NCBI GenBank assembly: GCA_963422645.2
Contig: CAXXVO010000013.1
Span: forward strand, 1 to 64,000
DNA: 64,000 nt
Direction: 5' to 3'
Source of the DNA: Alphaproteobacteria bacterium
GTDB taxonomy: Bacteria; Pseudomonadota; Alphaproteobacteria; UBA828
Positions within the stretch are counted from its first letter, which is position 1, and each line of letters starts with the position of its first letter. The notes under the pieces are model-generated. The model did not search any database. It was not told where the DNA came from and saw only the letters and a program-made list of their open reading frames with translations. Shown piece after piece: positions 1 through 64,000 of the stretch. The translations under genes were made by a program, and so were the position numbers.

Positions 1-160
1 CCACGCCGCTCCCCTCGATGTCGCCGAGATATTCCTCGATCGCATAGTCGCGCCGGATCGGCTCGTAGGGGCCGAAGATGCGCGGCTGCATCGGGCCCAT
101 GAGCCACGGCAGGTCGCGCTGCCGCCAGATGTGGTGGTGAGCGTCGACAATCCGGTTCAT
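1..160 (-). CDS. Amidohydrolase_2 family protein, 5' part (runs off window)
   Basis: Manual translation from ATG at 160: MNRIVDAHHHIWRQRDLPWL..., DAHHH metal-binding motif. Confidence 0.8.
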   Translation of the reverse strand, partial: MNRIVDAHHHIWRQRDLPWLMGPMQPRIFGPYEPIRRDYAIEEYLGDIEGSGV

Positions 161-258
161 AACCTCATGGTGGCCCGAGACCGCCCCCAGTACCAGGGCG
201 GGGGAAGTGTATCGGGAGGCAGGTTGACGCCAGTCCTGGTCGCGCTTAGGTCACCCCC

Positions 259-516
259 ATGCGCATGGTCAACATCAGCCAAGCGAAGGCCCATTTGTCG
301 CGCCTTATCCGAGAGGCGGCCAGCGGGGAGGAGATTGTCATCACCAAGCGCAACCGGCCAGTGGCGCGTTTGGTCGCGCTGGAGTCCTCGACGCACCCGC
401 GCAAGCCCGGCGGCTGGGAAGGTAAGCTCTGGATGGCCGATGACTTTGACGCTCCGCTCCCAGAAGAGCTGGAGAAGGAAATCTACGGCGACGGCAGCGA
501 GCCGCCCTGTTCTTGA
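259..516 (+). CDS. Phd/YefM family type II antitoxin (orphan)
   Basis: VNISQAKAHLSRLI...GEEIVITKRNRPVARLV and C-terminal DDFDAPLP, typical of Phd/YefM antitoxins. Confidence 0.85.
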   Translation: MRMVNISQAKAHLSRLIREAASGEEIVITKRNRPVARLVALESSTHPRKPGGWEGKLWMADDFDAPLPEELEKEIYGDGSEPPCS

Positions 517-589
517 TGTCAGTGCGAGCCTTCGCAGGTATGACTGGCGGCCGATGGCCCACGCCCGGCAGACCAAGGAAAGTGAACCC

Positions 590-1342
590 ATGAACAGCAT
601 CGACCTGAACGGCCGCCGCGCCGTCGTGACCGGCGCAGCCCAGGGGCTCGGGCGCGCGATTGCCGAGCGGCTGCAGGCGTCGGGCGCATCCGTCTACGTC
701 TGGGATTTCGATGCCTCCGCCATGGCGGAGGCGCAGTCTGACTGGCCGGCGGGTGGCCCGGCCGGCTGTATCGAGGTCGATGTTTCGGACCCGGATGCGG
801 TGGAAGCGGCGCTGCGCGAGACGCAGGCGAGCGCCGGCGGCATCGATATCCTGGTCAAGAACGCAGGCATCTCCGGCCCCAACATGCCGACCTGGGAATA
901 CCCCGTCGACGACTGGCGCCGGGTGATCGACATCGACCTCAATGGCCCCTTCCTGGTGAGCCGCGCCGTGGTGCCGCTGATGAAGGACGCGGGCTGGGGC
1001 CGGGTCGTCAACATCGCCTCGGTGGCCGGCAAGGAGGGCAATCCCAACGCGGCCGCCTACAGCGCAGCGAAAGCGGGCCTCATCGCGCTCACCAAGAGCC
1101 TCGGCAAGGAGCTCGCCGGCTCCGGCGTTCTGGTGAACTGCGTGACGCCCGCCGCCGTGGAGACCCGCATCTTCGACCAGATGACCCAGACCCACATCGA
1201 CATGATGAAGTCGAAGATTCCGCTCGGCCGCTTCGGCCTGCCGAAGGAGATCGCCGCCATGGTCGCCTGGCTCTGCTCCGAGGACTGCTCGTTCTCCACC
1301 GGCGGCGTGTTCGACCTGTCCGGCGGCCGCGCGACGTATTGA
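590..1342 (+). CDS. SDR family oxidoreductase (FabG-like)
   Basis: TGAAQGLG Rossmann motif, NAG, YSAAK catalytic motif; ATG at 590 after AAGGA. Confidence 0.92.
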   Translation: MNSIDLNGRRAVVTGAAQGLGRAIAERLQASGASVYVWDFDASAMAEAQSDWPAGGPAGCIEVDVSDPDAVEAALRETQASAGGIDILVKNAGISGPNMPTWEYPVDDWRRVIDIDLNGPFLVSRAVVPLMKDAGWGRVVNIASVAGKEGNPNAAAYSAAKAGLIALTKSLGKELAGSGVLVNCVTPAAVETRIFDQMTQTHIDMMKSKIPLGRFGLPKEIAAMVAWLCSEDCSFSTGGVFDLSGGRATY

Positions 1343-1453
1343 TGTCGCGCGCGCCAGGCGTTGACGGGCGCGCGACGTATTGACCGGCCCCATCGCCGCC
1401 ACCAGACTCGCAGTGCCCGAGAAACCAGCGCGCCCAACGACGAGAGGGAGACC

Positions 1454-2218
1454 ATGAAGGAGCACGAAGAAGGCTATTCGATGCCGCTCGCGGCGCCGAC
1501 CTTCACGAAGCCGCCCTTCTACGCCACGCCCGACAGCAAGATCCTGATGATGGCCTACCGCGCCGACCCCGACGCGGTCGCGTTCGAGGTGCCGGAGCCG
1601 CTGGAGCCGGTCGAGCCCAACCTCGTGCTCGCCTGGCTCGGCGACATGGGCCAGCCGACCCACTCGGTCGAGCTTTATCACGAGTGCCTGACCGCCATCA
1701 TGGTCCGCTACGAGGAGTGGACCGGCTGGTACATCAACTACATCTGGGTCGACAACGACATGGCGCTCACCTTCGAGCGCGAGATCTACGGCTGGCCCGC
1801 CAACCTGTGCGACACCACGCCGCTCAAGTTCTACGGCAGCCAGGTGATCGCCCACTGCGACCGGGCCAGCGAATGCCTCATGCGGCTCAGCATGAACGTC
1901 ACCAGCCCGCCGCCGATCCGCCGCGCCGACAGCGCCATCGAGGACCGCTTCGCCGAGCTGGTCGACGCCGACTTCCTGCAGATCCGCAAGATCCCCAACC
2001 CCGAGGAAGGCGGCAAGCCGATCAAGCAGCTGCTCCTGATTCGGCCGGAGGACTTCGCGCTGCACGAGATCTGGACCGGCACCGGCCATCTGGAGCTCGG
2101 GCGCTCGGGCCTCTACCCGCATCTCCACAAGCTCGCGCCGGTGGAGATACTGGAGACCTGGTACCTCAAGGCCTCCTGGGTCGTGCCCTACCCCAAGGTG
2201 ATCTGGGACAATAGGTAG
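1454..2218 (+). CDS. Acetoacetate decarboxylase family protein
   Basis: SMPLAAP, VPEPLEP, YHEC, REIYGWP motifs of the ADC family; GAGGGAG RBS before ATG 1454. Confidence 0.75.
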   Translation: MKEHEEGYSMPLAAPTFTKPPFYATPDSKILMMAYRADPDAVAFEVPEPLEPVEPNLVLAWLGDMGQPTHSVELYHECLTAIMVRYEEWTGWYINYIWVDNDMALTFEREIYGWPANLCDTTPLKFYGSQVIAHCDRASECLMRLSMNVTSPPPIRRADSAIEDRFAELVDADFLQIRKIPNPEEGGKPIKQLLLIRPEDFALHEIWTGTGHLELGRSGLYPHLHKLAPVEILETWYLKASWVVPYPKVIWDNR

Positions 2219-2432
2219 TGTTCTGATCGAGAAGTTTGGCTGAATGTACGAAGTGTCCCCTCCCACGTCATGGCCGGACTAGTTCCGGCCATCCACGTGT
2301 TGGCACGGGACTCAACGGATCTGGCTGAGCGAGATGCCCGGAACGAGTCCGGGCATGACGAGAAGATTTGCAGGGTCGGGGAGACTGCATAGCCAACCCG
2401 AAATCATGCGAACTTCAGAATCAAGACGCTAG
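2216..2432. repeat. MITE-like element with imperfect terminal inverted repeats, enclosing a REP-like palindrome
   Basis: Left TAGTGTTCTGATCGAGAAGTT vs reverse complement of the right end TAGCGTCTTGATTCTGAAGTT; begins at the TAG stop of the upstream gene. Confidence 0.5.
2266..2360. repeat. Alphaproteobacterial REP-like palindromic repeat (CGTCATGGCCGG...CCGGGCATGACG)
   Basis: Two hairpins, ATGGCCGGActagtTCCGGCCAT and ATGCCCGGAacgagTCCGGGCAT, bounded by CGTCATG/CATGACG. Confidence 0.75.
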
Positions 2433-2577
2433 AGCGCGTCCGACTTTGACGGACGCGCGACAGGCCGCGACCGCGGCCCGCCGCGTTAGCGGCGCCCTCG
2501 CGGAGGCGGCGGCCGCAGGCCGACTGCCGTGAGCGACAAGACGCGAGAGCGTTTCCGCGTAAAGCGGATACGCTCTA
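2430..2577 (+). repeat. TAGAGCG...CGCTCTA MITE-like repeat, copy 1 (148 bp)
   Basis: Aligns in reverse complement with 39194-39340; each end is a 13-bp-arm palindrome with a 7-bp spacer. Confidence 0.85.
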
Positions 2578-2630
2578 AGTGCATCCGACATTGCCGGACG
2601 CACGATAGGCCGCGACTGCGGCCCGCCGCT
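2576..2630 (+). repeat. Degenerate tandem partial copy of the same repeat
   Basis: TAAGTGCATCCGACATTGCCGGACGCACGATAGGCCGCGACTGCGGCCCGCCGC parallels 2430-2485. Confidence 0.65.
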
Positions 2631-2683
2631 CCTGCTCACCTGCAAGGCCGCCCTGTCGCAAGCGAGGGCGCGGCGGCCGAGAC

Positions 2684-3010
2684 CTACTTGTATTCGACCA
2701 GCACTTCTCGATAGGGCGTCGTGCCGACGTTCTTGGCCTTGTGGCGGGCCGGGACGCGCACCCCCTTCCCCGGCTCGGACAGGACCTCGATCTCGTCGCC
2801 GTCCACCAGCAGCGAAAAGACCCCGCCGGTCGGCACGTCGATCGTGCCCAAGTCGTTCCCGTGCTCGTCGGTCACCTGCAAGGGCGCGCCCGAGATCGCG
2901 TACCACATGTAGCTGAGCTCATGCGTGTGCATGGGCGTTTCCTCGCCCGGAGCGAGCTCGAAGTTCCAGACGGCGACCTTGTCGTTCTCGAAGACCTTCT
3001 CGGTTCCCAC
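2684..3010 (-). CDS. Small cupin domain protein
   Basis: FENDKVAVWNFELAPGEETPMHTH...H...NVG...EVLVEYK cupin pattern. Confidence 0.8.
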   Translation of the reverse strand: MGTEKVFENDKVAVWNFELAPGEETPMHTHELSYMWYAISGAPLQVTDEHGNDLGTIDVPTGGVFSLLVDGDEIEVLSEPGKGVRVPARHKAKNVGTTPYREVLVEYK

Positions 3011-3189
3011 ACCGGCCGTTGGTCAATCCTCCCCATTGAGTCAGTTCCCGCCTTAGGAGCATAGCGACTTCTGCCCGTCAAGCGGCGCCCGGCCGGTCCC
3101 CTTCGCGGTGCCCGCTCCCGCCGCCAGCGTGACACGGCAGGCATTCCCTATAGACTTCGCCGCGCGAGGGCGCAGCGGGAAGGATTGCG

Positions 3190-4113
3190 ATGAAGGCAGC
3201 CTATTTCGAGCAGCACGGCGGGCCCGAGGTCATCCGCTACGGCGACCTGCCGGACCCGGAGGCCGGGCCGGACGAGATCGTCGTCGACATCCACGCTGCC
3301 AGCGTCAACGGCGCGGACTGCAAGGTGCTGTCGGGCCGCTACAGCCGGATCGCGGCGTTTCCCTACGTGCTCGGGCGCGATTTTTCGGGCGTGGTCGCGG
3401 CGCTTGGAGACGGCGTGGACGGGTTCGCGTCGGGCGATCCGGTGTTCGGCGTCTGCGAGGTGGGGCAGGAAGGCGCCTACGCCGAGAAGATCGCGATGAA
3501 GGCGGCGCTGGTCGCGCCGAAGCCCGACCACCTCTCCCATGTGGATGCCGCGGCGCTCGCGCTGATCGGTCTCACGGCGGTGATCTCGATCGAGGACACC
3601 CTGGCCCTGCAGCCGGGCGAGAGGATCCTGATCCAGGGCGGCGCCGGCGGAGTCGCCGGTTTCGCCATCCAGCTCGCCAAACACATCGGCGCCCATGTCA
3701 CCGCGACCTGCAGCGCCCGCAACAGCGACTATGTGCGCAGCCTCGGCGCGGACGAGGTGATCGACTACAACGCGCAGGACTTCGCTGAAGCTGTCTCGGA
3801 CTGCGATGCCGTGTTCGAGACCGTGGGCGGCGACGTGGCCCGGCGCTCCTTCGCCGTGCTCAAGCCAGGAGGCCGCGCGGCATTCATCGCCTCGGGCTCG
3901 ACCGCGCCGGAGTCCCCGCGCGACGACCTGACCGCGCTCCGCCCGAGGGTCGGGCGCGACCGCCCGCACCTGCTGCGCATACTCGAGCTGGTCGAGGCGG
4001 GCGCCGTCCGGGTGCCCGAGATTCGCACCTTCCCGCTGGAGGACGCCGCGTCCGCGCTCGCCACCAGCGCCTCCCGCCATCTCAGGGGCAAGCTGGTCCT
4101 GAGCATTCGCTGA
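3190..4113 (+). CDS. NADP-dependent oxidoreductase (MDR / quinone oxidoreductase-like)
   Basis: MKAAYFEQHGGPEV, AASVN, LGRDFSGVV, GGAGGVA, GKLVL. Confidence 0.9.
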   Translation: MKAAYFEQHGGPEVIRYGDLPDPEAGPDEIVVDIHAASVNGADCKVLSGRYSRIAAFPYVLGRDFSGVVAALGDGVDGFASGDPVFGVCEVGQEGAYAEKIAMKAALVAPKPDHLSHVDAAALALIGLTAVISIEDTLALQPGERILIQGGAGGVAGFAIQLAKHIGAHVTATCSARNSDYVRSLGADEVIDYNAQDFAEAVSDCDAVFETVGGDVARRSFAVLKPGGRAAFIASGSTAPESPRDDLTALRPRVGRDRPHLLRILELVEAGAVRVPEIRTFPLEDAASALATSASRHLRGKLVLSIR

Positions 4114-4245
4114 TATCCCTTTCCCGGGGCTCGATGATGTCCCTCTCGCGAGGGGCCCTATCGAGAGCAGGCAAGCGGAGGCGTTCGAGGACGGAAGGCA
4201 AGGGCGGAGGGCGGTCGCCCCGCCCTTCGAACGACGATCCGGGCG

Positions 4246-4980
4246 TCACTCTCGATTGCGCCGCCAGGACTCGAATGCGGCAAGCGTCGCCTCGTTTGGC
4301 GGATAGGTGCCGGGCACGGGCACGGGCGCGCCGTCCCGGACTCGCTCGACGATGAACTCCTCCATCAGCTCCTGCTCGCCCGCGCCGTGGGCCACGTCGT
4401 CGGCGATGCCGCGCGGAATGACGCACACACCGTCCGGATCCCCGACCAGCACGTCGCCGGGAAACACCGCGACCCCGCCGCAGGCGATCGGATCCTGCAC
4501 GGCGGCGGCGAAATGGGCGGCCAGGCTGGCGGGCGCGGCACTGCCGGTACAGTAGGTCGGAAACGCGATGGCGGCGACCGCCGCCGCATCGCGCATCGGG
4601 CCGTCGGCGACGAACGCCGCGACGCCGCGGACCTTGAGCCGGGTGATCAGGATGTCGCCCAGGGCACCGGCGCCCTGCTCTCCACGGCAGTCGCAGACCA
4701 GCACCTGGCCGGGCGGGCAGGCCTCGATGGCCTTGCGCTGAGGGTATTCCGGATCGGCCAGAACCTCGGGCGTGCAGAGGTCTTCCCGCATGGGAATGGT
4801 GCGCAGCGTGTAGGCCTCGGCCGCAAAGCGTGCGTGCTGCGGATTCAAGGGGCGGGAGCCCTGGATGAAGGCGTGGCGCAGACCGCGCTTGAGCAGCTGC
4901 ATGGTGACCGTGGCGACGCTCACGGCGCGCAATCGTTCCAGGGTCTCGTCGGCCAGCGGCCTCTCCGATGTCGTTGGCAT
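4246..4980 (-). CDS. RraA family protein (HMG/CHA aldolase-like)
   Basis: GALGDIL, DGPMRD, GGVAVFPGDVLVGDPDGVCVIP. Confidence 0.88.
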   Translation of the reverse strand: MPTTSERPLADETLERLRAVSVATVTMQLLKRGLRHAFIQGSRPLNPQHARFAAEAYTLRTIPMREDLCTPEVLADPEYPQRKAIEACPPGQVLVCDCRGEQGAGALGDILITRLKVRGVAAFVADGPMRDAAAVAAIAFPTYCTGSAAPASLAAHFAAAVQDPIACGGVAVFPGDVLVGDPDGVCVIPRGIADDVAHGAGEQELMEEFIVERVRDGAPVPVPGTYPPNEATLAAFESWRRNRE

Positions 4981-5134
4981 GCGCTTGCCTTGCCTTCCTG
5001 GATGGCCGACCGGCATTACCCGTGTCGAGCGCCCCTTCGGGGCAGATCATATTGCGGAATTGCTATTCAATGGCACGCTGTGCCGGTGCGAACCAGAGCG
5101 CCCGCTTGAACGGATGAGCGTGGAGACATAGAGC

Positions 5135-5563
5135 ATGCCCCTGCAAAACCTCAATCACTTCCTCGTGCTGACCAGGGATCTCGGAGCGACCCGCGACTTC
5201 TACGTCGATATCCTGGGTCTCGAGGATGGCTACCGGCCGCCCTTCGCGTTCGACGGCCACTGGATTTATCTGGGTGACCGCGCGGTGATCCACGTGGCCG
5301 AACTCGGGGACTATCTGAAGAGGCGCGATCGCGCGCACGACGCCTCCGAAGACGGCACCACCGGCTCGATCGATCACATCGCGTTCGAGGCCACCGGGCT
5401 CAAGGACATGATCGCGACGCTGGAGAAACACGGCATCGTCGCCAGCCATCGCAAGGTGCCCGACCTCGACCTGCACCAGGTCTTCGTCATCGACCCGAAC
5501 GGCATTCGTATCGAGCTGAACTACCCCGCCCTCGAGGGGGCGGCGGTGGACGCCTCCGAATAG
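5135..5563 (+). CDS. VOC / glyoxalase family protein
   Basis: LNHF...FYVDILGL, RPPFAFDGHW, IDHIAF, DPNGIRIELN. Confidence 0.9.
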   Translation: MPLQNLNHFLVLTRDLGATRDFYVDILGLEDGYRPPFAFDGHWIYLGDRAVIHVAELGDYLKRRDRAHDASEDGTTGSIDHIAFEATGLKDMIATLEKHGIVASHRKVPDLDLHQVFVIDPNGIRIELNYPALEGAAVDASE

Positions 5564-5606
5564 CCGGCCAAGCGCGGTTTGCTAAGGGCGGCAGCCCCTT
5601 CAGTCC

Positions 5607-5991
5607 CTAGACGACCACCGCAGCACCGCTTTCCGCGGGTCCCACATTGCTTCGGAAGGTGGCGAAGAGCTCGCGCCCGATGCCGCTGGCATTGGCGGAG
5701 AGATCGGCCTGGGCCGGCGTGCGCGCTGCGAACGCCGCCGGATCGACAAGCACGTCGAGCCGGCCCGCCGCGGCGTCGAGCCGGAGCATATCGCCGTCGC
5801 GCACCTGCGCGATCGCCCCGCCCGCCGCGGCCTCGGGCGTGACATGGATGGCCGCCGGCACCTTGCCCGACGCGCCGGACATGCGCCCGTCGGTGACCAG
5901 CGCCACGCGGAAGCCCTGGTCCTGCAGGGAACCCAGGACCGGCGTCAGCGCGTGCAGCTCGGGCATGCCGTTGGCCTGGGGGCCCTGGAAG
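5607..5991 (-). pseudogene. edd: Phosphogluconate dehydratase, C-terminal fragment; 5' part removed at the IS21 end
   Basis: [17 protein letters not shown]...[26 protein letters not shown] is the Edd C-terminus; it abuts the IS21 IR at 5992. Confidence 0.9.
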
Positions 5992-6110
5992 TGTTGTTAA
6001 GCGTGGAAAAGTGACCCCCTATTGGGGGTGATCGGCGTCCAAAATTGACCCCCTTGGATTTGTGTCCATGAACACACCTCGTCGTTTGGACGGACGGGGT
6101 GGTGGGGGAG

Positions 6111-7624
6111 ATGCTGGTTGTGGAAACGATCGCGAAGATCCGTCGGGATCATCTGGTGAAGGGCGTTCCGATCAAGAAGCTCGCCCGGGATTTGAGGGTT
6201 TCCAAGAACACGATACGCAAGGTGGTGCGGGGCGATGCGACCTCGCACAGCTACGAGCGCAAGATCCAGCCGATGCCGAAGCTTGGGCTGTGGGTGGAGG
6301 AGCTTGAGCGCCAGCTGAAGGCCAACGAGAAGAAGGCACGCAAGGATCGGCTGTCTCTTCTGCGGATTCATGAAGACCTTGTGTCGCTGGGCTACAAGGG
6401 CGGCTATGACGCGGTTCGCCGCTATGCCAGGGCCTGGCGGCGCCGGTGGCGGCTGTTGTCGCCGGCGCAGGCCTATGTGCCGCTGATCTTCGATCCCGGC
6501 GAGGCTACCAGTTCGACTGGAGCCACGAGTACGCGCGTCTGTCGGGCGCGACGACCAGGGTGAAGGCGGCGCACATGCGGCTGTGCCACAGCCGGATGTA
6601 TCTGGTCCAGATCTTTCCCCGCGAGAGCCAGGAGATGGTCTTCGAGGCGCACGAGCGTGCCTTCCGCTTCTTCGGCGGGGTCTGCCGGCGGGGCATCTAC
6701 GACAACATGAAGACGGCGGTGAGCACGATCTTCGTGGGCAAGAAGCGGGACTACAACCGCCGCTTCCAGGAGCTGTGCTCGCACCATCTGGTGGAGCCTG
6801 TGGCGTGCACGCCAGGGGCTGGCTGGGAGAAGGGGCAGGTCGAGAAGCAGGTGGGTGACCTTCGCGGCCGCCTGTTCGTGCCCATCCCGCGGGGCCGCTC
6901 CTACGCCGAGATCAACGAGTGGCTGATGGATCGGTGCATCGAGGACGCCAAGAAGCATCCGCATCCGACAATCCCGGGCAAGACGGTGTGGCAGGTGTTC
7001 GAGGAGGAGCAGCCCTTCCTGATGGCGTATCGCGGCCCCTTCGACGGCTTCCATGCCAGCGAGGTGTCGGTCTCGAAGACCTGTCTGGTGCGCTTCGACA
7101 ACAACCAGTACAGCGTCGCGGCCCGCGCCGTCGGCCGGCCGGTGGACGTGCGGGCCTATGCCGATCGGATCGTCATCCGCCAGGACGGCGAGACCGTTGC
7201 CGAGCACCCCCGCAGCTTCGGGCGCGGCCGGTTCGTCTACGATCCGTGGCATTACGTGCCGATCCTGACGCGGAAGCCCGGCGCGCTACGCAATGGCGCG
7301 CCCTTCAAGGACTGGCAGTTGCCCAACGCGCTCGGCCGCCTGCGAACCCGGCTCGCGGGCCACGACGACGGCGACCGGCAGTTCGTCAAGGTGCTCGCGG
7401 CGGTGCTGGAGGACGGACTGGAGGCGGTTGAGGCGGCCTGTGCCGAGACGCTCGACTGCGGTGCCTGCAGCGCCGACGTGGTGCTCAACATCCTCGCCCG
7501 GCAGCGCCAGCCGGCACCGCCGGCAATCATCCCGACGCCCGAGGGCCTGCAGCTTCGCCACAAGCCGGTAGCCGACTGTCAGCGCTACGACAGCCTGAGG
7601 GAGGCCGGTCATGGAGCGTCATGA
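6111..7624 (+). pseudogene. istA: IS21 transposase IstA, frameshifted near 6505
   Basis: HTH N-terminus in one frame, YQFDW...YDNMKTAV...EKGQVE in the next; GAGGCTACCAG lacks one base of the GEAYQ coding. Confidence 0.88.
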
Positions 7625-8339
7625 TGTGCTGGAGATGATGACCCAGCTGAAGCTCGCAGGTATGCGCGCCGCTTACGACGACATCCTTGCCGACGGGCTC
7701 AAGCGCCGCCATCCGGTGCAACAGATCATCGGTACGCTGCTGCAGGTCGAGATCGCCGACAAGAGGGCCCGCTCGATCAAGTACCAGATGGCCTCCGCCA
7801 AGCTGCCGACGGTCAAGGAGCTGGCCGACTTCGACTTCGCCGCCTCGCCGGTCAACGAGCCCCTGATCCAGGAGCTCGCCGGCGGCGGCTTCCTCGAGGG
7901 CAAACGCAACATCGTGCTGGTCGGCGGCACCGGTACCGGCAAGACCCATCTCGCCGTCGCCATCGCGCGGTCCTGCATCCGCAAGGGCGCGCGCGGCCGG
8001 TGCTACAACGTCGTCGACCTGGTCAACCTCCTCGAGGCCGAGCTTCGCGCCGGACGCCAGGGCCGCACTGCAGACCAGCTCGTCCGCCGCGACTTCGTCA
8101 TCCTCGACGAGCTCGGCTACCTGCCCTTCGCCCAGGCCGGTGGGCAGCTGCTCTTCCATCTGATGAGCCGGCTCTACGAGCGCACCTCGATCGTCATCAC
8201 CACAAACCTCGCCTTCGGCGAATGGCCATCCGTCTTCGGCGACCCCAAGATGACCACAGCGCTGCTCGATCGCCTCACCCATCATTGCGAGATCATCGAG
8301 ACCGGCAACGAGAGCTGGCGCTTCAAGAACCGCTCCTGA
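7611..8339 (+). CDS. istB: IS21 helper ATPase IstB
   Basis: GGTGTGKT Walker [29 protein letters not shown]. Confidence 0.95.
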
Positions 8340-8644
8340 CCCGCCGCCGGCCTCCCTTGCGGCCCGGTTGCCCCGGTGGGCCAACAGGGACCCCCCACGC
8401 GGCTTCGCTCCGCGTAGCGCAGGGCGCCACACGAAGCCGCGCGGGTCCCCCCTATTGGCTACCGGGACAACCTCCGCCGTGCCACTCAGGGGGGTCAATT
8501 TTGCACGCCGATCGGGGGTCAGTATTGAAAGCCGATTGACAATCAGCAGAGGTCAGGAAGTCTGAGTATAGGCTCTGTACCCATAAAATAATTACCGGAG
8601 AGAGCGAATTTTGATTCAGGCTCCCAAAGTGTGGGAGCCCATCG

Positions 8645-8965
8645 ATGAACCGCTACGACCTGACCGACTTCGAATGGAGCGTGATCGAACCGTTGCTGCC
8701 GAACAAGCCGCGCGGGGTCCCTCGTGTGGACGACCGGCGCGTGCTCAACGGCATCATGTGGGTGCTGCGCTCCGGCGCCCCCTGGCGAGACCTGCCGGAG
8801 CGCTACGGGCCCGACACCACCTGTTACAACCGCTTCAATCGCTGGCGCAAGAAGGGCATCCGGGATCGCCTTATGGACGCTATCGTCGAGGCTTGCGACG
8901 GCGACATACAGATGATCGGCAGTTCTAGCGTCCGGGTTCACCAGCACGCAGCGGGTTCAAAAAGA
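8645..8965 (+). pseudogene. IS5 transposase OrfA (DUF4096-type), cut by IS110
   Basis: RYDLTDFEW...VLNGIMWVLRSGAPWRDLPERYG...YNRFNRW. Confidence 0.9.
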
Positions 8966-9079
8966 TGGGGTATTCGGGTTGGCTTTTGAGCCTGCCACCT
9001 GAGGTGGCTGCTCCTCCGGCCTTATCGTTGAAAAGAGGTCCTCACGAGTCGGCCTCAGCCAGAAGGAGGAGGAGCAGCC

Positions 9080-10123
9080 ATGAAGCATTTTGCCGGACTC
9101 GACGTCTCGTTGGAATGGACAAGCCTGTGCGTAGTAGACGAAGTCGGGCAGATTGTCCGGGAAGCGAAAGTCCTGAGCGAACCCGATGCGCTGGTAGCGT
9201 TCTTCGCCGAGTTGGACGTTCGGGTGACGCGTATCTGTCTCGAGGCGGGCCCGCTGTCGCAGTGGCTTCATGACGGCCTCGCTGAGGCCGGCTTGCCGGT
9301 GGTGTGCGCGGAGACCCGCCAGCTGAAGGCCGTGCTGTCGGCGACAGTGAACAAGAGCGACCGCAGCGATGCGCGCGGGATCGCGCAGATGCTGAGGGTG
9401 AACATGATTCGGCCGGTCCACGTGAAGACGGTGTCGAGTCAGGAAAAGCGAATGCTGCTGACGAACCGCAAGTTCATGCTGAAGCAACTGTGCGACGCCG
9501 AGTCCCACATCCGCGGCACGCTACGCAACTTCGGGTTGAAGGTCGGCCAGGTCAGCCGTGGTCGGTTCGAGACGCGAATCCGCGAACTGGTCGAGGATCG
9601 GGCGGCGCTGACATGTCTGGTGCAGCCGCTGCTGCGTGCACGGGCAGAACTGCTGACAGCCTTCAACGAGCTGCACAGCATGATGCTTCATCAGGTGCGG
9701 GCCGATCCGGTCTGCCGCCGTTTGATGACAATCCCTGGTGTCGGTCCGGTGACGGCGTTGACCTTCCGGGCCACCGTCGATGTTCCGGCGCGCTTCGGCC
9801 GTTCTCGCTCGGTAGGTGCCCACTTCGGTCTGACGCCACGCAAATGGCAATCCGGGGAGATCGATCACATGGGTCGGATCTCCAAATGCGGCGATGCGAT
9901 GATGCGAACGGCACTCTACGACGCCGCCCACAGTATGCTCACACGAACGACGCGGTGGTCGTGGTTGAAGGCGTGGGCCATGCAAGTGGCAAAACGCCGT
10001 GGCCAGGAGCGGGCGAAGATTGCGCTCGCTCGCCGCCTCGGCGTGATCATGCACCGCATGTGGATGGATGGCAGCGAGTTCCGGTGGAACCGCGGCAGCG
10101 CAGACGCTGCGGCCGCCGCCTGA
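9080..10123 (+). CDS. IS110 family DEDD transposase/recombinase (intact)
   Basis: AGLDVS, CLEAG, NKSDRSDARGIA, IPGVG, FGLTPRKWQSGE (catalytic Ser), GRISKCG, ALARRL. Confidence 0.96.
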   Translation: MKHFAGLDVSLEWTSLCVVDEVGQIVREAKVLSEPDALVAFFAELDVRVTRICLEAGPLSQWLHDGLAEAGLPVVCAETRQLKAVLSATVNKSDRSDARGIAQMLRVNMIRPVHVKTVSSQEKRMLLTNRKFMLKQLCDAESHIRGTLRNFGLKVGQVSRGRFETRIRELVEDRAALTCLVQPLLRARAELLTAFNELHSMMLHQVRADPVCRRLMTIPGVGPVTALTFRATVDVPARFGRSRSVGAHFGLTPRKWQSGEIDHMGRISKCGDAMMRTALYDAAHSMLTRTTRWSWLKAWAMQVAKRRGQERAKIALARRLGVIMHRMWMDGSEFRWNRGSADAAAAA

Positions 10124-10169
10124 GAGCACACGGTAACGGGAAGGAAAAGTCGAGAGCTTCCGCTCTGGC

Positions 10170-10355
10170 GGAGGATGTCCCCGTGGGGACGAAGGATGAG
10201 GTGAGACCGTGGCCCCCCAAGCCCCAATCCGTCGACGACGGGGTGAGGGCGTCAAAAAGATTGTTCCGCCTCGTCTTCTGATCCCATCTTGTTGACGGCT
10301 TCGGATACAGGGCCGATCACGAAGAGAAGCACGACCCCCACGGTGGGATATCTGC
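10170..10355 (+). ncRNA. Predicted bridge RNA / seekRNA of the IS1111-type element
   Basis: Enclosing stem GATGTCCCCGTGGGG / CCCCACGGTGGGATATC; segments GGCCCCCC and TCAAAAAGA match the target, CCCATCT and AGAGA match the donor junction. Boundaries approximate. Confidence 0.75.
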
Positions 10356-10420
10356 AGCCAAACGCGGTAGAGAGGAGGAAGAGCCGGAGGAGTCCTTGAC
10401 TGAGACAACCCGAATAGAGA

Positions 10421-10890
10421 AGGGGGGTCCGGATCGTTGCATGGGTCGTTCCCGAGGCGGACTGACGACGAAGGTGGTCATCGTGCGTTCCGCGCGCGTT
10501 CCGCGCGACGCCAGCGGCTTGCCGCTCCGCTTCACCTTGAGCCCTGGCCAAGCCCATGACAGCACGGCCGCTGAAGCTCTGCTCGAAGATCAACTTCCTG
10601 CAGACAGCTTCCTCCTCGGCGACAAGGCCTACGACGCCGAATGGATCAGAACGATGATCGAGGCGCAGGACGCCGTGGCGATCATTCCCGACCGCAGCAA
10701 CGCCAAGGCTGCCCATGCCTTCAGTCACGTTCTCCACCGCCTGCGGAATCGGGTCGAGCGCTTCTTCAACAAACTCAAACAGTTCAGGTGCACCGCAACA
10801 CGCTACGAAAAGCTCGCCGCAAACTACCTAGCGATGATCAAACTCGCCACAATCCGCATCTGGTTGCGCGCTAATGAGTCCACGCCCTAA
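10421..10890 (+). pseudogene. IS5 transposase OrfB (DDE), separated from OrfA
   Basis: MGRSRGGLTTK, LLGDKAYD, RNRVERFFNKLKQFR, ATRYEKLA. Confidence 0.9.
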
Positions 10891-12122
10891 TCCGATGACG
10901 GAGGGGACGGCCGCCGCCTTCACCTTGACGCGAACGGGTGACACGGCGGCTGCGCTGAAGGTGGATGTGAGCCTGAGCGAGACCGGTGCGACGGTGGCGG
11001 GCACCGCTCCTGCGACGGCGACCTTCGCCACCGGCTCGAGCACGGCGGAGATGAGCGTCGCGACCGAGGACGACGAGGTTGTTGAAGACGCGAGCACGAT
11101 CACCGCGACGGTTGCAACTGGAACCGGCTACAGCGTGGATGCAACCGCGTCGTCGGCCGAGGTTGTGGTGGTGGACGACGATGCGCCGCCGGTCGTGACG
11201 ACGGTCTCGCCGGTTGAGATTGCGGAGAACGAGACTGCGGTCGTGACGCTGGAGGCGACGGACGACGACACGGCGGCGGCCGATCTGGCCTGGTCGATCC
11301 CGCAAGGAGCGGCGGGGGGTGCGGACGCGTTCGCGTTCGCGCTGACGTCGGCCGGTGAGCTGTCGTTCGCGTCGGCGAAGGATTTCGAGGCGCCGGACGA
11401 CGCGGATCAGGATGGCGCCAACGAGGTGACCGTTCAGGTGAGCGACGGCGCCAACGAGACCCTCGCGGACGTAACGGTGCAGCTTACGGATGTGGACGAC
11501 ATCGCGCCCACAGTGTCGGATGCGAGCGTGGACGGCGACACGTTGACGCTGACTCTCAGCGAGGCGCTTGAAGAGAGCGCCGCGCCTGCCTCGAACGCCT
11601 TCTCCGTATCGGTCGATGATGCGGGACGCGACGTTTCGAGCGTCTCCGTGAGCGGTGACGTGGTGACGTTGACCCTGGCCTCGGCTGTTGTTGCCGGGGA
11701 GACGGTGACGGTCGGGTACACCGTGCCTGCGGGTGCGAACGCGAATCCGATCCGCGATGTGGCGGACAACCAAGCGGCTGGTTTCTCGGGCCAGGCCGTG
11801 ACCAACGACACGCCTGCGCCGGTCAACACGGCGCCTGCGGGTGTTCCGACGATTTCGGGAGCCGCGCAGGTGGGCGAAACGCTGACGGCCTCGGCTTCCG
11901 ATGTCACGGATACCGACGATCTCACGAGGGCGGTGTTCGCCTGGCAGTGGATCGCCAACGACGGCACGTCAGACACGGACATCGCGGACGCGACGGCGGC
12001 GACGCCGAGACGGGTTTCGGACTTGAGTTCGGCGGCGAACTGGCCCTCACCGATCCGGTGCTGGGGTTGTCGGCGGAGATCAGCGGGCACGGCTTGCTCA
12101 CGCATGAAGAGAACACGTTCCG
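10891..12122 (+). pseudogene. Fragment of a giant surface protein (Calx-beta-like, cadherin and SwmB-like repeats) joined by deletion to its C-terminal region
   Basis: EGTAAAFTLTRTG, DDEVVED, DFEAPDDADQD...VSDG (cadherin), TLTLTLSEAL...RDVADN; 5' end cut by IS5, frame break near 12000. Confidence 0.75.
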
Positions 12123-12184
12123 TGAGGTGGCCTCGCCTATTCGGACAGCTTAGCGGCCAAGGTAAGGTGTATTCCGGTTGTTTC

Positions 12185-13120
12185 TCAGGCCGCCATGATC
12201 CTCTTGAATCGATCTTCCTGTTGCTGCTGTTGCGCCTGTGGAGATGTGGTCAAGGCGCGTAGCGGCTTGTCCATCATATCCACAGGCGTCTCGCCGCGGT
12301 ATGCCTCGGCCGGGGTTCTCCCTCCCAGCGCCGAGTGAGGCCTCTCGGCGTTGTAAAAGCCGATCCAATCACGGATCAGGCGCCGGGCCTGGAAACCGTC
12401 GGCGATGTCGTGCAGGTAGACCGCCTCGTATTTGAGCGAGCGCCACAGCCGCTCGATGAAGATGTTGTCCATGCACCGGCCCCGGCCGTCCATCGAGATC
12501 CGGATGCCGGCCGCCTGCAAGCGGCCGGTGAAGACGAAGCTGGTGAACTGGCTGCCCTGATCGGTGTTGAAGATCTCCGGCGCGCCATGCCGAGCCAGGG
12601 CCTCGTCGAGCGCGTCCGTGCAGAAGCCCGCGTCCAGCGTGTTCGACAGCCGCCAGGCCAGCACGTACCGGCTCGCCCAGTCCATGATCGCCACCAGGTA
12701 AAGGAAGCCGCGCCGCACCGGGATGTAGGTGATGTCGGCGCACCAGACATGGTTCGCCCGCTCGATCGCCAGACCCCGCAGCAGATAAGGGTAGACCCGG
12801 TGCTCGGGATGCGGCGCGCTGGTCCGCGGTGCCCGATAGATCGCCTCAAGCCCCATCAGGCGCATCAGGCGAGCGGCCCGGCCGCGCCCAATCCGCACGC
12901 CCTCGCGGCGCAGGTGCCGGACCATCTGGCGGGCGCCATAAAACGGATACTTCAGGAACAGCTCGTCGATCCGACGCATCAGCGCCAGGGTCTCCGCGCT
13001 CTCGCCCTTCGCTGCGTAGTAGAGCGAGGAGCGCCCGATCGACAGCAGGCGGCATTGCCGGCTCAGGCTCAGCGCCGGGTGATCGCGCTCCACCATCGCG
13101 CGGCGCTCCGGCCGGCTCAT
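12185..13120 (-). CDS. IS3 transposase OrfB (rve integrase core)
   Basis: WCADITY, IMDW, NTDQGSQF, DNIFIERLWRSLKYE. Confidence 0.95.
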   Translation of the reverse strand: MSRPERRAMVERDHPALSLSRQCRLLSIGRSSLYYAAKGESAETLALMRRIDELFLKYPFYGARQMVRHLRREGVRIGRGRAARLMRLMGLEAIYRAPRTSAPHPEHRVYPYLLRGLAIERANHVWCADITYIPVRRGFLYLVAIMDWASRYVLAWRLSNTLDAGFCTDALDEALARHGAPEIFNTDQGSQFTSFVFTGRLQAAGIRISMDGRGRCMDNIFIERLWRSLKYEAVYLHDIADGFQARRLIRDWIGFYNAERPHSALGGRTPAEAYRGETPVDMMDKPLRALTTSPQAQQQQQEDRFKRIMAA

Positions 13121-13401
13121 CGACCGGACCCGCGCGACAAAAAATCCCGCTCCACGATCAGCTCCCCGATCTTGGCGTGAAGATCGCGGACCTCGCTCTC
13201 ATGGTCCCGGACCCGACCCTCGGCGCCCTTCGAGAACACCTCGCCCAGCCCCTTGATCGCCTGGCGCTTCCAGGCGCCCACCTGGTTCGGGTGAACCTGG
13301 TATTTCGAGGCAATCTCCTGAAGTGTCCGATCACCCTGAAGCGCCTCAAGCGCTACCTTCGCCTTCAGCTGCCCTGAAAATCTGCGTCGCTTGCTGCTCA
13401 T
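13117..13401 (-). CDS. IS3 transposase OrfA (HTH)
   Basis: RRRFSGQLKAKVALEAL...YQVHPNQV...KIGELIVERDFL; A-run slippery region at the orfA/orfB overlap. Confidence 0.93.
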   Translation of the reverse strand: MSSKRRRFSGQLKAKVALEALQGDRTLQEIASKYQVHPNQVGAWKRQAIKGLGEVFSKGAEGRVRDHESEVRDLHAKIGELIVERDFLSRGSGR

Positions 13402-13467
13402 CTGTATTCCTCCGTCAGACGGTGGAATACACCTTAGACACCTGTCCGATTTTCCGGGGCCACCTCA

Positions 13468-13960
13468 CCGGGACCATGGCGTGTCGGGATCGCTGCGCTA
13501 CGACCCGCAACCCTCTTCGGACCTCGGGTTGTCGTTGATCGTGTCGCCGTCTTGGGGCGTGGGGCAGCGCGGTGTCGAGGGCATGTGGGGAACCGCTCCG
13601 GCCACCGGTGCGGCGCTTGGGAGCTTCGACGGTATCGGTGGATCTGACAGTCCGGACGGTCGTCTGGACGCGGAGATCGCGTATGGATTGCCGGCTCTTG
13701 ACGGCACGGCTACGGGGACGCCGTGGGCTCGCGGAAGGGGCCTGAGACTACCGATTCGGCTACCGCCTGAATATCAGCGGGACCGAATTCGGGATCGAGT
13801 ACGGGCAATCCGAGTACGACCGCGATTATTGGCTTGGTTACGAGTTCGGATTTGTCGAAGGCGGTCGCCTCGCACTCTACCTTGGCGCGGAACTATCGCG
13901 CAGAGAGAGCGCTAACGATAACGACGCCGACGACCGGGCCGCGATACAGGCGACCCTGCG
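13468..13960 (+). pseudogene. C-terminal (beta-barrel-like) remnant of the surface protein
   Basis: Removing IS3 restores ...HEENTFRDHGVSGSLRYDPQPSSDLGLSLIVSPSWG...RLDAEIAYG; frameshift near 13735. Confidence 0.6.
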
Positions 13961-14288
13961 CTGGTGATTGCGGGCGCAGGCTGACTGTCCGTCGATCGGC
14001 ACTGAGAATTGTTGTTCGGCGCATCACTTTGTTGCTCGGAGCGTGGGTTCGGTGCCGATCGGCGCGGTAACACATTGACCTCACTGAATTGTGAGGGGGC
14101 AACGATCCCCGCTTAGCAACACATAGCGGCCAGCGCGCGTCAGGATCACGCCAAGCGATGCGAGAGCGCGCCGCCTGTAACCAACATCATTGCCCCCGCC
14201 TGTCCCTCGAAATCCCGGCGAATCCCGGACAAATTATTGGTGTTCGGCCCGAGATGGAGCGGTGGAACCGGACCGCAACCGCGCTGAG

Positions 14289-15095
14289 TTACGGGTGTTG
14301 CCGTTCTTCGCTCCGTCGGCGCTTGAGCCGCTCGGCGCCGGCGCGGAGGCGGGCCTGTGCCTCGTCTCCGCTCCAGATCTCGACCTGGCGGGCGATGCGG
14401 GTGGGCATCTGCTCCCGCAGATCGGCGCAGAACTTGCCGAGCCGCATGCGCTTCGATTCCTGGAACGCCTCCGGCGCGAGGTCGCGCAGGAAGAGCAGGC
14501 GCTCCCACGCCATTCCTTCGATGTCCTCCTTGGGCCCGGTTTCGTGAACGAGGCCCAAGGCGCGGCCTTCCTCGGCGCGGACGAGCTTGCCGGTGTAGAT
14601 CAGGTGGGAGGCGCCGAAGTCTCCGGCGACGAAGCGCAGCAGTTGATCGCCGTAGTAGGGGTTGGGCACGCCGAGCAGGATTTCGGGCTTGCCGATCAGC
14701 ACCCGGCCGGTGGCGGCGTAGCGGTAATCGCAGGCGAGATAGATGGCCATGCCGCCGCCGATGGCGTGGCCCTTGATGGCGCCGACGATGGGCTGGGGCG
14801 ATTCCAGGATGGCCAGGATGAGCCCCGCCAGCGCGCTAAACATCTCCGTGATCTCGGCGCGGGAGCACGTGAGCGCCCAGTCGAGATCGAGGCCGTTGCA
14901 GAAGAACTTTTCGCCGCCGCAGAGCATGGCGCCGCGGGCCTCGCTGTCGGCGTCTTCGACCGCGTGCGCGAGGTCCCGGATGACCGCCGTCGTCAGCGCG
15001 TTGGCGGTGCCGCAGCTGAGGCGGATGCGCAGGCAATCGTCGACGTGCTCGCACTGAATGTTGGCCAAGACCCTCTCCTTGCGTGTGCCGCTCAA
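14289..15095 (-). CDS. Enoyl-CoA hydratase/isomerase family protein
   Basis: FFCNGLDL, AIKGHAIGGG, LACDYR, KPEILLG. Confidence 0.9.
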   Translation of the reverse strand: MSGTRKERVLANIQCEHVDDCLRIRLSCGTANALTTAVIRDLAHAVEDADSEARGAMLCGGEKFFCNGLDLDWALTCSRAEITEMFSALAGLILAILESPQPIVGAIKGHAIGGGMAIYLACDYRYAATGRVLIGKPEILLGVPNPYYGDQLLRFVAGDFGASHLIYTGKLVRAEEGRALGLVHETGPKEDIEGMAWERLLFLRDLAPEAFQESKRMRLGKFCADLREQMPTRIARQVEIWSGDEAQARLRAGAERLKRRRSEERQHP

Positions 15096-15385
15096 CTCCG
15101 GCGCGGGCTGAAGCGAGGCGGCGTGAGCGTCTCCGTCACGCTGTCGAACACCACCTCAACAGGAAGCTCGAGCCGGAGCTTATCCGCCGGGCAGTCGACG
15201 ATGTCCGCAATGAGCCGCACGCCCTCCACAAACTCGACTTGCGTCACGGCGAGCCGGCGCACCTCCGCGCGCAGCGCGCGATAGCTTAGCCGCGTCTCGC
15301 CGCCGACCAGCGCTTCGTGCTCGGGGTAGCGCGCCGCCAGCTCGTCGAGCAGGTCCGGGATGGTCTTTGCGTCGGGCGGTTGCAT
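15092..15385 (-). pseudogene. In-frame chimera of an acyl-CoA synthetase N-terminus and an OB-fold (DUF35-type) C-terminus
   Basis: TIPDLLDELAARYPEHEALV...LSYRAL joined to VEFVEGVRLIADIVDC...LPVEVVF...PRF. Confidence 0.7.
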
Positions 15386-15583
15386 GTCGCCGCTATCGAC
15401 AGGGGATCGGTCACCAGAGAATAGTCCGCACGCGGGGGCGGGTGAACCGTCGCGCCCGACGTTGTAGGTTAGCGATGGTGTGCGCGTCTGAGCCTTTCGG
15501 TTCTGAGCGGCGCACACTGCCCGAACACTAGCTCTCCCGCCCCCGTCACAATCCACTCCCCCCATAGCAAGACGCACGGATCC

Positions 15584-16729
15584 ATGGACACAGAGAGCAC
15601 GACGATTCATCCCGACGACGCAGCCGAATGGCGCGCACGCAACGTGCCAGTCTTCAACGAGAATCGCTTCAAGCTCGGCGTGTTCGGGCAGAACTGCTCC
15701 AACGGCTGCACGATCACGCACGCCGAGACGACATTCGAGCCCACCTACGAGCACAGTGTGAAGATCAGCCAGCTTGCCGACCGCCTCGGCTTCGAGCTCC
15801 TGGTCCCGGTCGGGCGGTGGCGGCATTTCGGGGGGTCGACGCAATTCAACGGTAACAATCTGGAAGTCTACACCTGGGCCGCCGCGATGGCCTGCCACAC
15901 GAGCGACATCATGGTCTTCGCCACCTCGCACGTGCCCACGGTGCATCCCATTCTTGCCGCCAAGCAGGCGGCGACCATCGACAACATTTCGAGCGGGCGC
16001 TTCGGCCTCAACGTCGTCTGCGGCTGGTTCAAGCCCGAGATCGAGATGTTCGGCATGGACCAGCTCGACCACGACGAGCGCTACGTCATGGCCGACGAAT
16101 GGCTCTCAATCGTGAAGCGGCTCTGGGCCGAGGACGACTTCGACCACGAAGGCGCCTACTACAGGGTCAACCAGGGATTTCTGGCGCCGAAGCCGATCCA
16201 GCGGCCGCACCCGGTGGTGATCAACGCGGGCTCCTCGCCCGCCGGCCGCGAATTCTCCGCGAAGCTCGCCGATTTCAACTTCCTCTCGATCACGACGACG
16301 GAGAAGGCGGAGGAGATCGTGAAGGACATCCACGCCCGCGCCGCGAACCACGGTCGCCGCTGCGGCGTGATGAGCTACGGCCTCGTCTGCTGCCGCGATA
16401 CGGAAGAGGAAGCCCAGGCACTCTACCGGCGCATCGTGGACGAGGGCGACTGGGGCGCGACGAACACGATCATCGAGCTCATGCTGGGCGAGAACTATTC
16501 CTACGGCTCGAACAAGGAAGAGCTTCGCGCCATGGGCGAGCGCTTCATCGCCGGTTGGGGCGGCTACCCGCTGGTCGGCACGCCTGAGCAGGTGGTCGAC
16601 AAGATGCTCGCCATCGCCGACATCGGCGTCGAGGGGTTCATCCTCTCGTGGCTCGACTATTACGAGGAGCTGAAGTACTTCGGCGAGAAGGTGATGCCGT
16701 TGATGCGGCAAGCGGGGCTGCGCGTGTAG
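15584..16729 (+). CDS. LLM class flavin-dependent monooxygenase
   Basis: FKLGVFGQN, PVGRW, AKQAATIDNISSGRFGLNVVCGW, NAGSSPAGREF, PLVGTPEQV. Confidence 0.93.
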   Translation: MDTESTTIHPDDAAEWRARNVPVFNENRFKLGVFGQNCSNGCTITHAETTFEPTYEHSVKISQLADRLGFELLVPVGRWRHFGGSTQFNGNNLEVYTWAAAMACHTSDIMVFATSHVPTVHPILAAKQAATIDNISSGRFGLNVVCGWFKPEIEMFGMDQLDHDERYVMADEWLSIVKRLWAEDDFDHEGAYYRVNQGFLAPKPIQRPHPVVINAGSSPAGREFSAKLADFNFLSITTTEKAEEIVKDIHARAANHGRRCGVMSYGLVCCRDTEEEAQALYRRIVDEGDWGATNTIIELMLGENYSYGSNKEELRAMGERFIAGWGGYPLVGTPEQVVDKMLAIADIGVEGFILSWLDYYEELKYFGEKVMPLMRQAGLRV

Positions 16730-16862
16730 ATCGTTTCCGCTTCACACGGAAACACGCACCTTCGGTGCTAAGTAGCTGATTCGATTGCGATGGTCTTCCG
16801 TTTCTATTGCCACCGGGCGCGGAATTCAAGCCGGTTCCGCACCCCGCTGCAACAGATCGGAG
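16727..16862 (+). repeat. Integrase-leader / element-end repeat, copy A
   Basis: Near-identical in reverse complement to 23478-23613; starts with TAGATCGTTTCCG-N7-CGGAAAC. Confidence 0.85.
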
Positions 16863-16939
16863 TGTCAATCGGCATTCAATATTGACCCCCCTGAGTGGCA
16901 CGGCGGCGGTTGGCCCACCGGGGCAACCGGGCCGCAGGG
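16863..16939 (-). mobile_element. Isolated, internally deleted right end of the IS21 seen at 5992-8541
   Basis: TGTCAATCGGCATTCAATATTGACCCCCCTGAGTGGCACGGCGG matches the reverse complement of 8475-8541; TTGGCCCACCGGGGCAACCGGGCCGCA matches 8358-8384. Confidence 0.85.
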
Positions 16940-17109
16940 CAATGGCATTCATTTGGCGCGAAGATTGTTCCGGGGTTTTTTTGGTGGTGTCGTAACGAGT
17001 TGATTTCTTGTGTGGATTGTCGGTCTCGGCGTTTCCCGCACGAGGGGGATTGACCGGCGGCGTGTGCTTTGGCACACTGTGGCTGTCCCCCTGTCAGTGG
17101 AGCCGGCCC

Positions 17110-17827
17110 ATGGACCCCCGCATCACCGCGCTGAAGTCGACGACCTTTTTCGGCAGACGTCTGACCCGCCGGCAGATTGCCGACATCCAGGAGACGGTGG
17201 CGCTGTTTCCGGCGATCAGCCGCAACGAGCTCGGGCACACGATCTGCGAGCATTTGAACTGGCGCGCGCCGAGCGGGCGGAACCGTGTCGCGGTCTGCCT
17301 GCGGATGCTGGAGGAGTTGGAGCGGCTGGGCATCCTGACCCTGCCGGCGCGGGACGAGGCGCAGGTGCGGGGGCCGCAGGAGGCGATGGCCCGGAGCGAG
17401 CGGACGGCGCCGGCCGCGGCGATCGCGGAGGACCTGGCCGCGCTGATGCCGCTGCGCCTGTCGATTGCGGCGGGCAAGGAGGAGGGCGGGCTGTGGAACG
17501 AGTTCGTCGCGCGCCACCACTATCTCGGGCTGCATCGTCTGGTCGGCGCGCATCTGCGCTATTTTCTCCTGGACCGCCACGGGCGGCCTCTGGGCTGCCT
17601 TCTGTTTGCCCGGGCGTCGCGCACGCTGCCCTGCCGCGACGAGTGGATCGGGTGGCCGGCGGAAGGCTTCCGCAAGCACCTCGATCTGGTCGTGGGTCAC
17701 ACGCGTTTCCTGATCTTTCCCTGGGTCCGGGTCGACAACCTGGCGTCGAAAGCGCTGTCGATGGCGCTGCGCCAGCTGCCCGGCGACTGGGAGGCGCGCT
17801 TCGGAGCGCGCCCGGTTCTGGTGGAGA
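17110..17827 (+). pseudogene. DUF4338-IS4-type transposase fusion, 5' part
   Basis: SRNELGHTICEHLNW, HHYLG, RDEWIGW, RFLIFPW, NLASKALS; interrupted at PVLVE|TFVD. Putative left IR CAATGGCATTCATTT at 16940. Confidence 0.8.
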
Positions 17828-18016
17828 TGAAGGCTTCATAATGCTTCTCCGTTGTGCAGGTGGGCGGGCGTTTCTACCGCATTGATAGAAAAGGCGGTTT
17901 GGATTCCGTTGTTGCCGCCGCGGCGACCTTTACATCGTGCCGGACGTGATTTTCCAGTATCGCACGTTGGAGGTGCGGATCTGCATCGGGCGTTTTGCCT
18001 GACGGTCCGGGCATGG

Positions 18017-20197
18017 TCACCCCCCATCACCGTTGAGCCCGCGCAGCAGCGGCAGTTCGTCCTCGACCGGCAAACGCACATACAGTCCGCGCGTCTTGCC
18101 GCGGGTCACATGGCAGCTGTCCAGCCTGCCCGCCTTGATCCGTTCCCAGACCGTCTGCCGCGTGACACCCAGACGATCCATTGCCACAGCGAGGGGAACA
18201 AACCCCTCCGGAGGCGCCTCACGAAAGCGCTCGCGCAAGGTCGGGGTCATCCGGATCCGAAGAGGAGCACCTTCGATATCGGGCTGGGCAACCGGAACCA
18301 GCCCCTCGCGGATCCAGCGATAGATGGTGTCATCCGAGACTCCGATCTCCTTCGCCACATCGGCAACGCCCATGAGCACCGGCTCGTCCCCGTCGGGCTG
18401 GTAGGGCGCAATGCCATGGCGGCGACGCAGGCTGCCAACAAGCTCGGCCGTGAAATCCAGACCCCGTGCTGTGCGCCGTCCCTGGCGGGTGAGAACCTTC
18501 GCGGTCTCCCGGTCGTTGTAAAAGCATGACAGCTTGCGCACGAGCTCGACCGTGCTGCGCTCATCGCGCCGGGGTGTCGGAGAGCCCGCGAGCATCGGCA
18601 AAGTGATCTCGTCGATCTGCCCGCCACGCCAGCGCAATGTTGCCATGATCTCACGCTCCTGTCGCGCAAGCTCGATCGTCACCTCGTCGAGGAGGCAGGC
18701 GAGCAGGCGCTTGCGCTCGCGCATGGTCGTCGACGACGCCCCCCAGACCTGCGACAGGCGCGCGCCGAGACCCTCGAAAACCGCCGGGGCAGGGGCCGCG
18801 GGCTGACGCGCCCGTGCCGCCTCAAGCGCTTCCTGTGCAGCCTTCTCGGCGCGAAGCGCCTTCTCCCACTCGCGCTCCAGCGTTGCCGCAATCAGACGGT
18901 TGTCGGGATCGACCTGCTTGTAGCGCCGCTCGGCAAGCCGCGCCTCGTACCGGCAGTGCTCAAGATCCAGCTCCCAACGGCGCAACGCGCGCAGGCCGCG
19001 TTCAGCAACATCACAAGCCGCCTGCCGGGCCGCCTCCACCCCCGCCGGCGTGACCGCATCGAGAAACAGACGGGCAACTTCCGCATCAACGCGCTTGCCG
19101 CCTGTCGACCAACAACCGCCGCGCCGGCGCGCAGCATCGCGCTTGCGGCACTCATACCCCCAGCCCGTCTTGCTGTAGTAGACGGTCATCGGCAATCCGC
19201 AGCCGCCGCAGACCGCGAGACCCTGGAGCAGAGCCGACCCTTCCCGCGCCGCGCCGCGGGCTCCGTCCGGAGCCATGTGGTTGCGGGCCAGCTGCTCCTG
19301 TACTTCAAGCCATTCTGCCCAACTGACATATCCCTCATGCTTCTCCGGCTGAAGAATATCCCAGCGCTCCTGGACCGGCCGCAGCGGCGCACCGTGACCA
19401 ACGCCGCGTTTGAAGCCGTAGGCATAGGCGCCGCCCATCGCCGGGTTGGTGAGGATGCGGTACACCCGTTCATAGCGCGCCGGGCCCCATTCCAATGCTG
19501 CCCCCGGGTGCCGGCGAGAGGGAACATCCTCGCCCGCCTCACGCAGCAGCATCGTCGCCTGGCGGGCCGAACCGGCTTGCCGAAAACGCGCAAAGACCGT
19601 TGCAATCGCCGCCTGAACCCGGGCATCCGGATCCTTCCGCAAAGTCGAGCCATCCCGCACAAATCCGATCGGAACGCGCGAGTACAACTCGCCACGAAGC
19701 GCCTTGTTCCGCTTTCCGCCCTCCATCCGGGCGCGAATAAGAGACAGCTCAGCGGCGCTCACGGTTCCCTTGATCCCCAGGACAAGGGAGTCGTCGTCCC
19801 GGCTCGGGCAGTAGATGTGGCAGTCCTCAACCAGAACCGTGTCGTGCCTGCGACATAGATCGAGAAGCTGAAACCATTCCATCGTGTTCCTGGCGAGCCG
19901 CGAAACCTCAATCCCGAAGATGCCCCCGACATGGTCCCGGGCGATCAGGTCGCACATCTCCCGAAAGCCGCCACGCTCGCCGCGCGCCTTCTCGCTTGCG
20001 CTCTCGCCAAGATCGGCGTCGATCGTCCGTATCCGCTCGGCCGGCCAGCCAATCTCCCGGGCACGCTCGCCAAGCGCGTATTGGCGCAGCTGCGATTCCT
20101 GGTGCGCGTTCACTTGCAAGGGTGTCGACTGGCGAACGTAGACAACTGCAAGACGCTCAAGATGACGCTGGGTGATCTTCGACGGATCGACCGTCAT
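18017..20197 (-). CDS. Large serine recombinase (resolvase, recombinase, Zn ribbon, coiled coil, C-terminal HTHs)
   Basis: VVYVRQST catalytic Ser, DLGES, EVSRLARN, LLQGLAVCGGCG, VDPDNRLIAATLE. Confidence 0.95.
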   Translation of the reverse strand: MTVDPSKITQRHLERLAVVYVRQSTPLQVNAHQESQLRQYALGERAREIGWPAERIRTIDADLGESASEKARGERGGFREMCDLIARDHVGGIFGIEVSRLARNTMEWFQLLDLCRRHDTVLVEDCHIYCPSRDDDSLVLGIKGTVSAAELSLIRARMEGGKRNKALRGELYSRVPIGFVRDGSTLRKDPDARVQAAIATVFARFRQAGSARQATMLLREAGEDVPSRRHPGAALEWGPARYERVYRILTNPAMGGAYAYGFKRGVGHGAPLRPVQERWDILQPEKHEGYVSWAEWLEVQEQLARNHMAPDGARGAAREGSALLQGLAVCGGCGLPMTVYYSKTGWGYECRKRDAARRRGGCWSTGGKRVDAEVARLFLDAVTPAGVEAARQAACDVAERGLRALRRWELDLEHCRYEARLAERRYKQVDPDNRLIAATLEREWEKALRAEKAAQEALEAARARQPAAPAPAVFEGLGARLSQVWGASSTTMRERKRLLACLLDEVTIELARQEREIMATLRWRGGQIDEITLPMLAGSPTPRRDERSTVELVRKLSCFYNDRETAKVLTRQGRRTARGLDFTAELVGSLRRRHGIAPYQPDGDEPVLMGVADVAKEIGVSDDTIYRWIREGLVPVAQPDIEGAPLRIRMTPTLRERFREAPPEGFVPLAVAMDRLGVTRQTVWERIKAGRLDSCHVTRGKTRGLYVRLPVEDELPLLRGLNGDGG

Positions 20198-20348
20198 CGG
20201 CCGCCTCCCGATCCGCAATCCGAACCATCAGATCGGCCAGACCCTGCACGACGCGATCCCGGTCCGGAGCCGGAAACGCCAGCCACCGGTCCCGGCGCTC
20301 CTCCCACTCCATCAGCGCGATCAGCGCCAACTCCTGCTCCGCATCCAT
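20157..20348 (-). CDS. Small hypothetical protein upstream of the recombinase
   Basis: Helical ORF ...WLAFPAPDRDRVVQGLADLMVRIA; overlaps other ORFs, so uncertain. Confidence 0.4.
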   Translation of the reverse strand: MDAEQELALIALMEWEERRDRWLAFPAPDRDRVVQGLADLMVRIADREAADDGRSVEDHPASS

Positions 20349-20625
20349 CGCGCCTGAGTTCCCTCTCATCAAGGTCATTCAGAAGATTAAGGAGGGTGAG
20401 GAAATCAGACAACTCTCCGATCAGGCGTGGTGCATCCTCGGGACGGGCTCCAAGGCTCGTCCATGCCGCTGGTATCCAACAACAGCTGCCGTCCGGCATC
20501 CGAACCTTCAGAGTCCGGCCCCCGTAACCTCCTTTGCGCCGATCGAGAATCTCGATCGCCTCACCGTCGAAAGGATGCTTGTAGCGTCGAATGCGAACGG
20601 GCTCAGGAGCCTCGGAAGCCTGCAA
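20194..20625 (-). CDS. Accessory protein of the recombinase element (DUF5372-like)
   Basis: VRIRRYKHPFDGE...PDGSCCWIPAAWTSL; stop overlaps the recombinase ATG (ATGA); start codon uncertain. Confidence 0.55.
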   Translation of the reverse strand: MQASEAPEPVRIRRYKHPFDGEAIEILDRRKGGYGGRTLKVRMPDGSCCWIPAAWTSLGARPEDAPRLIGELSDFLTLLNLLNDLDERELRRDGCGAGVGADRADGVGGAPGPVAGVSGSGPGSRRAGSGRSDGSDCGSGGGR

Positions 20626-20652
20626 GATAGTAGTCTGTGACGTTCGTGGAGA

Positions 20653-21135
20653 CCTTCGTGGACCCCAGCCTCTTCGACGGCGCCTGCTACCGCGCGGCCA
20701 ACTGGCGCTGTCTCGGCGAGACCGGGGGCGGCAAGGGCAAGACCCGCAAAAGCGTCTACGTCTACCCGCTGACGCCGGACTTCCGCTCGATCCTGCTCGA
20801 AGGCCCGCGGCCGGCGCGGCGCGGGAACAGGACACGGCCGGCAGCGCTGGCGCCGGACGATCCCTTCGTGGCGCTGTGGCAGGACCTGATCGGCGCACTG
20901 GCGGCGGTGGCCGCCGATCACGACCGGGTGTGGCAGAGCCGCCGGCGGGTCCTCGACACCCTTCTCGTCATGCTCTTCATCTTCCGGCTGGCGTTCTCGA
21001 ACGGCCGCGCGGGCTACGCCACGACGCTGGCCGGGCTGTGGGAGCAGTGCCGGGTCCTGGGCGTCGCACTGCCGCAGCCGGCGCCGGTCTCGGCCTCGGC
21101 GATGTGCATGGCGCGGGCCAAGGTCGACGAGGCGG
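20653..21135 (+). pseudogene. DUF4338-IS4 fusion, 3' part, truncated before the DDE domain
   Basis: TFVDPSLFDGACYRAANWRCLGET...VYVYPL, then WQSRRRVLDTLLVMLFIFRL...SAMCMARAK. Confidence 0.8.
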
Positions 21136-21920
21136 TGAGCGCGCGCGCTTCCACAGCATCCAGAACCTGGTCCGCAACCGTGCGCCCGAAGCGCGCCAGC
21201 CAGGCCCGCGGCATCGCATCGTTGTTCCGGATTGTCCCCACGGCCTCGCCGTCGACGATCATCGCGCGTATCGGATTGCTCAGGGTGAGCGTCAGGGTTT
21301 CGCCGTCGTCGTCATGCGCGTCGTCGAGTACCGGCACCGAAATGGTCTTCGACGTCTCACCGCGCTCGAAGATGAGCGTCCCGCTCGTCGCCGTGTAGTC
21401 CGAGCCCGCCGTCGCCGTGCCGTCCGACGTCGCATAGTCCACCTTGACCCGGTAGGGCGCTGTCCCGCTCAGCGTCACGACAAATGCAAGCGCGGCGCCC
21501 GGCCCTTCCTCGACCTCGGCGTCCGCCACCGTGACGTCGTGATCCGGCCCCGGCACGGTAATGGATGCCGCGGTGGAGAGCGGCGTGCCATCATCCGCCG
21601 TGCAGATCGCTCCATGCTCGCTGCAGTCCTGTATGGCCGCCAGGGACAATGACAGCGGCTGCTGCGATGTCGGCGTCACCCTGATCGCCCACAGGTCCTT
21701 GCGCCGTTCGCCGCCGCTTCCCTTGACGCGCCACACCTTGTCAACGGCACCGCCGGTCACCGACAGGGCGTAGTCGCGGAAGTACCTCGCGTTGATGGTC
21801 ACGGGGTCGCTGAATTTCACGCGGACCGTGAACTTCCTGCCGTCTCCGGAGTGGCCGGGCGGAAATTTGACCCATTCGGCCGTCAATTTCGGCCCGGTGG
21901 GCGGTTTCTTCCGTTTCACA
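21135..21920 (-). pseudogene. Internal fragment of a Calx-beta surface protein
   Basis: VTVADAEVEEG...VDYATSDGTATAGSDY...VPVLDDAHDDDGETLTLTLSN; MPRAWLARFGRTVADQV. Confidence 0.85.
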
Positions 21921-23426
21921 GCCTGCGGCTGCCAAGGCCCAGTCCCCGCGCCTGGCCCAGGGTCCGGGACGCCCTCATCCGCCAACGCGCTATCGGCACC
22001 GACGTGCTCGAAGCCTGCCACGGCCGAGGCCTCCTCTACGCCGATGACAGGATCAACGCCGTCTTCATCTGCCGAAACGCCAGCGGGCACACGACCGGCG
22101 CCGAGATCCTCGGCACCGCGCCGCAGCCCGGAACAAAACGCTTCAGGGGCATGGCCCCGGGATCGCGCAAGGCGCGTGGCGGCTTCTGGCTCCACTGCGA
22201 CCGAAACCAGCCCGCCCTCGTCATCCTCACCGAGAGCGCCGTCGACGCCATCTCTGCACGAAGCCTGCGCGTCGAGGGGACGCGCGAGAACGGCGCCGTC
22301 GTCGCCTCAACCGCCGGCATCGCCAGCTCGGTCCCGCCCTGGATCAAGGAGTGGAAGCCACGTCGCATCGTCTGTGCCTACGACGCAGACAGCGCCGGCG
22401 ACACTGCCGCCGAGCATCTCGTGCTCAACGATCCAAGGGTGAAAAGGTTGCGCCCACGACACGCCAAGGACTGGAACGAGATGCTCCTGCGGTCTCGATG
22501 AAAGCCAGGCCACTCACCGCTCTCGCAGATCAACCAAGCGCCGCATCACGAACATCAAATAATCCGAAAACCGCACCATCAAATGCTGGGCGCACGCTCA
22601 ACCCTGGAACGGGGCGCTCTTCCGCCGCCACCTCGAAGGCCGGTCCGACGCCGACTGGCCCGCGGCCGTGCTCGGAGGCCCGGTGCGCGGCGCCATCGGC
22701 GCACGCTCCCGAACCGTCCGCCTCTCCGCAGAAACCGCCGCAAAGCAGGCCAGGCGACACCCCGATCTCGAACCCGCAGACTACGCCCGCCTCCAGCGCA
22801 TCCTCGATCAAGGGGAGATGTTCGTGGAGGACAACGGCCGTTTCGCGCAGGGCTTCCTCGAAGAGGACGGGCGCCTGTGGAAGGCCGTCGTCAAGTCGGC
22901 CGCAGGTGGCGACGAGGCCTACATCGTGAGCCTGCACAGGTCGAAGGCCGCTGACCTCGATGTCACAAGGCGACGCTTCGGGCCGATCAGGAGGGATGGG
23001 AAGTGAGGCGCCGGGCGGGTCGCAAACCCCGCGCTCGCCCGAAGGCATGAGAGGACTGCTGCTTCCGACGCCACGCTCACCCTACGCGCCGCCGCACGCC
23101 ATCTCAAGCCGATTCAGCGCCCCGGCGCGGGCCGCCGCCAGCCTCGCGGGACGGGCGCCACGCACCGGATTTTCCAGCCGAATCCGATACCCCGAAACCG
23201 ACCCGATTTGCCGCCGTCGCAAGACCCCTGAAACGCCCCGAAAATTGCCGTTTCCAGCCAATTCACGGCCTCTGCACGGCCCGATTCGCAAAGACTTCCG
23301 TCCGCACGCCAGCCGCCGCACCGCCACCGTGCCGCCGCGCATCCCCTTGAGATTCCGCCACCTTCCGCCCGATTCCGCCTGATTCCACCCCTTGACCCGA
23401 TTCACAACGACTTTCGTCCGTCTACA
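21921..23426 (+). mobile_element. Partial inverted copy of the 56507-63015 element (3' Toprim gene, internal end, MuF C-terminus, outer end)
   Basis: 21921-22600 = reverse complement of 57667-58346; 22601-23426 = reverse complement of 56507-57332. Confidence 0.95.
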
Positions 23427-23467
23427 AGGGCGTCGACCCGGCGCTGGGTGAGGCGGATGGGTGGCAT
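23427..23467 (-). pseudogene. First ~14 codons of an Arm-domain tyrosine integrase, cut by the transposon end
   Basis: MPPIRLTQRRVDAL after a GGAG RBS; similar to MPTLRLVERRILAL at 35083. Confidence 0.55.
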
Positions 23468-23477
23468 GATCGCACGT

Positions 23478-23613
23478 CTCCGATCTGTTGCAGCGGGGTG
23501 CGGAACGGGCTTGCATTCCGCGCCCGGTGGCAATAGAAACGGAAGACCATCGCAATCAAATCAGCCACTTAGCACCGAAGGTGCGTGTTTCCGTGCAAGA
23601 CGGAATCGCTCTA
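23478..23613 (-). repeat. Integrase-leader / element-end repeat, copy B
   Basis: Inverted near-identical copy of 16727-16862. Confidence 0.85.
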
Positions 23614-23655
23614 ACGACCACGACGACCTACGCGGCCGCTGACCCGAGTTTCGGG

Positions 23656-24711
23656 CTAGATGCGGAGGCGCTCTCGCGAGATCTGGATGAGGCGCGCGAG
23701 GCCGTGCGGCTCGACGATCAGGATCACGATGATGATGCCGCCGAAGATGATCACCTCGATATGCTTGGCGAGGTCGACGGCAAGGTCGATGCCGAGGATC
23801 GGGTTCAGGTTGGTGAGGAAAATCGGCAGCATGGTGATGAAGGCTGCGCCGATGATGGAACCGGCGATCGAGCCCAGGCCGCCGATGATAATCATGAAGA
23901 GCACGAGGAAGGAAATGTTGACGTCGAAGGCGATGGTCTCGGCGCTGCCGAGATAGAGGAAGACGAAGAGCGAACCGGCGACGCCGCAGAGATAGGAGCT
24001 CACCGCGAAGGCGAGCAGCTTGGTGCGCAACAAGGGGATGCCGACGATCTCGGCGGCAATGTCCATGTCCCGCACCGCCATCCAGGCACGGCCGAAGCGG
24101 CTCCGCATCAGATTGCGGGCGAGGAAGACGAAGAGCGCAACGAAGACCAGCGCCACCAGATAGCGCACCTCGGCGGTGGCTTCGGGCCCCGTGATCATGA
24201 CGCCCGCGAATTCGCGCGGCGGCGCCGTGATCGTGCCGGACGGGTTATTGTTGTAGAACCAGGGCACCCGGTTGAAGAGCCAGATCAGGAAGAACTGCGC
24301 CGCCAGCGTGGCGACCGCCAGATAGAAGCCCTTGATGCGCAGGCTCGGCAGCCCGAACAGGATGCCGACGCCGGCCGCGAAGAAGCCCGAGATGAAGAAG
24401 ATGGCGATGATGTCGACCCCGGGCCACGCGGTCGTCATCTTGTAGGTGGCGTAGGCGCCGACCGCCATGAAGCCGCCGGTACCGAGGGAGAGCTGGCCGG
24501 CGAAGCCGGTGAGCAGATTGAGCCCGAGGGCCGCGATCGCGAATACCAGGAAGGGGATCAGGATCGCCTGCAGCCAATACTCGTTGGCAAGCGTCGGCAC
24601 CGCGAACAGGGCGAGCAGCAAGATCACGGTCACGAAGACCGTGTTGATCGAGCGCGAGCGGGTCGCGAAGAAGGCGGCGTAGAGGTCGGTGAAATAGGTG
24701 AGCACGGTCAC
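23656..24711 (-). CDS. Branched-chain amino acid type ABC permease (LivM-like)
   Basis: GLNLLTGFAGQLSLG, LRIKGFYLAVATLA, AVRDMDIAAE, IIGGLGS. Confidence 0.9.
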   Translation of the reverse strand: MTVLTYFTDLYAAFFATRSRSINTVFVTVILLLALFAVPTLANEYWLQAILIPFLVFAIAALGLNLLTGFAGQLSLGTGGFMAVGAYATYKMTTAWPGVDIIAIFFISGFFAAGVGILFGLPSLRIKGFYLAVATLAAQFFLIWLFNRVPWFYNNNPSGTITAPPREFAGVMITGPEATAEVRYLVALVFVALFVFLARNLMRSRFGRAWMAVRDMDIAAEIVGIPLLRTKLLAFAVSSYLCGVAGSLFVFLYLGSAETIAFDVNISFLVLFMIIIGGLGSIAGSIIGAAFITMLPIFLTNLNPILGIDLAVDLAKHIEVIIFGGIIIVILIVEPHGLARLIQISRERLRI

Positions 24712-25646
24712 ACCCGCTCGATGATCTTTTCGCCGAACAGGCCCTGGGGCCGGAACATGAGAACCAGCATCGCCAGCATGTAGGCGAACCAGTTCTCGAT
24801 CGCGCCGCCGATCACCGGGCCCCAATAGACCTCGGCGACCTTCTCACCGAGGCCGATGATAAGCCCGCCGACGATCGCGCCGGGAACCGAGGTCAGCCCG
24901 CCCAGGATCAGCACGGGCAGCGCCTTCAGCGCGATCAGCGACAGGCTGAATTGCACGCCGCTCTTCGCCCCCCACATGATGCCGGCGACGATGGCGACGA
25001 TCCCGGCCACCGACCACACGATGATCCAGATGGTTCTGAGCGAGATGCCGAGGGAGAGCGCCGCCTGCGGATCGTCGGCCACCGCCCTGAGCGCGCGCCC
25101 CATCGGCGTGTACTGGAAGATCAGCGCCAACACCCCCACCAGCACCGCCGCCACCAGGGCGGCGATGAGATCGAATTCGTTGAGCAGCATGCCGCCAACG
25201 TCGACCGGAGAGGTCGGGATGCCCAGATCCAGCGCCTTCACGTTGGAGCCCCAGAGCCACTCGCCGGCGCCCTCGAGCAGGAAGCTCAGCCCGATGGTCG
25301 CCATGAAGAGCGTGATCGGCGGCTGATTGATCAACGGGCGCAACATCCCGCGCTCGATCGCGACGGCGAGCGCGACCATGACGACTGCCGTGAGCGGCAA
25401 CGCGCCCCAGATCGGGAGACCATGCTCCATCAGCCCAACCAGGGTCAGCGCGGCGAACAGAACCATCGCGCCCTGGGCGAAGTTGAATACCTGGGAGGCC
25501 TTGAAGATGAGCACGAAGCCGAGCGCCACCAGCGAATACATCACGCCGGTGAGCAGACCGGAGACCGCGACCTCGGCCAGGAATATCGGGAACTCGATCA
25601 TGTCGATGAAGGGCGCGACGAAGAAGTCCCAGAGGAACTCCATCAC
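24708..25646 (-). CDS. Branched-chain amino acid type ABC permease (LivH-like)
   Basis: YSLVALGFVLIFKAS..FNFAQG, GRALRAVADD, RPQGLFG. Confidence 0.92.
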   Translation of the reverse strand: MMEFLWDFFVAPFIDMIEFPIFLAEVAVSGLLTGVMYSLVALGFVLIFKASQVFNFAQGAMVLFAALTLVGLMEHGLPIWGALPLTAVVMVALAVAIERGMLRPLINQPPITLFMATIGLSFLLEGAGEWLWGSNVKALDLGIPTSPVDVGGMLLNEFDLIAALVAAVLVGVLALIFQYTPMGRALRAVADDPQAALSLGISLRTIWIIVWSVAGIVAIVAGIMWGAKSGVQFSLSLIALKALPVLILGGLTSVPGAIVGGLIIGLGEKVAEVYWGPVIGGAIENWFAYMLAMLVLMFRPQGLFGEKIIERV

Positions 25647-26470
25647 GCATCATCCTCGGTCGCGACGCCCAGATAGGCGTCGATCACCGTCTGGTCGTTG
25701 CGCACCTCGTCGGGCGTCCCGTCCGCGATCTTGCGGCCGTAGTCGAGCACGACAATGTGGTCGGAGAGCTCCATGACCACGCTCATGTCGTGCTCGATCA
25801 GGGCCATCGTCGTGCCGAAGCGCGCCTTGGTCTCGAGGATGAAGCGGCTCATCTCGGCCTTTTCGCCCCGGTTCATCCCGGCCATGGGCTCGTCGAGCAG
25901 AAGCAAATCCGGCTCGGCCGCAAGAGCGCGCGCAAGCTCCACCCGCTTCTGCAGGCCGTATGGCAGACGGCCCACCGGCACGTTGCGGATATCCTCAATC
26001 TCGAGGAAGCTGATGACTTCATCGGCAGCGTCGCGGTGGCGCGCTTCCTCGGCCCGCGCCGGCCCCACCGGTAGCAGACAGGCGACGAAATTGCTGCGCA
26101 TCTTGAGGTTGCGGCCGGCCATGACGTTGTCGAGCGTGCTCATGCCCTTGAACAGCGCGACGTTCTGAAAGGTGCGGGCCATGCCCTCCACGGCGGCAAC
26201 GCGCGGGTGCATCTTGCGGCGCGTGCGCCCCTTGAAGGTGATCGTCCCCTCGGTCGGCTGGTAGGCGCCGTTCAGCACGTTGAGCATGGAGGTCTTGCCG
26301 GCGCCGTTGGGCCCGATGATCGCGCAAATCTCGCCGGCATAGATGGTGAATTCGACGCCGGCCAGCGCTTGGACACCGCCGAAGCGAAGCGCGATGTCCT
26401 GGACGCTCAGCAGCGGCGTGCCAGGAGCGGGGTGCTCGTGTGCCCTATCAGCCGGCATGGTCGCCTTCAT
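25643..26470 (-). CDS. ABC ATP-binding protein (LivG-like)
   Basis: GPNGAGKT, RTFQN, LPYGLQKRVELARAL, LDEP, AYLG. Confidence 0.92.
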   Translation of the reverse strand: MKATMPADRAHEHPAPGTPLLSVQDIALRFGGVQALAGVEFTIYAGEICAIIGPNGAGKTSMLNVLNGAYQPTEGTITFKGRTRRKMHPRVAAVEGMARTFQNVALFKGMSTLDNVMAGRNLKMRSNFVACLLPVGPARAEEARHRDAADEVISFLEIEDIRNVPVGRLPYGLQKRVELARALAAEPDLLLLDEPMAGMNRGEKAEMSRFILETKARFGTTMALIEHDMSVVMELSDHIVVLDYGRKIADGTPDEVRNDQTVIDAYLGVATEDDA

Positions 26471-27287
26471 CCGACTGAGCGGACGCGGCGTGCGAGAGGC
26501 CGAGATAGTGCTCTCTCACCGCCGGGTTGCCGTGGAGCTCCGCTGCCGTGCCTTCCAGCGCGATCTGGCCGCTCTCCAGAATATAGCCGTAGCCGGCCAC
26601 GCCGAGGGCCATGTTGGCGTTCTGCTCGGCAAGCAGGAACGTCACCCCCTCTTCCTGGTTGAGCTGGCGAACCTCCGCGAAGATGCGGGCGACCACCTGC
26701 GGCGCGAGACCCATGGACGGCTCGTCCAGGAGGACCATGGCCGGCCGCGACATCAGCGCCCGGCCGATGGCGAGCATCTGCTGCTCCCCGCCCGAAATGA
26801 AGCCCGCCAGGATTCGACGCCTCTCGGCGAGCGCGGGGAAGTGCGCGTAGACCCGGTCCAGGTCGGCGCGCACCGCGGCCTTGCCGTCCTTCCTGGTATA
26901 GGAGCCGGTCAGCAGGTTTTCGTGAACCGTGAGGTGGGGGAAGCAGCGTCGCCCCTCCATCACCTGGATGATGCCGCGGCGCACGAGGTCGCCTGGCGCG
27001 AGCCGGTCGATACGCTCGCCCCGGAAGTGGATTTGGCCCCCGGTGATGTCGCCCCGTTCGACGCGCAACAGGTTGGAGATCGCCTTCAACGTCGTCGTCT
27101 TGCCGGCGCCGTTGGGTCCCAACAGGGCGACGATCGCCCCCTCGGGAACCGCGATGGAGACACCGCGCAGGACCGAAATCACATGGTCGTAGACGACCTC
27201 GACCGCGTCGAGCCGCAATAATACTTCAGGGGCGGCGGCGCTTTCCGCATCGCCGCCCCTGGCCGTATTCTCGGCAGGAAGGGTCAC
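26448..27287 (-). CDS. ABC ATP-binding protein (LivF-like)
   Basis: GPNGAGKT, EGRR, SGGEQQMLAIGRAL, DEPSMGLAP, EQN. Confidence 0.92.
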   Translation of the reverse strand: MTLPAENTARGGDAESAAAPEVLLRLDAVEVVYDHVISVLRGVSIAVPEGAIVALLGPNGAGKTTTLKAISNLLRVERGDITGGQIHFRGERIDRLAPGDLVRRGIIQVMEGRRCFPHLTVHENLLTGSYTRKDGKAAVRADLDRVYAHFPALAERRRILAGFISGGEQQMLAIGRALMSRPAMVLLDEPSMGLAPQVVARIFAEVRQLNQEEGVTFLLAEQNANMALGVAGYGYILESGQIALEGTAAELHGNPAVREHYLGLSHAASAQSDEGDHAG

Positions 27288-28654
27288 ATTTCCTGCGAGC
27301 AGTCGCGCGGCGTGATGTTGTTCTCGGCCGCGTACTTGGCAGCGTCCGCCTCGATCATCGGGCGCACGACATCCTGCATCGGCGAGATCCAGTCGCTGAC
27401 GATATTCCAGGCCGAGCCGTCCCACTGCTGGATGATCACGGGGCCGTTGCCCTCGTGGTCCTCGCAGGTGATCTTTACCGGCGGGGTGAAGCCGGCGAGC
27501 CCGATCTCCGCCAGCCGCTCCTCGGTCAGGTCGAGGTTCTCGAGACCCCAGCGCACCTCGGCGCCGGTCAGAGACCGATTGCCGTACTTGCCCATGGCGG
27601 TGCGGATCGCCTCGGTCGTGAAGACGGAGGCGAGGAGCCCGCGGTTGTAAAGAACCTCACCGAAGTTGTTCTCAGCCGCCGCCTCCGCATCGCCGCCGTA
27701 GATGGTTTGCAAGATCTGGTCATGAAGCGGGAAGCCCGCGCCCGGCGCGTGGAACGAGCCGCCGCGATAACCGATAGCAGCGTCGCCGGCCGGCACCACG
27801 TCGGATTCGCTCGCCGACCACCAGACGCCGATCAGCTTCTCCATGGGATAGGCGATGGCGGCAGCTTCCTTGATCGCCACCTGGTTCATCACGCCCCAGC
27901 CCCAGATGAAGGTCCAGTCGGGCTTGATCTTGCGGATCTGCAGCCAGGTCGCCCGCTGCTCCTGCCCCGGATGATCGACCGGGAGCAATTCCAGGGTGTA
28001 GCCGTACTTCTCGGCCAACACCTGGAGGGTTGGGATCGGCTCCTTGCCGTACGGGCTGTTGTGGTAGACCAGCGTGATCGTCTTGCCCGCCAGATTATCC
28101 ATGCCGCCTTCTTGGGCACCGACATACTTGACGAAGGCCGAGGCCTGGCTCCAGTAGGTGGTGGGGAAGGTGAAGGTCCACGGGAAGACCCGCCCGTCGG
28201 ACGCCGCAGTCTGCCCGTACCCCATGGAGTGCACCGGAATCTGATCCACGGGCGCCCTCGGGTTGAGCTGGTAGGTCACACCGGTGGACAAGGGCATGAT
28301 CAGCGACGCCCCTGTGGGTCCGTTGTTCTTGAGGCGCTCGTAGCACTCGACGCCGAGCTTGGTGTCGTAGCGGTACTCGCACTCCTCGTAGGTGAGCGTG
28401 ACGCCGTTGACGCCGCCGTCCCGCTCGTTGATCAGGTTGTAATAGTCGAGGGCGCCATTCGCCACCGGGATGCCGTTAGGGGCATACGGCCCGGTCCGGT
28501 AGACAAGCAAGGGAATGAACTGCTCGTCGGCCGCCCGCACCTCGGTGCTCGTGAGAGTCGTCGTGGCCGCCACCGAAAGTCCGCCGGCAACCACCGCCGC
28601 AGCCAGCACTCCGCCGATGCCGCGACGCAATCCGTTCCTCAATGCCATTTCCAT
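27284..28654 (-). CDS. ABC substrate-binding protein (Peripla_BP_6 type)
   Basis: Signal peptide; YRTGPYAPNG, ECYERLK, YHNSPYGKEP. Confidence 0.9.
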   Translation of the reverse strand: MEMALRNGLRRGIGGVLAAAVVAGGLSVAATTTLTSTEVRAADEQFIPLLVYRTGPYAPNGIPVANGALDYYNLINERDGGVNGVTLTYEECEYRYDTKLGVECYERLKNNGPTGASLIMPLSTGVTYQLNPRAPVDQIPVHSMGYGQTAASDGRVFPWTFTFPTTYWSQASAFVKYVGAQEGGMDNLAGKTITLVYHNSPYGKEPIPTLQVLAEKYGYTLELLPVDHPGQEQRATWLQIRKIKPDWTFIWGWGVMNQVAIKEAAAIAYPMEKLIGVWWSASESDVVPAGDAAIGYRGGSFHAPGAGFPLHDQILQTIYGGDAEAAAENNFGEVLYNRGLLASVFTTEAIRTAMGKYGNRSLTGAEVRWGLENLDLTEERLAEIGLAGFTPPVKITCEDHEGNGPVIIQQWDGSAWNIVSDWISPMQDVVRPMIEADAAKYAAENNITPRDCSQEM

Positions 28655-28819
28655 CCTCCCGCGTCAGGACCCAACGTGCCCAGGGGGCACGCCCATCGTT
28701 CCGCGCGCAAGGTAGCACGGAGAAACGCCTGCGGCCATTTTTTGCGCGGAGAATTTTCTCGCTGTACGCATTGATACGAATGCGCCGCCAAATTGTTCGA
28801 ACAAGACCGCGCCACTAGC

Positions 28820-28860
28820 AAAGGGGGGGCGAGCCCTTCGGCCCGCGCCCCGCTCTCTTT
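28820..28860 (-). terminator. Probable intrinsic terminator after the Hsp20 gene
   Basis: GC-rich hairpin flanked by AAA/TTT tracts. Confidence 0.45.
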
Positions 28861-28896
28861 GCCAGGACCGCGAGGCGACCTCGCGGTCGAGGTGAA

Positions 28897-29349
28897 CTAG
28901 GAGGCCTTGCGGTCGATCCGCCTCTGGCCGCCGGTCTCGATGGCGATCTTGCGCGCCTTGAGCGCTTCAGGGAGTTCGCGCACGAGGTCAATGTGCAGCA
29001 ACCCCTTGTCGAGCGCCGCGCCCGTCACCTGGATGTGATCGGCGAGGTTGAAGCGCCGCTCGAACGCGCGGGTAGCGATGCCACGGTGGAGATAGCTCTC
29101 GTTCGCGCCATTCTCCTTGGCGAGCTTGCCCGCGACGGTGAGCAGGTTCTCCTTCACCTCGATGCCGATCTCGTCATCGCCGAAGCCGGCGACAGCCAGC
29201 GTCACGCGGTAAGCGTTCTCGCTCATCTTCTGGATGTTGTAGGGCGGATAGGTGGGCGCCGTCTCGCTCGGCATCTGCTCGAGCATCCGGGCCATCCGGT
29301 CGAAACCGACTGTGGTGCTGAAGAGCGGGGAAAGATCGAATGCACGCAT
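28897..29349 (-). CDS. ibpA: Small heat-shock protein Hsp20
   Basis: FDLSPLF...GFDR, YPPYNI, LAVAGF, YLHRGIATRAFERRF, GLLHIDLVRE. Confidence 0.93.
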   Translation of the reverse strand: MRAFDLSPLFSTTVGFDRMARMLEQMPSETAPTYPPYNIQKMSENAYRVTLAVAGFGDDEIGIEVKENLLTVAGKLAKENGANESYLHRGIATRAFERRFNLADHIQVTGAALDKGLLHIDLVRELPEALKARKIAIETGGQRRIDRKAS

Positions 29350-29453
29350 GGTGTGACTCCTTTCTCAAGCAAGTCTGTCTGTGGTCCGCCGTTATGGCCG
29401 AACCGGGTCCATGCCCTGTCGGGGGCCCATTCTGCGGCACCCCCTGGGGCAAC
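29350..29453 (-). promoter_or_regulatory. ROSE-type RNA thermometer 5' UTR
   Basis: SD-sequestering hairpin GACUUGCUU-gaga-AAGGAGUC (29355-29375) with the UUGCU motif, preceded by further hairpins. Confidence 0.8.
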
Positions 29454-29457
29454 CATG

Positions 29458-29486
29458 AGTTGGTAATGGCGAGCGGGGGTTTCAAG
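29458..29486 (-). promoter_or_regulatory. Putative RpoH (sigma-32) promoter
   Basis: CTTGAA-N17-CCAACT upstream of the ibpA leader. Confidence 0.55.
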
Positions 29487-29535
29487 AGTCTGCGAGCACG
29501 AGCAACGCTGGACCTCCCGACGGCGCTGCGCCACG

Positions 29536-30483
29536 GTGGGCGTCATGGTGGCCCCCCCTGCCCCACGCGACGGCTCCACGCCCGGCGTCCACGCCGCGGC
29601 GTTCGTCGCCATGTTCCTCATTTCGTTCAGCTATCCGATCGGCGAGGCGATCGCCAACGAGCTGGACACCGGCGTCCTGCTCTTCCTCCGTTTCGTGCTG
29701 GCGCTCGCGATCTTCGGGCCGCTGGTCGCCTGGCGCCACGGCCTCCGCTGGCCCGGCTGGCGGGTGCTTGCCGGCTATGCCGCGATCAGCACGTCGCTCG
29801 CCGCCTTCTTCTGGTGCCTGTTCTACGGCCTGCGCTTCACCAGCGCGCTCAACACCGGGGCCATCTCCACCCTGATCCCGGGCCTCACGGCAATCGGCGG
29901 CGCGATCCTCGTCGGCGAGCGACTTGGATGGCACCGCATCGCGGCCCTCGGCATCGGCCTGGTCGGTGCGCTCTGGGTGGTGTTTCGCGGAGATTGGGAC
30001 CGCTTCGTCGGGCTCGACCTCAATAGCGGCGACCTGATCGTGTTCGCAGGCTGCGTCGTAATGGGCTTCTACAGCCCGCTGGTGAAGCGCTTCCACAGGG
30101 GCGAGCCGGTGATGGTCATGACCTTCTGGATCATGGCCATGAACGCCGCATGGTTCCTGCTGCTCGCCAACAGCGCGCTATGGACCATGGAGTGGGGCGC
30201 TGTCCCGCTCTTCGCCTATGGCGGCGTCGCCTGTATCGCGGTCCTCTCGACCGTGATCTCCTTCTTCCTGATTCAGTGGAGCACGATCAGGATCGGACCC
30301 ACGCGGGTCCAGTCCTACAGCTACATTCTACCGGCCTTCGTGCTGGCGATCGACTGGGCGCTCGGCAAGGGCCTGCCGACGACGCTCACCATCCCCGGTA
30401 TCGTCATCGTGCTGGCGGCAAGCCTGGTCATCCAGCGCGGCGAGGTCTTCGCGGGCCGCTCGGCGAGCGGCGCGCGCTCCTAG
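29536..30483 (+). CDS. DMT / EamA family transporter
   Basis: About 10 TM helices, LRF, TSALN...P, ILVGERL, IGPTR. Confidence 0.88.
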   Translation: MGVMVAPPAPRDGSTPGVHAAAFVAMFLISFSYPIGEAIANELDTGVLLFLRFVLALAIFGPLVAWRHGLRWPGWRVLAGYAAISTSLAAFFWCLFYGLRFTSALNTGAISTLIPGLTAIGGAILVGERLGWHRIAALGIGLVGALWVVFRGDWDRFVGLDLNSGDLIVFAGCVVMGFYSPLVKRFHRGEPVMVMTFWIMAMNAAWFLLLANSALWTMEWGAVPLFAYGGVACIAVLSTVISFFLIQWSTIRIGPTRVQSYSYILPAFVLAIDWALGKGLPTTLTIPGIVIVLAASLVIQRGEVFAGRSASGARS

Positions 30484-30504
30484 CCTGCCCCCCCCTCACC
30501 GGGC

Positions 30505-31743
30505 TCAAAGCTTGCGGCGTTCGATCCCGAACAGGCCGGCTGTAACGGCGAGGCCGATCGCCGGGCAGATCAGCATGCACCACCAAGCGGCCTCCCAGCT
30601 GCCGAGGCCGCCGACAACGACCGCCATCAGCGGCGGCCCCAGCAGCATGCCGATCGCGGCACCCTGGGCCATGAAGCCGTTGGCCATGGCCCCGAGCTCG
30701 GGCTTCGGCACGTGCGCGGCAGCACCGGCGTACGCGGCCGCGGGCAGGATGCCGCTGCCGGCGCTGAAAACGATCGCGAGCGGGATCTTGGCATCGTCAG
30801 GCACGGATCCTGCGAGGATCAACACGCCGGTGACGGCCATGATGGCGTTCGCCGCCCCCACCAGGGCGTAGCGCGGCACCCCTCGATGCATCAGCCAGCC
30901 GCCGATCAGGTTGCCGGTGACATTCACCCCCACCACCAGCGCCGAGAAGAGCGCCGCGCCCATGGGCCCGCGGCCTTGCGTCTCGATCAGGAATGTGGGG
31001 AGCCATGCGGCGATCGCGAACCACTGGATCGTGAAGAGCAGGAACGCCCCGCCGTAGAGCCAAAGGGCGCCCACCGGCAGCGTCGCCCGCACGCCGGCCC
31101 AGTCGAAGCCCGCGTCTGCGTCGCGGCGCGGCTGCTCGGGCCAGCGACGGGGCGACATGCCGGCCACCGCGAGCACAGCCGCAATCAGCGCCGCACCGGC
31201 CATGAGCCACCAGAGGCTGCGCCAGCCCATCGACTCCGCGATGAAAGGCGCCACGAGCATGGCGAGCGCCATTCCGCCCGGCATGTAGCCGCTCCAGATG
31301 CCGAGTGTGAGGTTCCGGTCCTCGGGCCGCGAGGCGTCGAACGTGATCTTGGGCGCCGAGGACACGATGGCGGCGAAGCTGATCCCCTCGAAGACGCGGA
31401 CCGCGAGCAGCATGGCGGCATTGGTCGCGAGCGCGCCGGCAATACCGCTCAGGATGAGGACGAGAACGCCCGCAAGCAGCAGGGCGCGGGCACCGACGCG
31501 CCCCCCGGCCATTCCGGTCAGCACGCCGAAGCCCGCCCCGTAGGCGAAGAAGATGGAGGCGAGCCAGCCGGCGGTCACCTTGTCGAGCCCGAACTCGTCG
31601 GAGACCAGCCCGATGGTCGGCGGCACCTTGCCGACCGCGTAGCCGACGACGACGCTCACAAATATGGCGACCGAGACGACGCCCCACCGGGTCCGCGTCA
31701 AGCCGGTGACCGCGCCGCCTTCACTGTCTGTTGTGCCGGCCAC
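30505..31743 (-). CDS. MFS transporter
   Basis: About 12 TM helices; GKVPP, RVFEG, LGIWSGYMPGG, LGPP. Confidence 0.88.
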   Translation of the reverse strand: MAGTTDSEGGAVTGLTRTRWGVVSVAIFVSVVVGYAVGKVPPTIGLVSDEFGLDKVTAGWLASIFFAYGAGFGVLTGMAGGRVGARALLLAGVLVLILSGIAGALATNAAMLLAVRVFEGISFAAIVSSAPKITFDASRPEDRNLTLGIWSGYMPGGMALAMLVAPFIAESMGWRSLWWLMAGAALIAAVLAVAGMSPRRWPEQPRRDADAGFDWAGVRATLPVGALWLYGGAFLLFTIQWFAIAAWLPTFLIETQGRGPMGAALFSALVVGVNVTGNLIGGWLMHRGVPRYALVGAANAIMAVTGVLILAGSVPDDAKIPLAIVFSAGSGILPAAAYAGAAAHVPKPELGAMANGFMAQGAAIGMLLGPPLMAVVVGGLGSWEAAWWCMLICPAIGLAVTAGLFGIERRKL

Positions 31744-31756
31744 GCGAGTCAGCCGC

Positions 31757-32152
31757 CTAGCGCCAGGGGCCGCATGAAGAGAGCGCTTGCGTGTCCTCGT
31801 AGGCGTCCCAGACGGCGATCCTGCCGTCCCGCACGGTGAAGACCCAGCACCATTTCGCGCGGTAATGCTTGCCGCTGATCTTGGACGAGCCGGCCTCCTC
31901 GCCGTTGACGGAGACGGTGTCGCCGTCGACGACCCAGGTCTTGATGACGTGCTCGTGCATGGCGAGCGCCGCCGGCAAGACCTGGAAGTACTCCTCGATC
32001 GCCGCGCGCCCCTGCCATCGGCCCGCCCACGGCATGTCGTCGCCGCCCGGCATGTCGATCACCGCGTCGTCGGTGAACATGGCAACGATAGCGGCGGCGT
32101 CCCCGCCCGCGAGCTGGTCGAGGAAGCCCTTCACGACATCTCTTGCGGACAT
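31757..32152 (-). CDS. SnoaL / NTF2-like protein
   Basis: MFTDDA...PWAGRWQGRAAI...FTVRDGRI...YEDT. Confidence 0.85.
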   Translation of the reverse strand: MSARDVVKGFLDQLAGGDAAAIVAMFTDDAVIDMPGGDDMPWAGRWQGRAAIEEYFQVLPAALAMHEHVIKTWVVDGDTVSVNGEEAGSSKISGKHYRAKWCWVFTVRDGRIAVWDAYEDTQALSSCGPWR

Positions 32153-32298
32153 AGGCGTTGCTCCTTAGTCACGGGAGCGTGGGAGTTCGCACGCGGGCGG
32201 TTCTGCATGTGTCTTAGCACCCTACGTGCTTCTTTGCGATGTATCGCGCCCGACGCGCGCGCGCGAACGCGCAGGAGTCGTCCCCGGAACCGGGTCCC

Positions 32299-33471
32299 GT
32301 GAACGAAACGCAGCGTCTCCGCCATCCGGCGCTTCCGGCCTTGGCGGGCCTGCTGTCGCTGGCCGTCGGCATCGGCATCGGGCGCTTCGCCTATACGCCG
32401 ATCCTGCCCTACATGAGCGCCGGCCTCGAGCTCACCAAGTCGGAAGCGGGCCTGATCGCCTCGGCCAACTACCTGGGCTATCTCCTGGGCGCGCTCGGGG
32501 CGGCCTGGCGGGCGGTGCCGGGCGATCCACGCTTCTGGCTGCTGGGCGCTCTCGCGGTGAGCGGGCTCAGCACCGGTGCCATGGCGTTCACGACGAGCCT
32601 CGGCGCGTTCCTGCTCCTGCGCTTCGTGGGCGGCGCCGCCGGCGCCCTGGTGATGGTGCTCGCCTCCTCGCTGGTGATGGACCGCCTCGCCACCGCCGGC
32701 CGCGACGGCTGGGCGGCGGTGATGTACGCAGGCGTGGGCAGCGGCATCGCGATCTCGTCCCTGGCCGTTCCGGCGGCGGCGACCGGAGACGGCGACTGGC
32801 AAAGCCCGTGGTTCTTCTGCGGCGCGCTCTGCGTTGCGCTTTCTGTTCCGGTCGCGCTGCTGCTGCCGCGGACGCAAGCGCCGACGCAGGCAGCGCCTCG
32901 CGCCCGGGCCGTCACGAGAAGCGGCAGCTTCCTCCGACTGATCGTCGCCTACGGCCTGGTCGGCTTCGGCTACGTCATCACCGCCACTTTCGTCGCCGAC
33001 ATGGTGCGCGCCGATCCCGTGCTGCAGCCGGCGGAGCATCTGGTCTGGCTCTGCGTCGGGCTGACCGCGGCGCCCTCGGTAGCGCTCTGGGGCTGGGCCG
33101 GGCGGCGCTGGGGCAATGAGCACGCCTTCGCGGTCGGCTGCCTGATCGAGGCGGTGGGCGTTGCGCTCAGCGTGCTGGGCGGCGGCATCTGGCTGATCCT
33201 GCTCGCGGCCGGGCTGCTCGGCGGAACTTTTGTGGGGCTGACGGCGATCGGTCTGATCGAGGCCCGACACCGCTCGGCCGGCGACCCGCGCCGCAATCTG
33301 GCGCTGATGACCGCGGCCTGGGGGCTGGGCCAGATGGTGGGCCCGACCCTCGCGGGCGTGCTCTTCGATGCGCTTGGCGGCTACATGGTGCCGTCGCTGT
33401 TGGCCACAGCCGCGCTCGCTGTCGCCGCCGCGTTGGCCGCGAGTCTGTCGTGGCGCAAGAGCGCCGCGTGA
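32299..33471 (+). CDS. YbfB/YjiJ family MFS transporter
   Basis: GIGRFAYTPILP, ASANYLGYLLG, GFGYVITATF, GQMVGP. Confidence 0.9.
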   Translation: MNETQRLRHPALPALAGLLSLAVGIGIGRFAYTPILPYMSAGLELTKSEAGLIASANYLGYLLGALGAAWRAVPGDPRFWLLGALAVSGLSTGAMAFTTSLGAFLLLRFVGGAAGALVMVLASSLVMDRLATAGRDGWAAVMYAGVGSGIAISSLAVPAAATGDGDWQSPWFFCGALCVALSVPVALLLPRTQAPTQAAPRARAVTRSGSFLRLIVAYGLVGFGYVITATFVADMVRADPVLQPAEHLVWLCVGLTAAPSVALWGWAGRRWGNEHAFAVGCLIEAVGVALSVLGGGIWLILLAAGLLGGTFVGLTAIGLIEARHRSAGDPRRNLALMTAAWGLGQMVGPTLAGVLFDALGGYMVPSLLATAALAVAAALAASLSWRKSAA

Positions 33472-33564
33472 ACGCGCGCGGCCGTCGGCCGGAAACGGCT
33501 GGACGGATCGCCTAATTGCTGGCTTGCTTCGCTTCGGCTCTCGACAACGAAGAGGACACATCCC

Positions 33565-34896
33565 GTGGCCCTAAGTGACGCGCGCGGCGTGGCGACATCG
33601 GCGACCAACCCCAAGAGCCTGGAGACTCTGGAAGCGGCGATACGACAGTTCCAGTGCTATCGCGGCGATGCGGTCGAGACCATCGACCGGGCGCTGGCAG
33701 ACGACGCGGACTTCGTGGCGGGGCATATCTTCCGCGCCGAGATGCACACCATGCTCTGGGAGAGGACCGTGCTCCCCGAAGTCGAGGCGGAGCTCGGCCG
33801 CCTGAATGAGCTCACAGGCAAGGCCACGGAGCGCGAACGGGCCCATATCGCGGCGATTGCGGATTGGGCCGCCGGCGACTGGGACGGGATGTCGGCACGG
33901 CTCGACCGGATCGTCGCCGACGAGCCGCGCGATGTGGTGGCGCTCCAGGTCGGCCATCTCTCCGACTTCTTCCTCGGCAACCGGGACAACCTGCGCGGCC
34001 GCGTCGCCCGCGCGCTCCCGGCCTACACCGGAGACGACCCCGGCTACGGCTTCCTGCTCGGCATGGCCGCATTCGGCCTGGAAGAATGCGGCGACTACGG
34101 CGCGGCGGAGGACGCCGGCCGGCAGGCCATCGACCTGGAACCGGACGACTGCTGGGCGCAGCATGCGCTCTGCCACATCATGGAGATGCAGGCACGGCAG
34201 GAGGAAGGCATCGCCTTCATGGAAGGGCGCCGGGCCCACTGGGCGCAGGACGACAATGGCTTCGCCTTTCATAACTGGTGGCACGTCTCCCTCTTCAACC
34301 TCGACAACGATCGCTTCGACCGCGCGCTCGAAATCTGCGACGCGGCGATCCGGCCCGGGTCTTCGGAGGTCCAGCTGGAGATGCTCGATGCGGCCGCATT
34401 GCTCTGGCGCCTCCGCCTGCGCGGGATCGACACGGGCGATCGCTATGAGAAGCTGGCCGCGACTTACGAGGCGTTGGCCGAGCACGGCTTCTACGCGTTC
34501 AACGACATGCACGCGATGATAGCCTACGTCGCCACCGGCCGGGACCAAGCCGCCGATTCGCTGGAGCGGGCGGCGGCAGAGGTGGCGCAGGGCACGGGCA
34601 GCAACGCCCGCATGACCCGCGAGGTGGGGCTCCCCATCGTGCGTGCGATCCGCGCCTTCGGCGCCGAGCGCTATGGCGAGACGGTGGACCTGCTGATGCC
34701 CGTGCGCTACCGCGCGCAGGCCTTCGGCGGCAGCCACGCCCAGCGCGACATCGTCCACCGCACGCTGATCGAGGCGGCGATTCGCGCAGGCCAGCACGGC
34801 CTCGCGCAAGCGCTCGCGAACGAGCGCATGTCGTTGAAGCCGGACTGCCCCTTCAGCCGCTCACTTGGAGAGCGCGCCAGAGCGTTGACGAATTGA
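33565..34896 (+). CDS. Tetratricopeptide repeat protein (TTC38-like)
   Basis: GMAAFGLEECG, DCWAQHALCHIMEMQ, HNWWH, LDAAALLWRL, GGSHAQRD. Confidence 0.88.
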   Translation: MALSDARGVATSATNPKSLETLEAAIRQFQCYRGDAVETIDRALADDADFVAGHIFRAEMHTMLWERTVLPEVEAELGRLNELTGKATERERAHIAAIADWAAGDWDGMSARLDRIVADEPRDVVALQVGHLSDFFLGNRDNLRGRVARALPAYTGDDPGYGFLLGMAAFGLEECGDYGAAEDAGRQAIDLEPDDCWAQHALCHIMEMQARQEEGIAFMEGRRAHWAQDDNGFAFHNWWHVSLFNLDNDRFDRALEICDAAIRPGSSEVQLEMLDAAALLWRLRLRGIDTGDRYEKLAATYEALAEHGFYAFNDMHAMIAYVATGRDQAADSLERAAAEVAQGTGSNARMTREVGLPIVRAIRAFGAERYGETVDLLMPVRYRAQAFGGSHAQRDIVHRTLIEAAIRAGQHGLAQALANERMSLKPDCPFSRSLGERARALTN

Positions 34897-35082
34897 CGCG
34901 GTGACCGACCTCACCGGCTCGCGGCAGTCCCAACGACAACCCTCTCCCCCTGTGTACGCCTCTAAGTGCATCGTCGATGCTAATACACTGAAGTAGCGGT
35001 TCTATTTCCTCTTGTTGGGCCGAAAGATGCGGAATCGGTCCGCGTTTTCTCTCCGGCTGCAACAAATCGCAGGAGGAATTTC

Positions 35083-35320
35083 ATGCCAACGCTTCGCCTC
35101 GTCGAACGCCGTATCCTCGCGCTTAAGCCTCGCAAGTCTGCCTGCGACATCCGCGGCCGCGAGACTCCGCCGGCTGGGCGAGGTGCCGGCACGCCATGAG
35201 CCCGATCAGCCACAGGTCGTGGCGATCATACGCCGACACTTGCTCACCGGATGCCGCAAGAGCGAGATTGTAACCTCAAAGACGTATGCTCAACGTATGC
35301 TCAACCTTGCGAGAAGACAT
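35083..35320 (+). pseudogene. Internally deleted tyrosine integrase remnant
   Basis: MPTLRLVERRILALKPRK (Arm-type start, AGGAGG RBS), LLTGCRKSEI (box I), degenerate RYAHLA-like coding near 35295. Confidence 0.7.
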
Positions 35321-35383
35321 CGGCGGACGAGTCGCATGACCACCAATGTGCCCGAATGAATCGCTCCTAGTCAGCGGCATCGG

Positions 35384-36028
35384 ATGACCCTCTCATATAC
35401 GTCAGGCGAGAAGATCGCGGACACGGCGGTCCATGCGGTCGGCATCGCTGCAAGCATCGCGGGACTGACGATGCTGGTGATCGTCGGAAGCCGCTACGCC
35501 GGCGCCCTCCCCGTCACGACCTATGCGATCTACGGCGGCTCGGTGCTCCTGATGATCACCATCTCGGGCCTCTACCATTGGATCACCCACGCGCCGGTCA
35601 AGTCTGTGTTCCGCGTGATGGATCACTGCGCGATCTACTTGCTCATTGCCGGTACATACACTCCGGTGACGCTGCTCAGCATACGAGGAGCCTGGGGCTG
35701 GACTCTGTTCGGCGTCGTATGGGGTATCGCCATCGCCGGCGTACTGGTGAAGACGCTTCTCGTCGGCCGCTTCGAGCGCTTGTCCATCGGCCTCTACGTT
35801 CTGCTCGGCTGGGTCGGCCTGATCGGCCTGGGCCCGTTGATTGAGCATCTCTCATGGCCCGCCCTTGCGCTATTCGGCAGCGGCGGCTTGCTGTTCAGTG
35901 TCGGAGTACTGGTATTTTATAGGTGGCACAGGCTTCCCTATCACAATCTCCTCTGGCATCTCTTTGTCCTGGCGGGCGCGATGACGCACTACTTTGCGAT
36001 CATCTATTTTGTGCACCCCGTGATCTGA
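35384..36028 (+). CDS. Hemolysin III (PAQR/TrhA) family membrane protein
   Basis: SGLYH, DHCAIYLLIAGTYTP, YHNLLWHLFVLAG. Confidence 0.93.
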   Translation: MTLSYTSGEKIADTAVHAVGIAASIAGLTMLVIVGSRYAGALPVTTYAIYGGSVLLMITISGLYHWITHAPVKSVFRVMDHCAIYLLIAGTYTPVTLLSIRGAWGWTLFGVVWGIAIAGVLVKTLLVGRFERLSIGLYVLLGWVGLIGLGPLIEHLSWPALALFGSGGLLFSVGVLVFYRWHRLPYHNLLWHLFVLAGAMTHYFAIIYFVHPVI

Positions 36029-36062
36029 ATGCTGGTGCGCGGAATACCTCTAATCCCTCAAC

Positions 36063-36090
36063 TGAGGTGGCCCCGGAAAATCGGACAGGT
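36063..36090 (+). mobile_element. Isolated IS3 terminal inverted repeat
   Basis: TGAGGTGGCCCCGGAAAATCGGACAGGT identical to the reverse complement of 13440-13467. Confidence 0.85.
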
Positions 36091-36134
36091 CGCTCAGGAG
36101 TATTCCACCCTCTGACGGCGTGGGCGCGGGCGGA

Positions 36135-37838
36135 TCATGGCGACAGGCGCATCCCGTCGGCGATCTTCTCGGCGATGGCGATTGTCGTGAGGTTCGTGTT
36201 GGCGCGCGGGATGGTCGGCATCACCGACGCATCCACGACCCTGAGGCCCTGTACGCCGCGTACGCGGCATTCGCCGTCGAGCACCGCCAGCGGGTCGGCG
36301 TCCGGGCCCATGCGGCAGGTTCCGCACACGTGCCAGCCGGGCCAGACGGCGCTCTTGATCCAGTCCGCAAGCGCGCTCTCGTCCTTGACCAGGCGATGTA
36401 CATCCCGGCCGCCGGTGAGCTTGCGCCTGAGCAGTATCCGGCCCGGCCCGCCGAGATCGAGAAGCGTGCGTGCTGCGGCGGTCTTCAGCCATGTCCCCGC
36501 CGAAGGCACCATCAACCGGCGGACGGCGTCCGAGTAGCCTGCGAGGAACCACATCGTCACCTGATCCCGGACGGCGCCGGATTCCATGATGGCGTAGAGG
36601 CGGCGGAAGCCGTCGACCAGGCGCACGAGATCGCGCTCGTCCGAGAGCATGTTGAGATCGACGCGTGGCTCGTCGTGCGGCGAGGGCGTGTGAAGGCGCA
36701 CCGTGCCCCGCGAGTAGGACTTGTTGACCGCCAGGAGCATCGTGCCCATCGCCTGGCCGAGCGGATGCCAGCCCGCGGAGTTGGTCGGCATCAAGAGCAT
36801 GTCCCCCGGCGAGCATCCCTGCAGACCGGAGGAAAAACGCGCGCCGAAATAGATGTGGCGGCGCTGCCCGGCAGGCACGCGCGCGCCCGGCTTGAGATGG
36901 GCCGCGGCGCTGACGCTCGCGTGCTCCAGGAGATTGCTGCCGACGCCGGGCAGGTCGGCCACGACCTCGATGCCGTGCGAGCGCAGGTGCTCCGCCGGGC
37001 CGATACCCGCGCGGAGAAGGAGGGCCGGCGAATGAAGCGCGCCGGCGGAGATGATCGTCTCCCGCGCGTCGAAACGGACAGTCTTCCCGTCCCTCACCGC
37101 TTCGACCCCCCGCGCCAGCCCGTCCTCGACGAGGATTCGGGTCACCAGGGTCTCGGCGTGAATGGCAAGATTGCGGCGGCGGCGCGTTGCGGCGTCGAGA
37201 TAGCCGATCGCCGTGGAGACCCGGCGGCCGTACTGGTTGGAGAGCGGAACCGGATAGCAGCCGTCGGCGTCGTCGCCGTTAACATCCTGGGCGAGGGGAA
37301 GGCCGCCCTCCTGCATGGCGGCGAGCGCGGCGCGGCTGAACCCGCCCCAGTCCTTGGGAAACAGGCGGCGCACCGGGATGCGCCCGGCGCTGCCATGGCC
37401 CTCGCCGCTGAAATCCTGATCCCGTTCCAGCTTGTTGAGGTAAGGGAGGAGCCCCGCATGGGACCAGCCCTTGAGCCCCATCTCTTCCCACTCGTCGTAG
37501 TCGCCCTTCATCCCGCGCACGGCGAACTGGCCGTTGATGGACGAGCCGCCGCCCATGACGCGGGCCTGCTCGAAGCGGCTCGGCTTCACGGAAGGATCGG
37601 TTTCGGGCGAGCGGTTGTAGACGCGGAGCTCCGGCCAGTGAAAACGCGGATCGAAGTAGGCGCGCCCCGGATAGCTGTCGAGGATGATGTCGGGCACCTG
37701 CTCGGGCGGCGTGTCGGGCCCCGCTTCGAGAAGGGCCACACGCTTCGCGGGGTCGGCGGAAAGGCGGTGGGCCAGCACCGCGCCCGCCGAGCCGCCGCCC
37801 ACGATGATGGTGTCGAATGCTTCGCCCACTTGCCGCAC
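36135..37838 (-). CDS. GMC family oxidoreductase (choline dehydrogenase-like)
   Basis: GGGSAG, LLEAG, MGGGSSING, GVGSNL, HVCGTCRMG, VVDASVMP, NTN. Confidence 0.93.
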   Translation of the reverse strand: MRQVGEAFDTIIVGGGSAGAVLAHRLSADPAKRVALLEAGPDTPPEQVPDIILDSYPGRAYFDPRFHWPELRVYNRSPETDPSVKPSRFEQARVMGGGSSINGQFAVRGMKGDYDEWEEMGLKGWSHAGLLPYLNKLERDQDFSGEGHGSAGRIPVRRLFPKDWGGFSRAALAAMQEGGLPLAQDVNGDDADGCYPVPLSNQYGRRVSTAIGYLDAATRRRRNLAIHAETLVTRILVEDGLARGVEAVRDGKTVRFDARETIISAGALHSPALLLRAGIGPAEHLRSHGIEVVADLPGVGSNLLEHASVSAAAHLKPGARVPAGQRRHIYFGARFSSGLQGCSPGDMLLMPTNSAGWHPLGQAMGTMLLAVNKSYSRGTVRLHTPSPHDEPRVDLNMLSDERDLVRLVDGFRRLYAIMESGAVRDQVTMWFLAGYSDAVRRLMVPSAGTWLKTAAARTLLDLGGPGRILLRRKLTGGRDVHRLVKDESALADWIKSAVWPGWHVCGTCRMGPDADPLAVLDGECRVRGVQGLRVVDASVMPTIPRANTNLTTIAIAEKIADGMRLSP

Positions 37839-37947
37839 TCCGAAAACACCCTGGCGGCGCGCCCGACGTCACGTCGAAACGGACCGCGCCATCGGGCTAG
37901 TGTAACGTTCGGCGTGCGCCGTCAAGGTCGTTCACGGCAGGAATTTC

Positions 37948-39213
37948 ATGGCAGCACGAAGAGTCGCGGTCATCGGTGCCGGCGTTGTCGGAACCGTCGC
38001 CGCGTGTTTCCTGAAACGCGAGGGCCACGAGGTCACGCTCTACGACCGTGACGCGCCGGGCTCCGGCGCCTCCTTCGGCAACTCCGGGGTGATATCGCCC
38101 GCCGCCGTGATGCCCGTGGCGACGCCGGGTCTCCTCAGGAAGGTTCCCCGCTGGCTGCTCGACGAGACCGGCCCGCTCTATCTCGATTGGCGCGAGCTGC
38201 CGCGCCTCGTGCCCTGGCTCATCGCCTTCCTGCGCGCGGGCCGCGAAGACAGGGTGCGGGCGATTTCGGCAGCTCTGGCGACACTCAACGGCCCGACTCT
38301 CGATCTGCTCATGCCGCTCCTACACGAAGCCGGCCTCGATGCGCTGGTCCAAAGGAAGGGCATGCTCTACGTCGACCCGATCGGGCAGGAGGGCGTTCGC
38401 GAGAGCCTCTCCGTCTCGCTGCAGCGGGCGGCGGGATACAGGGTCGAGGAGCTCGACGCCGGCGGCCTCCGGGATCTGGAGCCGGCGCTGGCGCCGGGGT
38501 TCGCTTCAGGTGTCTATGTGCCGGCGGCTGCGCATACCGTCGACCCGCACCGCCTCGTCACCGGACTGGCCGAGCATTTCGAGCGCCAAGGCGGGGCGTT
38601 TACACGCGGGCGCGTCGACCGCATCGTGGCGAGGGCCAGAGATCGCGCCGCGGTCGATGTCGGCGGCGAAATCCGCGACTACGACGCCGTCGTCGTGGCC
38701 GCGGGCGTCTGGTCCAAGCCGCTGGTTGCGGGGCTTGGCTATCGCGTTCCTCTCGTGGCGCAGCGCGGCTACCACGTGACCTTCACCAACCCCGGTGTCG
38801 TTCTCAGCAGGGTGGTCCTGCCGGTGGCACTGCCTGCCACCATCGTACCCATGGCGATGGGTATCCGGATCGGCGGCACCGTGGAGTTCGCGCGGGAGAA
38901 CCGGCCCGCCAACCAGAGGCGCGCAGACGCGCTCTGCCGCCACGCCAAGACGACACTTCCCGCGCTTCGCATCGACGAGCGCACGACCTGGATGGGCGAG
39001 CGGCCATGCACGCCGGACAGCCTGCCCGTGCTCGGCCGGGCGCCGCGCCATCCGGCGGTCCTGTTCGCCTTCGGCCATGGGCACCAGGGGGTCATCGGCG
39101 CCGCGAAGACCGCCGAGGTGATTGCCGATCTCGTCGCGGAGCGGGCGCCGAGCCTCGATCTCGCGCCCTTCGATGTGGGGCGGTTCAGGCTGCTAGAGCG
39201 CGTCCGTCGTTGA
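37948..39213 (+). CDS. FAD-dependent oxidoreductase, D-amino acid dehydrogenase (DadA) family
   Basis: GAGVVG, ASFGNSG, RGYH, GGTVEF, WMGERP..PDSLP, FGHGH. Confidence 0.9.
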   Translation: MAARRVAVIGAGVVGTVAACFLKREGHEVTLYDRDAPGSGASFGNSGVISPAAVMPVATPGLLRKVPRWLLDETGPLYLDWRELPRLVPWLIAFLRAGREDRVRAISAALATLNGPTLDLLMPLLHEAGLDALVQRKGMLYVDPIGQEGVRESLSVSLQRAAGYRVEELDAGGLRDLEPALAPGFASGVYVPAAAHTVDPHRLVTGLAEHFERQGGAFTRGRVDRIVARARDRAAVDVGGEIRDYDAVVVAAGVWSKPLVAGLGYRVPLVAQRGYHVTFTNPGVVLSRVVLPVALPATIVPMAMGIRIGGTVEFARENRPANQRRADALCRHAKTTLPALRIDERTTWMGERPCTPDSLPVLGRAPRHPAVLFAFGHGHQGVIGAAKTAEVIADLVAERAPSLDLAPFDVGRFRLLERVRR

Positions 39214-39340
39214 CGAAAACGCTCCAGCATTTTGTCGCTCACGGCAGCCGGCCTCCGGCCGGCGCCTCCGCGAGGGCGCCGCAGGGCGGCGGGCCGCAGT
39301 CGCGGCCTGTCGCGCGTCCGTCAAAGACGGACGCGCTCTA
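39194..39340 (-). repeat. TAGAGCG...CGCTCTA MITE-like repeat, copy 2 (147 bp)
   Basis: Reverse-complement match to 2430-2577; overlaps the stop codons of both convergent genes. Confidence 0.85.
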
Positions 39341-41257
39341 CCGCGCCTCCGGTGAAAGGCCGAGCTTGAGCGCGGGCGGCATGGTCTCCCACACCAGCTC
39401 GTCCCCCTCGCGATACCGCTGCTTCCAGTAGTCCCCCTCCCCGGCCTGCAGCGGCAGCCATAGCGGCTGCTCTGCGCCGGCGCGCAGATGGCTCCGAAGG
39501 GCCTCGGTCTCGCGCTCGTCGACCTCCAGCGTGCCCGGGTCGATCACGACGCCGAACCGCTCGCGCGCCGCCGCGACAGTCGCGAGCTCGTCCCGGACCA
39601 TCTCCTGCACCGATGAGGCGGGCCGGGCCAAGGGGTCGCCGTAGCCGCCGCCGCCCGTGGTGACGGTGACGTAGCGCTCGCCCTCGTGGATCACGTCGGG
39701 GTCGGGATGGCACATGTAGAAGCGGCGGGTTCCGTCCGCGCTCTCCTTGTACTTGCAGCCCCCGTTGCCGGGCAGTCCGCCGAACAGGCCGAAGGGCGGG
39801 TTGAAGGTGCCCTCGTACTCGAACTTCATGTAGAGGATGCCGTCGATCGGCCTCACGCTGGTCTCGATCCCGTGACCGCCGATCCAGGTGCCGGCGCCGG
39901 CGCTGTCGGCCAGGAACTCGTTGTATTCCACGAAGAGCGGCTGGAGCAGCTCGACCATCTCGACCGACTCCGTCTGCATGCCGCCCAGGCAGCAGACGCA
40001 CTGCGTGAGCGGCCAGCCGTCGGCGCCGCTGCAGGCCCCGCCGCCGGAGGCCGCAACGAAGATCGACGCGGCAAAGGGCACGGATGGCGTCACGCGGTTG
40101 TCGTCGCCCATGGAGAGCCGCTGCTGGCAGCGCCCCCAGCCCGCCGGCACGCGATCCGGCGCGGCCTGGGCCAGCGCCTTCCAGGCCGCTTCGATCAGGA
40201 TGTCGCCCGGATTGACGGTGCCCCACCAGGTGCTCGCGGGCCAGCGGGCGTTCGCCACCGAGCCCTCGGGCGCCGTGACGAGGATGTGGCGCGTGCAGCC
40301 CTCGTTGCGCGGGATGGTGGGGTCGATGATGGTGAGCACGGGAATGCTGCCGCAGGCCTGCATGGTCGCGATGGTCGCATTGCAGTGCCCCCCGGCCTGG
40401 GGATCGCTGCCCGTGTAGTCGACGTGGATCGTGTCGTCGTCGATGGTCACGGTGCACGCGATGCGGATGTTGTGCGTGCCCTGCCCGTCGCTGTCGATCC
40501 AGGATTCGCCTTCATAGACGCCGTCCGGGAGCGCGCGGATCTCCGCAGCCGTGCGCCGCTCGGCATAGGCGATCATCTCGGCAAGCGTCGGCACGACGAC
40601 ATCGACGCCGTGGGTCCCGGTCATGTCCTGGAGCCGGTCTGCTCCGGCACGAACCGCACCCACCATGGCCCTGAGGTCGGCTTCGAGCCATTCGGGAAGT
40701 CGGACATTGCGCAGGTAGAAACGGATCGTGCTGCGAATCTCGCGGCCGCGCTCGAAGATGCGCACAGGCGGAATCTGGATTCCGTCCTGCCACACGTTGG
40801 TCGAGGCGTAACCGAAGGAGGCTTCGCCGGTATTGTTCTGGTGAGCGCGCACCGCGGTCCAGAACAGGTGCTCGCCCTCGAAAAACACGGGCATGACGAC
40901 GGTCAGATCGGAGTTGTGGGTCGTCCCCATGTAGGGGTCGTTGATCATGAAGATATCGCCGTCGTTGACGTCGTCCTCGAACTCCTCCTTGATCGCCACG
41001 ATGTTGAGCGCGCCGCCGATGGTATGAATCGGCAGCGCGTCGTTCTGATACAGCATCTCGGCGGCGGCGGTGTAGATCGAGGCCGAGTGGTCGCGCGCGA
41101 TCGAGATGATGGTGCTGCGCGCGCCATGCTGGAGCACGGTCGTCATCTCGCTCGACGCCTCGCCGATGGCGTGGAGCAGGACGGAGAAGGTGACCGGGTC
41201 CACGCCCGGACTCATGGCCTGGGACCCGAGCGCGAGCGAGGTGTCGCGTGGCTGCAT
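39338..41257 (-). CDS. Hydantoinase B / oxoprolinase family protein, paralog 1
   Basis: DPVT, NDPY, IPPV, DLRAM, DYTGS, ADSAGAG, GGGGYGDP. Confidence 0.9.
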   Translation of the reverse strand: MQPRDTSLALGSQAMSPGVDPVTFSVLLHAIGEASSEMTTVLQHGARSTIISIARDHSASIYTAAAEMLYQNDALPIHTIGGALNIVAIKEEFEDDVNDGDIFMINDPYMGTTHNSDLTVVMPVFFEGEHLFWTAVRAHQNNTGEASFGYASTNVWQDGIQIPPVRIFERGREIRSTIRFYLRNVRLPEWLEADLRAMVGAVRAGADRLQDMTGTHGVDVVVPTLAEMIAYAERRTAAEIRALPDGVYEGESWIDSDGQGTHNIRIACTVTIDDDTIHVDYTGSDPQAGGHCNATIATMQACGSIPVLTIIDPTIPRNEGCTRHILVTAPEGSVANARWPASTWWGTVNPGDILIEAAWKALAQAAPDRVPAGWGRCQQRLSMGDDNRVTPSVPFAASIFVAASGGGACSGADGWPLTQCVCCLGGMQTESVEMVELLQPLFVEYNEFLADSAGAGTWIGGHGIETSVRPIDGILYMKFEYEGTFNPPFGLFGGLPGNGGCKYKESADGTRRFYMCHPDPDVIHEGERYVTVTTGGGGYGDPLARPASSVQEMVRDELATVAAARERFGVVIDPGTLEVDERETEALRSHLRAGAEQPLWLPLQAGEGDYWKQRYREGDELVWETMPPALKLGLSPEAR

Positions 41258-41275
41258 GGGCGCGCGTTGTCCGGC

Positions 41276-42052
41276 TCAGTGCAGCCGGGCCAGGTCCTCG
41301 ACCGATTCCTCCCCCGGCTGCTTGCCGAGGATGATCATGGAGAGCACCTGATCCTTGGTGACCTCGTCGGTGCGCCGCGTGCCCACCTCGCGGCCGCCGG
41401 ACATGACGAAGATGCGATCCGAGATATCGAAGACGTCGTGCAGATCGTGGCTGATCATGAACATGCCGATGCCTTCCTGCTTGAGCCGCAGGACCAGCTC
41501 CTTGAACGCCGCCGATTCGCGCAGGCCCAGCGCGGCCGTGGGCTCGTCCATGATCAAGACCCTGGCGTTGAAGTAGACCGCCCGCGCAATGGCGATGGTC
41601 TGACGCTGCCCGCCCGAAAGATTGAGCACGGGCGTTCCGAGGTTGGCGAACTGCGGGTTGATCCTCGCGATCACTTCGCGCGTCGCCTCGGCCATGGCCT
41701 TGTTGTCGAGCTTGCCGTATGGCGTCGTGATCTCCCGCCCGAGAAACAGATTGGCAGCGGCGTCGAGATTGTCGGCGAGCGCGAGGTTCTGGTAGAGGGT
41801 CTCGATCCCGAGCGCGCGCGCGACACGCGGATTGTCGATCGCGACCGGCTCGCCACGCATCAGAATGCTGCCGCTGTCCATGTTATGGGCGCCGGAAAGT
41901 ATCTTGATCAGGGTGGACTTGCCGGCGCCGTTGTGGCCAACGATGCCCAGCACCTCGCCCGCGCCCACGTGGACCGTCACGTCCTCCACCGCGTGCACGC
42001 CACCGAACGCCTTGGAGACGTTCTTCATCTCAACGAGCGGTGTGTCCACCAT
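41276..42052 (-). CDS. Sugar ABC transporter ATP-binding protein (single domain)
   Basis: [33 protein letters not shown]. Confidence 0.93.
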
Positions 42053-42105
42053 GGCTGGCCTCTCTTGCCTCTCTTATGCGGTCGTTTCGCGAAGGTCTCC
42101 CGGCA

Positions 42106-42813
42106 TCACTCCCGAATCTCCGTCGAGCGCTGCCAAGCGTCCTTGATCATCTCCACCGTGGCATCGGGGCGCCGCGCGGCCTCCAGTATAACCGCCTCCT
42201 TCCGCACCATGAGGTCGAGCTTGCCGAGCACGCCGCGCACAGCGTCGAGCGGAACCACGACGGCACCGTGCCGGTCGGCGTGCATCAGGTCGCCGTCCTG
42301 AACCACCATGCCGTGCACGTTGACCTCGCAGCCCCACTGCGCGACGTGAACGAACGCGTGGGAGGGCGCGATCAGGCCGGTCAGGACCTGGAAGTCGGGC
42401 GCCAGCATGTCGATGTCGCGGACGCTGCCGTTCGTCACCACGCCGCGGCACCCCAGCGCCTTGTGCACCGCACTGAAGACCTCGCCCCAGAACGCGCCGT
42501 AGCCGGGCCGCTCGTCGGTGTCCTGCACCACGCTGATTTTCGGCACCTCGCCCTCGGCCAGATAGTCGAAATAGCCCGCGCGGATCTCCATGTATTCCGC
42601 CGGGCTCCAGCGCGCGGGGTTCTTGGCCCGCATGGTGGCGGTCTTGGCGAAACCCACGATCGGCTTCATGTCGGGGTAGAGGCAATGGAGATGCTCGACC
42701 GTGTAGCCGTATCCGCGACGTTCCGGCACCACCATTTCGAGCAGGTTGCAGATGGTCGGGGTATCGATGTCGCGGAGCGCCTCGATCTCCGCAGCGGTGG
42801 GAACTTCGCTCAT
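42106..42813 (-). CDS. RraA family protein
   Basis: DTPTICN, AFWGEV, VTNGSVRD, HADRHGAVVVP. Confidence 0.88.
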   Translation of the reverse strand: MSEVPTAAEIEALRDIDTPTICNLLEMVVPERRGYGYTVEHLHCLYPDMKPIVGFAKTATMRAKNPARWSPAEYMEIRAGYFDYLAEGEVPKISVVQDTDERPGYGAFWGEVFSAVHKALGCRGVVTNGSVRDIDMLAPDFQVLTGLIAPSHAFVHVAQWGCEVNVHGMVVQDGDLMHADRHGAVVVPLDAVRGVLGKLDLMVRKEAVILEAARRPDATVEMIKDAWQRSTEIRE

Positions 42814-42848
42814 TCAACTCCCTTTCGGTTCGCGGTGAACGGGCGGGT

Positions 42849-43991
42849 TCACCAGGTCTGGCCACGCGCGTCGATGCGCCAGATATCCACCAGCCTGTCG
42901 CCACGCACACAGTGATAGAGGTCATGGAGATTGACGTTGGGGTCGCAGTGCGGCGTCACGCACGTGACCACCGAGCCGATGGGGGGACCGTTCGCACCTG
43001 CGGGCAGGACGATCCTGCCGTGCTCGTCCCCCATGAAGTCGTAAGTCGACCCCTCCGGCGCGCCGTCGGTGATTTCGGGCATGGGGCCGTCCGTTGCGAA
43101 GGCCTTGAAGCCGGCATCGGTGGTCACCGCCTCGGCGATGTTGGCGCAGATCACGGTCGACTGCACGAAGAGGGATGTCTCGAAGGGGCCCGGCGTGCCG
43201 TCCCGCCGCATCACGGCGTTGTACTGGACGTCCATGAAAATGAAGGAGCCGACCTGAAGGTCGGTGAAGACCCCTGCCTCCGGGTCGATATCGTAGGTTC
43301 CCGTGCCGCCGCCGGTGACGATGTCGAGCGGACCCGCCACGGCCTGGATCCCATCGCGGGCGTCGCCGATGCGTTGCATGACCGCCAGCGCTTCCTCCTC
43401 GCGCGCGTCGCAGTCTTCGATGTGTTGAAGGTGGCCCGCGTAGCACTGCAGTCCGCGCAGGATGAGGGAGGGCCGGGCCTTGATCTGCTCGGCAAGCGCC
43501 ACGGCGCCGGGGACGGTGGGGATGCCCGTGCGGTTGCGCCCGACGCCGAGGTCGATGACCACCTGCATGGGCTTGGCCCGTTCCGCGGCCAACGAAGCTA
43601 GAAGGTCGATCGTCTCGCTGTTGTCCACCACGAGGATCAGCTCCTCGGCCACGTCGTTCAGCGCCAGCACGCGCTCCAGCTTGTCGACGGTGACGATGGG
43701 CGACGTGATGAGGATGCGGGAGACGCCGCCTCGAATCATGGCGGCGGCCTCGCCGAGCTTGGCAACGCAAATGCCGACGGCGCCGGCGGCCATTTGACGC
43801 CGGGCGATCTCGGCGCACTTGTGGGTCTTGGCGTGGGGGCGGATGCTTTCGGGCCTACCCGCGAAGTGCGCCGCCATGGTGCCGAGATTGTGCTCGAACC
43901 GGTCGAGATCCAGCACCAGCGCCGGCGTTGCGAGGCGCGCGCGGGAGCCACTGACGCCGATCAGGTGTTCGTTGGGCCCGAGAGCCGTCAT
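42849..43991 (-). CDS. DSD1 family PLP-dependent enzyme (D-threonine aldolase / D-serine dehydratase / 3-hydroxy-D-aspartate aldolase-like)
   Basis: TPALVLD, RPHAKTHK (PLP Lys), YAGH, GGGTG, DEHG, PHCDP. Confidence 0.9.
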   Translation of the reverse strand: MTALGPNEHLIGVSGSRARLATPALVLDLDRFEHNLGTMAAHFAGRPESIRPHAKTHKCAEIARRQMAAGAVGICVAKLGEAAAMIRGGVSRILITSPIVTVDKLERVLALNDVAEELILVVDNSETIDLLASLAAERAKPMQVVIDLGVGRNRTGIPTVPGAVALAEQIKARPSLILRGLQCYAGHLQHIEDCDAREEEALAVMQRIGDARDGIQAVAGPLDIVTGGGTGTYDIDPEAGVFTDLQVGSFIFMDVQYNAVMRRDGTPGPFETSLFVQSTVICANIAEAVTTDAGFKAFATDGPMPEITDGAPEGSTYDFMGDEHGRIVLPAGANGPPIGSVVTCVTPHCDPNVNLHDLYHCVRGDRLVDIWRIDARGQTW

Positions 43992-44046
43992 GGCACACTC
44001 CTCGTTCCGTATTCCCCGCCGCAGCGCCGCATATTGCCGACGGTAC

Positions 44047-46002
44047 TCAACGTGCCTCCGGGGAGAGGCCGAGCTGGAGCGCAACGGGCGTTTCCTCGAC
44101 GACCAGCTCGTCGCCGTCGCGGAAACGGGTCTTCCAGAATTCGCCCGCGCCGGGGCCGGTCGGCAGACTGAGAGATCGATCCTGGGTTTCCCGCATGCGC
44201 CCGCGCAGCGCCTCGGTCTCCGCCTCGTCGACCACCAGCGTGTCCGGGTCGATCACCGCACCGAAACGCGCGCGTGCCATCTCGGCTGAGACGAGCTCGT
44301 CCCGCACCAGCTCGCGCACTGACTCCACCGGGCGCTCCAGCGCGCTGCCGTAGCCACCGCCGCCGGAGCTGATGCAGACATAGCGCTCGCCCTCGCGAAA
44401 GGCGTCGGGGTCCGGGTGCGCCTGGTAGAAGTAGCGCTTGCCGTCCGGCGTCTCCTTGTACTTGCAGCCGCCGTTGCCGGGCAGCCCGCCGAACAGGCCG
44501 AAGGGCGGATTGAGCGTCCCTTCGTACTCGAACTTCATGTAGAGCAGCCCGTAATAGGGCAGCACGACGGTCTCGCAGCCATGGCCGCCGATCCACTTCC
44601 CGGCGCCGGCGGAATCGATCAGGAACTGGTTGCTCTCGATAAAGAGCGGCTGGAGCAACTCGACCATCTCCACCGATTCGTTCTGCAGGCCGCCCAGCGC
44701 GCAGACGCATTGCGTCAGCGGCCAGCCGTCATAGCCCTTGGACCCGCCTCCGCCCGAGCCCGCGACGAAGATCGAGGCCGCAAAGGGGGTCGGCGGGTCG
44801 GTCCGGTAGTCGTCGCCCATCGAGAGCCGCTGCTGAATCCGCCCCCAGCCCGCCGGCACCCGGCCCGGCGCGGCCTGGGCCAGCGCCTTCCACGCCGCCT
44901 CGATCAGCTCGTCGCCGGGATTGGTGGTCGACCACCAGGTGCTCGACGGCCACTTGCCGAGCGCCACCGTGCCCTCGCGCGCCGAGACCCGGATATGGCG
45001 CATGCACCCCTCGTTGCGCGGAATGGTCGGGTCGATGGTGGTCAGCACCGGAATGCTGCCGTTGGCCTGCAGCGAAGCGAGCGAGGAGTTGCAGTGGCCG
45101 CCGACTTGCGGGTCGCTCTCCGAATAATCGACGTGCACCATGTCGTCCTCGATGGTGACGGTACACGCGATGCGGATGTCGTGCGTGCCCTGCCCGTCGC
45201 TGTCGATCCAGGATTCCCCCTTGTAGACGCCATCCGGGAGCGCGCGGATCTCCGCAGCCGTGCGCCGGTCCGAGTACTCGATCATCTCGGCCACCGTGGC
45301 GAGGACGCTCTCCACACCGTGGGTCTGGGTCATCTCGCGAAGCCGCGCCGCTCCGGTGCGCACCGAGCCCACCATGGCCCTGAGATCGGCCTCGAGCCAT
45401 TCGGGCAGGCGCACGTTGCGCAGGTAGAAGCGAATGATGCTGCGCACCTCCTTGCCACGCTCGAAGATGCGCACGGGCGGGATCTGGATCCCGTCCTGCC
45501 AGACGCTGGTGGACGCGTGCCCGAAGGAGGCTTCGCCCGTGTTGTTCTGATGCGCCCGGATCGAGGTCCAGAACAGGTGCCGGCCCTCGTGGAACACCGG
45601 CATGATCACCGTGAGATCGGAGTTGTGCGTCGTCCCCATGTAGGGGTCGTTGATCATGAAGATATCGCCCTCGTTGATGTCGTCGCCGAACTCGTCCACC
45701 GTTGCATCGATGTTGAGCGCGCCGCCGATCGTGTGGATCGGAAGGGCGTCGTTCTGGTAGAGCATCTGGGCCTCGGCGGTGTAAATCGAGGCCGAGTGGT
45801 CGCGCGCGATCGAGATGATGGTGCTGCGCGCGCCGCGCTGCAGGACCCGGGTCATCTCGTCGGAGGCCTGCCCGATCGCGTGCAGCAGCACGGAGAACAT
45901 GGTCGGGTCGATGCCTTCGGAAAGGCCATTCGTGCGACGACGCGGCCGCTCCTCGTGCGGCTCCTGCATTGCCTCGCCTTCCGTCAACTCGTTATAGGGC
46001 AT
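44047..46002 (-). CDS. Hydantoinase B / oxoprolinase family protein, paralog 2
   Basis: Collinear with and highly similar to 39338-41257. Confidence 0.9.
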   Translation of the reverse strand: MPYNELTEGEAMQEPHEERPRRRTNGLSEGIDPTMFSVLLHAIGQASDEMTRVLQRGARSTIISIARDHSASIYTAEAQMLYQNDALPIHTIGGALNIDATVDEFGDDINEGDIFMINDPYMGTTHNSDLTVIMPVFHEGRHLFWTSIRAHQNNTGEASFGHASTSVWQDGIQIPPVRIFERGKEVRSIIRFYLRNVRLPEWLEADLRAMVGSVRTGAARLREMTQTHGVESVLATVAEMIEYSDRRTAAEIRALPDGVYKGESWIDSDGQGTHDIRIACTVTIEDDMVHVDYSESDPQVGGHCNSSLASLQANGSIPVLTTIDPTIPRNEGCMRHIRVSAREGTVALGKWPSSTWWSTTNPGDELIEAAWKALAQAAPGRVPAGWGRIQQRLSMGDDYRTDPPTPFAASIFVAGSGGGGSKGYDGWPLTQCVCALGGLQNESVEMVELLQPLFIESNQFLIDSAGAGKWIGGHGCETVVLPYYGLLYMKFEYEGTLNPPFGLFGGLPGNGGCKYKETPDGKRYFYQAHPDPDAFREGERYVCISSGGGGYGSALERPVESVRELVRDELVSAEMARARFGAVIDPDTLVVDEAETEALRGRMRETQDRSLSLPTGPGAGEFWKTRFRDGDELVVEETPVALQLGLSPEAR

Positions 46003-48070
46003 CGCCGTTCACCCGATAGTCGTAGCCTGAAAGACTGACCCGCACGGCGTGACCGGGAAAGACGGTCACGCTCGTCGTCGGTTCCTCGATCACGGCCGCA
46101 CCGCGGATGACGTGGCCCGGCTCGAGCTGCATGCCGTCGTATACCGGTATCTCCATCGCCCCGCTCTCGCCGCCGAAATAGGCGGTGCGATGGCCGCTGA
46201 GCGCGGCGGCAGGGTCGGCCGACTCGCTGGCGCTCCGCCGCGGCGTCGGCATGCTGCTGCCCACCACGGCGTTCACGCGCCAGTGCAGGAAGTTGACCCG
46301 GTCCCCTTCCATCTTGAAGGTGTAGATCCGCTCGTGCTCGTCATCGAAGGCGCGGCGGAGGTCGGCCACATCCTCGAAGCGTCCCTTCGTGAGCGACACG
46401 ATTAATTCGTGCGCCTGCCCCCAGTAGGCGGCATCGTAGAACCACTGGAACTGGACCTCCTCCGTGGAGATCGCGCTTGCCGCGAGATCGCGCAGCGCGT
46501 CCTCTTCCATCTCGGCGAAAAGCCGGTTGACGGCATCGACGTCCACCGTGTTGGTATCGGTCGTGAACGTCCTGGTGTAGTCGAAGTTCACATCGACGAC
46601 GGTCATGCCGAAGGCGCTGTAGCCGCCCGCGACACGGGGGACGAAGGCGCGGTCGATCCCGAACTCGTCCGCGAGACTCCCCACCACTACGCCGCCGGCG
46701 CCCCCGCCCGCGATGAGGATGGTGCTGCGGGGGTCGACGCCGCGCTCGATCGAGACCGCCGCCATGGCCTTGACCATCTTGAAGTTGGCGAGGCGGAAGA
46801 TGCCGGCCGCGGCATCGACGATGCCAAGCCCCAGCGGTTGGGCCACGTCGGCGTCGATGGCTTCGAGCGCCTTGTCCCGGTCGAGCTTCAGGCGGCCGCC
46901 GAGGAAGGCGTCGGGATTGACGTAGCCGAGTGCGACGAAGGCGTCGGTCACGGTCGGCCTGGTCCCGCCCAGGCCGTAACACGCCGGTCCCGGATCGGCG
47001 CCGGCGCTGTGCGGCCCCACGGCGAGCGCGCCGCCGGCATCGATGGAGGCGATGCTTCCGCCGCCCGCGCCGATCGAGATGATGTCCGTGGCCAGCGAGC
47101 CGAGGGGCATCCCGGAGATCCTGAGACTGCGCGTAAGCGTCGGCAGCCCGCCCCGGATGAGCCCCACGTCGAAGCTCGTGCCCCCCATGTCGGCGCTGAT
47201 GACGTTGATCTCGCTGCGGGGGAAGAACTCGCTCGCCACCTGCACCGCGGCGGCAGGCGCTGCGGCAGGGCCCGAACCGATGCTCCGCGCCGGGTAATGC
47301 AGGATCCTGGCGATCGGTGCGCAGCCCCCGTTGCACTGGATGATCAGGGGCTCGGCGCTAAAGCCGTGGTCGGCGAGCCAGGTGCGCAGGCGTTCGAGAT
47401 ACCCCGCGATCGGCGGCAGCGTGTAGGCGCTCAGCACCGTCGCCGAGGTGCGGTCCCATTCGCGCAGCTGGGGCAGGATGTCGGAGCTGATCACCACCGG
47501 AACGCCCGGCATTTCCTCGGCGAGGATGGCGCGCGTGCGCTGCTCGTGCGCGGGATTGACCTGCGACCAGAGGAAGGCGACCGCCACGGCGTTCACACCC
47601 AACTCGTTGAAGCGTGCCGCCGCGGCGCGCACGTCCCCTTCGTCGAGGGGCGCGACCTCCTCGCCGCGAAAGTCGATGCGCCCGCCGATGCCGAGACGGC
47701 GATGCCGGGGAATCAGCGGTTTCGGCCGCGCCATGCGGATGTTGAACGGCTCCGGCTTGGTCCCGTCCATGAACTCGAGCACGTCGCGAAATCCCCGGGT
47801 CGCGAGCAGGCCCGCGACTGGGCCGTTGCGCTGGATGATGGCGTTGGTGCCGATGGTCGTGCCGTGAACGATGCGGCTGCATTGGGAAATGAAGGCCTGC
47901 TCGGAACAGCCCAGCTCCTGGCACGCCAGCGCGATGCCGCTGAGTATGCCCTGGAGCGGGTCCTCCCGATCGCTCAGCGTCTTGAAGACCTCGATCGCGC
48001 CGTCCTCTTCATCGGCGACCGTGATGTCGGTGAACGTGCCACCGATGTCGATGCCGACCCTGTAGGTCAT
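45992..48070 (-). CDS. Hydantoinase A / oxoprolinase family protein
   Basis: GIDIGGTFTD, HGTT..TN, SGPAA, DMGGTSFD, IGAGGGS, SAGADPGPACYG, PTVTDA. Confidence 0.93.
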   Translation of the reverse strand: MTYRVGIDIGGTFTDITVADEEDGAIEVFKTLSDREDPLQGILSGIALACQELGCSEQAFISQCSRIVHGTTIGTNAIIQRNGPVAGLLATRGFRDVLEFMDGTKPEPFNIRMARPKPLIPRHRRLGIGGRIDFRGEEVAPLDEGDVRAAAARFNELGVNAVAVAFLWSQVNPAHEQRTRAILAEEMPGVPVVISSDILPQLREWDRTSATVLSAYTLPPIAGYLERLRTWLADHGFSAEPLIIQCNGGCAPIARILHYPARSIGSGPAAAPAAAVQVASEFFPRSEINVISADMGGTSFDVGLIRGGLPTLTRSLRISGMPLGSLATDIISIGAGGGSIASIDAGGALAVGPHSAGADPGPACYGLGGTRPTVTDAFVALGYVNPDAFLGGRLKLDRDKALEAIDADVAQPLGLGIVDAAAGIFRLANFKMVKAMAAVSIERGVDPRSTILIAGGGAGGVVVGSLADEFGIDRAFVPRVAGGYSAFGMTVVDVNFDYTRTFTTDTNTVDVDAVNRLFAEMEEDALRDLAASAISTEEVQFQWFYDAAYWGQAHELIVSLTKGRFEDVADLRRAFDDEHERIYTFKMEGDRVNFLHWRVNAVVGSSMPTPRRSASESADPAAALSGHRTAYFGGESGAMEIPVYDGMQLEPGHVIRGAAVIEEPTTSVTVFPGHAVRVSLSGYDYRVNGDAL

Positions 48071-48105
48071 GGCTTGCCCCGGAAAGAAAGCATCGTGTCG
48101 GTCTC

Positions 48106-49149
48106 CTAGAAGCCGCCGGCGCGGGAGCGATTCTCGGTGCGGTTCATCCACACGCTGATCGACACCGTAATCAGCAGGATGCAGCCGATGATGAAGGGCT
48201 GCCAGAAGGGCGAGACCCCGTTCAGGTTGAGGCCGTTGCGGATGACGCCGAGCAGGATGACGCCGACGACCGTGCCGAGGATGGCGCCGTGGCCGCCGCC
48301 GAGCCTCGTGCCGCCGATGACGGTCGCCGTGATGGCGTCGATTTCGAGCCCGATTCCCGTGGTGGTGAGCGCGGTGCCGGTGCGCGCGGTGAACAGGAGG
48401 CCCGAGAGGCCGGCGAGGCCGCCCATCAGTGCGTAGCAGGTGATCACGACACGGCTGACCGGCACGCCGGAGAGTCGTGCAGCCTCCTCATTGCCGCCGA
48501 TGGCGTAGACCCAGCGCCCGAATTTCGCGTAGCGCAGGATGATCGACCCCATCACGACCGCGCCGATAAAGAAGAATCCGGCGACGGGGAAGCCACCGCC
48601 CACGCGGCCGAGCGCGAGCGTGGTGATCCACATCGCATCGCCTTCGGCGCGATGGATGGTGCCTTCGCTGGAGATCAGCACAAGGCCGCGCACCAGGCTC
48701 GCCATGGCGAGCGTCGCAATCAGCGGGTTGATGCCGATGCGGCTGATCAGGGTGCCGTTGAAGGCACCGAGGAGGGCGCCGGCGCCGATGCATGCGAGGC
48801 AGCCGAGCGCCAGGAACAGAGGCTCGCCGGTGCCGAACACGAGCACCGCGACGAGGCCGGTCACGGCGGCGATCGCGCCGATCGACAGGTCGAACCCGCC
48901 CAGGATCATGACCACCGTCATGCCGACGGCCGCCACGCCCACCATCGACGACTGGGCCAGGATGTTCGAGAGGTTCAGCGGGTTGCGAAAGGTCTCGTTG
49001 GTGGCGAGCAGGATGATCGCCGGCAGAAGCAGCGCGATCATGAAACCGTAGCGCCCGAGGAACGCCACCAAGGGCTTCAAGTGCACGGTTCCCCGCGCGC
49101 CGGACTCGGCGGGCTGACTATCCTGCGGGCTGCTCACCGCCGGCTCCAA
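48106..49149 (-). CDS. Sugar ABC transporter permease (RbsC-like)
   Basis: GGFDLSIG, FGRWVYAIGGNEEAARLSG, IGGTRLGGG. Confidence 0.92.
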   Translation of the reverse strand: MEPAVSSPQDSQPAESGARGTVHLKPLVAFLGRYGFMIALLLPAIILLATNETFRNPLNLSNILAQSSMVGVAAVGMTVVMILGGFDLSIGAIAAVTGLVAVLVFGTGEPLFLALGCLACIGAGALLGAFNGTLISRIGINPLIATLAMASLVRGLVLISSEGTIHRAEGDAMWITTLALGRVGGGFPVAGFFFIGAVVMGSIILRYAKFGRWVYAIGGNEEAARLSGVPVSRVVITCYALMGGLAGLSGLLFTARTGTALTTTGIGLEIDAITATVIGGTRLGGGHGAILGTVVGVILLGVIRNGLNLNGVSPFWQPFIIGCILLITVSISVWMNRTENRSRAGGF

Positions 49150-49291
49150 GACCTCGTGCGAATTGTGCGAAGGCCGCTGCTAGCGCATCGGTCGTGAGAA
49201 CGCCGTGCTCGATTGGGCAGAGAATGCGTGTGGGCAGCCGCCTGCCCGGCGACTGCCCACAATTCTGCCATTTGATATCCGGGACGAGACG

Positions 49292-50260
49292 CTAGAAGCC
49301 GCGCCCCTCGCACTCGGCGTAGTTGGCCTGCGTGCAGTTGAAGATCGGCGGGACCTGGGCAAAGTCCGGCAGCATGCTGAAGTCGCCGGCAGCCTGCATG
49401 GCGACCAGGCTGTCGACCACGAGCGCGCCCATGATCAGCGGATCCTGGTAGACGGCGCCGTACATCTTGCCGGCCCCGATGGCTTGCTCTTCGGCCTGGC
49501 ACAGGTCGATGGCGACGAACATGATCTCCGTGCGCCCCAGCCTCTGGGCCCAATCCAGCGACGGCGGAACCATGCAGTTCCCCATGCTGTTGACCAGGGT
49601 GACGCTGCCCGGAACCGGGAAGCGCTGGAGCATATCCTGGAAGCCGGTCAGCGCCTTGTCGGGCAGCCAGTCGGCGGTGACGTCGACCCAGTCGTGCTCG
49701 ACGCCGGAGGCCTCGAGCACTTCGCTCATGCCCTGCATGCGGCGCCGGTCGGGGCTGCCGCCGGCGGTGCCGCGGAACATGACGATGCGCTTCTCGCCCT
49801 CGACGGTCGCGAGCGCCTCAAGCATGAGGCGGGCCGACAGGCGCCCGTACTCGACATCGTCCACGCCGACGTAGGGAACGCCCTCGATCTCACCCAGCGC
49901 GCCCACCACCGGGATACCGGCATCGAGCGCTTCCTGCACGGCGGGAAGGACGCCTGCGATATCGATCGGCGCGATGGCGATCGCATCGACGCCCTGCACG
50001 ATGAACTCGCGAACGTTCTCGACCTGGACCGAGGCATCCCACTTGGGATCGCTGACGATGAGGTTGACGTTGGCCTTCTCGGCGGCGTCGCGCATGCCCT
50101 TGACCAGCGGCACCGCGAACGGCGTGGTCGAGACATCCCAAACGGTCACGCCCACGGTGAATTGATCCTCGCTTCGTGCGTCGTCCGGCGCAGCCGCGAC
50201 ACCGAAAACCAGTGCCGCAACACCCAGTGCGGCCGCGATATGCGAAACCTTCATTTTCAT
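49292..50260 (-). CDS. Sugar ABC transporter substrate-binding protein (RbsB-like)
   Basis: Signal peptide; QGVDAIAIAP, AGIPVV, YVGVDD, YQDP. Confidence 0.88.
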   Translation of the reverse strand: MKMKVSHIAAALGVAALVFGVAAAPDDARSEDQFTVGVTVWDVSTTPFAVPLVKGMRDAAEKANVNLIVSDPKWDASVQVENVREFIVQGVDAIAIAPIDIAGVLPAVQEALDAGIPVVGALGEIEGVPYVGVDDVEYGRLSARLMLEALATVEGEKRIVMFRGTAGGSPDRRRMQGMSEVLEASGVEHDWVDVTADWLPDKALTGFQDMLQRFPVPGSVTLVNSMGNCMVPPSLDWAQRLGRTEIMFVAIDLCQAEEQAIGAGKMYGAVYQDPLIMGALVVDSLVAMQAAGDFSMLPDFAQVPPIFNCTQANYAECEGRGF

Positions 50261-50449
50261 CTCTCTCCCCTTATGGTGCTCTTGACCGACTGCGTCGCGA
50301 TGGCGCGGAACGGCCGCAAAAGCCTACAGGGACGCTCCGCCCGCGAGCAATGACTTTCTCCCCGAAGCGGCGGCTTGATCGATCGGTCTCATGGTAGATA
50401 CCGCGTCGCAGGCAGGTCCACGATCGGCGCGATAGGCTATCGAAGTGGC

Positions 50450-51910
50450 CTAATACGGGGGGTCACACTTGCGCGCCGAACAAGATATCAAGGCCGGTCG
50501 GCGGGGTCGAAGGCTCCCGCTGGGCCGCCGTGTAAGCCCCTGATCGACGAGCAGGGCGCGCGCGCCGCTCTCGTCCACCGTCGAAAGCAGACCGGCGGCT
50601 GCAAGCACATAGCGGCGGTCGAGAGCAATGGTGGGCGCCCGTGGCGTCAGCGAGCCTTGCGTCTGGCGGTTGAGCCCGCCACGCAGCACCGCCTCGCCTG
50701 CCGCTTGGCGGCCGAGCACGCCGCCGGTGCCGATCACGAGGGGGACATCCCGGAGATCGGCGCCCCGCTGTTCGAAATCCGCTCCCTGACCGGGGACGTA
50801 GACGGTCTTGAGCGTGCCGCAGTGGCGCTGGAGCGCATGGGTCACACAGGCGGTCGCCAGCGCCTGGTCGACACGATCCTCTTCCGGGTTGTCGGGCAGG
50901 AAGTCCGGCTCCCGGCGGCGGCGTGCGCAGGCGTTGAGAAGCTCATCGGGCGAAAGTGCGGCATCACCACTTTCTGCCTCGAGCCAGTCGGCATCCGCTT
51001 CCAGAACGCCGAGCGCACTCCAGCGCATGCCGAGATCGCCTTCCACTGTGCGGCGGAGTGGGAGCGCCGGCAGGCCGGCCCTGCGAATGCCGACGGGCGC
51101 GGGCTTGAGCGCGACAGCCGCGTGGACGTCGGTCGTGGCGCCGCCGAGGTCGATCACGACAACATCGGCCGGCGGCGCCCCGTCGGCACCTCGAGCCAGC
51201 AGCCGCGTCGCCTGCAGCACGGCCTCGGGCGTCGGCATGATGACGGCCTCGTGGAACTCTTCGGCGCGGCTCAGGCCCTTGCCGCGAATCACATGGCGGA
51301 TGAACTCGTCGTGGATGGCGGCCCGCGCCGGCTCGATGTCGAGCCGGCCAATGGCCGGCAGCACGTTGGCGACCACCGTGACCCGCTCGCGCGGCGCCAC
51401 CATTTCGGCAACGGCCGCAGCGACATCGCGGTTGCAGGCCACGACGATGCGGCTTTCGATCCGGGCTCGGGAAAGCGCCTCGGCATTCTCCAGTACCTGC
51501 TCGCGCTGCCCACCGTCGGTCCCGCCGGAGAATAGGACGATTTCGGGCCGCGCCTCTTCGAGAGCGGCAATGGCCCGCGCGCCGAGCCGGCCCGATAAAG
51601 TGAGCTCGATGCGCGCGCCGGCGTTGAGCGCGGCCTGGCGCGCCGCCTGCGCCGTGTAATCGGGCACGAGGCCGATCGCAGCGACCCGGAGGCCTCCGCC
51701 AGCGCTCGATGCCGCAAGTCGGCGAACGATCCTGAGCCCGCCGGGCGCTTGGCCGAGAGCACGGTCGAGGGCATCCCTGTAGCCCTCCATCACGTCCGTC
51801 TCGACGGTCGTGGGTGCCTGGGCGCTAGCCAGCAGGCGCCCCGTCCCGGCTTCGGTAATCGTCAGCTTTGTGAAGGTGCTTCCGAAATCGACGAGAGCAA
51901 TCGCATTCAC
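50450..51910 (-). CDS. GlmL (glutamate mutase L) family actin-like ATPase, putative B12 enzyme reactivase
   Basis: VDFGSTFTK, SSAGGGL, GGTDGG, MPTP, DLGGATTDVH, RTVEGDLGMR, GTGG. Confidence 0.88.
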   Translation of the reverse strand: MNAIALVDFGSTFTKLTITEAGTGRLLASAQAPTTVETDVMEGYRDALDRALGQAPGGLRIVRRLAASSAGGGLRVAAIGLVPDYTAQAARQAALNAGARIELTLSGRLGARAIAALEEARPEIVLFSGGTDGGQREQVLENAEALSRARIESRIVVACNRDVAAAVAEMVAPRERVTVVANVLPAIGRLDIEPARAAIHDEFIRHVIRGKGLSRAEEFHEAVIMPTPEAVLQATRLLARGADGAPPADVVVIDLGGATTDVHAAVALKPAPVGIRRAGLPALPLRRTVEGDLGMRWSALGVLEADADWLEAESGDAALSPDELLNACARRRREPDFLPDNPEEDRVDQALATACVTHALQRHCGTLKTVYVPGQGADFEQRGADLRDVPLVIGTGGVLGRQAAGEAVLRGGLNRQTQGSLTPRAPTIALDRRYVLAAAGLLSTVDESGARALLVDQGLTRRPSGSLRPRRPALISCSARKCDPPY

Positions 51911-53676
51911 GGCTTCGCGCCGCACTCGGCTTCCATCGTCACCAGCAGGTCGTCGATCGAGCCCGGCGTGCGGATGCCGATATTGCCCAGGTCCTGGCGC
52001 ACATCCACCGGCACATTCGAGCCCTCTATATCCTCGTTCAGAACACCGCCCATGAAGACCGGCGCGTCCAGCCGTGCGTCCCGCATCTCGTCGATCAGCT
52101 TGGTGCCGTAGCTGCGGGCGACGCCGTTGTGGGTGGTGATGACGACGGCGTCGGCAGCGGTCTCCACCGCGACCTTCACGATGTCCTCGGGATCGCGATT
52201 GATACCGCAGTCGATGACGTTGCTGCCGGCGGCATCGAGGGTGGAGGTGAGCAGGAACTTCGCGAATTCATGGACGTCGGTGCTTGCCACCACGACGTTC
52301 TTCGCCTTCAAGCCATCGACCGGGCCGCGCTGGGCGAGGCCCGCGAGGAGCGTCTGCCGCTGTTTCATAGTCTCGCGGACCAGGTCGGTCTCCAGGATCG
52401 GCTTGCGGCCGCGCAAGTAGCCGTCGTCGCGCTCGCCGGCGCCGAACAGCGTCTCGCAGGTCTCCGGGCCGAGTCGCTTGATTAGCAGCAGGACGGGTGC
52501 GGGATCGCGCGCATCGACGCCCATCTCGGCCATCGCATCCAGCGCGTTCCGGAAGAAGCGCCTGCCGCCCTCCACCAGCTCGTCGCGAAGCGCTTCGATT
52601 TTGCCCCAGTCGATGTAGGGCTCCATCATCGGCAGGTAGTCCTCGCACTTGCGGCTCACCGTCTGGACGGTCGCGACCTCCTGCCAGGTGGGGATGCGCT
52701 CGACCTCGGTCACCGGCACGGCGATCGGTGCGCCGCCGAGGCGATAACGCAGGTCCGTCATCTTCATCATCATCAAGTCGTTTACGAGCACGGCCATGTT
52801 GCCGTCGAAATCGCGCGAATAGCCGATCGTGTCTCCCTGGATGAACGAGGTCGGCACGCGATCCGGGTTCACGGCGTCGAGTGCCAGCGTCACCGCCGAC
52901 TTGATGACCGGGTTCTGGGTGAGGCCGCCCCAGGAGGGCGAATAGGCGGCGCCGATCAGCTCCTCGGAGACGTAGCGCTCCAACATCGCCCAGCCGACGT
53001 AGCTTGCGTAGTCGTGGAAGACGCCGGGGTAGCCGTCCTCAAGGTAGGAATCGAACACCACCCCCTGGCCCTTGAGCGACGCCAGCACGCCGCCAGCTTT
53101 CAGCACCGCCATCAGTTGCGCGGTCTCGTCGTCCCAGTAGGGCCAGCGCCAGGAATACTGGCTGAGCACACCAATGCAGGTGATGCCTACCTGGAGCGCG
53201 TTCACCACGTTGTCGACGGAGCCCGGCCCGCCGATCATGTTGTCGGCCGCCTCCGGCTGGATCGGCACCGTGTTGGTCATCTCCCACCAGTGCTGATCGG
53301 TCCAGAGCACGGGCCCGGTCTCCTGCGGGGCAGAGGCACGGAGCTCCTTGGGCAGCCCCATGCGCCGCTCGGCCAGCAGGTTGAAACGATCCGGCGGGCG
53401 CACGCCGCGCGAGAGGGCGTCTTCGTAGATCAGCCCCATGGCCTCGCGCGTGTCGTCCCAGGTGGCGAGGCCGATGTTCATGCAGGTGCAGGGGATGCCC
53501 TGGGCGCGCGCTTTCTCGCGCCATTCCCGCTCCGAGCCGACGCCCTTCTCTTCGCAATAGAGCGAGGTCGCCCGCTCGATCGTGAGCCCGAGCGCGCGCC
53601 CTTCCGCCACCGCCTCGCGGCCGTCAGGCAGGTCGGCAGGAATCAGCGCAGCAAGGTCGATCGCTTCGAGTGCCAT
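51907..53676 (-). CDS. Cobalamin-dependent protein: uncharacterised N-terminal domain plus C-terminal B12-binding domain
   Basis: STDVHEFAK (DxHxxG variant), ADAVVITTHNG, VFMGG. Confidence 0.78.
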   Translation of the reverse strand: MALEAIDLAALIPADLPDGREAVAEGRALGLTIERATSLYCEEKGVGSEREWREKARAQGIPCTCMNIGLATWDDTREAMGLIYEDALSRGVRPPDRFNLLAERRMGLPKELRASAPQETGPVLWTDQHWWEMTNTVPIQPEAADNMIGGPGSVDNVVNALQVGITCIGVLSQYSWRWPYWDDETAQLMAVLKAGGVLASLKGQGVVFDSYLEDGYPGVFHDYASYVGWAMLERYVSEELIGAAYSPSWGGLTQNPVIKSAVTLALDAVNPDRVPTSFIQGDTIGYSRDFDGNMAVLVNDLMMMKMTDLRYRLGGAPIAVPVTEVERIPTWQEVATVQTVSRKCEDYLPMMEPYIDWGKIEALRDELVEGGRRFFRNALDAMAEMGVDARDPAPVLLLIKRLGPETCETLFGAGERDDGYLRGRKPILETDLVRETMKQRQTLLAGLAQRGPVDGLKAKNVVVASTDVHEFAKFLLTSTLDAAGSNVIDCGINRDPEDIVKVAVETAADAVVITTHNGVARSYGTKLIDEMRDARLDAPVFMGGVLNEDIEGSNVPVDVRQDLGNIGIRTPGSIDDLLVTMEAECGAKP

Positions 53677-53694
53677 CCGTCTCGCTCCTCGGCC

Positions 53695-54498
53695 CTACCC
53701 CGCCAGCGTCCAGCCGCCGTCGGCGAGCACCATCTGGCCGGTGATGTAGCCCGCGCCGTCTGAGGCGAGGAAGAGCACGGTCTCCGCGATCTCCTGCGGC
53801 ATGCCCATGCGCTTCAGCTGCGTCATATTGACGGCTTCCTCGACGTGCTCCGCCGGGATTCCCCAATCGGCGTCCCAATTCGCCTGGATCGGCCCGGGCG
53901 AGACGGCGTTGACCCGGATGTGCGGCGCGAGGTCGCGTGCGAGCGAGGCGGTGAAGCCGCGCACGGCGCCCTTCGCCGCGCAGTAGGAGACCGCAACGGA
54001 GTTCACCATGTTCTCCTGGTTCACGCCGTTGCCGTAGGAACCCGCGAAGTTGACGATGGCGCCGCCGCCCCGCGCTTCCATGTGCGGCACGACGGCGCGG
54101 CACATGAGGAACGTGCCCTTCACGTCGACCGCAAAGAGCGCATCCCACGCTTGCGGGTCCGTATCGGCGAAGCGCACGGCGTCCGCCGCGTCGATCCGGC
54201 CCGCCGCGTTGATCAGCACGTCGATGCCGCCGTAGCGCGCCACCGCGTCATCGACGAAGGCCTGCACCGAGCGCTCGTCGGTGATGTCCAGATGGGCCGC
54301 GTGCGCCGTGCCGCCGGCGGCCGTGATCTCGTCCACGGCCTCGGCCGCCGCATCCGCGCCGCTGCGGTAGGCCAGGGCAACGCTCGCCCCCTCACGGGCG
54401 AGTGCACGGGCGCAGGCGCCCCCCAGCGCGCCGCTCGCGCCGGTCACGATGGCGACGCGGCCTGCGAATCTGTGGCCGTCGTTCCAGCGAGCGGTCAC
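53695..54498 (-). CDS. SDR family oxidoreductase
   Basis: TGASGALG, NAAG, YCAAKG, RVNAVSPG, ITGQ...DGG. Confidence 0.9.
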   Translation of the reverse strand: MTARWNDGHRFAGRVAIVTGASGALGGACARALAREGASVALAYRSGADAAAEAVDEITAAGGTAHAAHLDITDERSVQAFVDDAVARYGGIDVLINAAGRIDAADAVRFADTDPQAWDALFAVDVKGTFLMCRAVVPHMEARGGGAIVNFAGSYGNGVNQENMVNSVAVSYCAAKGAVRGFTASLARDLAPHIRVNAVSPGPIQANWDADWGIPAEHVEEAVNMTQLKRMGMPQEIAETVLFLASDGAGYITGQMVLADGGWTLAG

Positions 54499-54648
54499 GG
54501 AACCTCCCCCTCCTGGCTCTGTTGCGCGGAAGTGTAGAGGCCACCGTCTGAGGCGTAAACGGCGCCGCGCCCGACAACAGTGGCACGAATTCAGGCCGCG
54601 CGAGTTCTGGCGTATGCTCCGCCTGCCCACGAAGAAGCACGTCTCGCC

Positions 54649-55773
54649 ATGGCCGCCATCCTCGAAATCCAGAATGTCACGAAGACCTTCCGCGGCGGCG
54701 TGCGCGCCGTGGACGACGTGACGCTCGCGGTCGAGGAAGGCGAGTTCCTGACCATTCTCGGGCCTTCCGGCTGCGGCAAGACCACCACGCTCCGCATGGT
54801 GGGGGGCTTCGAGTATCCCGATGCAGGGCGCATCGTGCTCGACGGGCGCGACGTGACCGACCTCCCGCCATACCGGCGGCCGGTCAACATGATGTTTCAG
54901 GACTTCGCGCTCTTTCCCCACCTCACGGTGGCGCAGAACATCGGCTATGGCCTCGCCATCGCCGGCATGAAAAAGCGCGAAGCGGCGCGCGAAGTGGAGG
55001 AGGCGCTCGGCACGATCGAGCTGCTCGACAAGGCCGATCGACGGCCAGCGGAGCTTTCCATCGGCCAGAAGCAGCGCGTGGCCCTCGCCCGCGCCCTGAT
55101 CCGGCGGCCGAAGATACTGTTGCTCGACGAGCCGCTGTCGGCGCTCGACGCCAAGCTCCGTGAATCGATGCAGGTGGAACTCAAGCGCCTGCACGACCAG
55201 ATCGGCCTCACCTTCATGATGGTCACCCACGATCAGACCGAGGCCCTGGTGATGTCCGACCGGATCGTGGTGATGGATACCGGGCGCATCGTGCAGGCGG
55301 GCACACCGACGGACCTCTACGACCGACCCGAGACACCCTACGTCGCGAACTTCCTCGGCACCTCCAACATGGTTGCCGGCACCGTGACCGGGACGGCGGA
55401 CGGCACCGCGCAAGTGAGTTGCGGCGCTGCGGATATCAGCGTCGCGCTCCAGGGCGCCGCGCCGGCGGTGGGTGCCCGGGTCACATTATCGATCCGGCCC
55501 GAGAAGGTGGTGCTCAGCGGCGGAGCCGAGCTGCCGGCCGGGTTCAACAGCCTCTCCGGCCAGCTTCGCGATGTCTTCTTCCACGGCGATTCCGTCAGGC
55601 TCGCCATCGATATCGGCGCCGAGCGGCTGCTCATCGTGCACCGCCAGCTCGAAACCGGGCTCCAACAGATGCCGCTGCCGCCGGTGGGCGGCACGCTCTC
55701 CCTCGGCTTCGATCCGGCGAGCGTGATCCTCTTCGCAGGCTCCGGCGACGCATCGGCGGACAGCGCCGAATGA
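54649..55773 (+). CDS. Polyamine-type ABC ATP-binding protein (PotA-like)
   Basis: GPSGCGKT, FQDFALFPH, LLDEPLSALD, THDQTEA; signature reads LSIGQ. Confidence 0.92.
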   Translation: MAAILEIQNVTKTFRGGVRAVDDVTLAVEEGEFLTILGPSGCGKTTTLRMVGGFEYPDAGRIVLDGRDVTDLPPYRRPVNMMFQDFALFPHLTVAQNIGYGLAIAGMKKREAAREVEEALGTIELLDKADRRPAELSIGQKQRVALARALIRRPKILLLDEPLSALDAKLRESMQVELKRLHDQIGLTFMMVTHDQTEALVMSDRIVVMDTGRIVQAGTPTDLYDRPETPYVANFLGTSNMVAGTVTGTADGTAQVSCGAADISVALQGAAPAVGARVTLSIRPEKVVLSGGAELPAGFNSLSGQLRDVFFHGDSVRLAIDIGAERLLIVHRQLETGLQQMPLPPVGGTLSLGFDPASVILFAGSGDASADSAE

Positions 55774-56506
55774 GGTACGCCCGGCGTCGCCGGCTCGAAT
55801 TCGCCGCCCTCGTCTCGGCACCTGTGATCTGGTGGGTCGTGGTCCTGTTGGTGCCTTACATTATCATGCTGATGATCAGCTTCTACCGGACGCAGTTTCC
55901 CTTCCACGTCCCCGATTTACAGGTTGCCAACTATCTGAAAATATTCGCCGAATCGCAGTACGTCACGATCCTTCTGCGCAGCCTGAAGATCTCGATCTTC
56001 GTCTCCATCGTGACCTTCGCGCTGGCCTACCCGCTGACCTATTTCCTGGTCTTCAAGGTGCGCTCGCCACGCGTCAGGACGATCATCTACGTGGCCACTA
56101 TCGTCCCGCTCTGGGTCTCCTACCTGCTGCGCGTTTACACCTGGAAAATCGTGCTCGGCACCGAGGGGATCCTGAACACCTTCCTGATCTGGATCGGCGT
56201 GGTGAACGAGCCGATCGAGGTGCTCATCTACAACCAGTTCGCCATGGTGATCACGATGGCGTACATCTTCACGCCCTTCATGGTGATGCCGATCTACGCG
56301 ACGCTGGAGAAGATCCCGCGCAGCCTGATCGAGGGCTCCAAGGACCTGGGCGTCGGTAATATCGGCACCTTCCTGCGCATTACGCTGCCGCTCTCGGTGC
56401 CGGGCATTCTGGTGGGCTTCACCTTCACCTTCTGCTTCTCGTTCGGCGACTTCATCTCGCCGCGATTGGTGGGCGGGCCCTACTCCAACATGATCTCCAA
56501 CGTGAT
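55770..56506 (+). pseudogene. Polyamine-type ABC permease (PotB-like), 3' end truncated by the transposon
   Basis: LAYP, PLWVSYLLRVYTW, PFMVMPIY, DLG...ITLPLS; stops at MISNVI|TGTAGAC. Confidence 0.88.
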
Positions 56507-56926
56507 TGTAGACGGACGAAAGTCGTTGTGAATCGGGTCAAGGGGTGGAATCAGGCGGAATCGGGCGGAAGGTGGCGGAATCTCAAGGGGATGCGGGGCG
56601 GCACGGTGGCGGTGCGGCGGCTGGCGTGCGGACGGAAGTCTTTGCGAATCGGGCCGTGCAGAGGCCGTGAATTGGCTGGAAACGGCAATTTTCGGGGCGT
56701 TTCAGGGGTCTTGCGACGGCGGCAAATCGGGTCGGTTTCGGGGTATCGGATTCGGCTGGAAAATCCGGTGCGTGGCGCCCGTCCCGCGAGGCTGGCGGCG
56801 GCCCGCGCCGGGGCGCTGAATCGGCTTGAGATGGCGTGCGGCGGCGCGTAGGGTGAGCGTGGCGTCGGAAGCAGCAGTCCTCTCATGCCTTCGGGCGAGC
56901 GCGGGGTTTGCGACCCGCCCGGCGCC

Positions 56927-57666
56927 TCACTTCCCATCCCTCCTGATCGGCCCGAAGCGTCGCCTTGTGACATCGAGGTCAGCGGCCTTCGACCTGTGCA
57001 GGCTCACGATGTAGGCCTCGTCGCCACCTGCGGCCGACTTGACGACGGCCTTCCACAGGCGCCCGTCCTCTTCGAGGAAGCCCTGCGCGAAACGGCCGTT
57101 GTCCTCCACGAACATCTCCCCTTGATCGAGGATGCGCTGGAGGCGGGCGTAGTCTGCGGGTTCGAGATCGGGGTGTCGCCTGGCCTGCTTTGCGGCGGTT
57201 TCTGCGGAGAGGCGGGCGGTTCGGGAGCGTGCGCCGATGGCGGCCATGACCGGGCCTCCGAGCACGGCCGCGGGCCAGTCGGCGTCGGACCGGCCTTCGA
57301 GGTGGCGGCGGAAGAGCGCGCCGTTCCAGGGTTGGCCTATGGCGGCGCGTGCGAGGTCGGGGGGCGCGTCGTCGATCTTCTCGATCAGGCGGTTTGCGCT
57401 GTCGCGGCCCGGCCGGGCGCGGCCGGCGTTGTGCTGGAAGCCGGGATCGATGCCGGCGGGGACCTGGTGGATGCGGCCGGTGCGGCGGTTCTTCCAGGGC
57501 CTGGTGCGCCCGGAGCCGGGCGGCGGACCCTCGGACACCTTGTATCCGTAGCGTTCGAGGTCGTCGTCTCCGAGCTGCTGGACGATGCAGCGGCACTTCC
57601 ATCCGTTGGGCGGGTAGTGGGTCTTCCAGAAGGGGTGATCGACGGGGAGCACGGTGCCGTGCCATG
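56927..57666 (-). pseudogene. Phage Mu F (minor head protein) C-terminal half plus a putative PBECR-type nuclease domain
   Basis: WHGTVLPVDHPFWKTHYPPNGWKCRC, PAGIDPGF; then LSAETAAKQARRHPDL...WKAVVK...YIVSLHR. N-terminus missing. Confidence 0.75.
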
Positions 57667-57765
57667 TGAGCGTGCGCCCAGCATTTGATGGTGCGGTTTT
57701 CGGATTATTTGATGTTCGTGATGCGGCGCTTGGTTGATCTGCGAGAGCGGTGAGTGGCCTGGCTT

Positions 57766-58635
57766 TCATCGAGACCGCAGGAGCATCTCGTTCCAGTCCT
57801 TGGCGTGTCGTGGGCGCAACCTTTTCACCCTTGGATCGTTGAGCACGAGATGCTCGGCGGCAGTGTCGCCGGCGCTGTCTGCGTCGTAGGCACAGACGAT
57901 GCGACGTGGCTTCCACTCCTTGATCCAGGGCGGGACCGAGCTGGCGATGCCGGCGGTTGAGGCGACGACGGCGCCGTTCTCGCGCGTCCCCTCGACGCGC
58001 AGGCTTCGTGCAGAGATGGCGTCGACGGCGCTCTCGGTGAGGATGACGAGGGCGGGCTGGTTTCGGTCGCAGTGGAGCCAGAAGCCGCCACGCGCCTTGC
58101 GCGATCCCGGGGCCATGCCCCTGAAGCGTTTTGTTCCGGGCTGCGGCGCGGTGCCGAGGATCTCGGCGCCGGTCGTGTGCCCGCTGGCGTTTCGGCAGAT
58201 GAAGACGGCGTTGATCCTGTCATCGGCGTAGAGGAGGCCTCGGCCGTGGCAGGCTTCGAGCACGTCGGTGCCGATAGCGCGTTGGCGGATGAGGGCGTCC
58301 CGGACCCTGGGCCAGGCGCGGGGACTGGGCCTTGGCAGCCGCAGGCGTCGCGGGGCGGCTGGGATGGTGGTGATCTCCCTCCGCCCCTCATGGCTTCCGA
58401 GGAAGCGGAGGGCTTCCGGGAAGCGGCATCCCGTCGCATGGATGACGAGGTCGATGGCGCCACCCCCTCCCGTGCCGCGCAGGTGATCGAAGAACTTCTC
58501 GCCGTTGATGCTGATGACCGAGCCCCCGCGCTTGAAGCGCGCCCGGTCGGTCGGGTCTCTGCGGTAGCCGAGGGCGGCGGCGACCCGGTCGAGGGGGATG
58601 TTGCGGCAGGTGGCCAGGGGATCGCCGCCGCTCAT
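57766..58635 (-). CDS. DUF3991 / Toprim domain protein (primase-like)
   Basis: GGGGAIDLVIH (CHC2-like region), LTESAVDAIS, CAYDADSAGD, KDWNE. Confidence 0.8.
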   Translation of the reverse strand: MSGGDPLATCRNIPLDRVAAALGYRRDPTDRARFKRGGSVISINGEKFFDHLRGTGGGGAIDLVIHATGCRFPEALRFLGSHEGRREITTIPAAPRRLRLPRPSPRAWPRVRDALIRQRAIGTDVLEACHGRGLLYADDRINAVFICRNASGHTTGAEILGTAPQPGTKRFRGMAPGSRKARGGFWLHCDRNQPALVILTESAVDAISARSLRVEGTRENGAVVASTAGIASSVPPWIKEWKPRRIVCAYDADSAGDTAAEHLVLNDPRVKRLRPRHAKDWNEMLLRSR

Positions 58636-58676
58636 TGCCGGGTCCCGGCGAAGGTCTGCTTGGAAGGGAGGCTGAC

Positions 58677-58737
58677 GGCGTTCCCGTTCCTGTACCCTTC
58701 AACGCTTAAGAGTTCCGGGAACGGGAACGGGAACGCC
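58677..58737. repeat. Inverted repeat built from GGGAAC hexamers between the helicase and Toprim genes
   Basis: GGCGTTCCCGTTCC ... GGGAACGGGAACGGGAACGCC. Confidence 0.7.
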
Positions 58738-59736
58738 TCATCCCGCACTTCCGTTGATGGCGGCAGGGGATTGCGGCTCCCGGTGCGCCTCGGCGGCTGC
58801 GAGGCGATAGCCACCCCTGGGCGCCCGTTCGATGCGCCCCTCCCTGGTGAGGCTCTCGATGGCGGCAACGACGGTGGCGTTGCGGGCAGCGGCGCGTGAG
58901 CGGATCTGGGCTTTCGAGAGCGGCTTTTCGGCCTGCTCGATCGCCTTGAAGACGCGCTGCTCGACGGTGGCGGGCTCGTGCCTGTCTTCATCTGCCGCGT
59001 CCTGGTGCAGACGGAAGGCCGGCCCATGTCCGCCGTCGACGAGTTCCAGCTCGATGTCGTTGAGGCCCCGGGCGTCGCGCTGCTCGACCGTCATGACGAT
59101 CTTCTTGTCGCGCCGGCGCAGGTACAGATTTGAGTCACCCCAAGCGTGCAGCTCGCTGCTCCCGCGCAGGGCCTGCCCCGGCCGGGTGCCGCCGCTCTTG
59201 CGGGCGTGGTGGACGAGGAGGACGGCGGTTTCGAAGCGGCGCTGCAGTTCGCGCAGGAAGCCGAGGATGGGGGCGATCTCTGCGACGGCGTTCTCGTCGA
59301 CGCTGTGCAGGCGGACCAGGGGATCGAGGATCAGGAGGCGCGGTTCGATGCGCTCCACGGTCTGCTGCAGGCGTTGACGGTCGCCGGGCCGGTCGAGACG
59401 CAGGGTGGGCACGTCGATGACGGCGATGTCGAGTTCGTCGAAGGGGGTGGCGGCGGCGCGGGCGATCCCCTGCAGACGCTTGCGCACCCTGTGGCCGGCG
59501 TCCTCGGCGGCGAAGAGCAGCACGGTGCCGCTTGCGCTGGGGCGGTAGTGGCGCAGGCATGGGACGCCGGTGGCCACGGCGACGGCGAGATCGAGCGCGA
59601 GCAGGGATTTGCCGCACTTGGGCTCGCCGCCGACGATGCCCACGGCCTGCTCGGCCCACAGCGTGTCCACCATCCACTGTTGCGCCCGGGGGCGATCCTC
59701 GAGCTGCATCGGCGCCCGTGTCGGGAAGCCCTTCAC
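58738..59736 (-). CDS. AAA_25 / RepA-like helicase with C-terminal wHTH
   Basis: GEPKCGKS, AAED, LLILDPL, LVHHARK, LRGSS; GTG overlaps the ExeA stop. Confidence 0.85.
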   Translation of the reverse strand: MKGFPTRAPMQLEDRPRAQQWMVDTLWAEQAVGIVGGEPKCGKSLLALDLAVAVATGVPCLRHYRPSASGTVLLFAAEDAGHRVRKRLQGIARAAATPFDELDIAVIDVPTLRLDRPGDRQRLQQTVERIEPRLLILDPLVRLHSVDENAVAEIAPILGFLRELQRRFETAVLLVHHARKSGGTRPGQALRGSSELHAWGDSNLYLRRRDKKIVMTVEQRDARGLNDIELELVDGGHGPAFRLHQDAADEDRHEPATVEQRVFKAIEQAEKPLSKAQIRSRAAARNATVVAAIESLTREGRIERAPRGGYRLAAAEAHREPQSPAAINGSAG

Positions 59737-60566
59737 CGCCGTGCCCTCTTCGGCTTGGCGGGCTCGCCCAGGATCTCCATGAAGAGCTTCTCGTCGAGAA
59801 CCTCGCGGTTCTTCTCGGCGCCGGCGGCGAGCAGCATGTCGCCCATGACGGTAAGCGCCCTGGGGTTGCCGCCGGCGTGGGTGACCAGGGTGTCCTTGAG
59901 CTCTGCGCTCATGAGGCCCGGATTGCCGGCCTGCTCGACCAGATGGTCGAGCAGGGCCGCGAGGTCGCCGGCGTCTGCCTGGGTCATGACCAGGCGCTGG
60001 CGCAGGCGCGAGGCGATGGGCTGCAAGTCGGGCTGGCGGAGCCTGTCGATCAGGCGGCTGTCGCCGGCGAAGACGACCGAGAGGATGGCGCGCGAGTCGA
60101 AGTCGGTGGACGCCAGCAGGCGGATCTCGGAGATCACCGAGGGCAGCAGCTCCTGGGCCTCGTCGATGAGCACCACGGGCCGCATGCGGGTGTCGTCGAC
60201 ATGGGTGAGCCATCGCTCGCGCAGGTTTTTGAAGCTGGCCCAGCGGTTGTTGTACATCAGGTCGACGCCGAACATCCCGCCGATCTCGCGGTAGAAGTCG
60301 GACAGCCTGGAAGAGGGGTGGGTGATGGCACAGACCCTGAGCCCGTCCGAGCGGCCGAGGCGGTCGGCGAGCACGCGCAACGCCACGCTCTTTCCGGTGC
60401 CGGGCTCGCCGGCGATCAACGCGAAGCCGCCCTGGCGCACAAGATGATGCTCGATTCTGAGGCAGAAGCTGTCGACGGCGGGGCTCACCATGAGGCTGTC
60501 GACCGGAAGGTCGGTGGCGAAGGGGTTCCATTTGAGCCCGTAGAAGGTGAGCAGCTCGCGGTTCAT
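59733..60566 (-). CDS. ExeA-family AAA ATPase (transposition helper)
   Basis: FYGLKWNPF, GEPGTGKS, VLIDEAQ, SRL, GNPR. Confidence 0.9.
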   Translation of the reverse strand: MNRELLTFYGLKWNPFATDLPVDSLMVSPAVDSFCLRIEHHLVRQGGFALIAGEPGTGKSVALRVLADRLGRSDGLRVCAITHPSSRLSDFYREIGGMFGVDLMYNNRWASFKNLRERWLTHVDDTRMRPVVLIDEAQELLPSVISEIRLLASTDFDSRAILSVVFAGDSRLIDRLRQPDLQPIASRLRQRLVMTQADAGDLAALLDHLVEQAGNPGLMSAELKDTLVTHAGGNPRALTVMGDMLLAAGAEKNREVLDEKLFMEILGEPAKPKRARR

Positions 60567-62039
60567 GACGGATCTCCCTGATCGTCGTCCTCGCCCGGAC
60601 CGGGCGTCTTGTTATGGGGTACCCAGGCCGGCGGCAGGCCTGTTGCGGCCTGGGCGTCGAGCACGCCCTTGAGCAGCGGCGGAAGTTCGCCGACGCCCGC
60701 GCTGGCGCCGCCATGGTCGCTGCCGGGTCTCGCAGGACGGCGGACGCCATCGGCGTTGCCGCGCTTGTCGAGGGGGTACAGCGTGCACAGCCGCTCGCCG
60801 CTTCGGCCTTCCACCAGATCGACGCCGCTGAGGTCCCAGCGCGCATAGCGGACCCAGAGCGTCCTCAGGTGGCGCCACGGCTGTGGCACCTGGTAGCGGA
60901 TGCCCCTCGACCGAGACGGTGCCGTCCGAGCGCCTGAGCGTGCGCTTCCTGGCGATGCGGAAGGCCGCCTTGAGCTCGTCCGAGGCGGGGCAGGGCCTCG
61001 ATGCCTTGACGCTCCCGGCGAGGCGTTCATGCGGCGTCATGCCGAGCTCGCGGTGCACCCGCCGATGGTAGTCCTGCTCCAGCCAGGCTATGGTGGCGTC
61101 GTTGAGCATCTTCAGGGTGAGCGCGTCGACGCCTTCGAGCTGAGCCATCAGGCGGCCCTCGACCGTGCCCCAGAACGACTCGATTTTTCCATTTTGATGG
61201 GGGCTGTAAGCGAGTGTCGTGGCCCCCACGATGCCGAGGCGGTGCAAGCCCTCCTCGACCTCGCCCGCCGTCATCGGCCCGCCGTTGTCGGTCAGCAGGG
61301 ACCTGGGCAAGTCCCTCTTCATGAAGGCCTGACAGAGCCCGTGGACGAAGACCTCGGCGGTCTCCTCCAGGTACCACTGCAGGTGGCAGCCAAGCCTGGA
61401 GTGGTCGTCGAGGAAGCCGAGCAGGATGGGCGTCTGCCATTCGCCCGACGCCGTCAGCACGCGGCGCTTGCCGTGGTGGAAGTCCCCGTGCCACAGCGCG
61501 TGACTGCGAGACACCTCGTAGCTAAGGACCTCGCGGGCTTCGACCGCCGGCTTGTCCTCACCCTCGTGCCACTTCCTGGGGCGCTCGCGCACCAGGCCGC
61601 GATTGCGCATCGCCCGCGTCAGCGTCGCGTAGGACGGCATCGGGCCGAGCTCGGGATGGGTCGCAACATGAGCCTTGAGGGTCTCGTAGTGGAGCTGCGC
61701 CGCCCACGAGGGATGGACCCGGTACTGCTCGCGCAGCGCCGCGATCAGCCCCGCCGACATGGACCGCTCGCGGCCGACGTCGGTCCGAGGCTTCCGGCGC
61801 AGCGCCTTGACCGGGTCCTGCTCCTCTGCCCGCGCCCGGTAGTACCAGCGCTCGATCGTCGAGGCCGCAAAGCGCACCGGCCCCTTGCCCGACGGGTGCT
61901 CCCAGTCGCGCTGCGACAGACGCTCGAACTCGGCCCCCAGCTGGCCTGCAGGCGGCGGTGAAGCCAGAAGCGGCCCCACCACCGCAAAGCGCAGCCGGGC
62001 CCACTTCTCGCGCCTGGCGCCTGCGTCGTCCTTGTCCAT
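60563..62039 (-). pseudogene. Mu/TnsB-like DDE transposase, +1 frameshift in the C-run at ~60903
   Basis: WHGDFH, LDDHSR, TDNG, NGKIESFW; DGTVSVEG|IRYQVP continues in the 60563-61030 frame. Confidence 0.88.
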
Positions 62040-62088
62040 TCCGGCATCCCTCCCTCGCCGCATCGGAGAGATGCCCATGTAGAACGCC

Positions 62089-62506
62089 CTATCCGGGCGT
62101 GACAGGAACACTTTCTGCGGGCGGCGCCGAGCCATCGCCGAGCCCGCAATAGCCCGTCCACGGCTTGAACCAGATCAGGCTCAGGAACAGACGCTCACCG
62201 AAGCGTCCGCCCCGCATCTGCCGCAGCACGAAGAGCAGCGGCACCTCCTCGGGTGGCATCACCAGTTCGCCACGCTTCGCTCCCCAGGGCTCCGTCGCCG
62301 GGAACGCCTCCAGCCACCACTTCCGCCAGCGGCGCAGTGTGGCGACCGAGACCCCCCACTTCCGCTTGATCGTCTGCAACCGCACCCCGCCTCTCAGAAC
62401 CAGTGCACTCAACAGAACGAACAGGGCGCCCAGATAAAAGCGGCGCCCGAAGAATCGTACCGATGGTGGGGTCGCTCGCAGGCGGCAATCCGCGCAGCAG
62501 AAGCTT
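62089..62506 (-). pseudogene. Accessory Cys-rich/HTH ORF preceding the transposase, 5' truncated
   Basis: SFCCADCRLRATPPSVRFFGRRFYLG...VSVATLRRWRKWW; no start codon upstream of 62506. Confidence 0.65.
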
Positions 62507-62507
62507 C

Positions 62508-62843
62508 ATGCTCCAGGCCCTGCTCCCGCCCGCGCTGGAGGCGCTCACCTGGCGATGCACCGTCGCGGCAGAGCCCTGCGGACGCTGCCCCCGATGCCGC
62601 CTCAACGCCTTCTTCGAGCGCTTCTGCCGGGGACGCCCGGCGGACCAGGTCGCCCGCATCGACGACGCCCTCGAACGACACCGCGGCGCAGGCCGATGGT
62701 ACGCCGACGCCGACCCCGGAAGATGGACCGATCACGACGGATACGACGCCGCAGAACGCGCCGTCGAAGACCCCGAATGGTGGAAGGCCGAACTCGAACG
62801 CCCGTGCCGCCCCGGCGCCCGCCCCGGTCCCGACCGCGCCTGA
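62508..62843 (+). CDS. Hypothetical protein (CxxCxxC) near the element end
   Basis: ORF with PCGRCPRC and plausible codon usage; family not recognised. Confidence 0.35.
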   Translation: MLQALLPPALEALTWRCTVAAEPCGRCPRCRLNAFFERFCRGRPADQVARIDDALERHRGAGRWYADADPGRWTDHDGYDAAERAVEDPEWWKAELERPCRPGARPGPDRA

Positions 62844-63015
62844 AACCCCCACGCACCGCCCGTGCACGGGCCCCGAAACCCCCGCGCAGCGCTCCTTCAT
62901 GGCCCATGCACAGGCCGGTTTTTCCAGCCCGGTTCAGCCCCGAAAACCAGCCGATTTTCCAGGCCATTCGCAAAGACTTCCGGCCGCGATTCGCAAAGAC
63001 TTTCGTCCGGCTACA

Positions 63016-63230
63016 ATGGTGACCCTCTCGCCCCGAATGTGGATCTCGCCACTATCCATGCGGTAGGCGCCGGCGAGAATTTTGATAAGCGTGGATTTGC
63101 CGGCGCCGTTGTGGCCGACGACGCCGAGCACTTCGCCGCCCGCGACCGCGACGGAAACATCCTCGACCGCGTGGGTGCCGCCGAAGCTCTTGTAGATGTT
63201 GCGCATCTCGACCAGGGGCGGCGTGGTCAT
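63016..63230 (-). pseudogene. Sugar ABC ATP-binding protein, 5' fragment cut by the transposon end
   Basis: KSFGGTHAVEDVS...[16 protein letters not shown]; paralog of 41276-42052. Confidence 0.88.
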
Positions 63231-63339
63231 CGCATCCCTCGGTGGATAGGGCGGGCGGTAGTCAGGCAGGGATTCTCGGGCGCGCGCCCGCGCCGGTCAA
63301 GCGCCCGCCCTTCGTCACTGCAGGGGGCTTCCGCCCGGC

Positions 63340-63834
63340 TCACTGCGCTGCGGCGCTTTCCTTGAAATGCGCGATGGCCTCCGCCAGCTCCTCGCTCTCT
63401 TCACAGGAGGCGCAGATGTCCTGCAGGGTCGCGAGGTGCGCCTCGGCCTTGGCCAGATCGCCGACCATCAGGTAGGCCTCGCCGATGTACTCATGAGCGC
63501 CGAGGTGCTTTGGATCGAGGTCAAGCGCCCGCGCGTAGTTCTCGAAGGCATCGTCAAGCCGGTCGAGATGACGATAGCTGTAGGCGAGCAGGTTGAAGAC
63601 ATCCGCGTTGCGCGGGTTGGAGGCGGCCGCGCGCTCGAGCAAGGCCGCGGCGCGCTCCCAGTCGCCGGCTTCGATCGCCTGCTTGCCGCGCTCGATATTG
63701 CGCTGGTCGGCCTGGGTGGTTGCGCTGCTCGTGCTGCTGGAGCTTCCCGCAGCCATGGCGTCCGACGCGGGAAGCACGGCCACGGCACCGCCGAGCAGCA
63801 GGATGGCGGCGAAGACCCTCACGTATATCGTCAT
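63340..63834 (-). CDS. Exported tetratricopeptide repeat protein
   Basis: Signal peptide; NADVFNLLAYSYR, ALDLDPKHLGAHEYIGEAYL. Confidence 0.9.
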   Translation of the reverse strand: MTIYVRVFAAILLLGGAVAVLPASDAMAAGSSSSTSSATTQADQRNIERGKQAIEAGDWERAAALLERAAASNPRNADVFNLLAYSYRHLDRLDDAFENYARALDLDPKHLGAHEYIGEAYLMVGDLAKAEAHLATLQDICASCEESEELAEAIAHFKESAAAQ

Positions 63835-64000
63835 GTCGCACCTCCGGGGCTGAACTGCGTCCAAGTCCTCGCCGGGCCCGACCGCGCCGCCGGGGCTAGT
63901 GCGGCGGCTGATAGTTGGGCGGCTCGCGTATCACCCCGACGTCGTGGATGTGGCTCTCGCGCAGGCCCGCCGCCGAGACCCGCGCGAAGCGGCAGTTGCG

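Follow-up and report, generated by a model that had tools for sequence, protein, structure and literature searches.

The RUP elements of Streptococcus pneumoniae are miniature transposons (MITEs) reportedly derived from the IS630 family and attributed to IS630-Spn1. The repeat found in the window, the 64,000-nucleotide stretch of alphaproteobacterial DNA analysed here, resembles such RUP-like MITEs in being non-coding, present in many copies and of a size within about 100-150 bp, with terminal inverted repeats resembling those of an IS630-family element of its own genome, and in inserting at TA, which it duplicates. It differs in that its ends are hairpins (a terminal repeat with an inverted copy 7 nt away), its interior is a chain of GC-rich hairpins and the family scarcely extends beyond a single genus of uncultured Alphaproteobacteria. 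The Correia (NEMIS) elements of Neisseria are likewise small TA-duplicating inverted-repeat elements found near genes, whose ends they sometimes alter; they are not known to have an assigned transposase, whereas here a candidate partner insertion sequence (IS) is present in the same genome.

Short multi-copy chromosomal repeats on which a second mobile element lands, as found here, are represented by the dRS3 repeats of Neisseria, integration sites of the Nf/MDA filamentous prophages, and by REP/BIME palindromes, targets of IS1397 and ISKpn1. The elements that land in dRS3 or REP/BIME use IS110-type or IS3-type transposases; by contrast, the present ones are islands of 25-47 kb, each carrying a tandem pair of Arm-type tyrosine integrases and putative lambda-like arm sites, and their target is itself a transposon end. 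Sites of the loxP, FRT and dif types share with our palindromes a spacer of 6-8 bp enclosed by inverted arms of 9-13 bp, but the present crossover core lies off-centre, only one type of hairpin serves, and the integrases are arm-binding (lambda/P4-like), with long attP arms. GInts (PMC5385486) are genomic islands in which tyrosine recombinase genes stand side by side. As described, they resemble the present islands in their several adjacent integrase genes at one island end, imperfect flanking direct repeats and attachment-site variants able to shift target choice, and differ in needing three integrases and a fourth small gene where the present islands have two integrases.

Structure and distribution of the 148-bp repeat

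An earlier note on this DNA described eight occurrences of one palindromic architecture, conserved arms around a variable 7-nt spacer, some bounding repeats and others beginning the leaders of integrase genes. The sequences quoted at 2430, 2545, 2576, 16727, 23613 (minus strand), 39194 and 39308 are all present as written, and these seven sites form one family, namely the left and right terminal hairpins of a 148-bp MITE. The eighth and weaker site, at 34963, falls outside the family, being a small inverted repeat, GCATCG-TC-GATGC, the counterpart of GCACC-TTC-GGTGC in the integrase leader. Pairs of sites do bound repeats of about 148 bp, at 2430-2577 and 39194-39340, with a partial third copy at 2578-2635.

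The copy at 2430..2577 (plus strand) is full length from left to right end (nhmmer, E 2.3e-40 over model positions 1-148; aligned with 30 further full-length copies) and consists, in order, of TA, GAGCGCGTCCG-ACTTTGA-CGGACGCGC, a GC-rich core of three further hairpins, GAGCGTTTCCG-CGTAAAG-CGGATACGCTC and TA, folding into a hairpin chain with z = -4.89. Adjoining it, with the terminal TA in common, the partial copy at 2578..2635 (plus strand; model positions 4-61, E 1.3e-08; blastn matches) comprises the left-end hairpin and the first inner hairpin. The other full-length copy, at 39194..39340 in the opposite orientation (minus strand; nhmmer 1-148), was placed with the aid of ORFs, Pfam and the orthologous sites of relatives, and separates two convergent genes, hydantoinase B (minus) and an oxidoreductase (plus). 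Its terminal CTA at 39338-39340 is the hydantoinase B stop codon on the minus strand, and the oxidoreductase gene terminates within the element at 39213. The MITE-terminal TAG was the stop of a long GC3-rich frame at 38 of 106 termini, against 50 of 457 random TAGs. Rfam gave no match at gathering score in the window, and chance-level matches only (E >= 1.4) over 2380-2700.

Size, lack of coding capacity, copy number and terminal inverted repeats all accord with a MITE. The genomes are metagenome-assembled, that of the window being scored 99.6% complete with 8.5% contamination; it contains 77 matches, 38 of them full length (nhmmer). Among other genomes, 18 of 20 from the genus carry these repeats, as do one of 23 from other genera of the same taxonomic family and three of five from a second one. 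Across 31 aligned copies, flank similarity ends exactly outside TAGAGC...GCTCTA. The ends are TA|GAGCGYKTCCG terminal inverted repeats of 11-13 bp, and the inverted copy of each, 7 nt further in, creates a hairpin at either end; the outer arms, TAGAGCGCGTCCG and TAGAGCGTTTCCG, are identical at 11 of 13 bases.

The description of conserved arms around a variable spacer holds for spacer length but less well for the left end, where the palindrome spans only 9 bp (outer TAGA and inner GACA being unpaired) and the loop shows fair conservation, with TCTTTGA in 20 of 61 copies; the right-end loop is the only strongly variable one of the element. The short pattern TCCG-N7-CGGA alone was not significantly enriched (6 matches against 3.54 +/- 1.75 expected; 15 of 100 shuffles reached 6). 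The 27-nt pattern GAGCGNNTCCG-N7-CGGANNCGC with up to three mismatches gave 20 matches, palindromic sites being counted on both strands, against 7.24 +/- 2.78, a tally reached by none of 100 shuffles. In a genome-wide check of spacer length, GCGNNTCCG-Nk-CGGANNCGC returned 18 matches for N6, 58 for N7, two for N8 and one each for N9 and N12, with none for N3-5 or N10-11. Since 17 of the 18 N6 matches are an unrelated repeat, GCGGTTCCG-GGGGTG-CGGATTCGC, and only one is a MITE-family member, the spacer is almost fixed at 7 nt within the family.

Being short, GC-rich and intergenic, and recurring many times in either orientation, the palindromes might also be REP or REPIN-type repeats spread by a RAYT (Y1) transposase. 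We attach almost no credence to this reading, as a search for Y1_Tnp (PF01797) gave no match in this nearly complete genome while control genomes were positive, and as REP sequences are not known for a TA duplication or for terminal inverted repeats.

TA duplication and a candidate IS630-family partner

Filled and empty sites were compared at several loci. Five of seven relatives (L016-L020) have a single TA where the window has TA-element-TA at 39194-39340. Of the other two, L014 carries an independent insertion at the orthologous TA in the other orientation, and L015 a 33-nt solo hairpin. A second locus, where a core gene on C16 has its stop codon, carries the element in G008 and G032 but not in G005, and a third is filled in G003 and empty in the window's genome; both agree with TA duplication. 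Six further comparisons were made, three of them ambiguous, with diverged flanks. The element is thus bounded by a duplicated TA alone, not by recombination cores.

A candidate autonomous partner is a 1051-bp IS630-family IS at C5:130594-131644, flanked by TAGAGCATATCCG...CGGATATGCTCTA, which encodes a DDE_3 transposase (126 bits) and has two reading frames, the shift between them falling at an A-run. At one end it agrees with the right end of the MITE, hairpin included, in 11 of 13 and 22 of 27 bases; at the other it agrees less well with the left end (18/27). The IS was found in 12 of 21 genomes of the genus, with 21 copies in G009, where all five copies viewed are 1051 bp long and TA-flanked.

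By its TA duplication and end similarity, the 148-bp repeat is a MITE of the IS630/Tc1-mariner kind. As a presumed cut-and-paste element it inserts at TA, often the TA of a stop codon, and duplicates it. The end similarity (22/27) and common TA duplication suggest that it is mobilised in trans by the transposase of the 1051-bp IS, which has similar ends, but the real mobiliser could be another member of the IS630 family.

The earlier note had instead proposed that the repeats are att-like substrates or non-autonomous derivatives of an integrase-encoding element, candidates for mobilisation by its recombinase, the palindromes being simple tyrosine-recombinase sites with a 7-bp overlap. Besides the loxP-like geometry, this reading draws on the position of a hairpin directly before the integrase genes in all six copies of this integrase leader in the window's genome, and on arm covariation, one left-arm position pairing C-G in 44 copies and A-T in seven. 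It is nevertheless very unlikely. The repeats are flanked by a duplicated TA and not by a common core, so that the empty sites already contradict it, and their ends match an IS630-family element, an outcome that the note itself had named beforehand as refuting recombinase mobilisation. Most copies also have no integrase nearby (77 matches against six leaders), the left-end hairpin nowhere adjoins an integrase, and strand exchange in a central spacer with both arms is at odds with the asymmetric island core described below.

Tandem-integrase islands in the right-end hairpin

The islands in relatives have in common only a leader, intA (375 aa) and intB (about 390 aa), and vary in cargo; IntA and IntB each match Arm-DNA-bind_3, Phage_int_SAM_3 / Phage_int_M and Phage_integrase. 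Three hairpin-type islands were closed, with attL and attR on one contig and one strand, in G008 (25 kb), G017 (46.7 kb) and G032 (28.3 kb). In all three, one junction consists of outer arm, loop and CGGAAAC and the other of ACACGGAAAC with the remaining MITE, attR reading from the island end ...TTGTTTTCT into ACACGGAAAC, GCTCT and the MITE on through its left hairpin. ACACGGAAAC stands at both island ends, with one mismatch in G008, and at the locus orthologous to the G008 island the window's genome has neither MITE nor island. This duplicated 10-bp core comprises three loop and seven inner-arm bases, and the crossover does not lie, as had been proposed, in the 7-nt spacer between 13-bp arms.

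One other island, in G014 (38 kb), was closed at a site without a palindrome, where ACACGTGCTCA is repeated directly at the two ends and occurs once in the empty attB of the window's genome (C13:18849). Direct repeats at both island ends with one copy in the empty site, together with integrases combining arm-binding and catalytic tyrosine-recombinase domains, identify lambda/P4-type integrative islands. A 20-nt leader motif, a putative arm-type site, is found again in inverted form close to the right end in G008, G014, G017 and G032. For 10 islands no right end was found within 20 kb, and G011 is not a simple fit, its two flanks being 257 kb apart and its right junction lacking the MITE remainder.

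Ten of 14 leader copies viewed, four of the 14 being from the window's genome, start with the MITE hairpin. The remaining four lie in other sequence, with IntA about 86-91% identical in the three that have the full gene; integrases this similar in protein sequence thus also use non-palindromic sites with other cores. Islands and MITEs might coincide merely through a common preference for gene ends, the hairpin not being a preferred attB. Near-identical integrases using several different cores after ACACG would fit this, as would the ACAC that precedes CGCACC in 16 of 18 leaders of other named assemblies, whatever the surrounding sequence. We regard it as unlikely, however, given that 10 of the 14 junctions of this integrase subfamily fall at an identical position in one 33-nt sequence at different genomic places, and that four more MITEs in the window's genome, at C7:142071, C8:515095, C11:7706 and C5:20747, are cut by foreign DNA at that same point as right-hand junctions. 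The islands have inserted into the right-end hairpin of the MITE, and the association between palindrome and integrase is beyond chance; no island junction was seen at the left-end hairpin. What the earlier note took for an attachment substrate is therefore one for a single palindrome type, but the direction is reversed, the islands inserting into the MITE.

Junctions and integrase remnants in the window

The attL junction at 16727..16753 (plus strand) comprises the outer arm (16727-16739), the loop (16740-16746) and the first seven inner-arm bases (16747-16753), with the integration core ACACGGAAAC at 16744-16753; its TAG at 16727-16729 is where the gene of a luciferase-like monooxygenase has its stop codon. 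The P' arm, or leader, of a tandem-integrase island follows at 16754..16862 (plus strand), as delimited by repeat comparison, and holds a putative arm-type site, CTGATTCGATTGCGATGGTC. At 16862 an inverted copy of an IS21-family end (16863-16939) interrupts the leader, so that no integrase start follows. A second attL junction at 23587..23613 (minus strand) has its outer arm at 23613-23601, loop at 23600-23594 and CGGAAAC at 23593-23587. Repeat comparison places the P' arm and first intA codons at 23428..23586 (minus strand), the gene (ATG at 23467) being cut at 23427 by an IS copy spanning 21921-23427. Single sites had been said to begin the leaders of the integrase starts at 23467 and 35083; this applies to the former, whereas the latter, in a leader and N-terminal fragment of a paralogous integrase at 34950..35359 (plus strand; no Pfam match for the fragment), has no MITE hairpin. 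An HlyIII gene follows this fragment. Every copy of the integrase with the hairpin leader in the window's genome is broken, either IS-cut or stop-bearing, and none is active.

The missing half of the 16727 hairpin was located at C16:59586-59766, with the same CTTCACA loop and a matching GATC arm variant. In G005 the two flanks, of the 16727 junction and of the C16 half, are adjacent with no MITE between them. Assembled contigs from two studies (runs X1 and X18; 16670/16450 to 16770) bridge the junction without a difference, and the empty allele occurs in X18, X19 and X2. The junction probably arose by exchange between an occupied and an empty hairpin.

These halves also bear on whether the hairpin before the integrase is the island's own end, resembling the MITE by common descent or chance. 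Homology between leader copies does begin exactly at TAGAGC with differing upstream flanks, in all six copies of this genome and six of 10 in relatives. This origin is extremely unlikely, as the remainder of the same MITE lies at the other island end in three of three closed cases, as four of 14 leaders lack the hairpin and lie in other sequence, and as arm variant and loop at 16727 match the half left at C16.

The island's left end is a 2.4-kb module, in which a 110-nt P' arm with a putative arm-type site precedes intA and intB. Integration is by site-specific recombination at a 10-11-bp core beginning ACACG, and IntA and IntB probably catalyse it. The right-end hairpin of the MITE supplies ACACGGAAAC, its last three loop and first seven inner-arm bases, as a recurrent attB. 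After integration the outer arm, loop and CGGAAAC precede the integrase leader, the arrangement that the earlier note had recorded at 16727 and 23613, and the remaining MITE stands at the far end of the island. Overall, it is very likely that two mobile elements meet at these palindromes, an IS630-type MITE and the tandem-integrase islands that land in its right hairpin.

A palindromic repeat that duplicates TA

The genome carrying the window comprises 5.9 Mb in 23 contigs with a G+C content of 67%, and the window, which is the first 64 kb of contig C14, holds ordinary metabolic and transport genes broken up by insertion sequences and integrase remnants. Palindromes at 2430, 2545, 2576, 16727, 23613 (minus strand), 39194 and 39308 had been described in an earlier note as candidate tyrosine-recombinase sites, and the sequences quoted there were all confirmed as written. 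Within the window, TCCG-N7-CGGA alone is not significant (6 matches versus 3.54 expected, with at least 6 in 15 of 100 shuffles); the 27-nt pattern with up to 3 mismatches matched 20 times versus 7.24 ± 2.78, a count reached in none of 100 shuffles. Over the whole genome, matches to the strict palindrome GCGNNTCCG-Nk-CGGANNCGC number 58 for k=7, 18 for k=6, two for k=8 and one each for k=9 and k=12, with none for k=3-5, 10 or 11. As 17 of the 18 k=6 matches belong to an unrelated repeat, the 7-nt spacer, previously proposed to be fixed in length, is near-constant in the family. A second palindromic repeat, unrelated to this family (...TAAATCGG-GCGGTTCCG-GGGGTG-CGGATTCGC-CGG.AAATC...), has a 6-nt spacer and 17 copies, located on contigs C4, C6, C7, C8, C9, C13, C15, C18 and C22 and with none in the window. 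The "weaker site" proposed at 34963 proved to be the small inverted repeat of the leader in a paralogous truncated integrase locus, and a palindrome at 46047-46073 (2 mismatches) was rejected as a member, being inside a coding frame and without TAGAGC.

Five of the sites (2430, 2545, 2576, 39194 and 39308) belong to a 148-bp non-coding repeat with a hairpin at each end, here called the MITE. Searching the genome with a profile of 31 aligned full-length copies gave 77 matches, 38 of them full length, with the left end kept in 65 and the right end in 46. The order is TA, a left hairpin (GAGCGCGTCCG-N7-CGGACGCGC), three short GC-rich hairpins, a right hairpin (GAGCGTTTCCG-N7-CGGAAACGCTC) and TA; folded as single-stranded DNA, the element forms a chain of hairpins (z = -4.89). 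The palindromic stretch is only 9 bp in the left hairpin and 12-13 bp in the right one, whose loop is far more variable than its arms; one base pair of the left arm shows covariation, being C-G in 44 copies and A-T in 7. Among the 31 aligned copies, the sequence outside TAGAGC and GCTCTA diverges at once. Within the genus, 18 of the 20 other genomes carry the MITE; in the rest of the family it was present in one of 23 genomes from other genera, and in the neighbouring family in three of five. Close relatives were found in runs labelled sponge metagenome. No Rfam family reached its gathering score in the window, with only chance-level matches over the repeat. Among result listings from a literature search covering IS630 and MITEs, Bru-RS1/2 and tandem-integrase islands, none was found describing this MITE or islands that target a MITE. 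A further repeat of ~215 nt, containing the hairpin CCCGGAACGAGTCCGGG, lies directly upstream of the MITE at 2216-2434, with another copy at 122452-122622 of the same contig (C14) and many in relatives; the intergenic stretch 2219-2683 is a mosaic of three repeats.

The copy at 39194-39340 reads GC-TA-[element]-TA-CCGCGCC, and five relatives have a single TA at the orthologous site, where it forms part of the hydantoinase B stop codon. In a sixth relative this TA holds a MITE facing the other way, and in a seventh only a 33-nt solo hairpin. A second hot spot adjoins C16:59766, at a core-gene stop codon, and is filled in two relatives (G008 and G032) and empty in G005 and others; at a third locus the MITE is present in G003 and missing from the window genome. 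Of 14 MITE loci of relatives compared, six had both flanks on one contig of the window genome, of which one was clean, two represented the same site with two nearby TAs, and three were ambiguous (among them one with diverged flanks, one with ~100 unmatched bases and one with a 653-base gap). A long GC3-rich frame ends on the terminal TAG at 38 of 106 MITE termini, against 50 of 457 random TAG triplets; this excess is consistent with an element that seeks TA where the genome offers few TAs apart from those in stop codons. The FAD-oxidoreductase gene at 37948-39213 runs into the MITE (39194-39213) and ends inside the hairpin loop; the repeat thus supplies its final codons. For annotation, such overlap explains why genes in this genus frequently run into, or stop within, a repeat.

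Ten DDE_3 (IS630-family) matches were found in the genome, one of them in a 1051-bp element at C5:130594-131644 bounded by TAGAGCATATCCG ... CGGATATGCTCTA, in which a helix-turn-helix frame and a DDE frame overlap at an A-run. Further copies are on C21 (96.6% identical) and, as a fragment, on C3. The end downstream of the transposase stop, TAGAGCATATCCG-TTTTAGA-CGGAAC, has the hairpin layout of the MITE and is identical to the MITE right end at 11/13 and 22/27 positions; for the other end and the MITE left end the figures are 10/13 and 18/27. Of 21 genomes of the genus, 12 carry this insertion sequence, and G009 has 21 full copies of it; all five of the G009 copies examined are 1051 bp long, with TA on both sides and differing flanks. 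The 21 copies are 92-93% identical to that of the window genome, and a recent burst in G009 only is suggested. Judged by the similarity of its ends, the IS630-family transposase is a candidate autonomous partner of the MITE. An origin as REP/RAYT was rejected, the Y1 transposase being absent from the genome. The MITE is an ordinary TA-duplicating element of uncultured, sponge-associated alphaproteobacteria: the recombinase mobilisation proposed in the earlier note gives way to transposase-type movement leaving a TA duplication, the outcome which that note had itself set against its reading.

Tandem-integrase islands and their proposed crossover core

A segment of 136 nt starting at 16727 (inverted, at 23613) has six copies in the genome, each with a different upstream flank. 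Each reads TAGAGCGTTTCCG-(T/C)TTCACA-CGGAAAC, then ACGCACCTTCGGTGCTAAG... up to an integrase start. All six integrases are dead: some end at an insertion sequence after 107 to ~510 nt or give way to unrelated sequence, and the one on C3 contains a stop. In relatives, intact intA-intB pairs are present, for example, at the G005 and G008 loci. The block conserved in relatives spans 2.4 kb and consists of this leader, intA (375 aa) and intB (~390 aa), with cargo beyond it varying by locus; both products match Arm-DNA-bind_3, the SAM-like central domain and Phage_integrase. In the window genome, tyrosine integrases of this kind mostly form overlapping tandem pairs, at least ten of which lie on C3, C5, C6, C8, C9, C10, C13 and C16, and one locus of a relative (L091) has three in a row. 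Excision of a multi-integrase island is described in PMC5385486 as yielding attachment-site variants that shift target choice.

The hairpin starts 10 of 14 leader copies (four from the window genome, ten from relatives), and the remaining four have other surrounding sequence with ACACG-N5-ACGCACC in common. Paralogues with integrases ~60% identical keep ACAC(C/G)-N5-6-CGCACC without the hairpin, and in other named assemblies ACAC lies within 14 nt before CGCACC in 16 of 18 leaders. Leaders more than 90% identical in DNA, with full-length integrases ~86-91% identical, use three different cores; the 5-6 nt that these integrases apparently accept after ACACG differ. By analogy with coupling sequences, this suggests that the overlap may be taken over from the previous target. 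At C12:4205 a paralogous leader adjoins a tRNA-like sequence, recognised by eye, that lies on the other strand; the contact is at its 5' end rather than at a tRNA 3' end. Islands with a more distant integrase family (~37-38% identical) have a different conserved end motif, GTAACTGCCCAGGT(C/T), which also adjoins right-end hairpins of the MITE in several places; it was seen at C7:142071, on C15 (reverse-strand index 267633), on C8 near 21726, and in the leaders of the integrases at C3:9212, C3:13878 and C9:498182.

Both ends were established for only four islands, all in metagenome-assembled genomes (G008, G014, G017 and G032). The 38-kb island of G014 has ...CCCACACGTGCTCA|CGCACC on the left and ...AGTTTTCT|ACACGTGCTCA|GTGCGCC on the right, and the orthologous site in the window genome (C13:18849) contains CCCACACGTGCTCAGTGCGCC once; to judge from these junctions, it represents a classical integration with an 11-bp core at a non-palindromic site. 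The islands of G008 (25 kb), G017 (46.7 kb) and G032 (28.3 kb) have the hairpin form at the left junction. Their right junction, on the same contig and strand, reads ...GGAYGACCATCGCATA...TTGTTTTCT | ACACGGAAAC | GCTCTG...TCGCTCACGGCAGCC... and continues beyond TCGCTCACGGCAGCC through the MITE left hairpin into unique flank. With the MITE hairpin at one junction and the MITE remainder at the other, these islands lie inside a MITE, leaving outer arm, loop and CGGAAAC on the left and the duplicated ACACGGAAAC with the rest of the element on the right. The association between palindromes and integrases noticed earlier is real, the hairpin serving as an att substrate; it is the target of the integrase elements, not their product.

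Crossover had been expected in the spacer; in the three hairpin-type islands the core ACACGGAAAC is off-centre, taking in three bases at the end of the loop and seven at the start of the inner arm. The circular attP junction would accordingly be predicted to join the island right end ...TTGTTTTCT, ACACGGAAAC and ACGCACCTTCGG. A 20-nt leader motif, CTGATTCGATTGCGATGGTC, recurs inverted near island right ends, as expected of putative arm-type sites. Four MITEs of the window genome are cut exactly at the core point and fused to foreign DNA (C7:142071, C8:515095, C11:7706 and C5:20747, the last with the loop variant ACGCGGAAAC). At the G008 insertion site, the window genome has neither MITE nor island. 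The right ends of 10 islands were not found within 20 kb by motif, and three lay further off when located by a genus-wide pattern search. The G011 island does not fit simply, its flanks being 257 kb apart and its right junction without a MITE remainder.

A proposed rearrangement at 16727

In the closest relatives, a luciferase-like gene ends in gcgcgtgTAG and is directly followed by an enoyl-CoA hydratase gene. In the window genome that downstream flank is on another contig (C16:59586-59766), where TA links it to a complete MITE; on its far side this MITE has the hairpin TAGAGCGTTTCCG-CTTCACA-CGGAAACGATCTA, which borders directly on a core-gene stop codon. The distance to this core gene is 119 kb in G005. 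The window junction reads TAGATCGTTTCCG-CTTCACA-CGGAAAC|ACGCACC, and comparison of the window and C16 halves shows a rare GATC variant split between both places, with an identical loop. We infer that a MITE at the luciferase site and an occupied hairpin, undergoing one reciprocal exchange within the 22-nt segment they share, would produce this arrangement. An assembly artefact is excluded for the junction: it is spanned, from 16450 or 16670 to 16770 and with no differences, by assembled contigs from two runs (X1 and X18) of separate studies, one run possibly being the source sample, which attests presence rather than abundance. The empty allele of the site was found in contigs of three runs (X2, X18 and X19), X18 thus holding both forms.

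Between the facing island junctions, 16863-23427 contains an IS21-type end, a DruA-like frame (17008-17841), a large serine recombinase (18017-20218, minus strand), a Calx-beta protein and a Toprim/DUF3991 frame, apparently what is left of scrambled island cargo. One insertion sequence is present in two inverted copies with 99-100% identity, at 21921-23427, where the copy cuts intA at 23427, and at 56506-58346, where it carries an extra 332 bp (57335-57666).

A repeat as proposed landing pad

The attractive recombinase reading is thus corrected and replaced by a two-layer picture, in which the end hairpin of a MITE doubles as a multi-copy attachment site. We rate at slightly below even the chances of the full model, in which a lineage-specific, IS630-derived MITE would be the main landing pad of the tandem-integrase islands, a right loop ending in ...ACA would make a new copy a new attB, recombination between occupied and empty hairpins would rearrange the chromosome (16727 to C16:59586), and the overlap would be inherited from the previous target. 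Since new copies with this loop would be new attBs, spread of the MITE would multiply the integration sites open to islands. If confirmed, these integrases would offer a short, definable and apparently flexible core, and the system would be a natural example of a mobile element that extends the range of targets of a second one, as well as a possible cause of many of the rearrangements and synteny breaks seen at these repeats.

What the first reader, a model, noticed from the sequence alone, without database searches (positions are those of the whole stretch)
8957..10430. IS1111-type IS110 with a readable bridge/seekRNA programmed against the slippery site of an IS5 transposase
Seen: the reconstructed target is GGTTCAAAAAGAAGGGGGGTCC (IS5 orfA/orfB junction) and the donor junction is GAATAGAGATGGGGTATTC. 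The 3' non-coding region carries, in order, GGCCCCCC (10211-10218, complement of the right target flank with one G:T), TCAAAAAGA (10252-10260, 9/9 identical to the left target plus core), TCCCATCT (10282-10289, complement of donor AGATGGGG) and AGAGA (10323-10327, left donor). The target guides sit in an internal loop closed by GAAGGATGAGGTG/CGCCTCGTCTTC. Known: IS110/IS1111 recombinases use such bispecific RNAs, and IS1111 members encode them downstream of the tnp gene. Inference: an intact RNA-guided recombinase with an (A)GA core that targets a conserved motif of another IS family, giving a multi-copy safe harbour while disabling its host element.
Basis: partly seen in the sequence, partly recalled or inferred. 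Interest (0 to 1): 0.85.

Follow-up and report, generated by a model that had tools for sequence, protein, structure and literature searches.

The report
RNA-guided IS1111 element inside IS5
This is an intact RNA-guided jumping gene of the IS1111 type whose guide RNA aims it at the frameshift spot of another jumping gene (an IS5), a new target for a kind of element that is already known.

Summary
A 1,458-bp IS1111-family element (body 8965-10420 plus a 2-nt core) splits an IS427-group IS5 transposase where orfA must shift into orfB. It carries an intact DEDD/Ser transposase (9080-10123), perfect 11-bp subterminal inverted repeats, and a 3' non-coding region that folds into a covariation-supported bridge/seekRNA. 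All four guide segments sit at the stated coordinates. Across 12 related elements with different targets, the two target guides covary with the elements' own flanks (0 of 20,000 permutations as good). The donor guide covaries with the left end.

One correction: the core is most likely AG, not (A)GA. Support comes from eight unoccupied IS5 copies in related genomes, a contig that skips 1,458 nt, unoccupied sites in another genome, and a sister clade that splits resolvase genes at VVWK|LDRL.

Identical copies sit in two diverged IS5 elements here, and a 98% copy sits in a third in another species. Two metatranscriptomes assembled the non-coding region but not tnp, which is a weak hint of expression.

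Verdict: a new member of a known kind with an unusual target. Moderate interest.

The parts
8571..8964 (+). Left part of the host IS427-group IS5 element. The left end TAGGCTCTGTACCC starts at about 8571. orfA starts at 8645.
   Evidence: Pfam DUF4096. NF033580 positions 2-107. Ends compared among the C14, C6 and C16 copies.
8957..8964 (+). Left target (TCAAAA) plus the left copy of the AG core (8963-8964). This is the A AAA AG(G) frameshift window of IS5.
   Evidence: Identical to LTG 10252-10259. Unoccupied sites are listed.
8965..10420 (+). Body of the IS1111-family element: 1,456 bp, or 1,458 bp with one core copy.
   Evidence: 100% identical second copy on C16. 98% identical copy in G033. 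Contig skipping 1,458 nt.
8971..8981 (+). Left subterminal inverted repeat, TATTCGGGTTG.
   Evidence: Perfect 11-bp inverted repeat with 10406-10416. Conserved and compensated in homologs.
9080..10123 (+). tnp, a 347-aa DEDD/Ser RNA-guided transposase. DEDD residues are D8, E55, D94 and D97. The serine motif is GLTPRKWQSG with S258-G259.
   Evidence: Alignment to IS621 chain 8wt6_A.
10125..10345 (+). Bridge/seekRNA region in the 3' non-coding region.
   Evidence: Folds. Covariation on 25 sequences. Contigs from RNA libraries spanning 10125-10451.
10181..10188 (+). 5' strand of the outer helix. It pairs with 10336-10343 and encloses both binding loops.
   Evidence: Helix 2: 88% of cells paired, 3 pairs with compensatory changes.
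10191..10203 (+). 5' strand of the stem that closes the target-binding loop. It pairs with 10267-10278.
   Evidence: Helix 4: 15 pairs, 9 with changes on both sides, 81% paired.
10211..10218 (+). Right target guide (RTG), GGCCCCCC. It pairs with the top strand G-GGGGGTC (core G plus the right target) with one G:T. A10219 faces the core A as a mismatch.
   Evidence: Register shared with homologs. Covariation. Compensatory change in the G043 relative.
10252..10259 (+). Left target guide (LTG), UCAAAAAG. It is identical to the left target plus core, so it pairs with the bottom strand.
10281..10289 (+). Right donor guide (RDG), AUCCCAUCU. It is complementary to AG-ATGGGGT (8963-8971) with one wobble.
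   Evidence: 9 pairs. It covaries with the left end in L030, L032, L035 and L040.
10323..10329 (+). Left donor guide (LDG), AGAGAAG. It is identical to the right end plus core (10416-10422).
   Evidence: L032 changes both sequences to AAAGAAG.
10406..10416 (+). Right subterminal inverted repeat, CAACCCGAATA.
10421..10430 (+). Right copy of the AG core (10421-10422) plus the right target GGGGGTCC.
10423..10892 (+). Right part of the host IS5. The orfB frame (DDE domain) runs to 10890.
   Evidence: Pfam DDE_Tnp_1. NF033580 positions 113-258. Right end located.

Best explanation
An intact, probably recently active IS1111-family insertion sequence of 1,458 bp including one AG core. Its 3' non-coding region encodes a bispecific bridge/seekRNA.

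The target-binding loop is an internal loop closed by the stem 10191-10203 / 10267-10278. [quoted passage not shown] The donor-binding segments sit in a multiloop closed by the outer helix 10181-10188 / 10336-10343. They read the element's own joined ends ..TAGAGA-AG-ATGGGGT.. through LDG 10323-10329 and RDG 10281-10289.

The DEDD/Ser transposase (9080-10123) then exchanges strands at the AG core between the excised circle and the target. The programmed target is the A AAA AGG GGG stretch where IS427-group IS5 elements must shift from orfA to orfB. Each insertion therefore splits the IS5 transposase.

Shown here: the anatomy, the guide-flank covariation, the RNA structure covariation, the same site occupied in three diverged IS5 copies, and the unoccupied sites. 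Inferred: that the RNA is made and bound, the circle intermediate, the chemistry (by homology to IS621 and ISEc11), and any selective benefit of using IS5 as a landing site.
For: Protein. NF033542 'IS110 family RNA-guided transposase' scores 238.8 bits over profile positions 1-342 of 343. PF01548 and PF02371 both match. D8/E55/D94/D97 and S258-G259 align with the DEDD and SG residues of IS621. The catalytic residues of IS621 are named in a passage of PMC11208158.

Architecture. The subterminal inverted repeats are a perfect 11 bp. There are 114 nt upstream of tnp and about 297 nt downstream.

Guides.
- In 12 representative guide programmes, the mean self score is 12.67 and the non-self score 6.99. 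None of 20,000 permutations reached the self score. Self is the strict row maximum in 10 of 12.
- The RDG against the left end gives 5 of 20,000 permutations.
- A 13th programme, on a Bradyrhizobium japonicum plasmid, fits by eye.
- The 83%-identical G043 relative changes the guide GGCCCCCC to GGUUCCCCC and the flank GGGGGGTC to GGGGGGAC.

Structure. 76.5% of cells are paired against 41-51% when partners are slid. 114 cells have changes on both sides against 32-44 in the slid controls. None of 500 shuffles reached the observed values.

AG core.
- Six unoccupied IS5 copies read exactly TCAAAAAGGGGGGTCC, and two more carry one change.
- A contig in run X6 joins 8961 to 10420, skipping 1,458 nt with 3 ambiguous letters.
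- In G044, 9 unoccupied sites fit the AG-register motif at up to 3 mismatches (control 1). None fit the GA-register motif.
- The resolvase-splitting clade gives VVWK-LDRL only with an AG core.
- The RTG pairs with the core G in 13 of 16 elements and with the core A in 11 of 16. It pairs with a preceding GA in 1 of 16.

Activity.
- The C14 and C16 copies are 1,457 of 1,457 identical, while their host IS5 halves are 95% and 82% identical.
- A 98% copy sits at the same position of a third IS5 in G033.
- No unoccupied site within 2 mismatches is left in this genome.

RNA. In two metatranscriptome studies, contigs cover 10179-10427 (no differences) and 10125-10343 / 10314-10451. One is preceded by adapter letters at 10125. 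Neither run gave a contig on tnp.
Against: - Rfam 15 has no matching family.
- The fold z-score of the whole NCR is only -1.3.
- The right-target complement is not above chance on its own.
- A10219 mismatches the core A.
- With an AG core, the terminal extensions beyond the subterminal repeats are 6 and 4 nt plus the 2-nt core. Siddiquee et al. report 7+3 or 6+3 (PMC11187229, introduction passage).
- LTG matches the occupied left junction 9 of 9 (10 of 10 with the next base) but the empty AG-core site only 8 of 9.
- No sigma-70-like promoter was found in the linear element.
- No circle-junction read or contig was seen.
- The RNA evidence comes from assembled contigs. Contigs cannot show strand, ends or level, and one contig ends exactly where the C14 and C16 flanks diverge, as an assembly branch would.
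- Two exact target sites in G033 are unoccupied although that genome holds the element.
Confidence: 0.85

Rival explanations
1. The core is GA or AGA, the element is 1,455 bp, and it targets only the rarer +3-nt IS5 allele TCAAAAAGA-AGGGGGG. The common allele TCAAAAAGGGGGG is not a target.
For: LTG matches TCAAAAAGA 9 of 9. A +3-nt IS5 allele exists: C6 reads TCAAGAAGAAGGGGGGG. The terminal extensions would then be 6+3 nt, as reported for some IS1111 members (PMC11187229 passage). Canonical sites in G033 are unoccupied.
Against: No exact +3 site was seen anywhere. The X6 contig skips 1,458 nt. This register would require an extra Leu in the VVWKLDRL motif of three independent resolvase genes. 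The RTG does not pair with GA in 15 of 16 elements. LDG AGAGAAG runs through AG.
Confidence: 0.1
2. The copies did not arise by RNA-guided insertion. The IS5::IS1111 composite spread as a unit, either by IS5 transposition in trans or by homologous recombination between IS5 copies. The shared site would then reflect one ancestral event.
For: The 310 nt to the left of the insertion (8650-8960) are about 100% identical between C14 and C16, so recombination among IS5 copies does occur. The IS5 copies are mosaics.
Against: The right flanks diverge from the 8th base after the element, and the right half of the host is only 82% identical while the element is 100% identical. The host IS5 in G033 differs again. 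This rival does not explain the guide-flank covariation among 12 programmes.
Confidence: 0.04
3. The NCR matches are incidental and target choice is made by the protein alone.
For: The right-target complement alone is at chance level. There is no Rfam hit.
Against: Covariation of both target guides and of the donor guide with their DNA partners. Conserved structure with compensatory changes. Experimental precedent in the same family (PMC11187229, PMC11208160).
Confidence: 0.01

Closest known systems
IS1111-family elements with a 3' seekRNA: ISEc11, ISKpn4, ISPst6, ISPa11 (Siddiquee et al. 2024, PMC11187229)
   Same: DEDD transposase of about 340 aa with the GL-P----SG motif. Subterminal inverted repeats of 11-13 bp. 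Long NCR downstream of tnp. A guide RNA in which the top-strand complement lies 5' of the bottom-strand match. Natural retargeting among relatives.
   Different: No named IS matched. The best plasmid relatives are about 62% identical and are annotated only as 'IS110 family transposase'. The target is the coding frameshift window of another IS rather than a REP, an attC site or a short linear site. The apparent extensions are 6 and 4 nt plus the AG core.
IS621 / ISCro4 bridge recombinases (IS110 group; Durrant et al. 2024, PMC11208160; Hiraizumi et al. 2024, PMC11208158)
   Same: A bispecific RNA with LTG/RTG and LDG/RDG, each including the core dinucleotide. DEDD plus Ser composite active site. 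The C-terminal domain is recognisably homologous (E 3e-12).
   Different: Here the RNA lies in the right end, not the left end. The guide order is reversed. The donor guides lie in a multiloop, as Durrant et al. note for many IS1111 orthologues. The core is AG, not CT. No handshake guides could be recognised.
IS4321 / IS5075 (IS1111 family; Partridge & Hall 2003, seen only as a reference entry in PMC11187229)
   Same: An IS1111-family element that homes to a conserved sequence of another mobile element.
   Different: [quoted passage not shown] This one targets the inside of a transposase gene at its recoding signal. No sequence comparison was made here.
IS427-group IS5 elements (the host; Dziewit et al. 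2012, PMC3281130)
   Same: About 867 bp without the insert. Two overlapping ORFs with a conserved frameshift motif. Only the fusion protein carries the complete DDE motif.
   Different: Here the motif itself is the landing site of a second IS.

Membership tests
IS1111 family (IS110 superfamily) | N-terminal DEDD (RuvC-like) domain | tested here: met
   PF01548 at E 2e-11. NF033542 matches full length. D8, E55, D94 and D97 align with the IS621 DEDD residues, but that local alignment is weak.
IS1111 family (IS110 superfamily) | C-terminal PF02371 domain with the GL-P----S/TG motif | tested here: met
   PF02371 at E 4.7e-22. GLTPRKWQSG at residues 250-259.
IS1111 family (IS110 superfamily) | Subterminal inverted repeats of about 11-13 bp | tested here: met
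   8971-8981 and 10406-10416, 11 of 11. Compensated in homologs, for example L015.
IS1111 family (IS110 superfamily) | The long non-coding region lies downstream of tnp | tested here: met
   About 297 nt downstream against 114 nt upstream.
IS1111 family (IS110 superfamily) | Terminal extensions of 7+3 (or 6+3) bp beyond the subterminal repeats | tested here: inconclusive
   With the AG core the extensions are 6 (ATGGGG) and 4 (GAGA) plus the 2-nt core. With the GA register they are 6+3. A circle junction is needed to decide.
IS1111 family (IS110 superfamily) | Insertion at one specific sequence | tested here: met
   Three occupied sites at the identical position of three diverged IS5 copies.
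Bridge/seekRNA-guided recombinase | The RNA carries a segment complementary to the top strand and one complementary to the bottom strand of the target, and both covary with the target among relatives | tested here: met
Bridge/seekRNA-guided recombinase | The RNA carries donor guides that match the joined ends of the element | tested here: met
   RDG forms 9 pairs and LDG matches 7 of 7, with covariation in L030, L032, L035 and L040.
Bridge/seekRNA-guided recombinase | Conserved RNA secondary structure that presents the guides in loops | tested here: met
   No Rfam model matched.
Bridge/seekRNA-guided recombinase | The RNA is expressed, binds the transposase and is required; a circular intermediate forms | not testable with these tools
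   Only contigs from RNA libraries over the NCR. No circle junction was seen.
IS5 family, IS427 group (the host element) | About 830-865 bp, with two overlapping ORFs joined by a -1 frameshift | tested here: met
   About 867 bp. NF033580 is split at positions 107|113. Frames in the intact C6 copy. Group description in a passage of PMC3281130. The frameshift itself was not shown.

The most novel reading that the evidence does not exclude
This Alphaproteobacteria-centred IS1111 clade may be made of hyperparasites of other mobile elements. Under this reading, their bridge RNAs are repeatedly reprogrammed onto short sequences that other elements cannot easily change, because those sequences carry a second constraint. 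Three examples were seen: the IS427-group recoding signal (this element), the VVWKLDRL motif of the Resolvase domain in serine recombinases (L023, L024, L025, L027, L029), and probably terminal repeats of other IS elements (L016, L038). Such sites would give a multi-copy, horizontally travelling and fitness-neutral landing pad, and each insertion would inactivate a competitor. The only intact IS5 left in this genome (C6) carries an in-frame +3-nt change exactly at the site. That could be an escape allele or an excision footprint, and so a trace of an arms race between insertion sequences.
Probability: 0.3. Interest if true: 0.7.

Novelty: new member of a known kind. Interest (0 to 1): 0.5.

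Why it matters
It is a clean natural example of how a bridge/seekRNA is programmed. All four guides, the core and the unoccupied target can be read from genomes alone, and relatives supply a series of natural retargeting events. It adds an AG-core system in the multiloop IS1111 architecture, with a 15-bp target, to the small set of described systems, which may be useful for engineering. Biologically, it shows an RNA-guided element homing to the recoding signal inside another transposase gene, with a sister clade homing to a conserved Resolvase-domain motif of resolvase genes. This suggests that constrained sequences of other mobile elements are favoured landing sites. The general principle that IS1111 elements target conserved repeats, including parts of other mobile elements, is already known, so the advance is one of degree.

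Tried and rejected
- Rfam 15 at E up to 10 over 8500-10900 gave only chance-level hits.
- The RNAalifold consensus recovered only part of the structure. I therefore mapped the window's MFE structure onto the alignment and counted pairs.
- The exact gapped pattern for unoccupied sites in G044 found nothing. It was replaced by two mismatch-tolerant motifs.
- My first regex for IS5 sites was too strict. It was replaced by BLAST anchoring.
- The sigma-70 promoter scan of the linear element found 0 sites. The circle junction could not be scanned.
- No handshake guides like those of IS621 could be recognised next to the RTG or RDG.
- The inverted-repeat search for the L038, L031 and L042 targets found no upstream partner. 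Only L016 had one.
- The plasmid search gave no named IS. The Azospirillum hit has a different NCR followed by an IS5 gene and was not pursued.
- Run X19 holds only relatives below 95% identity. The lack of cover on tnp in X16 and X18 is not evidence of absence.
- The earlier-findings tool was not open.
- Literature searches for an IS110/IS1111 element in an IS5 frameshift site (listings only) showed no such title. They are not exhaustive, and the supplementary target tables of PMC11187229 and PMC11208160 could not be seen.
Full report
**1. What is there**

Reading 8300-11200 and the ORF list shows a 347-aa ORF at 9080-10123. It lies between two halves of an IS5-type transposase.
- Pfam gives PF01548 (DEDD_Tnp_IS110) and PF02371 for the ORF, DUF4096 for the upstream fragment and DDE_Tnp_1 for the downstream one.
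- NCBIfam calls the ORF an 'IS110 family RNA-guided transposase' (NF033542, 238.8 bits, cutoff 140, profile positions 1-342 of 343).
- NCBIfam places the two IS5 fragments on positions 2-107 and 113-258 of one model, NF033580. The insertion therefore sits within a few residues of the point where the two IS5 frames must be joined.
- The element has a perfect 11-bp subterminal inverted repeat (8971-8981 and 10406-10416), 114 nt before tnp and about 297 nt after it.

**2. Is it more than chance?**

On this element alone the answer is only partly yes. I compared it with 3,000 first-order Markov random NCRs.
- A 9-nt identity to the left flank was reached in 6 of 3,000.
- The donor complement was reached in 180 of 3,000.
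- A complement to the G-rich right flank as good as GGCCCCCC was reached in 1,587 of 3,000.

The decisive evidence is comparative.
- The search for related loci returned 56 loci. Of these, 38 held a near-full-length transposase, and 35 of those had at least 200 nt downstream and were aligned with the window.
- Both ends could be placed by alignment in 24 of the 36 sequences. Dropped were L017, L020, L021, L022, L026, L028, L030, L035, L039, L040, L043 and L046.
- The 24 sequences hold 15 distinct guide pairs. I collapsed these to 12 representatives by merging near-identical programmes.
- Each guide pair fits its own flanks far better than the flanks of the others. The mean self score is 12.67 and the non-self score 6.99. 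None of 20,000 permutations reached the self score. Self is the strict best in 10 of 12 rows. Some programmes are related, so this overstates independence somewhat.
- A closer relative in G043 (83% nt identity, truncated) shows a textbook compensatory change. The guide GGCCCCCC becomes GGUUCCCCC and the flank GGGGGGTC becomes GGGGGGAC.
- A Bradyrhizobium japonicum plasmid relative gives a 13th consistent programme.
- The donor guide covaries with variant left ends in L030, L032, L035 and L040 (5 of 20,000 permutations).

**3. RNA structure**

I mapped that structure onto an alignment of 25 distinct sequences.
- 76.5% of cells are paired, against 41-51% when partners are slid by 1-3 columns.
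- 114 cells have changes on both sides, against 32-44 in the slid controls.
- None of 500 shuffles reached the observed pairing or covariation score.
- The outer helix (10181-10188 / 10336-10343), the target-loop stem and the inner hairpin all carry compensatory changes.

The donor guides lie in the multiloop closed by the outer helix. Durrant et al. describe this arrangement for many IS1111 orthologues (PMC11208160, passage in 'Diverse IS110s encode bridge RNAs'). The guide order, with the top-strand complement first, is the one Siddiquee et al. report for IS1111 seekRNAs (PMC11187229, section 9). Rfam has no matching family.

**4. The core and the true target**

The occupied junctions read ..TCAAAAAGA|TGGGG.. 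and ..TAGAGA|AGGGGGG... They can be explained in two ways. The second is an AG core with a target 3 nt shorter. Six lines of evidence favour AG.
- **(a) Unoccupied IS5 copies.** Of 16 IS5-related loci in the family, 3 are occupied. Six unoccupied copies read exactly CTCAAAAAGGGGGGTCC (G033 twice, G029, G040, G036 twice). Two in G043 differ by one base. One (C6) has a +3-nt variant, one is divergent, and three lack the site.
- **(b) A skipping contig.** A contig in run X6 joins 8961 to 10420, skipping 1,458 nt with 3 ambiguous letters.
- **(c) Another genome.** In G044, which holds seven copies of a relative, the AG-register empty-site motif occurs 9 times at up to 3 mismatches (two at 1 mismatch; control 1). 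The GA-register motif occurs 0 times. That pattern is 3 nt longer, so the test is somewhat stricter for it.
- **(d) The resolvase clade.** Elements L023, L025 and L027 split Resolvase-domain genes between profile positions 71 and 72. Only the AG register restores VVWK-LDRL. The GA register gives WKLLDRL, and the two intact homologs among the loci read WKLDRL.
- **(e) The RTG register.** The RTG pairs contiguously with the core G in 13 of 16 elements and with the core A in 11 of 16. It pairs with a preceding GA in 1 of 16.
- **(f) All four guides include the core.** With AG, the guides are LTG ..AAAAAG, RTG ..C(A), RDG CCCAU-CU and LDG AGAGA-AG. All four then include the core, which is the rule described for IS621 (PMC11208160 passage).

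Three points count against AG.
- LTG matches the occupied junction one base further than it matches the empty site.
- The 6+4 extensions do not fit the published 7+3 or 6+3 (PMC11187229 passage).
- A10219 mismatches the core A.

I put AG at about 0.85-0.9.

**5. The target in IS5**

In the intact C6 copy, the orfB frame is open from 19 codons upstream of the site, and orfA stops 14 codons downstream. The conserved run ..HQHAAG (frame 0) and KKGGPDRCMGRSRGG (frame -1) must be joined within about 12 nt. In the canonical allele this stretch reads TCA AAA AGG GGG in frame 0. The element inserts after A AAA AG. IS427-group elements are described as having two overlapping ORFs and a conserved frameshift motif (PMC3281130, passage). 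The exact slip site was not shown here.

**6. Copies and activity**

- In G000 the element occurs twice, on C14 and C16, and is identical over 1,457 of 1,457 nt. The host IS5 halves are 95% and 82% identical, and the right flanks differ from the 8th base.
- Among 44 genomes of the family, a full-length copy occurs elsewhere only in G033. It is 98% identical and sits at the same position of a third IS5 variant.
- G000 has no unoccupied site within 2 mismatches of the 16-mer. Its only intact IS5 (C6) carries TCAAGAAGAAGGGGGGG.
- Two metatranscriptome runs from different studies assembled only the NCR. X16 covers 10179-10427 with no differences. X18 covers 10125-10343, preceded by adapter letters, and 10314-10451. 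Neither has a contig on tnp. This is a weak hint of an abundant NCR RNA, because contigs cannot show strand, ends or level.

**7. Comparison with what is known, and novelty**

The element meets every testable defining feature of the IS1111 family and of bridge/seekRNA systems, except the extension lengths, which remain inconclusive. The closest plasmid relatives are about 62% identical and unnamed. What is new is the programme:
- a 15-bp target that is the recoding signal of another IS;
- an AG core;
- a neighbourhood of relatives programmed against resolvase genes, a REP-like palindrome and probably IS ends.

Targeting of other mobile elements by IS1111 members is already known, for example Tn21 inverted repeats and attC sites. 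I saw those only as citations in PMC11187229. Hence the verdict of a new member of a known kind, at moderate interest.

Noticed in passing
window 6446-8541: An IS21-family element (istA-like ORF 6446-7624, istB-like ORF 7611-8339, end repeats at about 8487-8541) lies directly upstream of the IS5. The region is therefore a nest of three IS families. The assignment was made by eye and not checked by Pfam.
   Followed up: no
window 8376-8450; L064 (G043:C1): A REP-like palindrome, GGGACCCCCC...GGGTCCCCCC. Its reverse complement is nearly identical to the right flank of the 83%-identical truncated relative in G043, whose guide (GGUUCCCCC) fits that flank. This looks like a sister programme aimed at the repeat.
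   Followed up: partly
G000:C6:332721-332738 (L079, L080): The only intact IS5 copy of this genome has an in-frame +3-nt (AAG) change and an A>G change exactly at the landing site. It could be an escape allele, a triplet slippage, or an excision footprint through the AGA/AGA microhomology at the two junctions.
   Followed up: partly
L023, L024, L025, L027, L029: A clade whose transposase is 57-59% identical is inserted in serine-recombinase genes between VVWK and LDRL. Its guides match that site. Pfam Resolvase was confirmed in 3 of the 3 loci tested.
   Followed up: partly
L016, L031, L038, L042: Another clade targets ..TTTTTC-AG-..TTCCCTAG. In L016 an inverted copy lies 1,211 nt upstream. 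In L038 the left flank is an IS5-like transposase. The target is probably the terminal repeat of another IS.
   Followed up: partly
window 8540-8570; G000:C16, C9, C6: The motif GAGGTCAGGAAGTCTGA abuts the IS5 copies on C14 and C16. It also recurs, reverse-complemented, beside the C9 fragment and the C6 copy. It may be the preferred site of the IS5 or the end of yet another repeat.
   Followed up: no
window 10396-10401: TTGAC(T/A) is conserved about 20 nt from the right end in all homologs. It may be the -35 box of a junction or outward promoter. The linear element has no sigma-70-like hit.
   Followed up: partly
G000:C8:627388-629826 and C16:189780-190636 (L003-L005): Three copies of a distant IS110-family element (64% nt identity over the tnp core). 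Two of them lie 1.6 kb apart on C8.
   Followed up: no
L106 (B. japonicum plasmid NZ_CP126017.1): A relative with 61.6% aa identity lies next to the 5' end of an ISL3 transposase gene. Its guides fit GAGTC-AG-ACCCCAAAG.
   Followed up: partly

Follow-up and report, generated by a model that had tools for sequence, protein, structure and literature searches.

A broken copy of a five-gene Tn6049-family transposon with a RepA-like helicase, a putative helicase-docking hexamer array and a DnaG-like Toprim protein

Tn6049, known from Cupriavidus metallidurans CH34 and Pseudomonas aeruginosa pHS87a, is a 3.5 kb transposon of three genes, an ORF1, a DDE transposase and an ATPase homolog named gspA (PMC2864759), and the literature describes it with 12-bp inverted repeats and 4-bp repeats. 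It is present in 12 copies in CH34. In the window, which is the whole 64,000-nucleotide stretch of alphaproteobacterial DNA analysed here, one member of this family, 5.19 kb long when intact and named EL below, is present as a broken and nested copy. Sequence comparison places EL in the Tn6049 family. Along 95% of its length the EL transposase shares 47.7% identity with the Tn6049 one (E 1e-129), and the order ORF1-TnpA-ATPase, with homologous proteins at each place, is common to EL and pMOL28. Both elements also reach a high copy number, are flanked by 4-bp target repeats and have short, imperfect inverted repeats with TG at the start. EL differs in carrying, in addition, a RepA-like helicase, a hexamer palindrome and a primase.

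Alignment of copies from the same genome showed that the mobile unit is this TG..CA element and not the interval 56507-63015 that had originally been predicted (Table 1). Ten EL copies match inward from 57667 and are unrelated outside it, and the end-like repeat noted there is therefore a true terminus, forming 11-nt inverted repeats with the opposite end, which in intact copies reads ...GCGCGCGCTCA. The genome holds 10 full-length and about 30 partial copies at 99.4-100% identity, or roughly 23 per position, with 26 left and 24 right ends, and we counted these multiple near-identical copies and their ends as evidence that EL is an active element. An intact reference lies at G000:C8:807700-812891 (L004:1502-6693), and Logan contigs from four runs break at both EL ends. 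Target duplications of 4-5 bp, where surviving, are kept in only three of eight complete copies, and some EL ends are fused to internal positions of other EL copies, a pattern consistent with replicative or intramolecular events. Homologous recombination among the 23 copies is an alternative source of the missing duplications. The window copy had been called damaged, and both defects are real: an extra C creates a 1-bp frameshift private to it (1 of the 10 full-length copies aligned), and the copy halts at 62505 where eight others continue for 351 bp, so that it lacks that end of EL together with codons 1-67 of the Cys/HTH ORF.

Table 1. Features in and around the EL copy of the window
Feature	Position	Strand	Remarks
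End of another repeat family	56507..57666		TGT... terminus, 22-nt repeats, 3' end of a MuF-domain gene
EL copy, truncated and frameshifted	57667..62505	-	about 99.8-100% identical to 9 other full-length and ~30 partial copies
EL terminal inverted repeat, Toprim side	57667..57677		5'-TGAGCGTGCGC; flanks of 10 copies diverge exactly there
DUF3991-Toprim protein, 289 aa	57766..58635	-	Pfam DUF3991 and Toprim_2
Inverted array, 3+3 tandem hexamers	58677..58737		starts 1 nt past the AAA_25 stop codon
AAA_25 RepA-like (SF4, RecA-fold) ATPase/helicase, 332 aa	58738..59736	-	Pfam AAA_25, E 2.5e-36
ExeA/GspA-like AAA_22 ATPase, 277 aa	59733..60566	-	Pfam AAA_22, E 6e-19
DDE (rve) transposase	60563..62135	-	frame broken at 60903, where a C-run has one C too many
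ORF1, Cys-rich with HTH, 3' two thirds (residues 68-205)	62089..62505	-	HTH_23
Terminal 510 bp of a repeat	62506..63015		part of a ~750-bp repeat, >20 copies

The predicted outer ends at 56507 and 63015 come from another repeat family, copies of which occur independently elsewhere. That all of 56507-63015 is a single transposon bounded by 31-nt inverted repeats is hardly credible, even though 56505-56535 and 62987-63017 show 90% complementarity, TG..CA termini and subterminal repeats of 22-23 nt (including tandem 23-nt repeats at 62963-63008). The right arm occurs alone elsewhere in 20 full-length and several partial copies, the left arm recurs in long and short forms at 80-100% identity, and the genes interrupted at the two outer flanks are not the same, one being a permease and the other an ABC ATPase on the opposite strand. 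This candidate was rejected on the separate occurrence of the arms and on the divergence of the EL flanks at 57667. Elsewhere, the gene whose 3' end lies in the left arm (Pfam Phage_Mu_F) is complete at 849 aa (L091:10903-13452), and the ~750-bp repeat adjoins phage-tail-like genes (L090).

EL is a five-gene operon of ORF1, a DDE transposase, an ExeA/MuB-type AAA+ ATPase, a RepA-like AAA_25 protein and a DnaG-like Toprim protein. Pfam confirmed that the window copy has five co-oriented minus-strand genes with the predicted domains, and the predicted 4-nt stop/start overlaps are present between transposase and ExeA (60563/60566) and between ExeA and helicase (59733/59736). Intact ORF1 has 205 aa (L004:5926-6543), and its cysteines (C36, C39, C70, C71 and C74) and a 'TLxRWRxWW' helix are invariant across 16 sequences; the HTH_23 match in the window falls in the ORF at 62089-62412 (-). 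Intact copies encode a transposase of 524 aa (491 aa if counted from M33); in the window it is spread over two ORFs, 60612-62135 and 60563-61030 (Pfam rve), and matches the PHROG 310 transposase (E 1e-33). Its MuB/TniB-type partner is the ExeA-like AAA_22 ATPase, which matches the PHROG 296 'DNA transposition protein' (E 6e-19). The original prediction of a compact transposon, in which a DDE transposase is paired with an ExeA-type partner, is supported, although not as a new family, as the Tn6049 family is already known as such.

Members of this family come in three-gene (Tn6049), four-gene (with AAA_25) and five-gene (also with Toprim) forms, and in a quick transposase tree the three-gene forms group in a single clade (SH-aLRT 95) that excludes the other two. 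Since the three-gene relatives transpose without helicase or array, the helicase cassette is accessory. AAA_25 is nevertheless the next gene after ExeA in 56 of 80 genome loci, is absent in only six loci with room for it, two of these being damaged copies, and also stands beside a transposase only 28% identical. Of the loci with AAA_25, 34 extend at least 1100 bp past it, and Toprim is present in 4 of these and absent from 30. The predicted co-occurrence with this transposase clade thus holds for the helicase, while Toprim is sporadic.

The AAA_25 gene begins with a GTG that overlaps the ExeA stop codon, and the only PDB sequence match of its product was the RepA helicase of RSF1010 (1g8y; E 1.9e-8, residues 32-196). 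Walker A, Walker B and further motifs, among them K40/K43, E78, D138, H176/H177 and Q188/R191, do not vary across 17 sequences with identities as low as 41%. The C-terminal region appears winged-helix-like, a weak assignment that rests on sub-threshold Pfam matches (E 0.006-0.2).

Read in gene sense, the array beyond the AAA_25 stop codon consists of GGCGTTCCCGTTCCCGTTCCC, a 19-nt spacer with a central CTTAAG, and GGGTACAGGAACGGGAACGCC. Its DNA fold has a z of -3.7, and the AT enrichment of the spacer is no more than mild (42% GC in the window copy). We found a homologous hexamer palindrome directly 3' of AAA_25 in 36 of 41 distinct loci, compared with none of 10 three-gene loci after ExeA and none of 200 random control windows at an array score of at least 9. 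Complementarity is kept across the array (73.2% of cells paired vs 66.7% when shuffled), and its covariation score of 0.219, vs 0.111, was reached by none of 500 shuffles. The array matched no intrinsic terminator and no Rfam family. The palindrome could be an operator.

A residue in the C-terminal winged-helix-like helix of AAA_25 co-varies with the variable base of the hexamer: N goes with GTTCCC in 11 of 11 rows, over at least three separate transposase clades, P with GTTACC (4/4), M with GTTTCC (2/2) and T with CTTCCC (14/18), and in the sister elements G000 and L092 residue and hexamer change together. L021 and L032 are exceptions, and the T and A rows are mixed; the rows being related, the match could partly be cassette co-inheritance. 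We consider the array a putative iteron origin or helicase docking site. The replication module of the original prediction thereby gains real support from a helicase-linked, iteron-like array with protein-DNA covariation; the replication function itself we infer.

Autoregulators typically have a palindromic site beside the gene that encodes the binding protein, additional specificity factors (TnsD, TnsE, TniQ) are used by transposons of this kind, and the three-gene forms show AAA_25 to be dispensable for the chemistry. AAA_25 might then be a DNA-binding regulatory ATPase on the palindrome, a repressor or a target-immunity or target-selection factor, rather than a replicative helicase. We regard this as unlikely: the array lies 3' of the gene and not at a promoter, four-gene forms have nothing downstream to regulate, all RepA-type NTPase motifs are invariant, a primase gene has been added adjacent to the array more than once, and two opposed tandem-hexamer sets are the layout of helicase-loading iterons (PMC9371898).

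The Toprim protein has a zinc-finger-like but Cys-less N-terminus, and 15 sequences all have E201, D251, D253 and D257. Its AF2 model (pLDDT 79) is predicted to fold like the catalytic core of DnaG primase: among the Foldseek PDB matches listed at E<=1e-3, 39 of 39 were primases of DnaG, T7 gp4, Twinkle or T4 type. The gene was gained at least twice in Tn6049-family elements. IS21-like elements have a homolog as their final gene, inside 52-nt inverted repeats, as seen in 63 of 80 metagenome loci; L166, a Tn6049-like element, has the IS21-type version, so the gene has been recruited repeatedly by DDE+AAA+ transposons. This recurrence speaks against helicase and primase being plasmid or conjugative passengers, or serving the host or a plasmid in conjugative priming or defence, with no role in transposition. 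A passenger status would fit Toprim relatives fused to Mob_Pre relaxases (L130, L131, L155), the patchiness of Toprim in the family and a weak match of the Toprim part to the PADLOC DRT 'RTasDnaG-like' model (E 3e-9). It is very unlikely, however, as EL has neither relaxase nor oriT, the AAA_25 protein matched no PADLOC model, and AAA_25 is translationally coupled to ExeA and kept with TnpA-ExeA across clades.

Together, the helicase, its matching docking site and the occasional primase suggest that the element may start copying its own DNA. AAA_25 would be a self-loading helicase that opens DNA at the array after docking there by way of its C-terminal domain, in the manner of SaPI Rep on iterons; five-gene forms would prime with their own primase, four-gene forms with host DnaG. 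Because EL lacks genes for a TnsA-like 5'-end nuclease and a resolvase, the most likely use would be replication of the branched strand-transfer intermediate of Mu-like replicative transposition. We therefore favour, at a probability of roughly 0.55, an AAA_25-array(-primase) cassette that serves Mu-like replicative transposition from inside a Tn6049-family element. If true, transposition would be independent of host restart proteins.

The cassette might alternatively replicate an excised circle, as a plasmid-type replicon that keeps the transposon as an episome, whereby copy number would rise or transfer become possible. The Rep-iteron evidence, namely the arrays, their complementarity, the residue-hexamer match and the SaPI parallel, would serve this reading equally. 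So would the short inverted repeats with a 4-bp duplication and the best NCBIfam match of the transposase, IS481 (E 1.6e-31, below cut-off), as IS481/IS3-type elements move through circles. We hold an episome possible but rather unlikely. No contig in the four runs joined right end to left end, which is weak evidence as assembled contigs cannot exclude circles. In X5 the word depth was 426-457 for EL and 9-21 for its flanks, which falls within what the ~23 assembled chromosomal copies would give and shows no extra-chromosomal excess, at least as far as contigs can reveal it. EL has no partition or copy-control genes, and its MuB/TniB-type ATPase points to Mu-like target capture. Among 72,556 plasmid records there was no four- or five-gene form; the AAA_25 query gave four matches only (28-35% identity), and the transposase query the three-gene Tn6049 type only.

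The new findings are the hexamer array, the residue-hexamer covariation, the DnaG-like fold of Toprim and the presence of homologous Toprim genes in IS21-like elements. Like Mu, Tn552, Tn5053/Tn402 and Tn7, EL combines an rve-fold transposase, TG..CA ends and a dedicated AAA+ partner, and its transposase and ATPase match the A and B protein families of transposable phages in PHROG. Unlike that group, it yielded no repeated subterminal binding sites on inspection and makes a 4-bp rather than a 5-bp target duplication; it has no resolvase, in contrast to Tn552 and Tn5053, and no TnsA or TniQ/TnsD. The IS21 family (IstA/IstB) is a second DDE+AAA+ type with a homologous DUF3991-Toprim last gene inside its terminal repeats, but its transposase and ATPase families differ (IstB_IS21), and its ~4.9-kb elements have a ParB/KorB-like protein and a small ORF in place of the helicase. 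Our literature search found no published account pairing IstB with Toprim. AAA_25 shares its NTPase motifs with the hexameric helicase RepA of RSF1010, which is not known to have a DNA-binding C-terminal domain; there, origin recognition goes via RepC and priming via RepB'. The PrimPol-helicase IEE, which stimulates IS excision, likewise ties primase and helicase to replication-involving DDE transposition, but it is encoded outside the IS, has a PrimPol fold and promotes IS loss, whereas the EL genes lie within the element. The pri-rep-ori modules of SaPI/PICI (PMC9371898) have a self-loading Rep with a winged-helix C-terminal domain, an adjacent primase gene and, immediately downstream of rep, 6-12 penta- or hexamer iterons in two sets of opposite direction with a spacer. 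EL resembles them in its winged-helix-like helicase, adjacent primase gene and two opposed hexamer sets around a spacer, although its helicase is of the RecA-fold AAA_25/RepA type, its primase is downstream and optional, and the candidate replication module sits in a DDE transposon and not in an integrase-borne island.

The predicted transposon, with a DDE transposase, an ExeA-like ATPase, a RepA-like helicase and a Toprim protein, was confirmed overall but with corrected ends (57667–62505, not 56507–63015). Only 57666/7–62505 is repeated at ~100% identity within the window's 5.9-Mb genome. The end-like repeat seen at 57667 is the true terminus of this element (EL): ten aligned full-length copies share 5'-TGAGCGTGCGC there, and the sequence outside is unrelated. 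Past the point at which the window copy breaks off, nine other copies continue together, and the eight of these with enough sequence extend 351 bp further to ...GCGCGCGCTCA. Intact EL measures 5190–5193 bp (e.g. 1502–6693 of the retrieved locus L004), and its eight complete copies have 11-nt terminal inverted repeats, TGAGCGTGCGC at one end and TGAGCGCGCGC (reverse complement) at the other. The genome holds 26 left and 24 right EL ends, with EL positions present in 23 copies each on average, and contigs from four public sequencing runs break exactly at both ends.

The 31-nt inverted repeats at 56505–56535 and 62987–63017, which match the coordinates first given for the element (56507..63015), are parts of other repeats. 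On the right, the arm forms one end of a ~750-bp repeat with more than 20 copies, elsewhere flanking phage-tail-like genes; on the left, it comprises a TGT terminus and the 3' end of a MuF-domain gene whose product has 849 aa. What the window contains is thus a truncated EL with fragments of other elements on both sides. The ~750-bp repeat is inverted around GpJ-like, Phage-tail_3 and DUF1833 genes. The outer repeats (56507–57666 and 62506–63015; also loci L090 and L091) have TGT..ACA termini and 22–23-nt subterminal repeats containing CGAAAGTC, and may be what is left of a prophage-like, possibly transposable family with multiple copies. Different genes are cut at the two outer junctions, an ABC permease gene (55419–56531, plus strand) and an ABC ATPase gene (62934–63230, minus strand), so the flanks are not one interrupted target and rearrangement has occurred. 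A second EL fragment in the window (positions 2–681, at 21921–22600 on the minus strand) directly abuts a copy of the left outer repeat (22599–23426, 99% identical); with this junction at 21921–23426, the two families meet twice in the window. Across the genome (G000), 26% of random 150-bp windows (155/600) lie in repeats of at least three copies, and such repeats border 36 of 50 EL ends (other families at 30 of these, the outer family at 4 and another EL copy at 2), which reflects either nesting in mobile DNA or survival only there. Some EL copies are interrupted, by a 2159-bp insert (C8:591889–594047 and C19:10810–12968, with a 4-bp overlap of flanks) or by a 1764-bp insert at EL position 463–466 (C11:81206–82969, C13:130153–131916 and C18:66194–67957); the latter occupies the same position in all three copies, which points to duplication of the already interrupted copy.

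All five co-oriented genes were found on the minus strand with Pfam domains (table), in a region of ~68% G+C where long spurious ORFs are abundant, and both expected 4-nt stop/start overlaps, tnp–ExeA and ExeA–helicase, are there.

Genes of the EL copy in the window
Gene	Window position	Strand	Basis
DUF3991+Toprim_2 gene	57766–58635	minus	Pfam
AAA_25 gene	58738–59736	minus	Pfam, E 2.5e-36
AAA_22/ExeA-like gene	59733–60566	minus	Pfam
rve DDE transposase gene, split over frames	60612–62135 + 60563–61030	minus	Pfam
HTH_23 ORF	62089–62412	minus	Pfam

The pairing of a DDE transposase with an AAA+ partner likewise held, both in the rve and AAA_22 domains and in PHROG matches: the transposase matches phrog_310 (E 1e-33), the A-type protein of transposable phages, and the ExeA-like ATPase matches phrog_296 'DNA transposition protein' (E 6e-19), the B-type protein. 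The best NCBIfam match of the transposase, IS481, was far under cut-off (110 vs 224 bits), and its profile gave weak matches to retroviral integrase cores only. A Pfam Mu-transpos_C search gave no match in this genome, and none in the control genomes either. PDB sequence searches with the transposase, ExeA and Toprim proteins returned no match. For ORF1, the Cys-rich HTH protein, the AF2 model was poor (pLDDT 62) and had no Foldseek match at E<=0.001, and ESM Atlas provided only a lead to DUF6431/HTH clusters. PADLOC recognised no defence system, with two weak partial hits. The window copy is damaged, as had been proposed: the 351-bp end is missing, and with it codons 1–67 of ORF1, and an extra C at 60903, private to this copy, accounts for the transposase 'frameshift'; this C, which lies in a C-run, is either a true mutation or an artefact of assembly. 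A programmed frameshift was considered and rejected, as the extra C occurs in one of ten aligned copies and intact copies have the transposase as a single 524-aa ORF. At window position 61235 (L004:5070), within the transposase, an indel of 3 bp (GAT, one Ile) sets apart two of the ten genome copies, and the GAT bases are absent from the contigs of all four runs. Between the EL end and the ORF1 start lies a 16-pair terminator-like hairpin with a T-rich tail (L004:6586–6622, minus strand) that could block read-in transcription; it is in the part that the window copy lacks.

EL does not stand for a new family; it is a member of the Tn6049 family. Its transposase is 47.7% identical to Tn6049 TnpA over 95% of the query (tblastn, E 1e-129; pHS87a and CH34 copies). 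As in Tn6049, a small ORF lies upstream of the transposase gene and a gspA/ExeA-like ATPase gene directly downstream, and the same order is seen on pMOL28 (small 'transposase', 'IS481 family transposase', 'AAA family ATPase'). Thousands of proteins of ~491 aa are related to the transposase, and in plasmids it matches only the Tn6049 copies carried by Cupriavidus metallidurans and by P. aeruginosa pHS87a. Published descriptions give Tn6049 a length of 3.5 kb and 12 copies in CH34, each with the gspA-like ATPase gene, and report 12-bp imperfect inverted repeats (terminal repeat TGTGCaTaAGCA) and 4-bp direct repeats. The repeats of both elements are short, imperfect and start with TG (11 nt in EL, 12 bp in Tn6049), whereas Tn6049 has three genes in 3.5 kb and EL has five in 5190–5193 bp. 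Sizes measured from copies within single genomes were 3441 bp for a three-gene form, 4355–4384 bp for four-gene forms (with AAA_25) and 5161 bp for a five-gene form (with AAA_25 and Toprim). Four- or five-gene forms are not described in the literature searched. At present the NCBI labels of the genes read 'IS481 family transposase', 'AAA family ATPase' and 'toprim domain-containing protein', and the element is therefore invisible as a unit.

We retrieved 80 loci from one-genome-per-species contigs with the transposase profile. AAA_25 follows ExeA directly in 56 of the 80; it is absent in six loci with at least 1100 bp of room, two of them damaged copies, and 14 end too early to judge. ExeA is missing in four loci, cut or damaged, and ORF1, TnpA and ExeA otherwise recur together. 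Among the 34 AAA_25 loci with at least 1100 bp beyond that gene, Toprim was present in four and absent from 30. The supposed co-occurrence of helicase and Toprim genes with this transposase clade thus stood for the helicase and mostly failed for Toprim. In a quick ML tree of the transposases (six rows with stops in the HSP, including L026, left out), three-gene forms including Tn6049 form a single clade (SH-aLRT 95), most of the remaining clades are taken up by four-gene forms, and five-gene forms require at least three changes. Near-identical transposases (branch lengths 0–0.04) occur in MAGs labelled as different phyla (L044 vs L049, Betaproteobacteria/Deltaproteobacteria; L036 vs L039 vs L065, Alphaproteobacteria/Dormiibacterota), through either recent horizontal spread or binning errors. 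In a sample of 400 genomes of the phylum, a close AAA_25 was found only in the window's genome, and three genomes had a distant trio in the same order (TnpA 28%, ExeA 30%, AAA_25 42% identical). The helicase is thus long established and integral in a wide range of such transposons, whereas the primase is an add-on. A search of plasmids with AAA_25 gave no match at 1e-12 and four weak hits at 1e-5.

The AAA_25 protein matches the RSF1010 RepA helicase (1g8y, E 1.9e-8), and its NTPase motifs (GGxPKxxKS, AED, LDP, DEN, HHxxK, GQxLRGS, GDSN) are invariant in 17 sequences with identity down to 41%; on these grounds it is a predicted SF4 RepA/DnaB-type helicase. Its last ~80 residues gave winged-helix Pfam hits, all sub-threshold. 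One nucleotide after its stop begins an array of hexamers, GGCGTTCCCGTTCCCGTTCCC, 19 nt, GGGTACAGGAACGGGAACGCC (gene sense, window 58737–58677), which as DNA folds better than all 200 shuffles (z -3.7). Three tandem hexamers, a 16–22-nt spacer with a CTTAAG/CCTAGG/CTACAG-like motif at its centre, and three inverted hexamers follow AAA_25 in 36 of 41 distinct loci; the five without the array are L037 and L078 (cut by contig ends), L085, and the distant L173 and L174. No such repeat follows ExeA in ten of ten loci of the three-gene clade (best score 4), and none of 200 random flank windows came to a score of 9. The array is not a terminator-like site and matches no Rfam family.

The hexamer varies by lineage (GTTCCC, GTTACC, GTTTCC, CTTCCC), and both arms change together. 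RNAalifold on a MAFFT alignment found no consensus because slips in hexamer register misalign the arms, and we therefore scored a hand-written structure of 19 pairs. This fixed structure had 73.2% of cells paired, vs 66.7 ± 0.8 in shuffles, and 58 cells changed on both sides, vs 24.6. The covariation score was 0.219, vs 0.111 shuffled (0/500 shuffles as high) and 0.05–0.15 in slid controls; double changes at 10 of 19 pairs are unexceptional (72/500 shuffles), and the rows are related. We then compared, in 42 distinct rows, the hexamer with the residue of the putative recognition helix that comes directly after an invariant Arg/Lys (R279 in EL). Asn occurs with GTTCCC (11/11 rows), Pro with GTTACC (4/4), Met with GTTTCC (2/2) and Thr with CTTCCC (14/18; exceptions L021, L032, L078 and L088), while the seven Ala rows are mixed. 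The Asn/GTTCCC pair turns up in no fewer than three distinct transposase clades (that of EL, L071/L074/L077 and L081/L166), and between EL and its sister L092 both partners differ together (N/GTTCCC vs P/GTTACC). A C-terminal domain that reads the hexamers would produce such a match. With its pairs N/C, P/A and M/T, the residue-to-hexamer code would be a handle for specificity swaps.

The Toprim protein has a DnaG-like catalytic core and fold, as judged from its AF2 model (pLDDT 79; >90 for most of residues 100–289): among the Foldseek matches listed at E<=0.001, all 39 are DnaG, T7 gp4, Twinkle or T4 primases (top matches 1eqn, 2au3, 5guj and 1nui, probability 1.0), and E201, D251, D253 and D257 are invariant. 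Its first 90 residues lack any conserved Cys and are modelled with low pLDDT; this part looks like a Cys-less zinc-finger region. A metagenome scan with the Toprim profile yielded 80 loci, of which two (L092 and L166) are Tn6049-like five-gene elements. In 63 of the 80, among them L105, an IstB gene lies directly upstream of Toprim, and 29 contain the complete five-gene set of a conserved IS21-like element of ~4.9 kb (small ORF, ParB/KorB-like, IstA, IstB, DUF3991-Toprim), enclosed in L121 by perfect 52-nt terminal repeats (L121:108–4995). EL-type primases form one clade in a FastTree Toprim tree, while the L166 primase nests among the IS21-type, which means that DDE+AAA+ transposons have acquired the same primase more than once. 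Neither IstB together with Toprim nor IS21 with Toprim is described in the literature searched. Three of the 80 loci are fusions of a Mob_Pre (MOBV) relaxase to DUF3991-Toprim (L130:4930–6678, L131:6137–7930, L155:19–1356), with Toprim domains related to the transposon primases. One further locus (L169) adjoins a Tn3 unit; we rejected this association, as the Toprim gene begins within or beyond the right-hand repeat of the 69-nt inverted pair and is therefore not part of the Tn3 unit.

In the mechanism we propose, the ExeA-type ATPase would capture the target and activate the transposase, as MuB, TniB and IstB do, and strand transfer with a 4-bp stagger would yield a branched intermediate. AAA_25 hexamers would then load at the internal array and unwind outward, EL's own primase or host DnaG would prime, and the host polymerase would duplicate the element. 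Target duplications were found in three of the eight complete copies (ACGG and ATGT of 4 bp, GGGAA of 5 bp) and in none of the other five, and some EL ends are joined to internal points of other EL copies. These features fit the proposed replicative mechanism, and recombination among the 23 copies could yield the same picture of lost duplications and internal joints. The main alternative is that EL exists as an episomal circle; however, no right-end-to-left-end joint was present in the contigs of the four runs (X1, X2, X3 and X5), and no depth excess of EL was seen in these contig-level data, whose depth is not usable as copy number. One X3 contig has a 597-nt skip (side 20).

The helicase–iteron(–primase) cassette, which appears undescribed in the literature searched, gives concrete support to the idea of a self-replicating transposon. 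We tentatively propose, at a probability of about 35%, that compact bacterial DDE transposons of this kind are minimal replicons, with a hexamer-iteron origin, a cognate self-loading RepA-type helicase and, in several lineages, a DnaG-like primase, constituting a widespread, previously undescribed class whose members initiate their own duplication, while transposing or later, with no need for host restart factors. If so, initiation of replication by element-encoded functions would be a recurrent DDE+AAA+ strategy, given that IS21-like elements independently recruited the same primase, there alongside a ParB-like protein. An own replication kit could also explain the very wide spread of the family, in MAGs labelled as at least ten phyla, and the ~1.1-kb cassette (helicase plus 61-bp site) could serve as a portable origin. 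Phage Mu relies on host restart proteins, and to our knowledge replisome recruitment to the strand-transfer intermediate is understood for phage Mu only. A family with a helicase, a docking site and in some members a primase of its own would offer a simple model of how replication initiation is coupled to transposition.

EL resembles Mu/Tn552/Tn5053/Tn7-type transposons in having an rve DDE transposase and an AAA+ regulator. Unlike EL, these have several transposase-binding repeats per end, a 5-bp duplication and a resolvase or TnsA; no repeated subterminal sites were found in the 320–370 bp of each EL end, and EL's duplications are mostly 4 bp. No further EL ORF of at least 80 aa has a resolvase or TnsA-like domain. 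The EL primase differs from DnaG-type primases in ending after the Toprim domain, and the Cys4/CHC2 zinc-binding and C-terminal helicase-binding domains of DnaG are absent. For the cassette, the parallel that we draw is to the SaPI Rep–iteron system. As described in PMC9371898, SaPI Rep works without a loader, and its winged-helix CTD recognises iterons of five or six nucleotides; six to twelve of these directly follow rep, split equally between the two sides of a central region and with opposite orientations. EL likewise has short repeats in two opposed sets immediately downstream of its helicase gene, a likeness that we take as a functional analogy.
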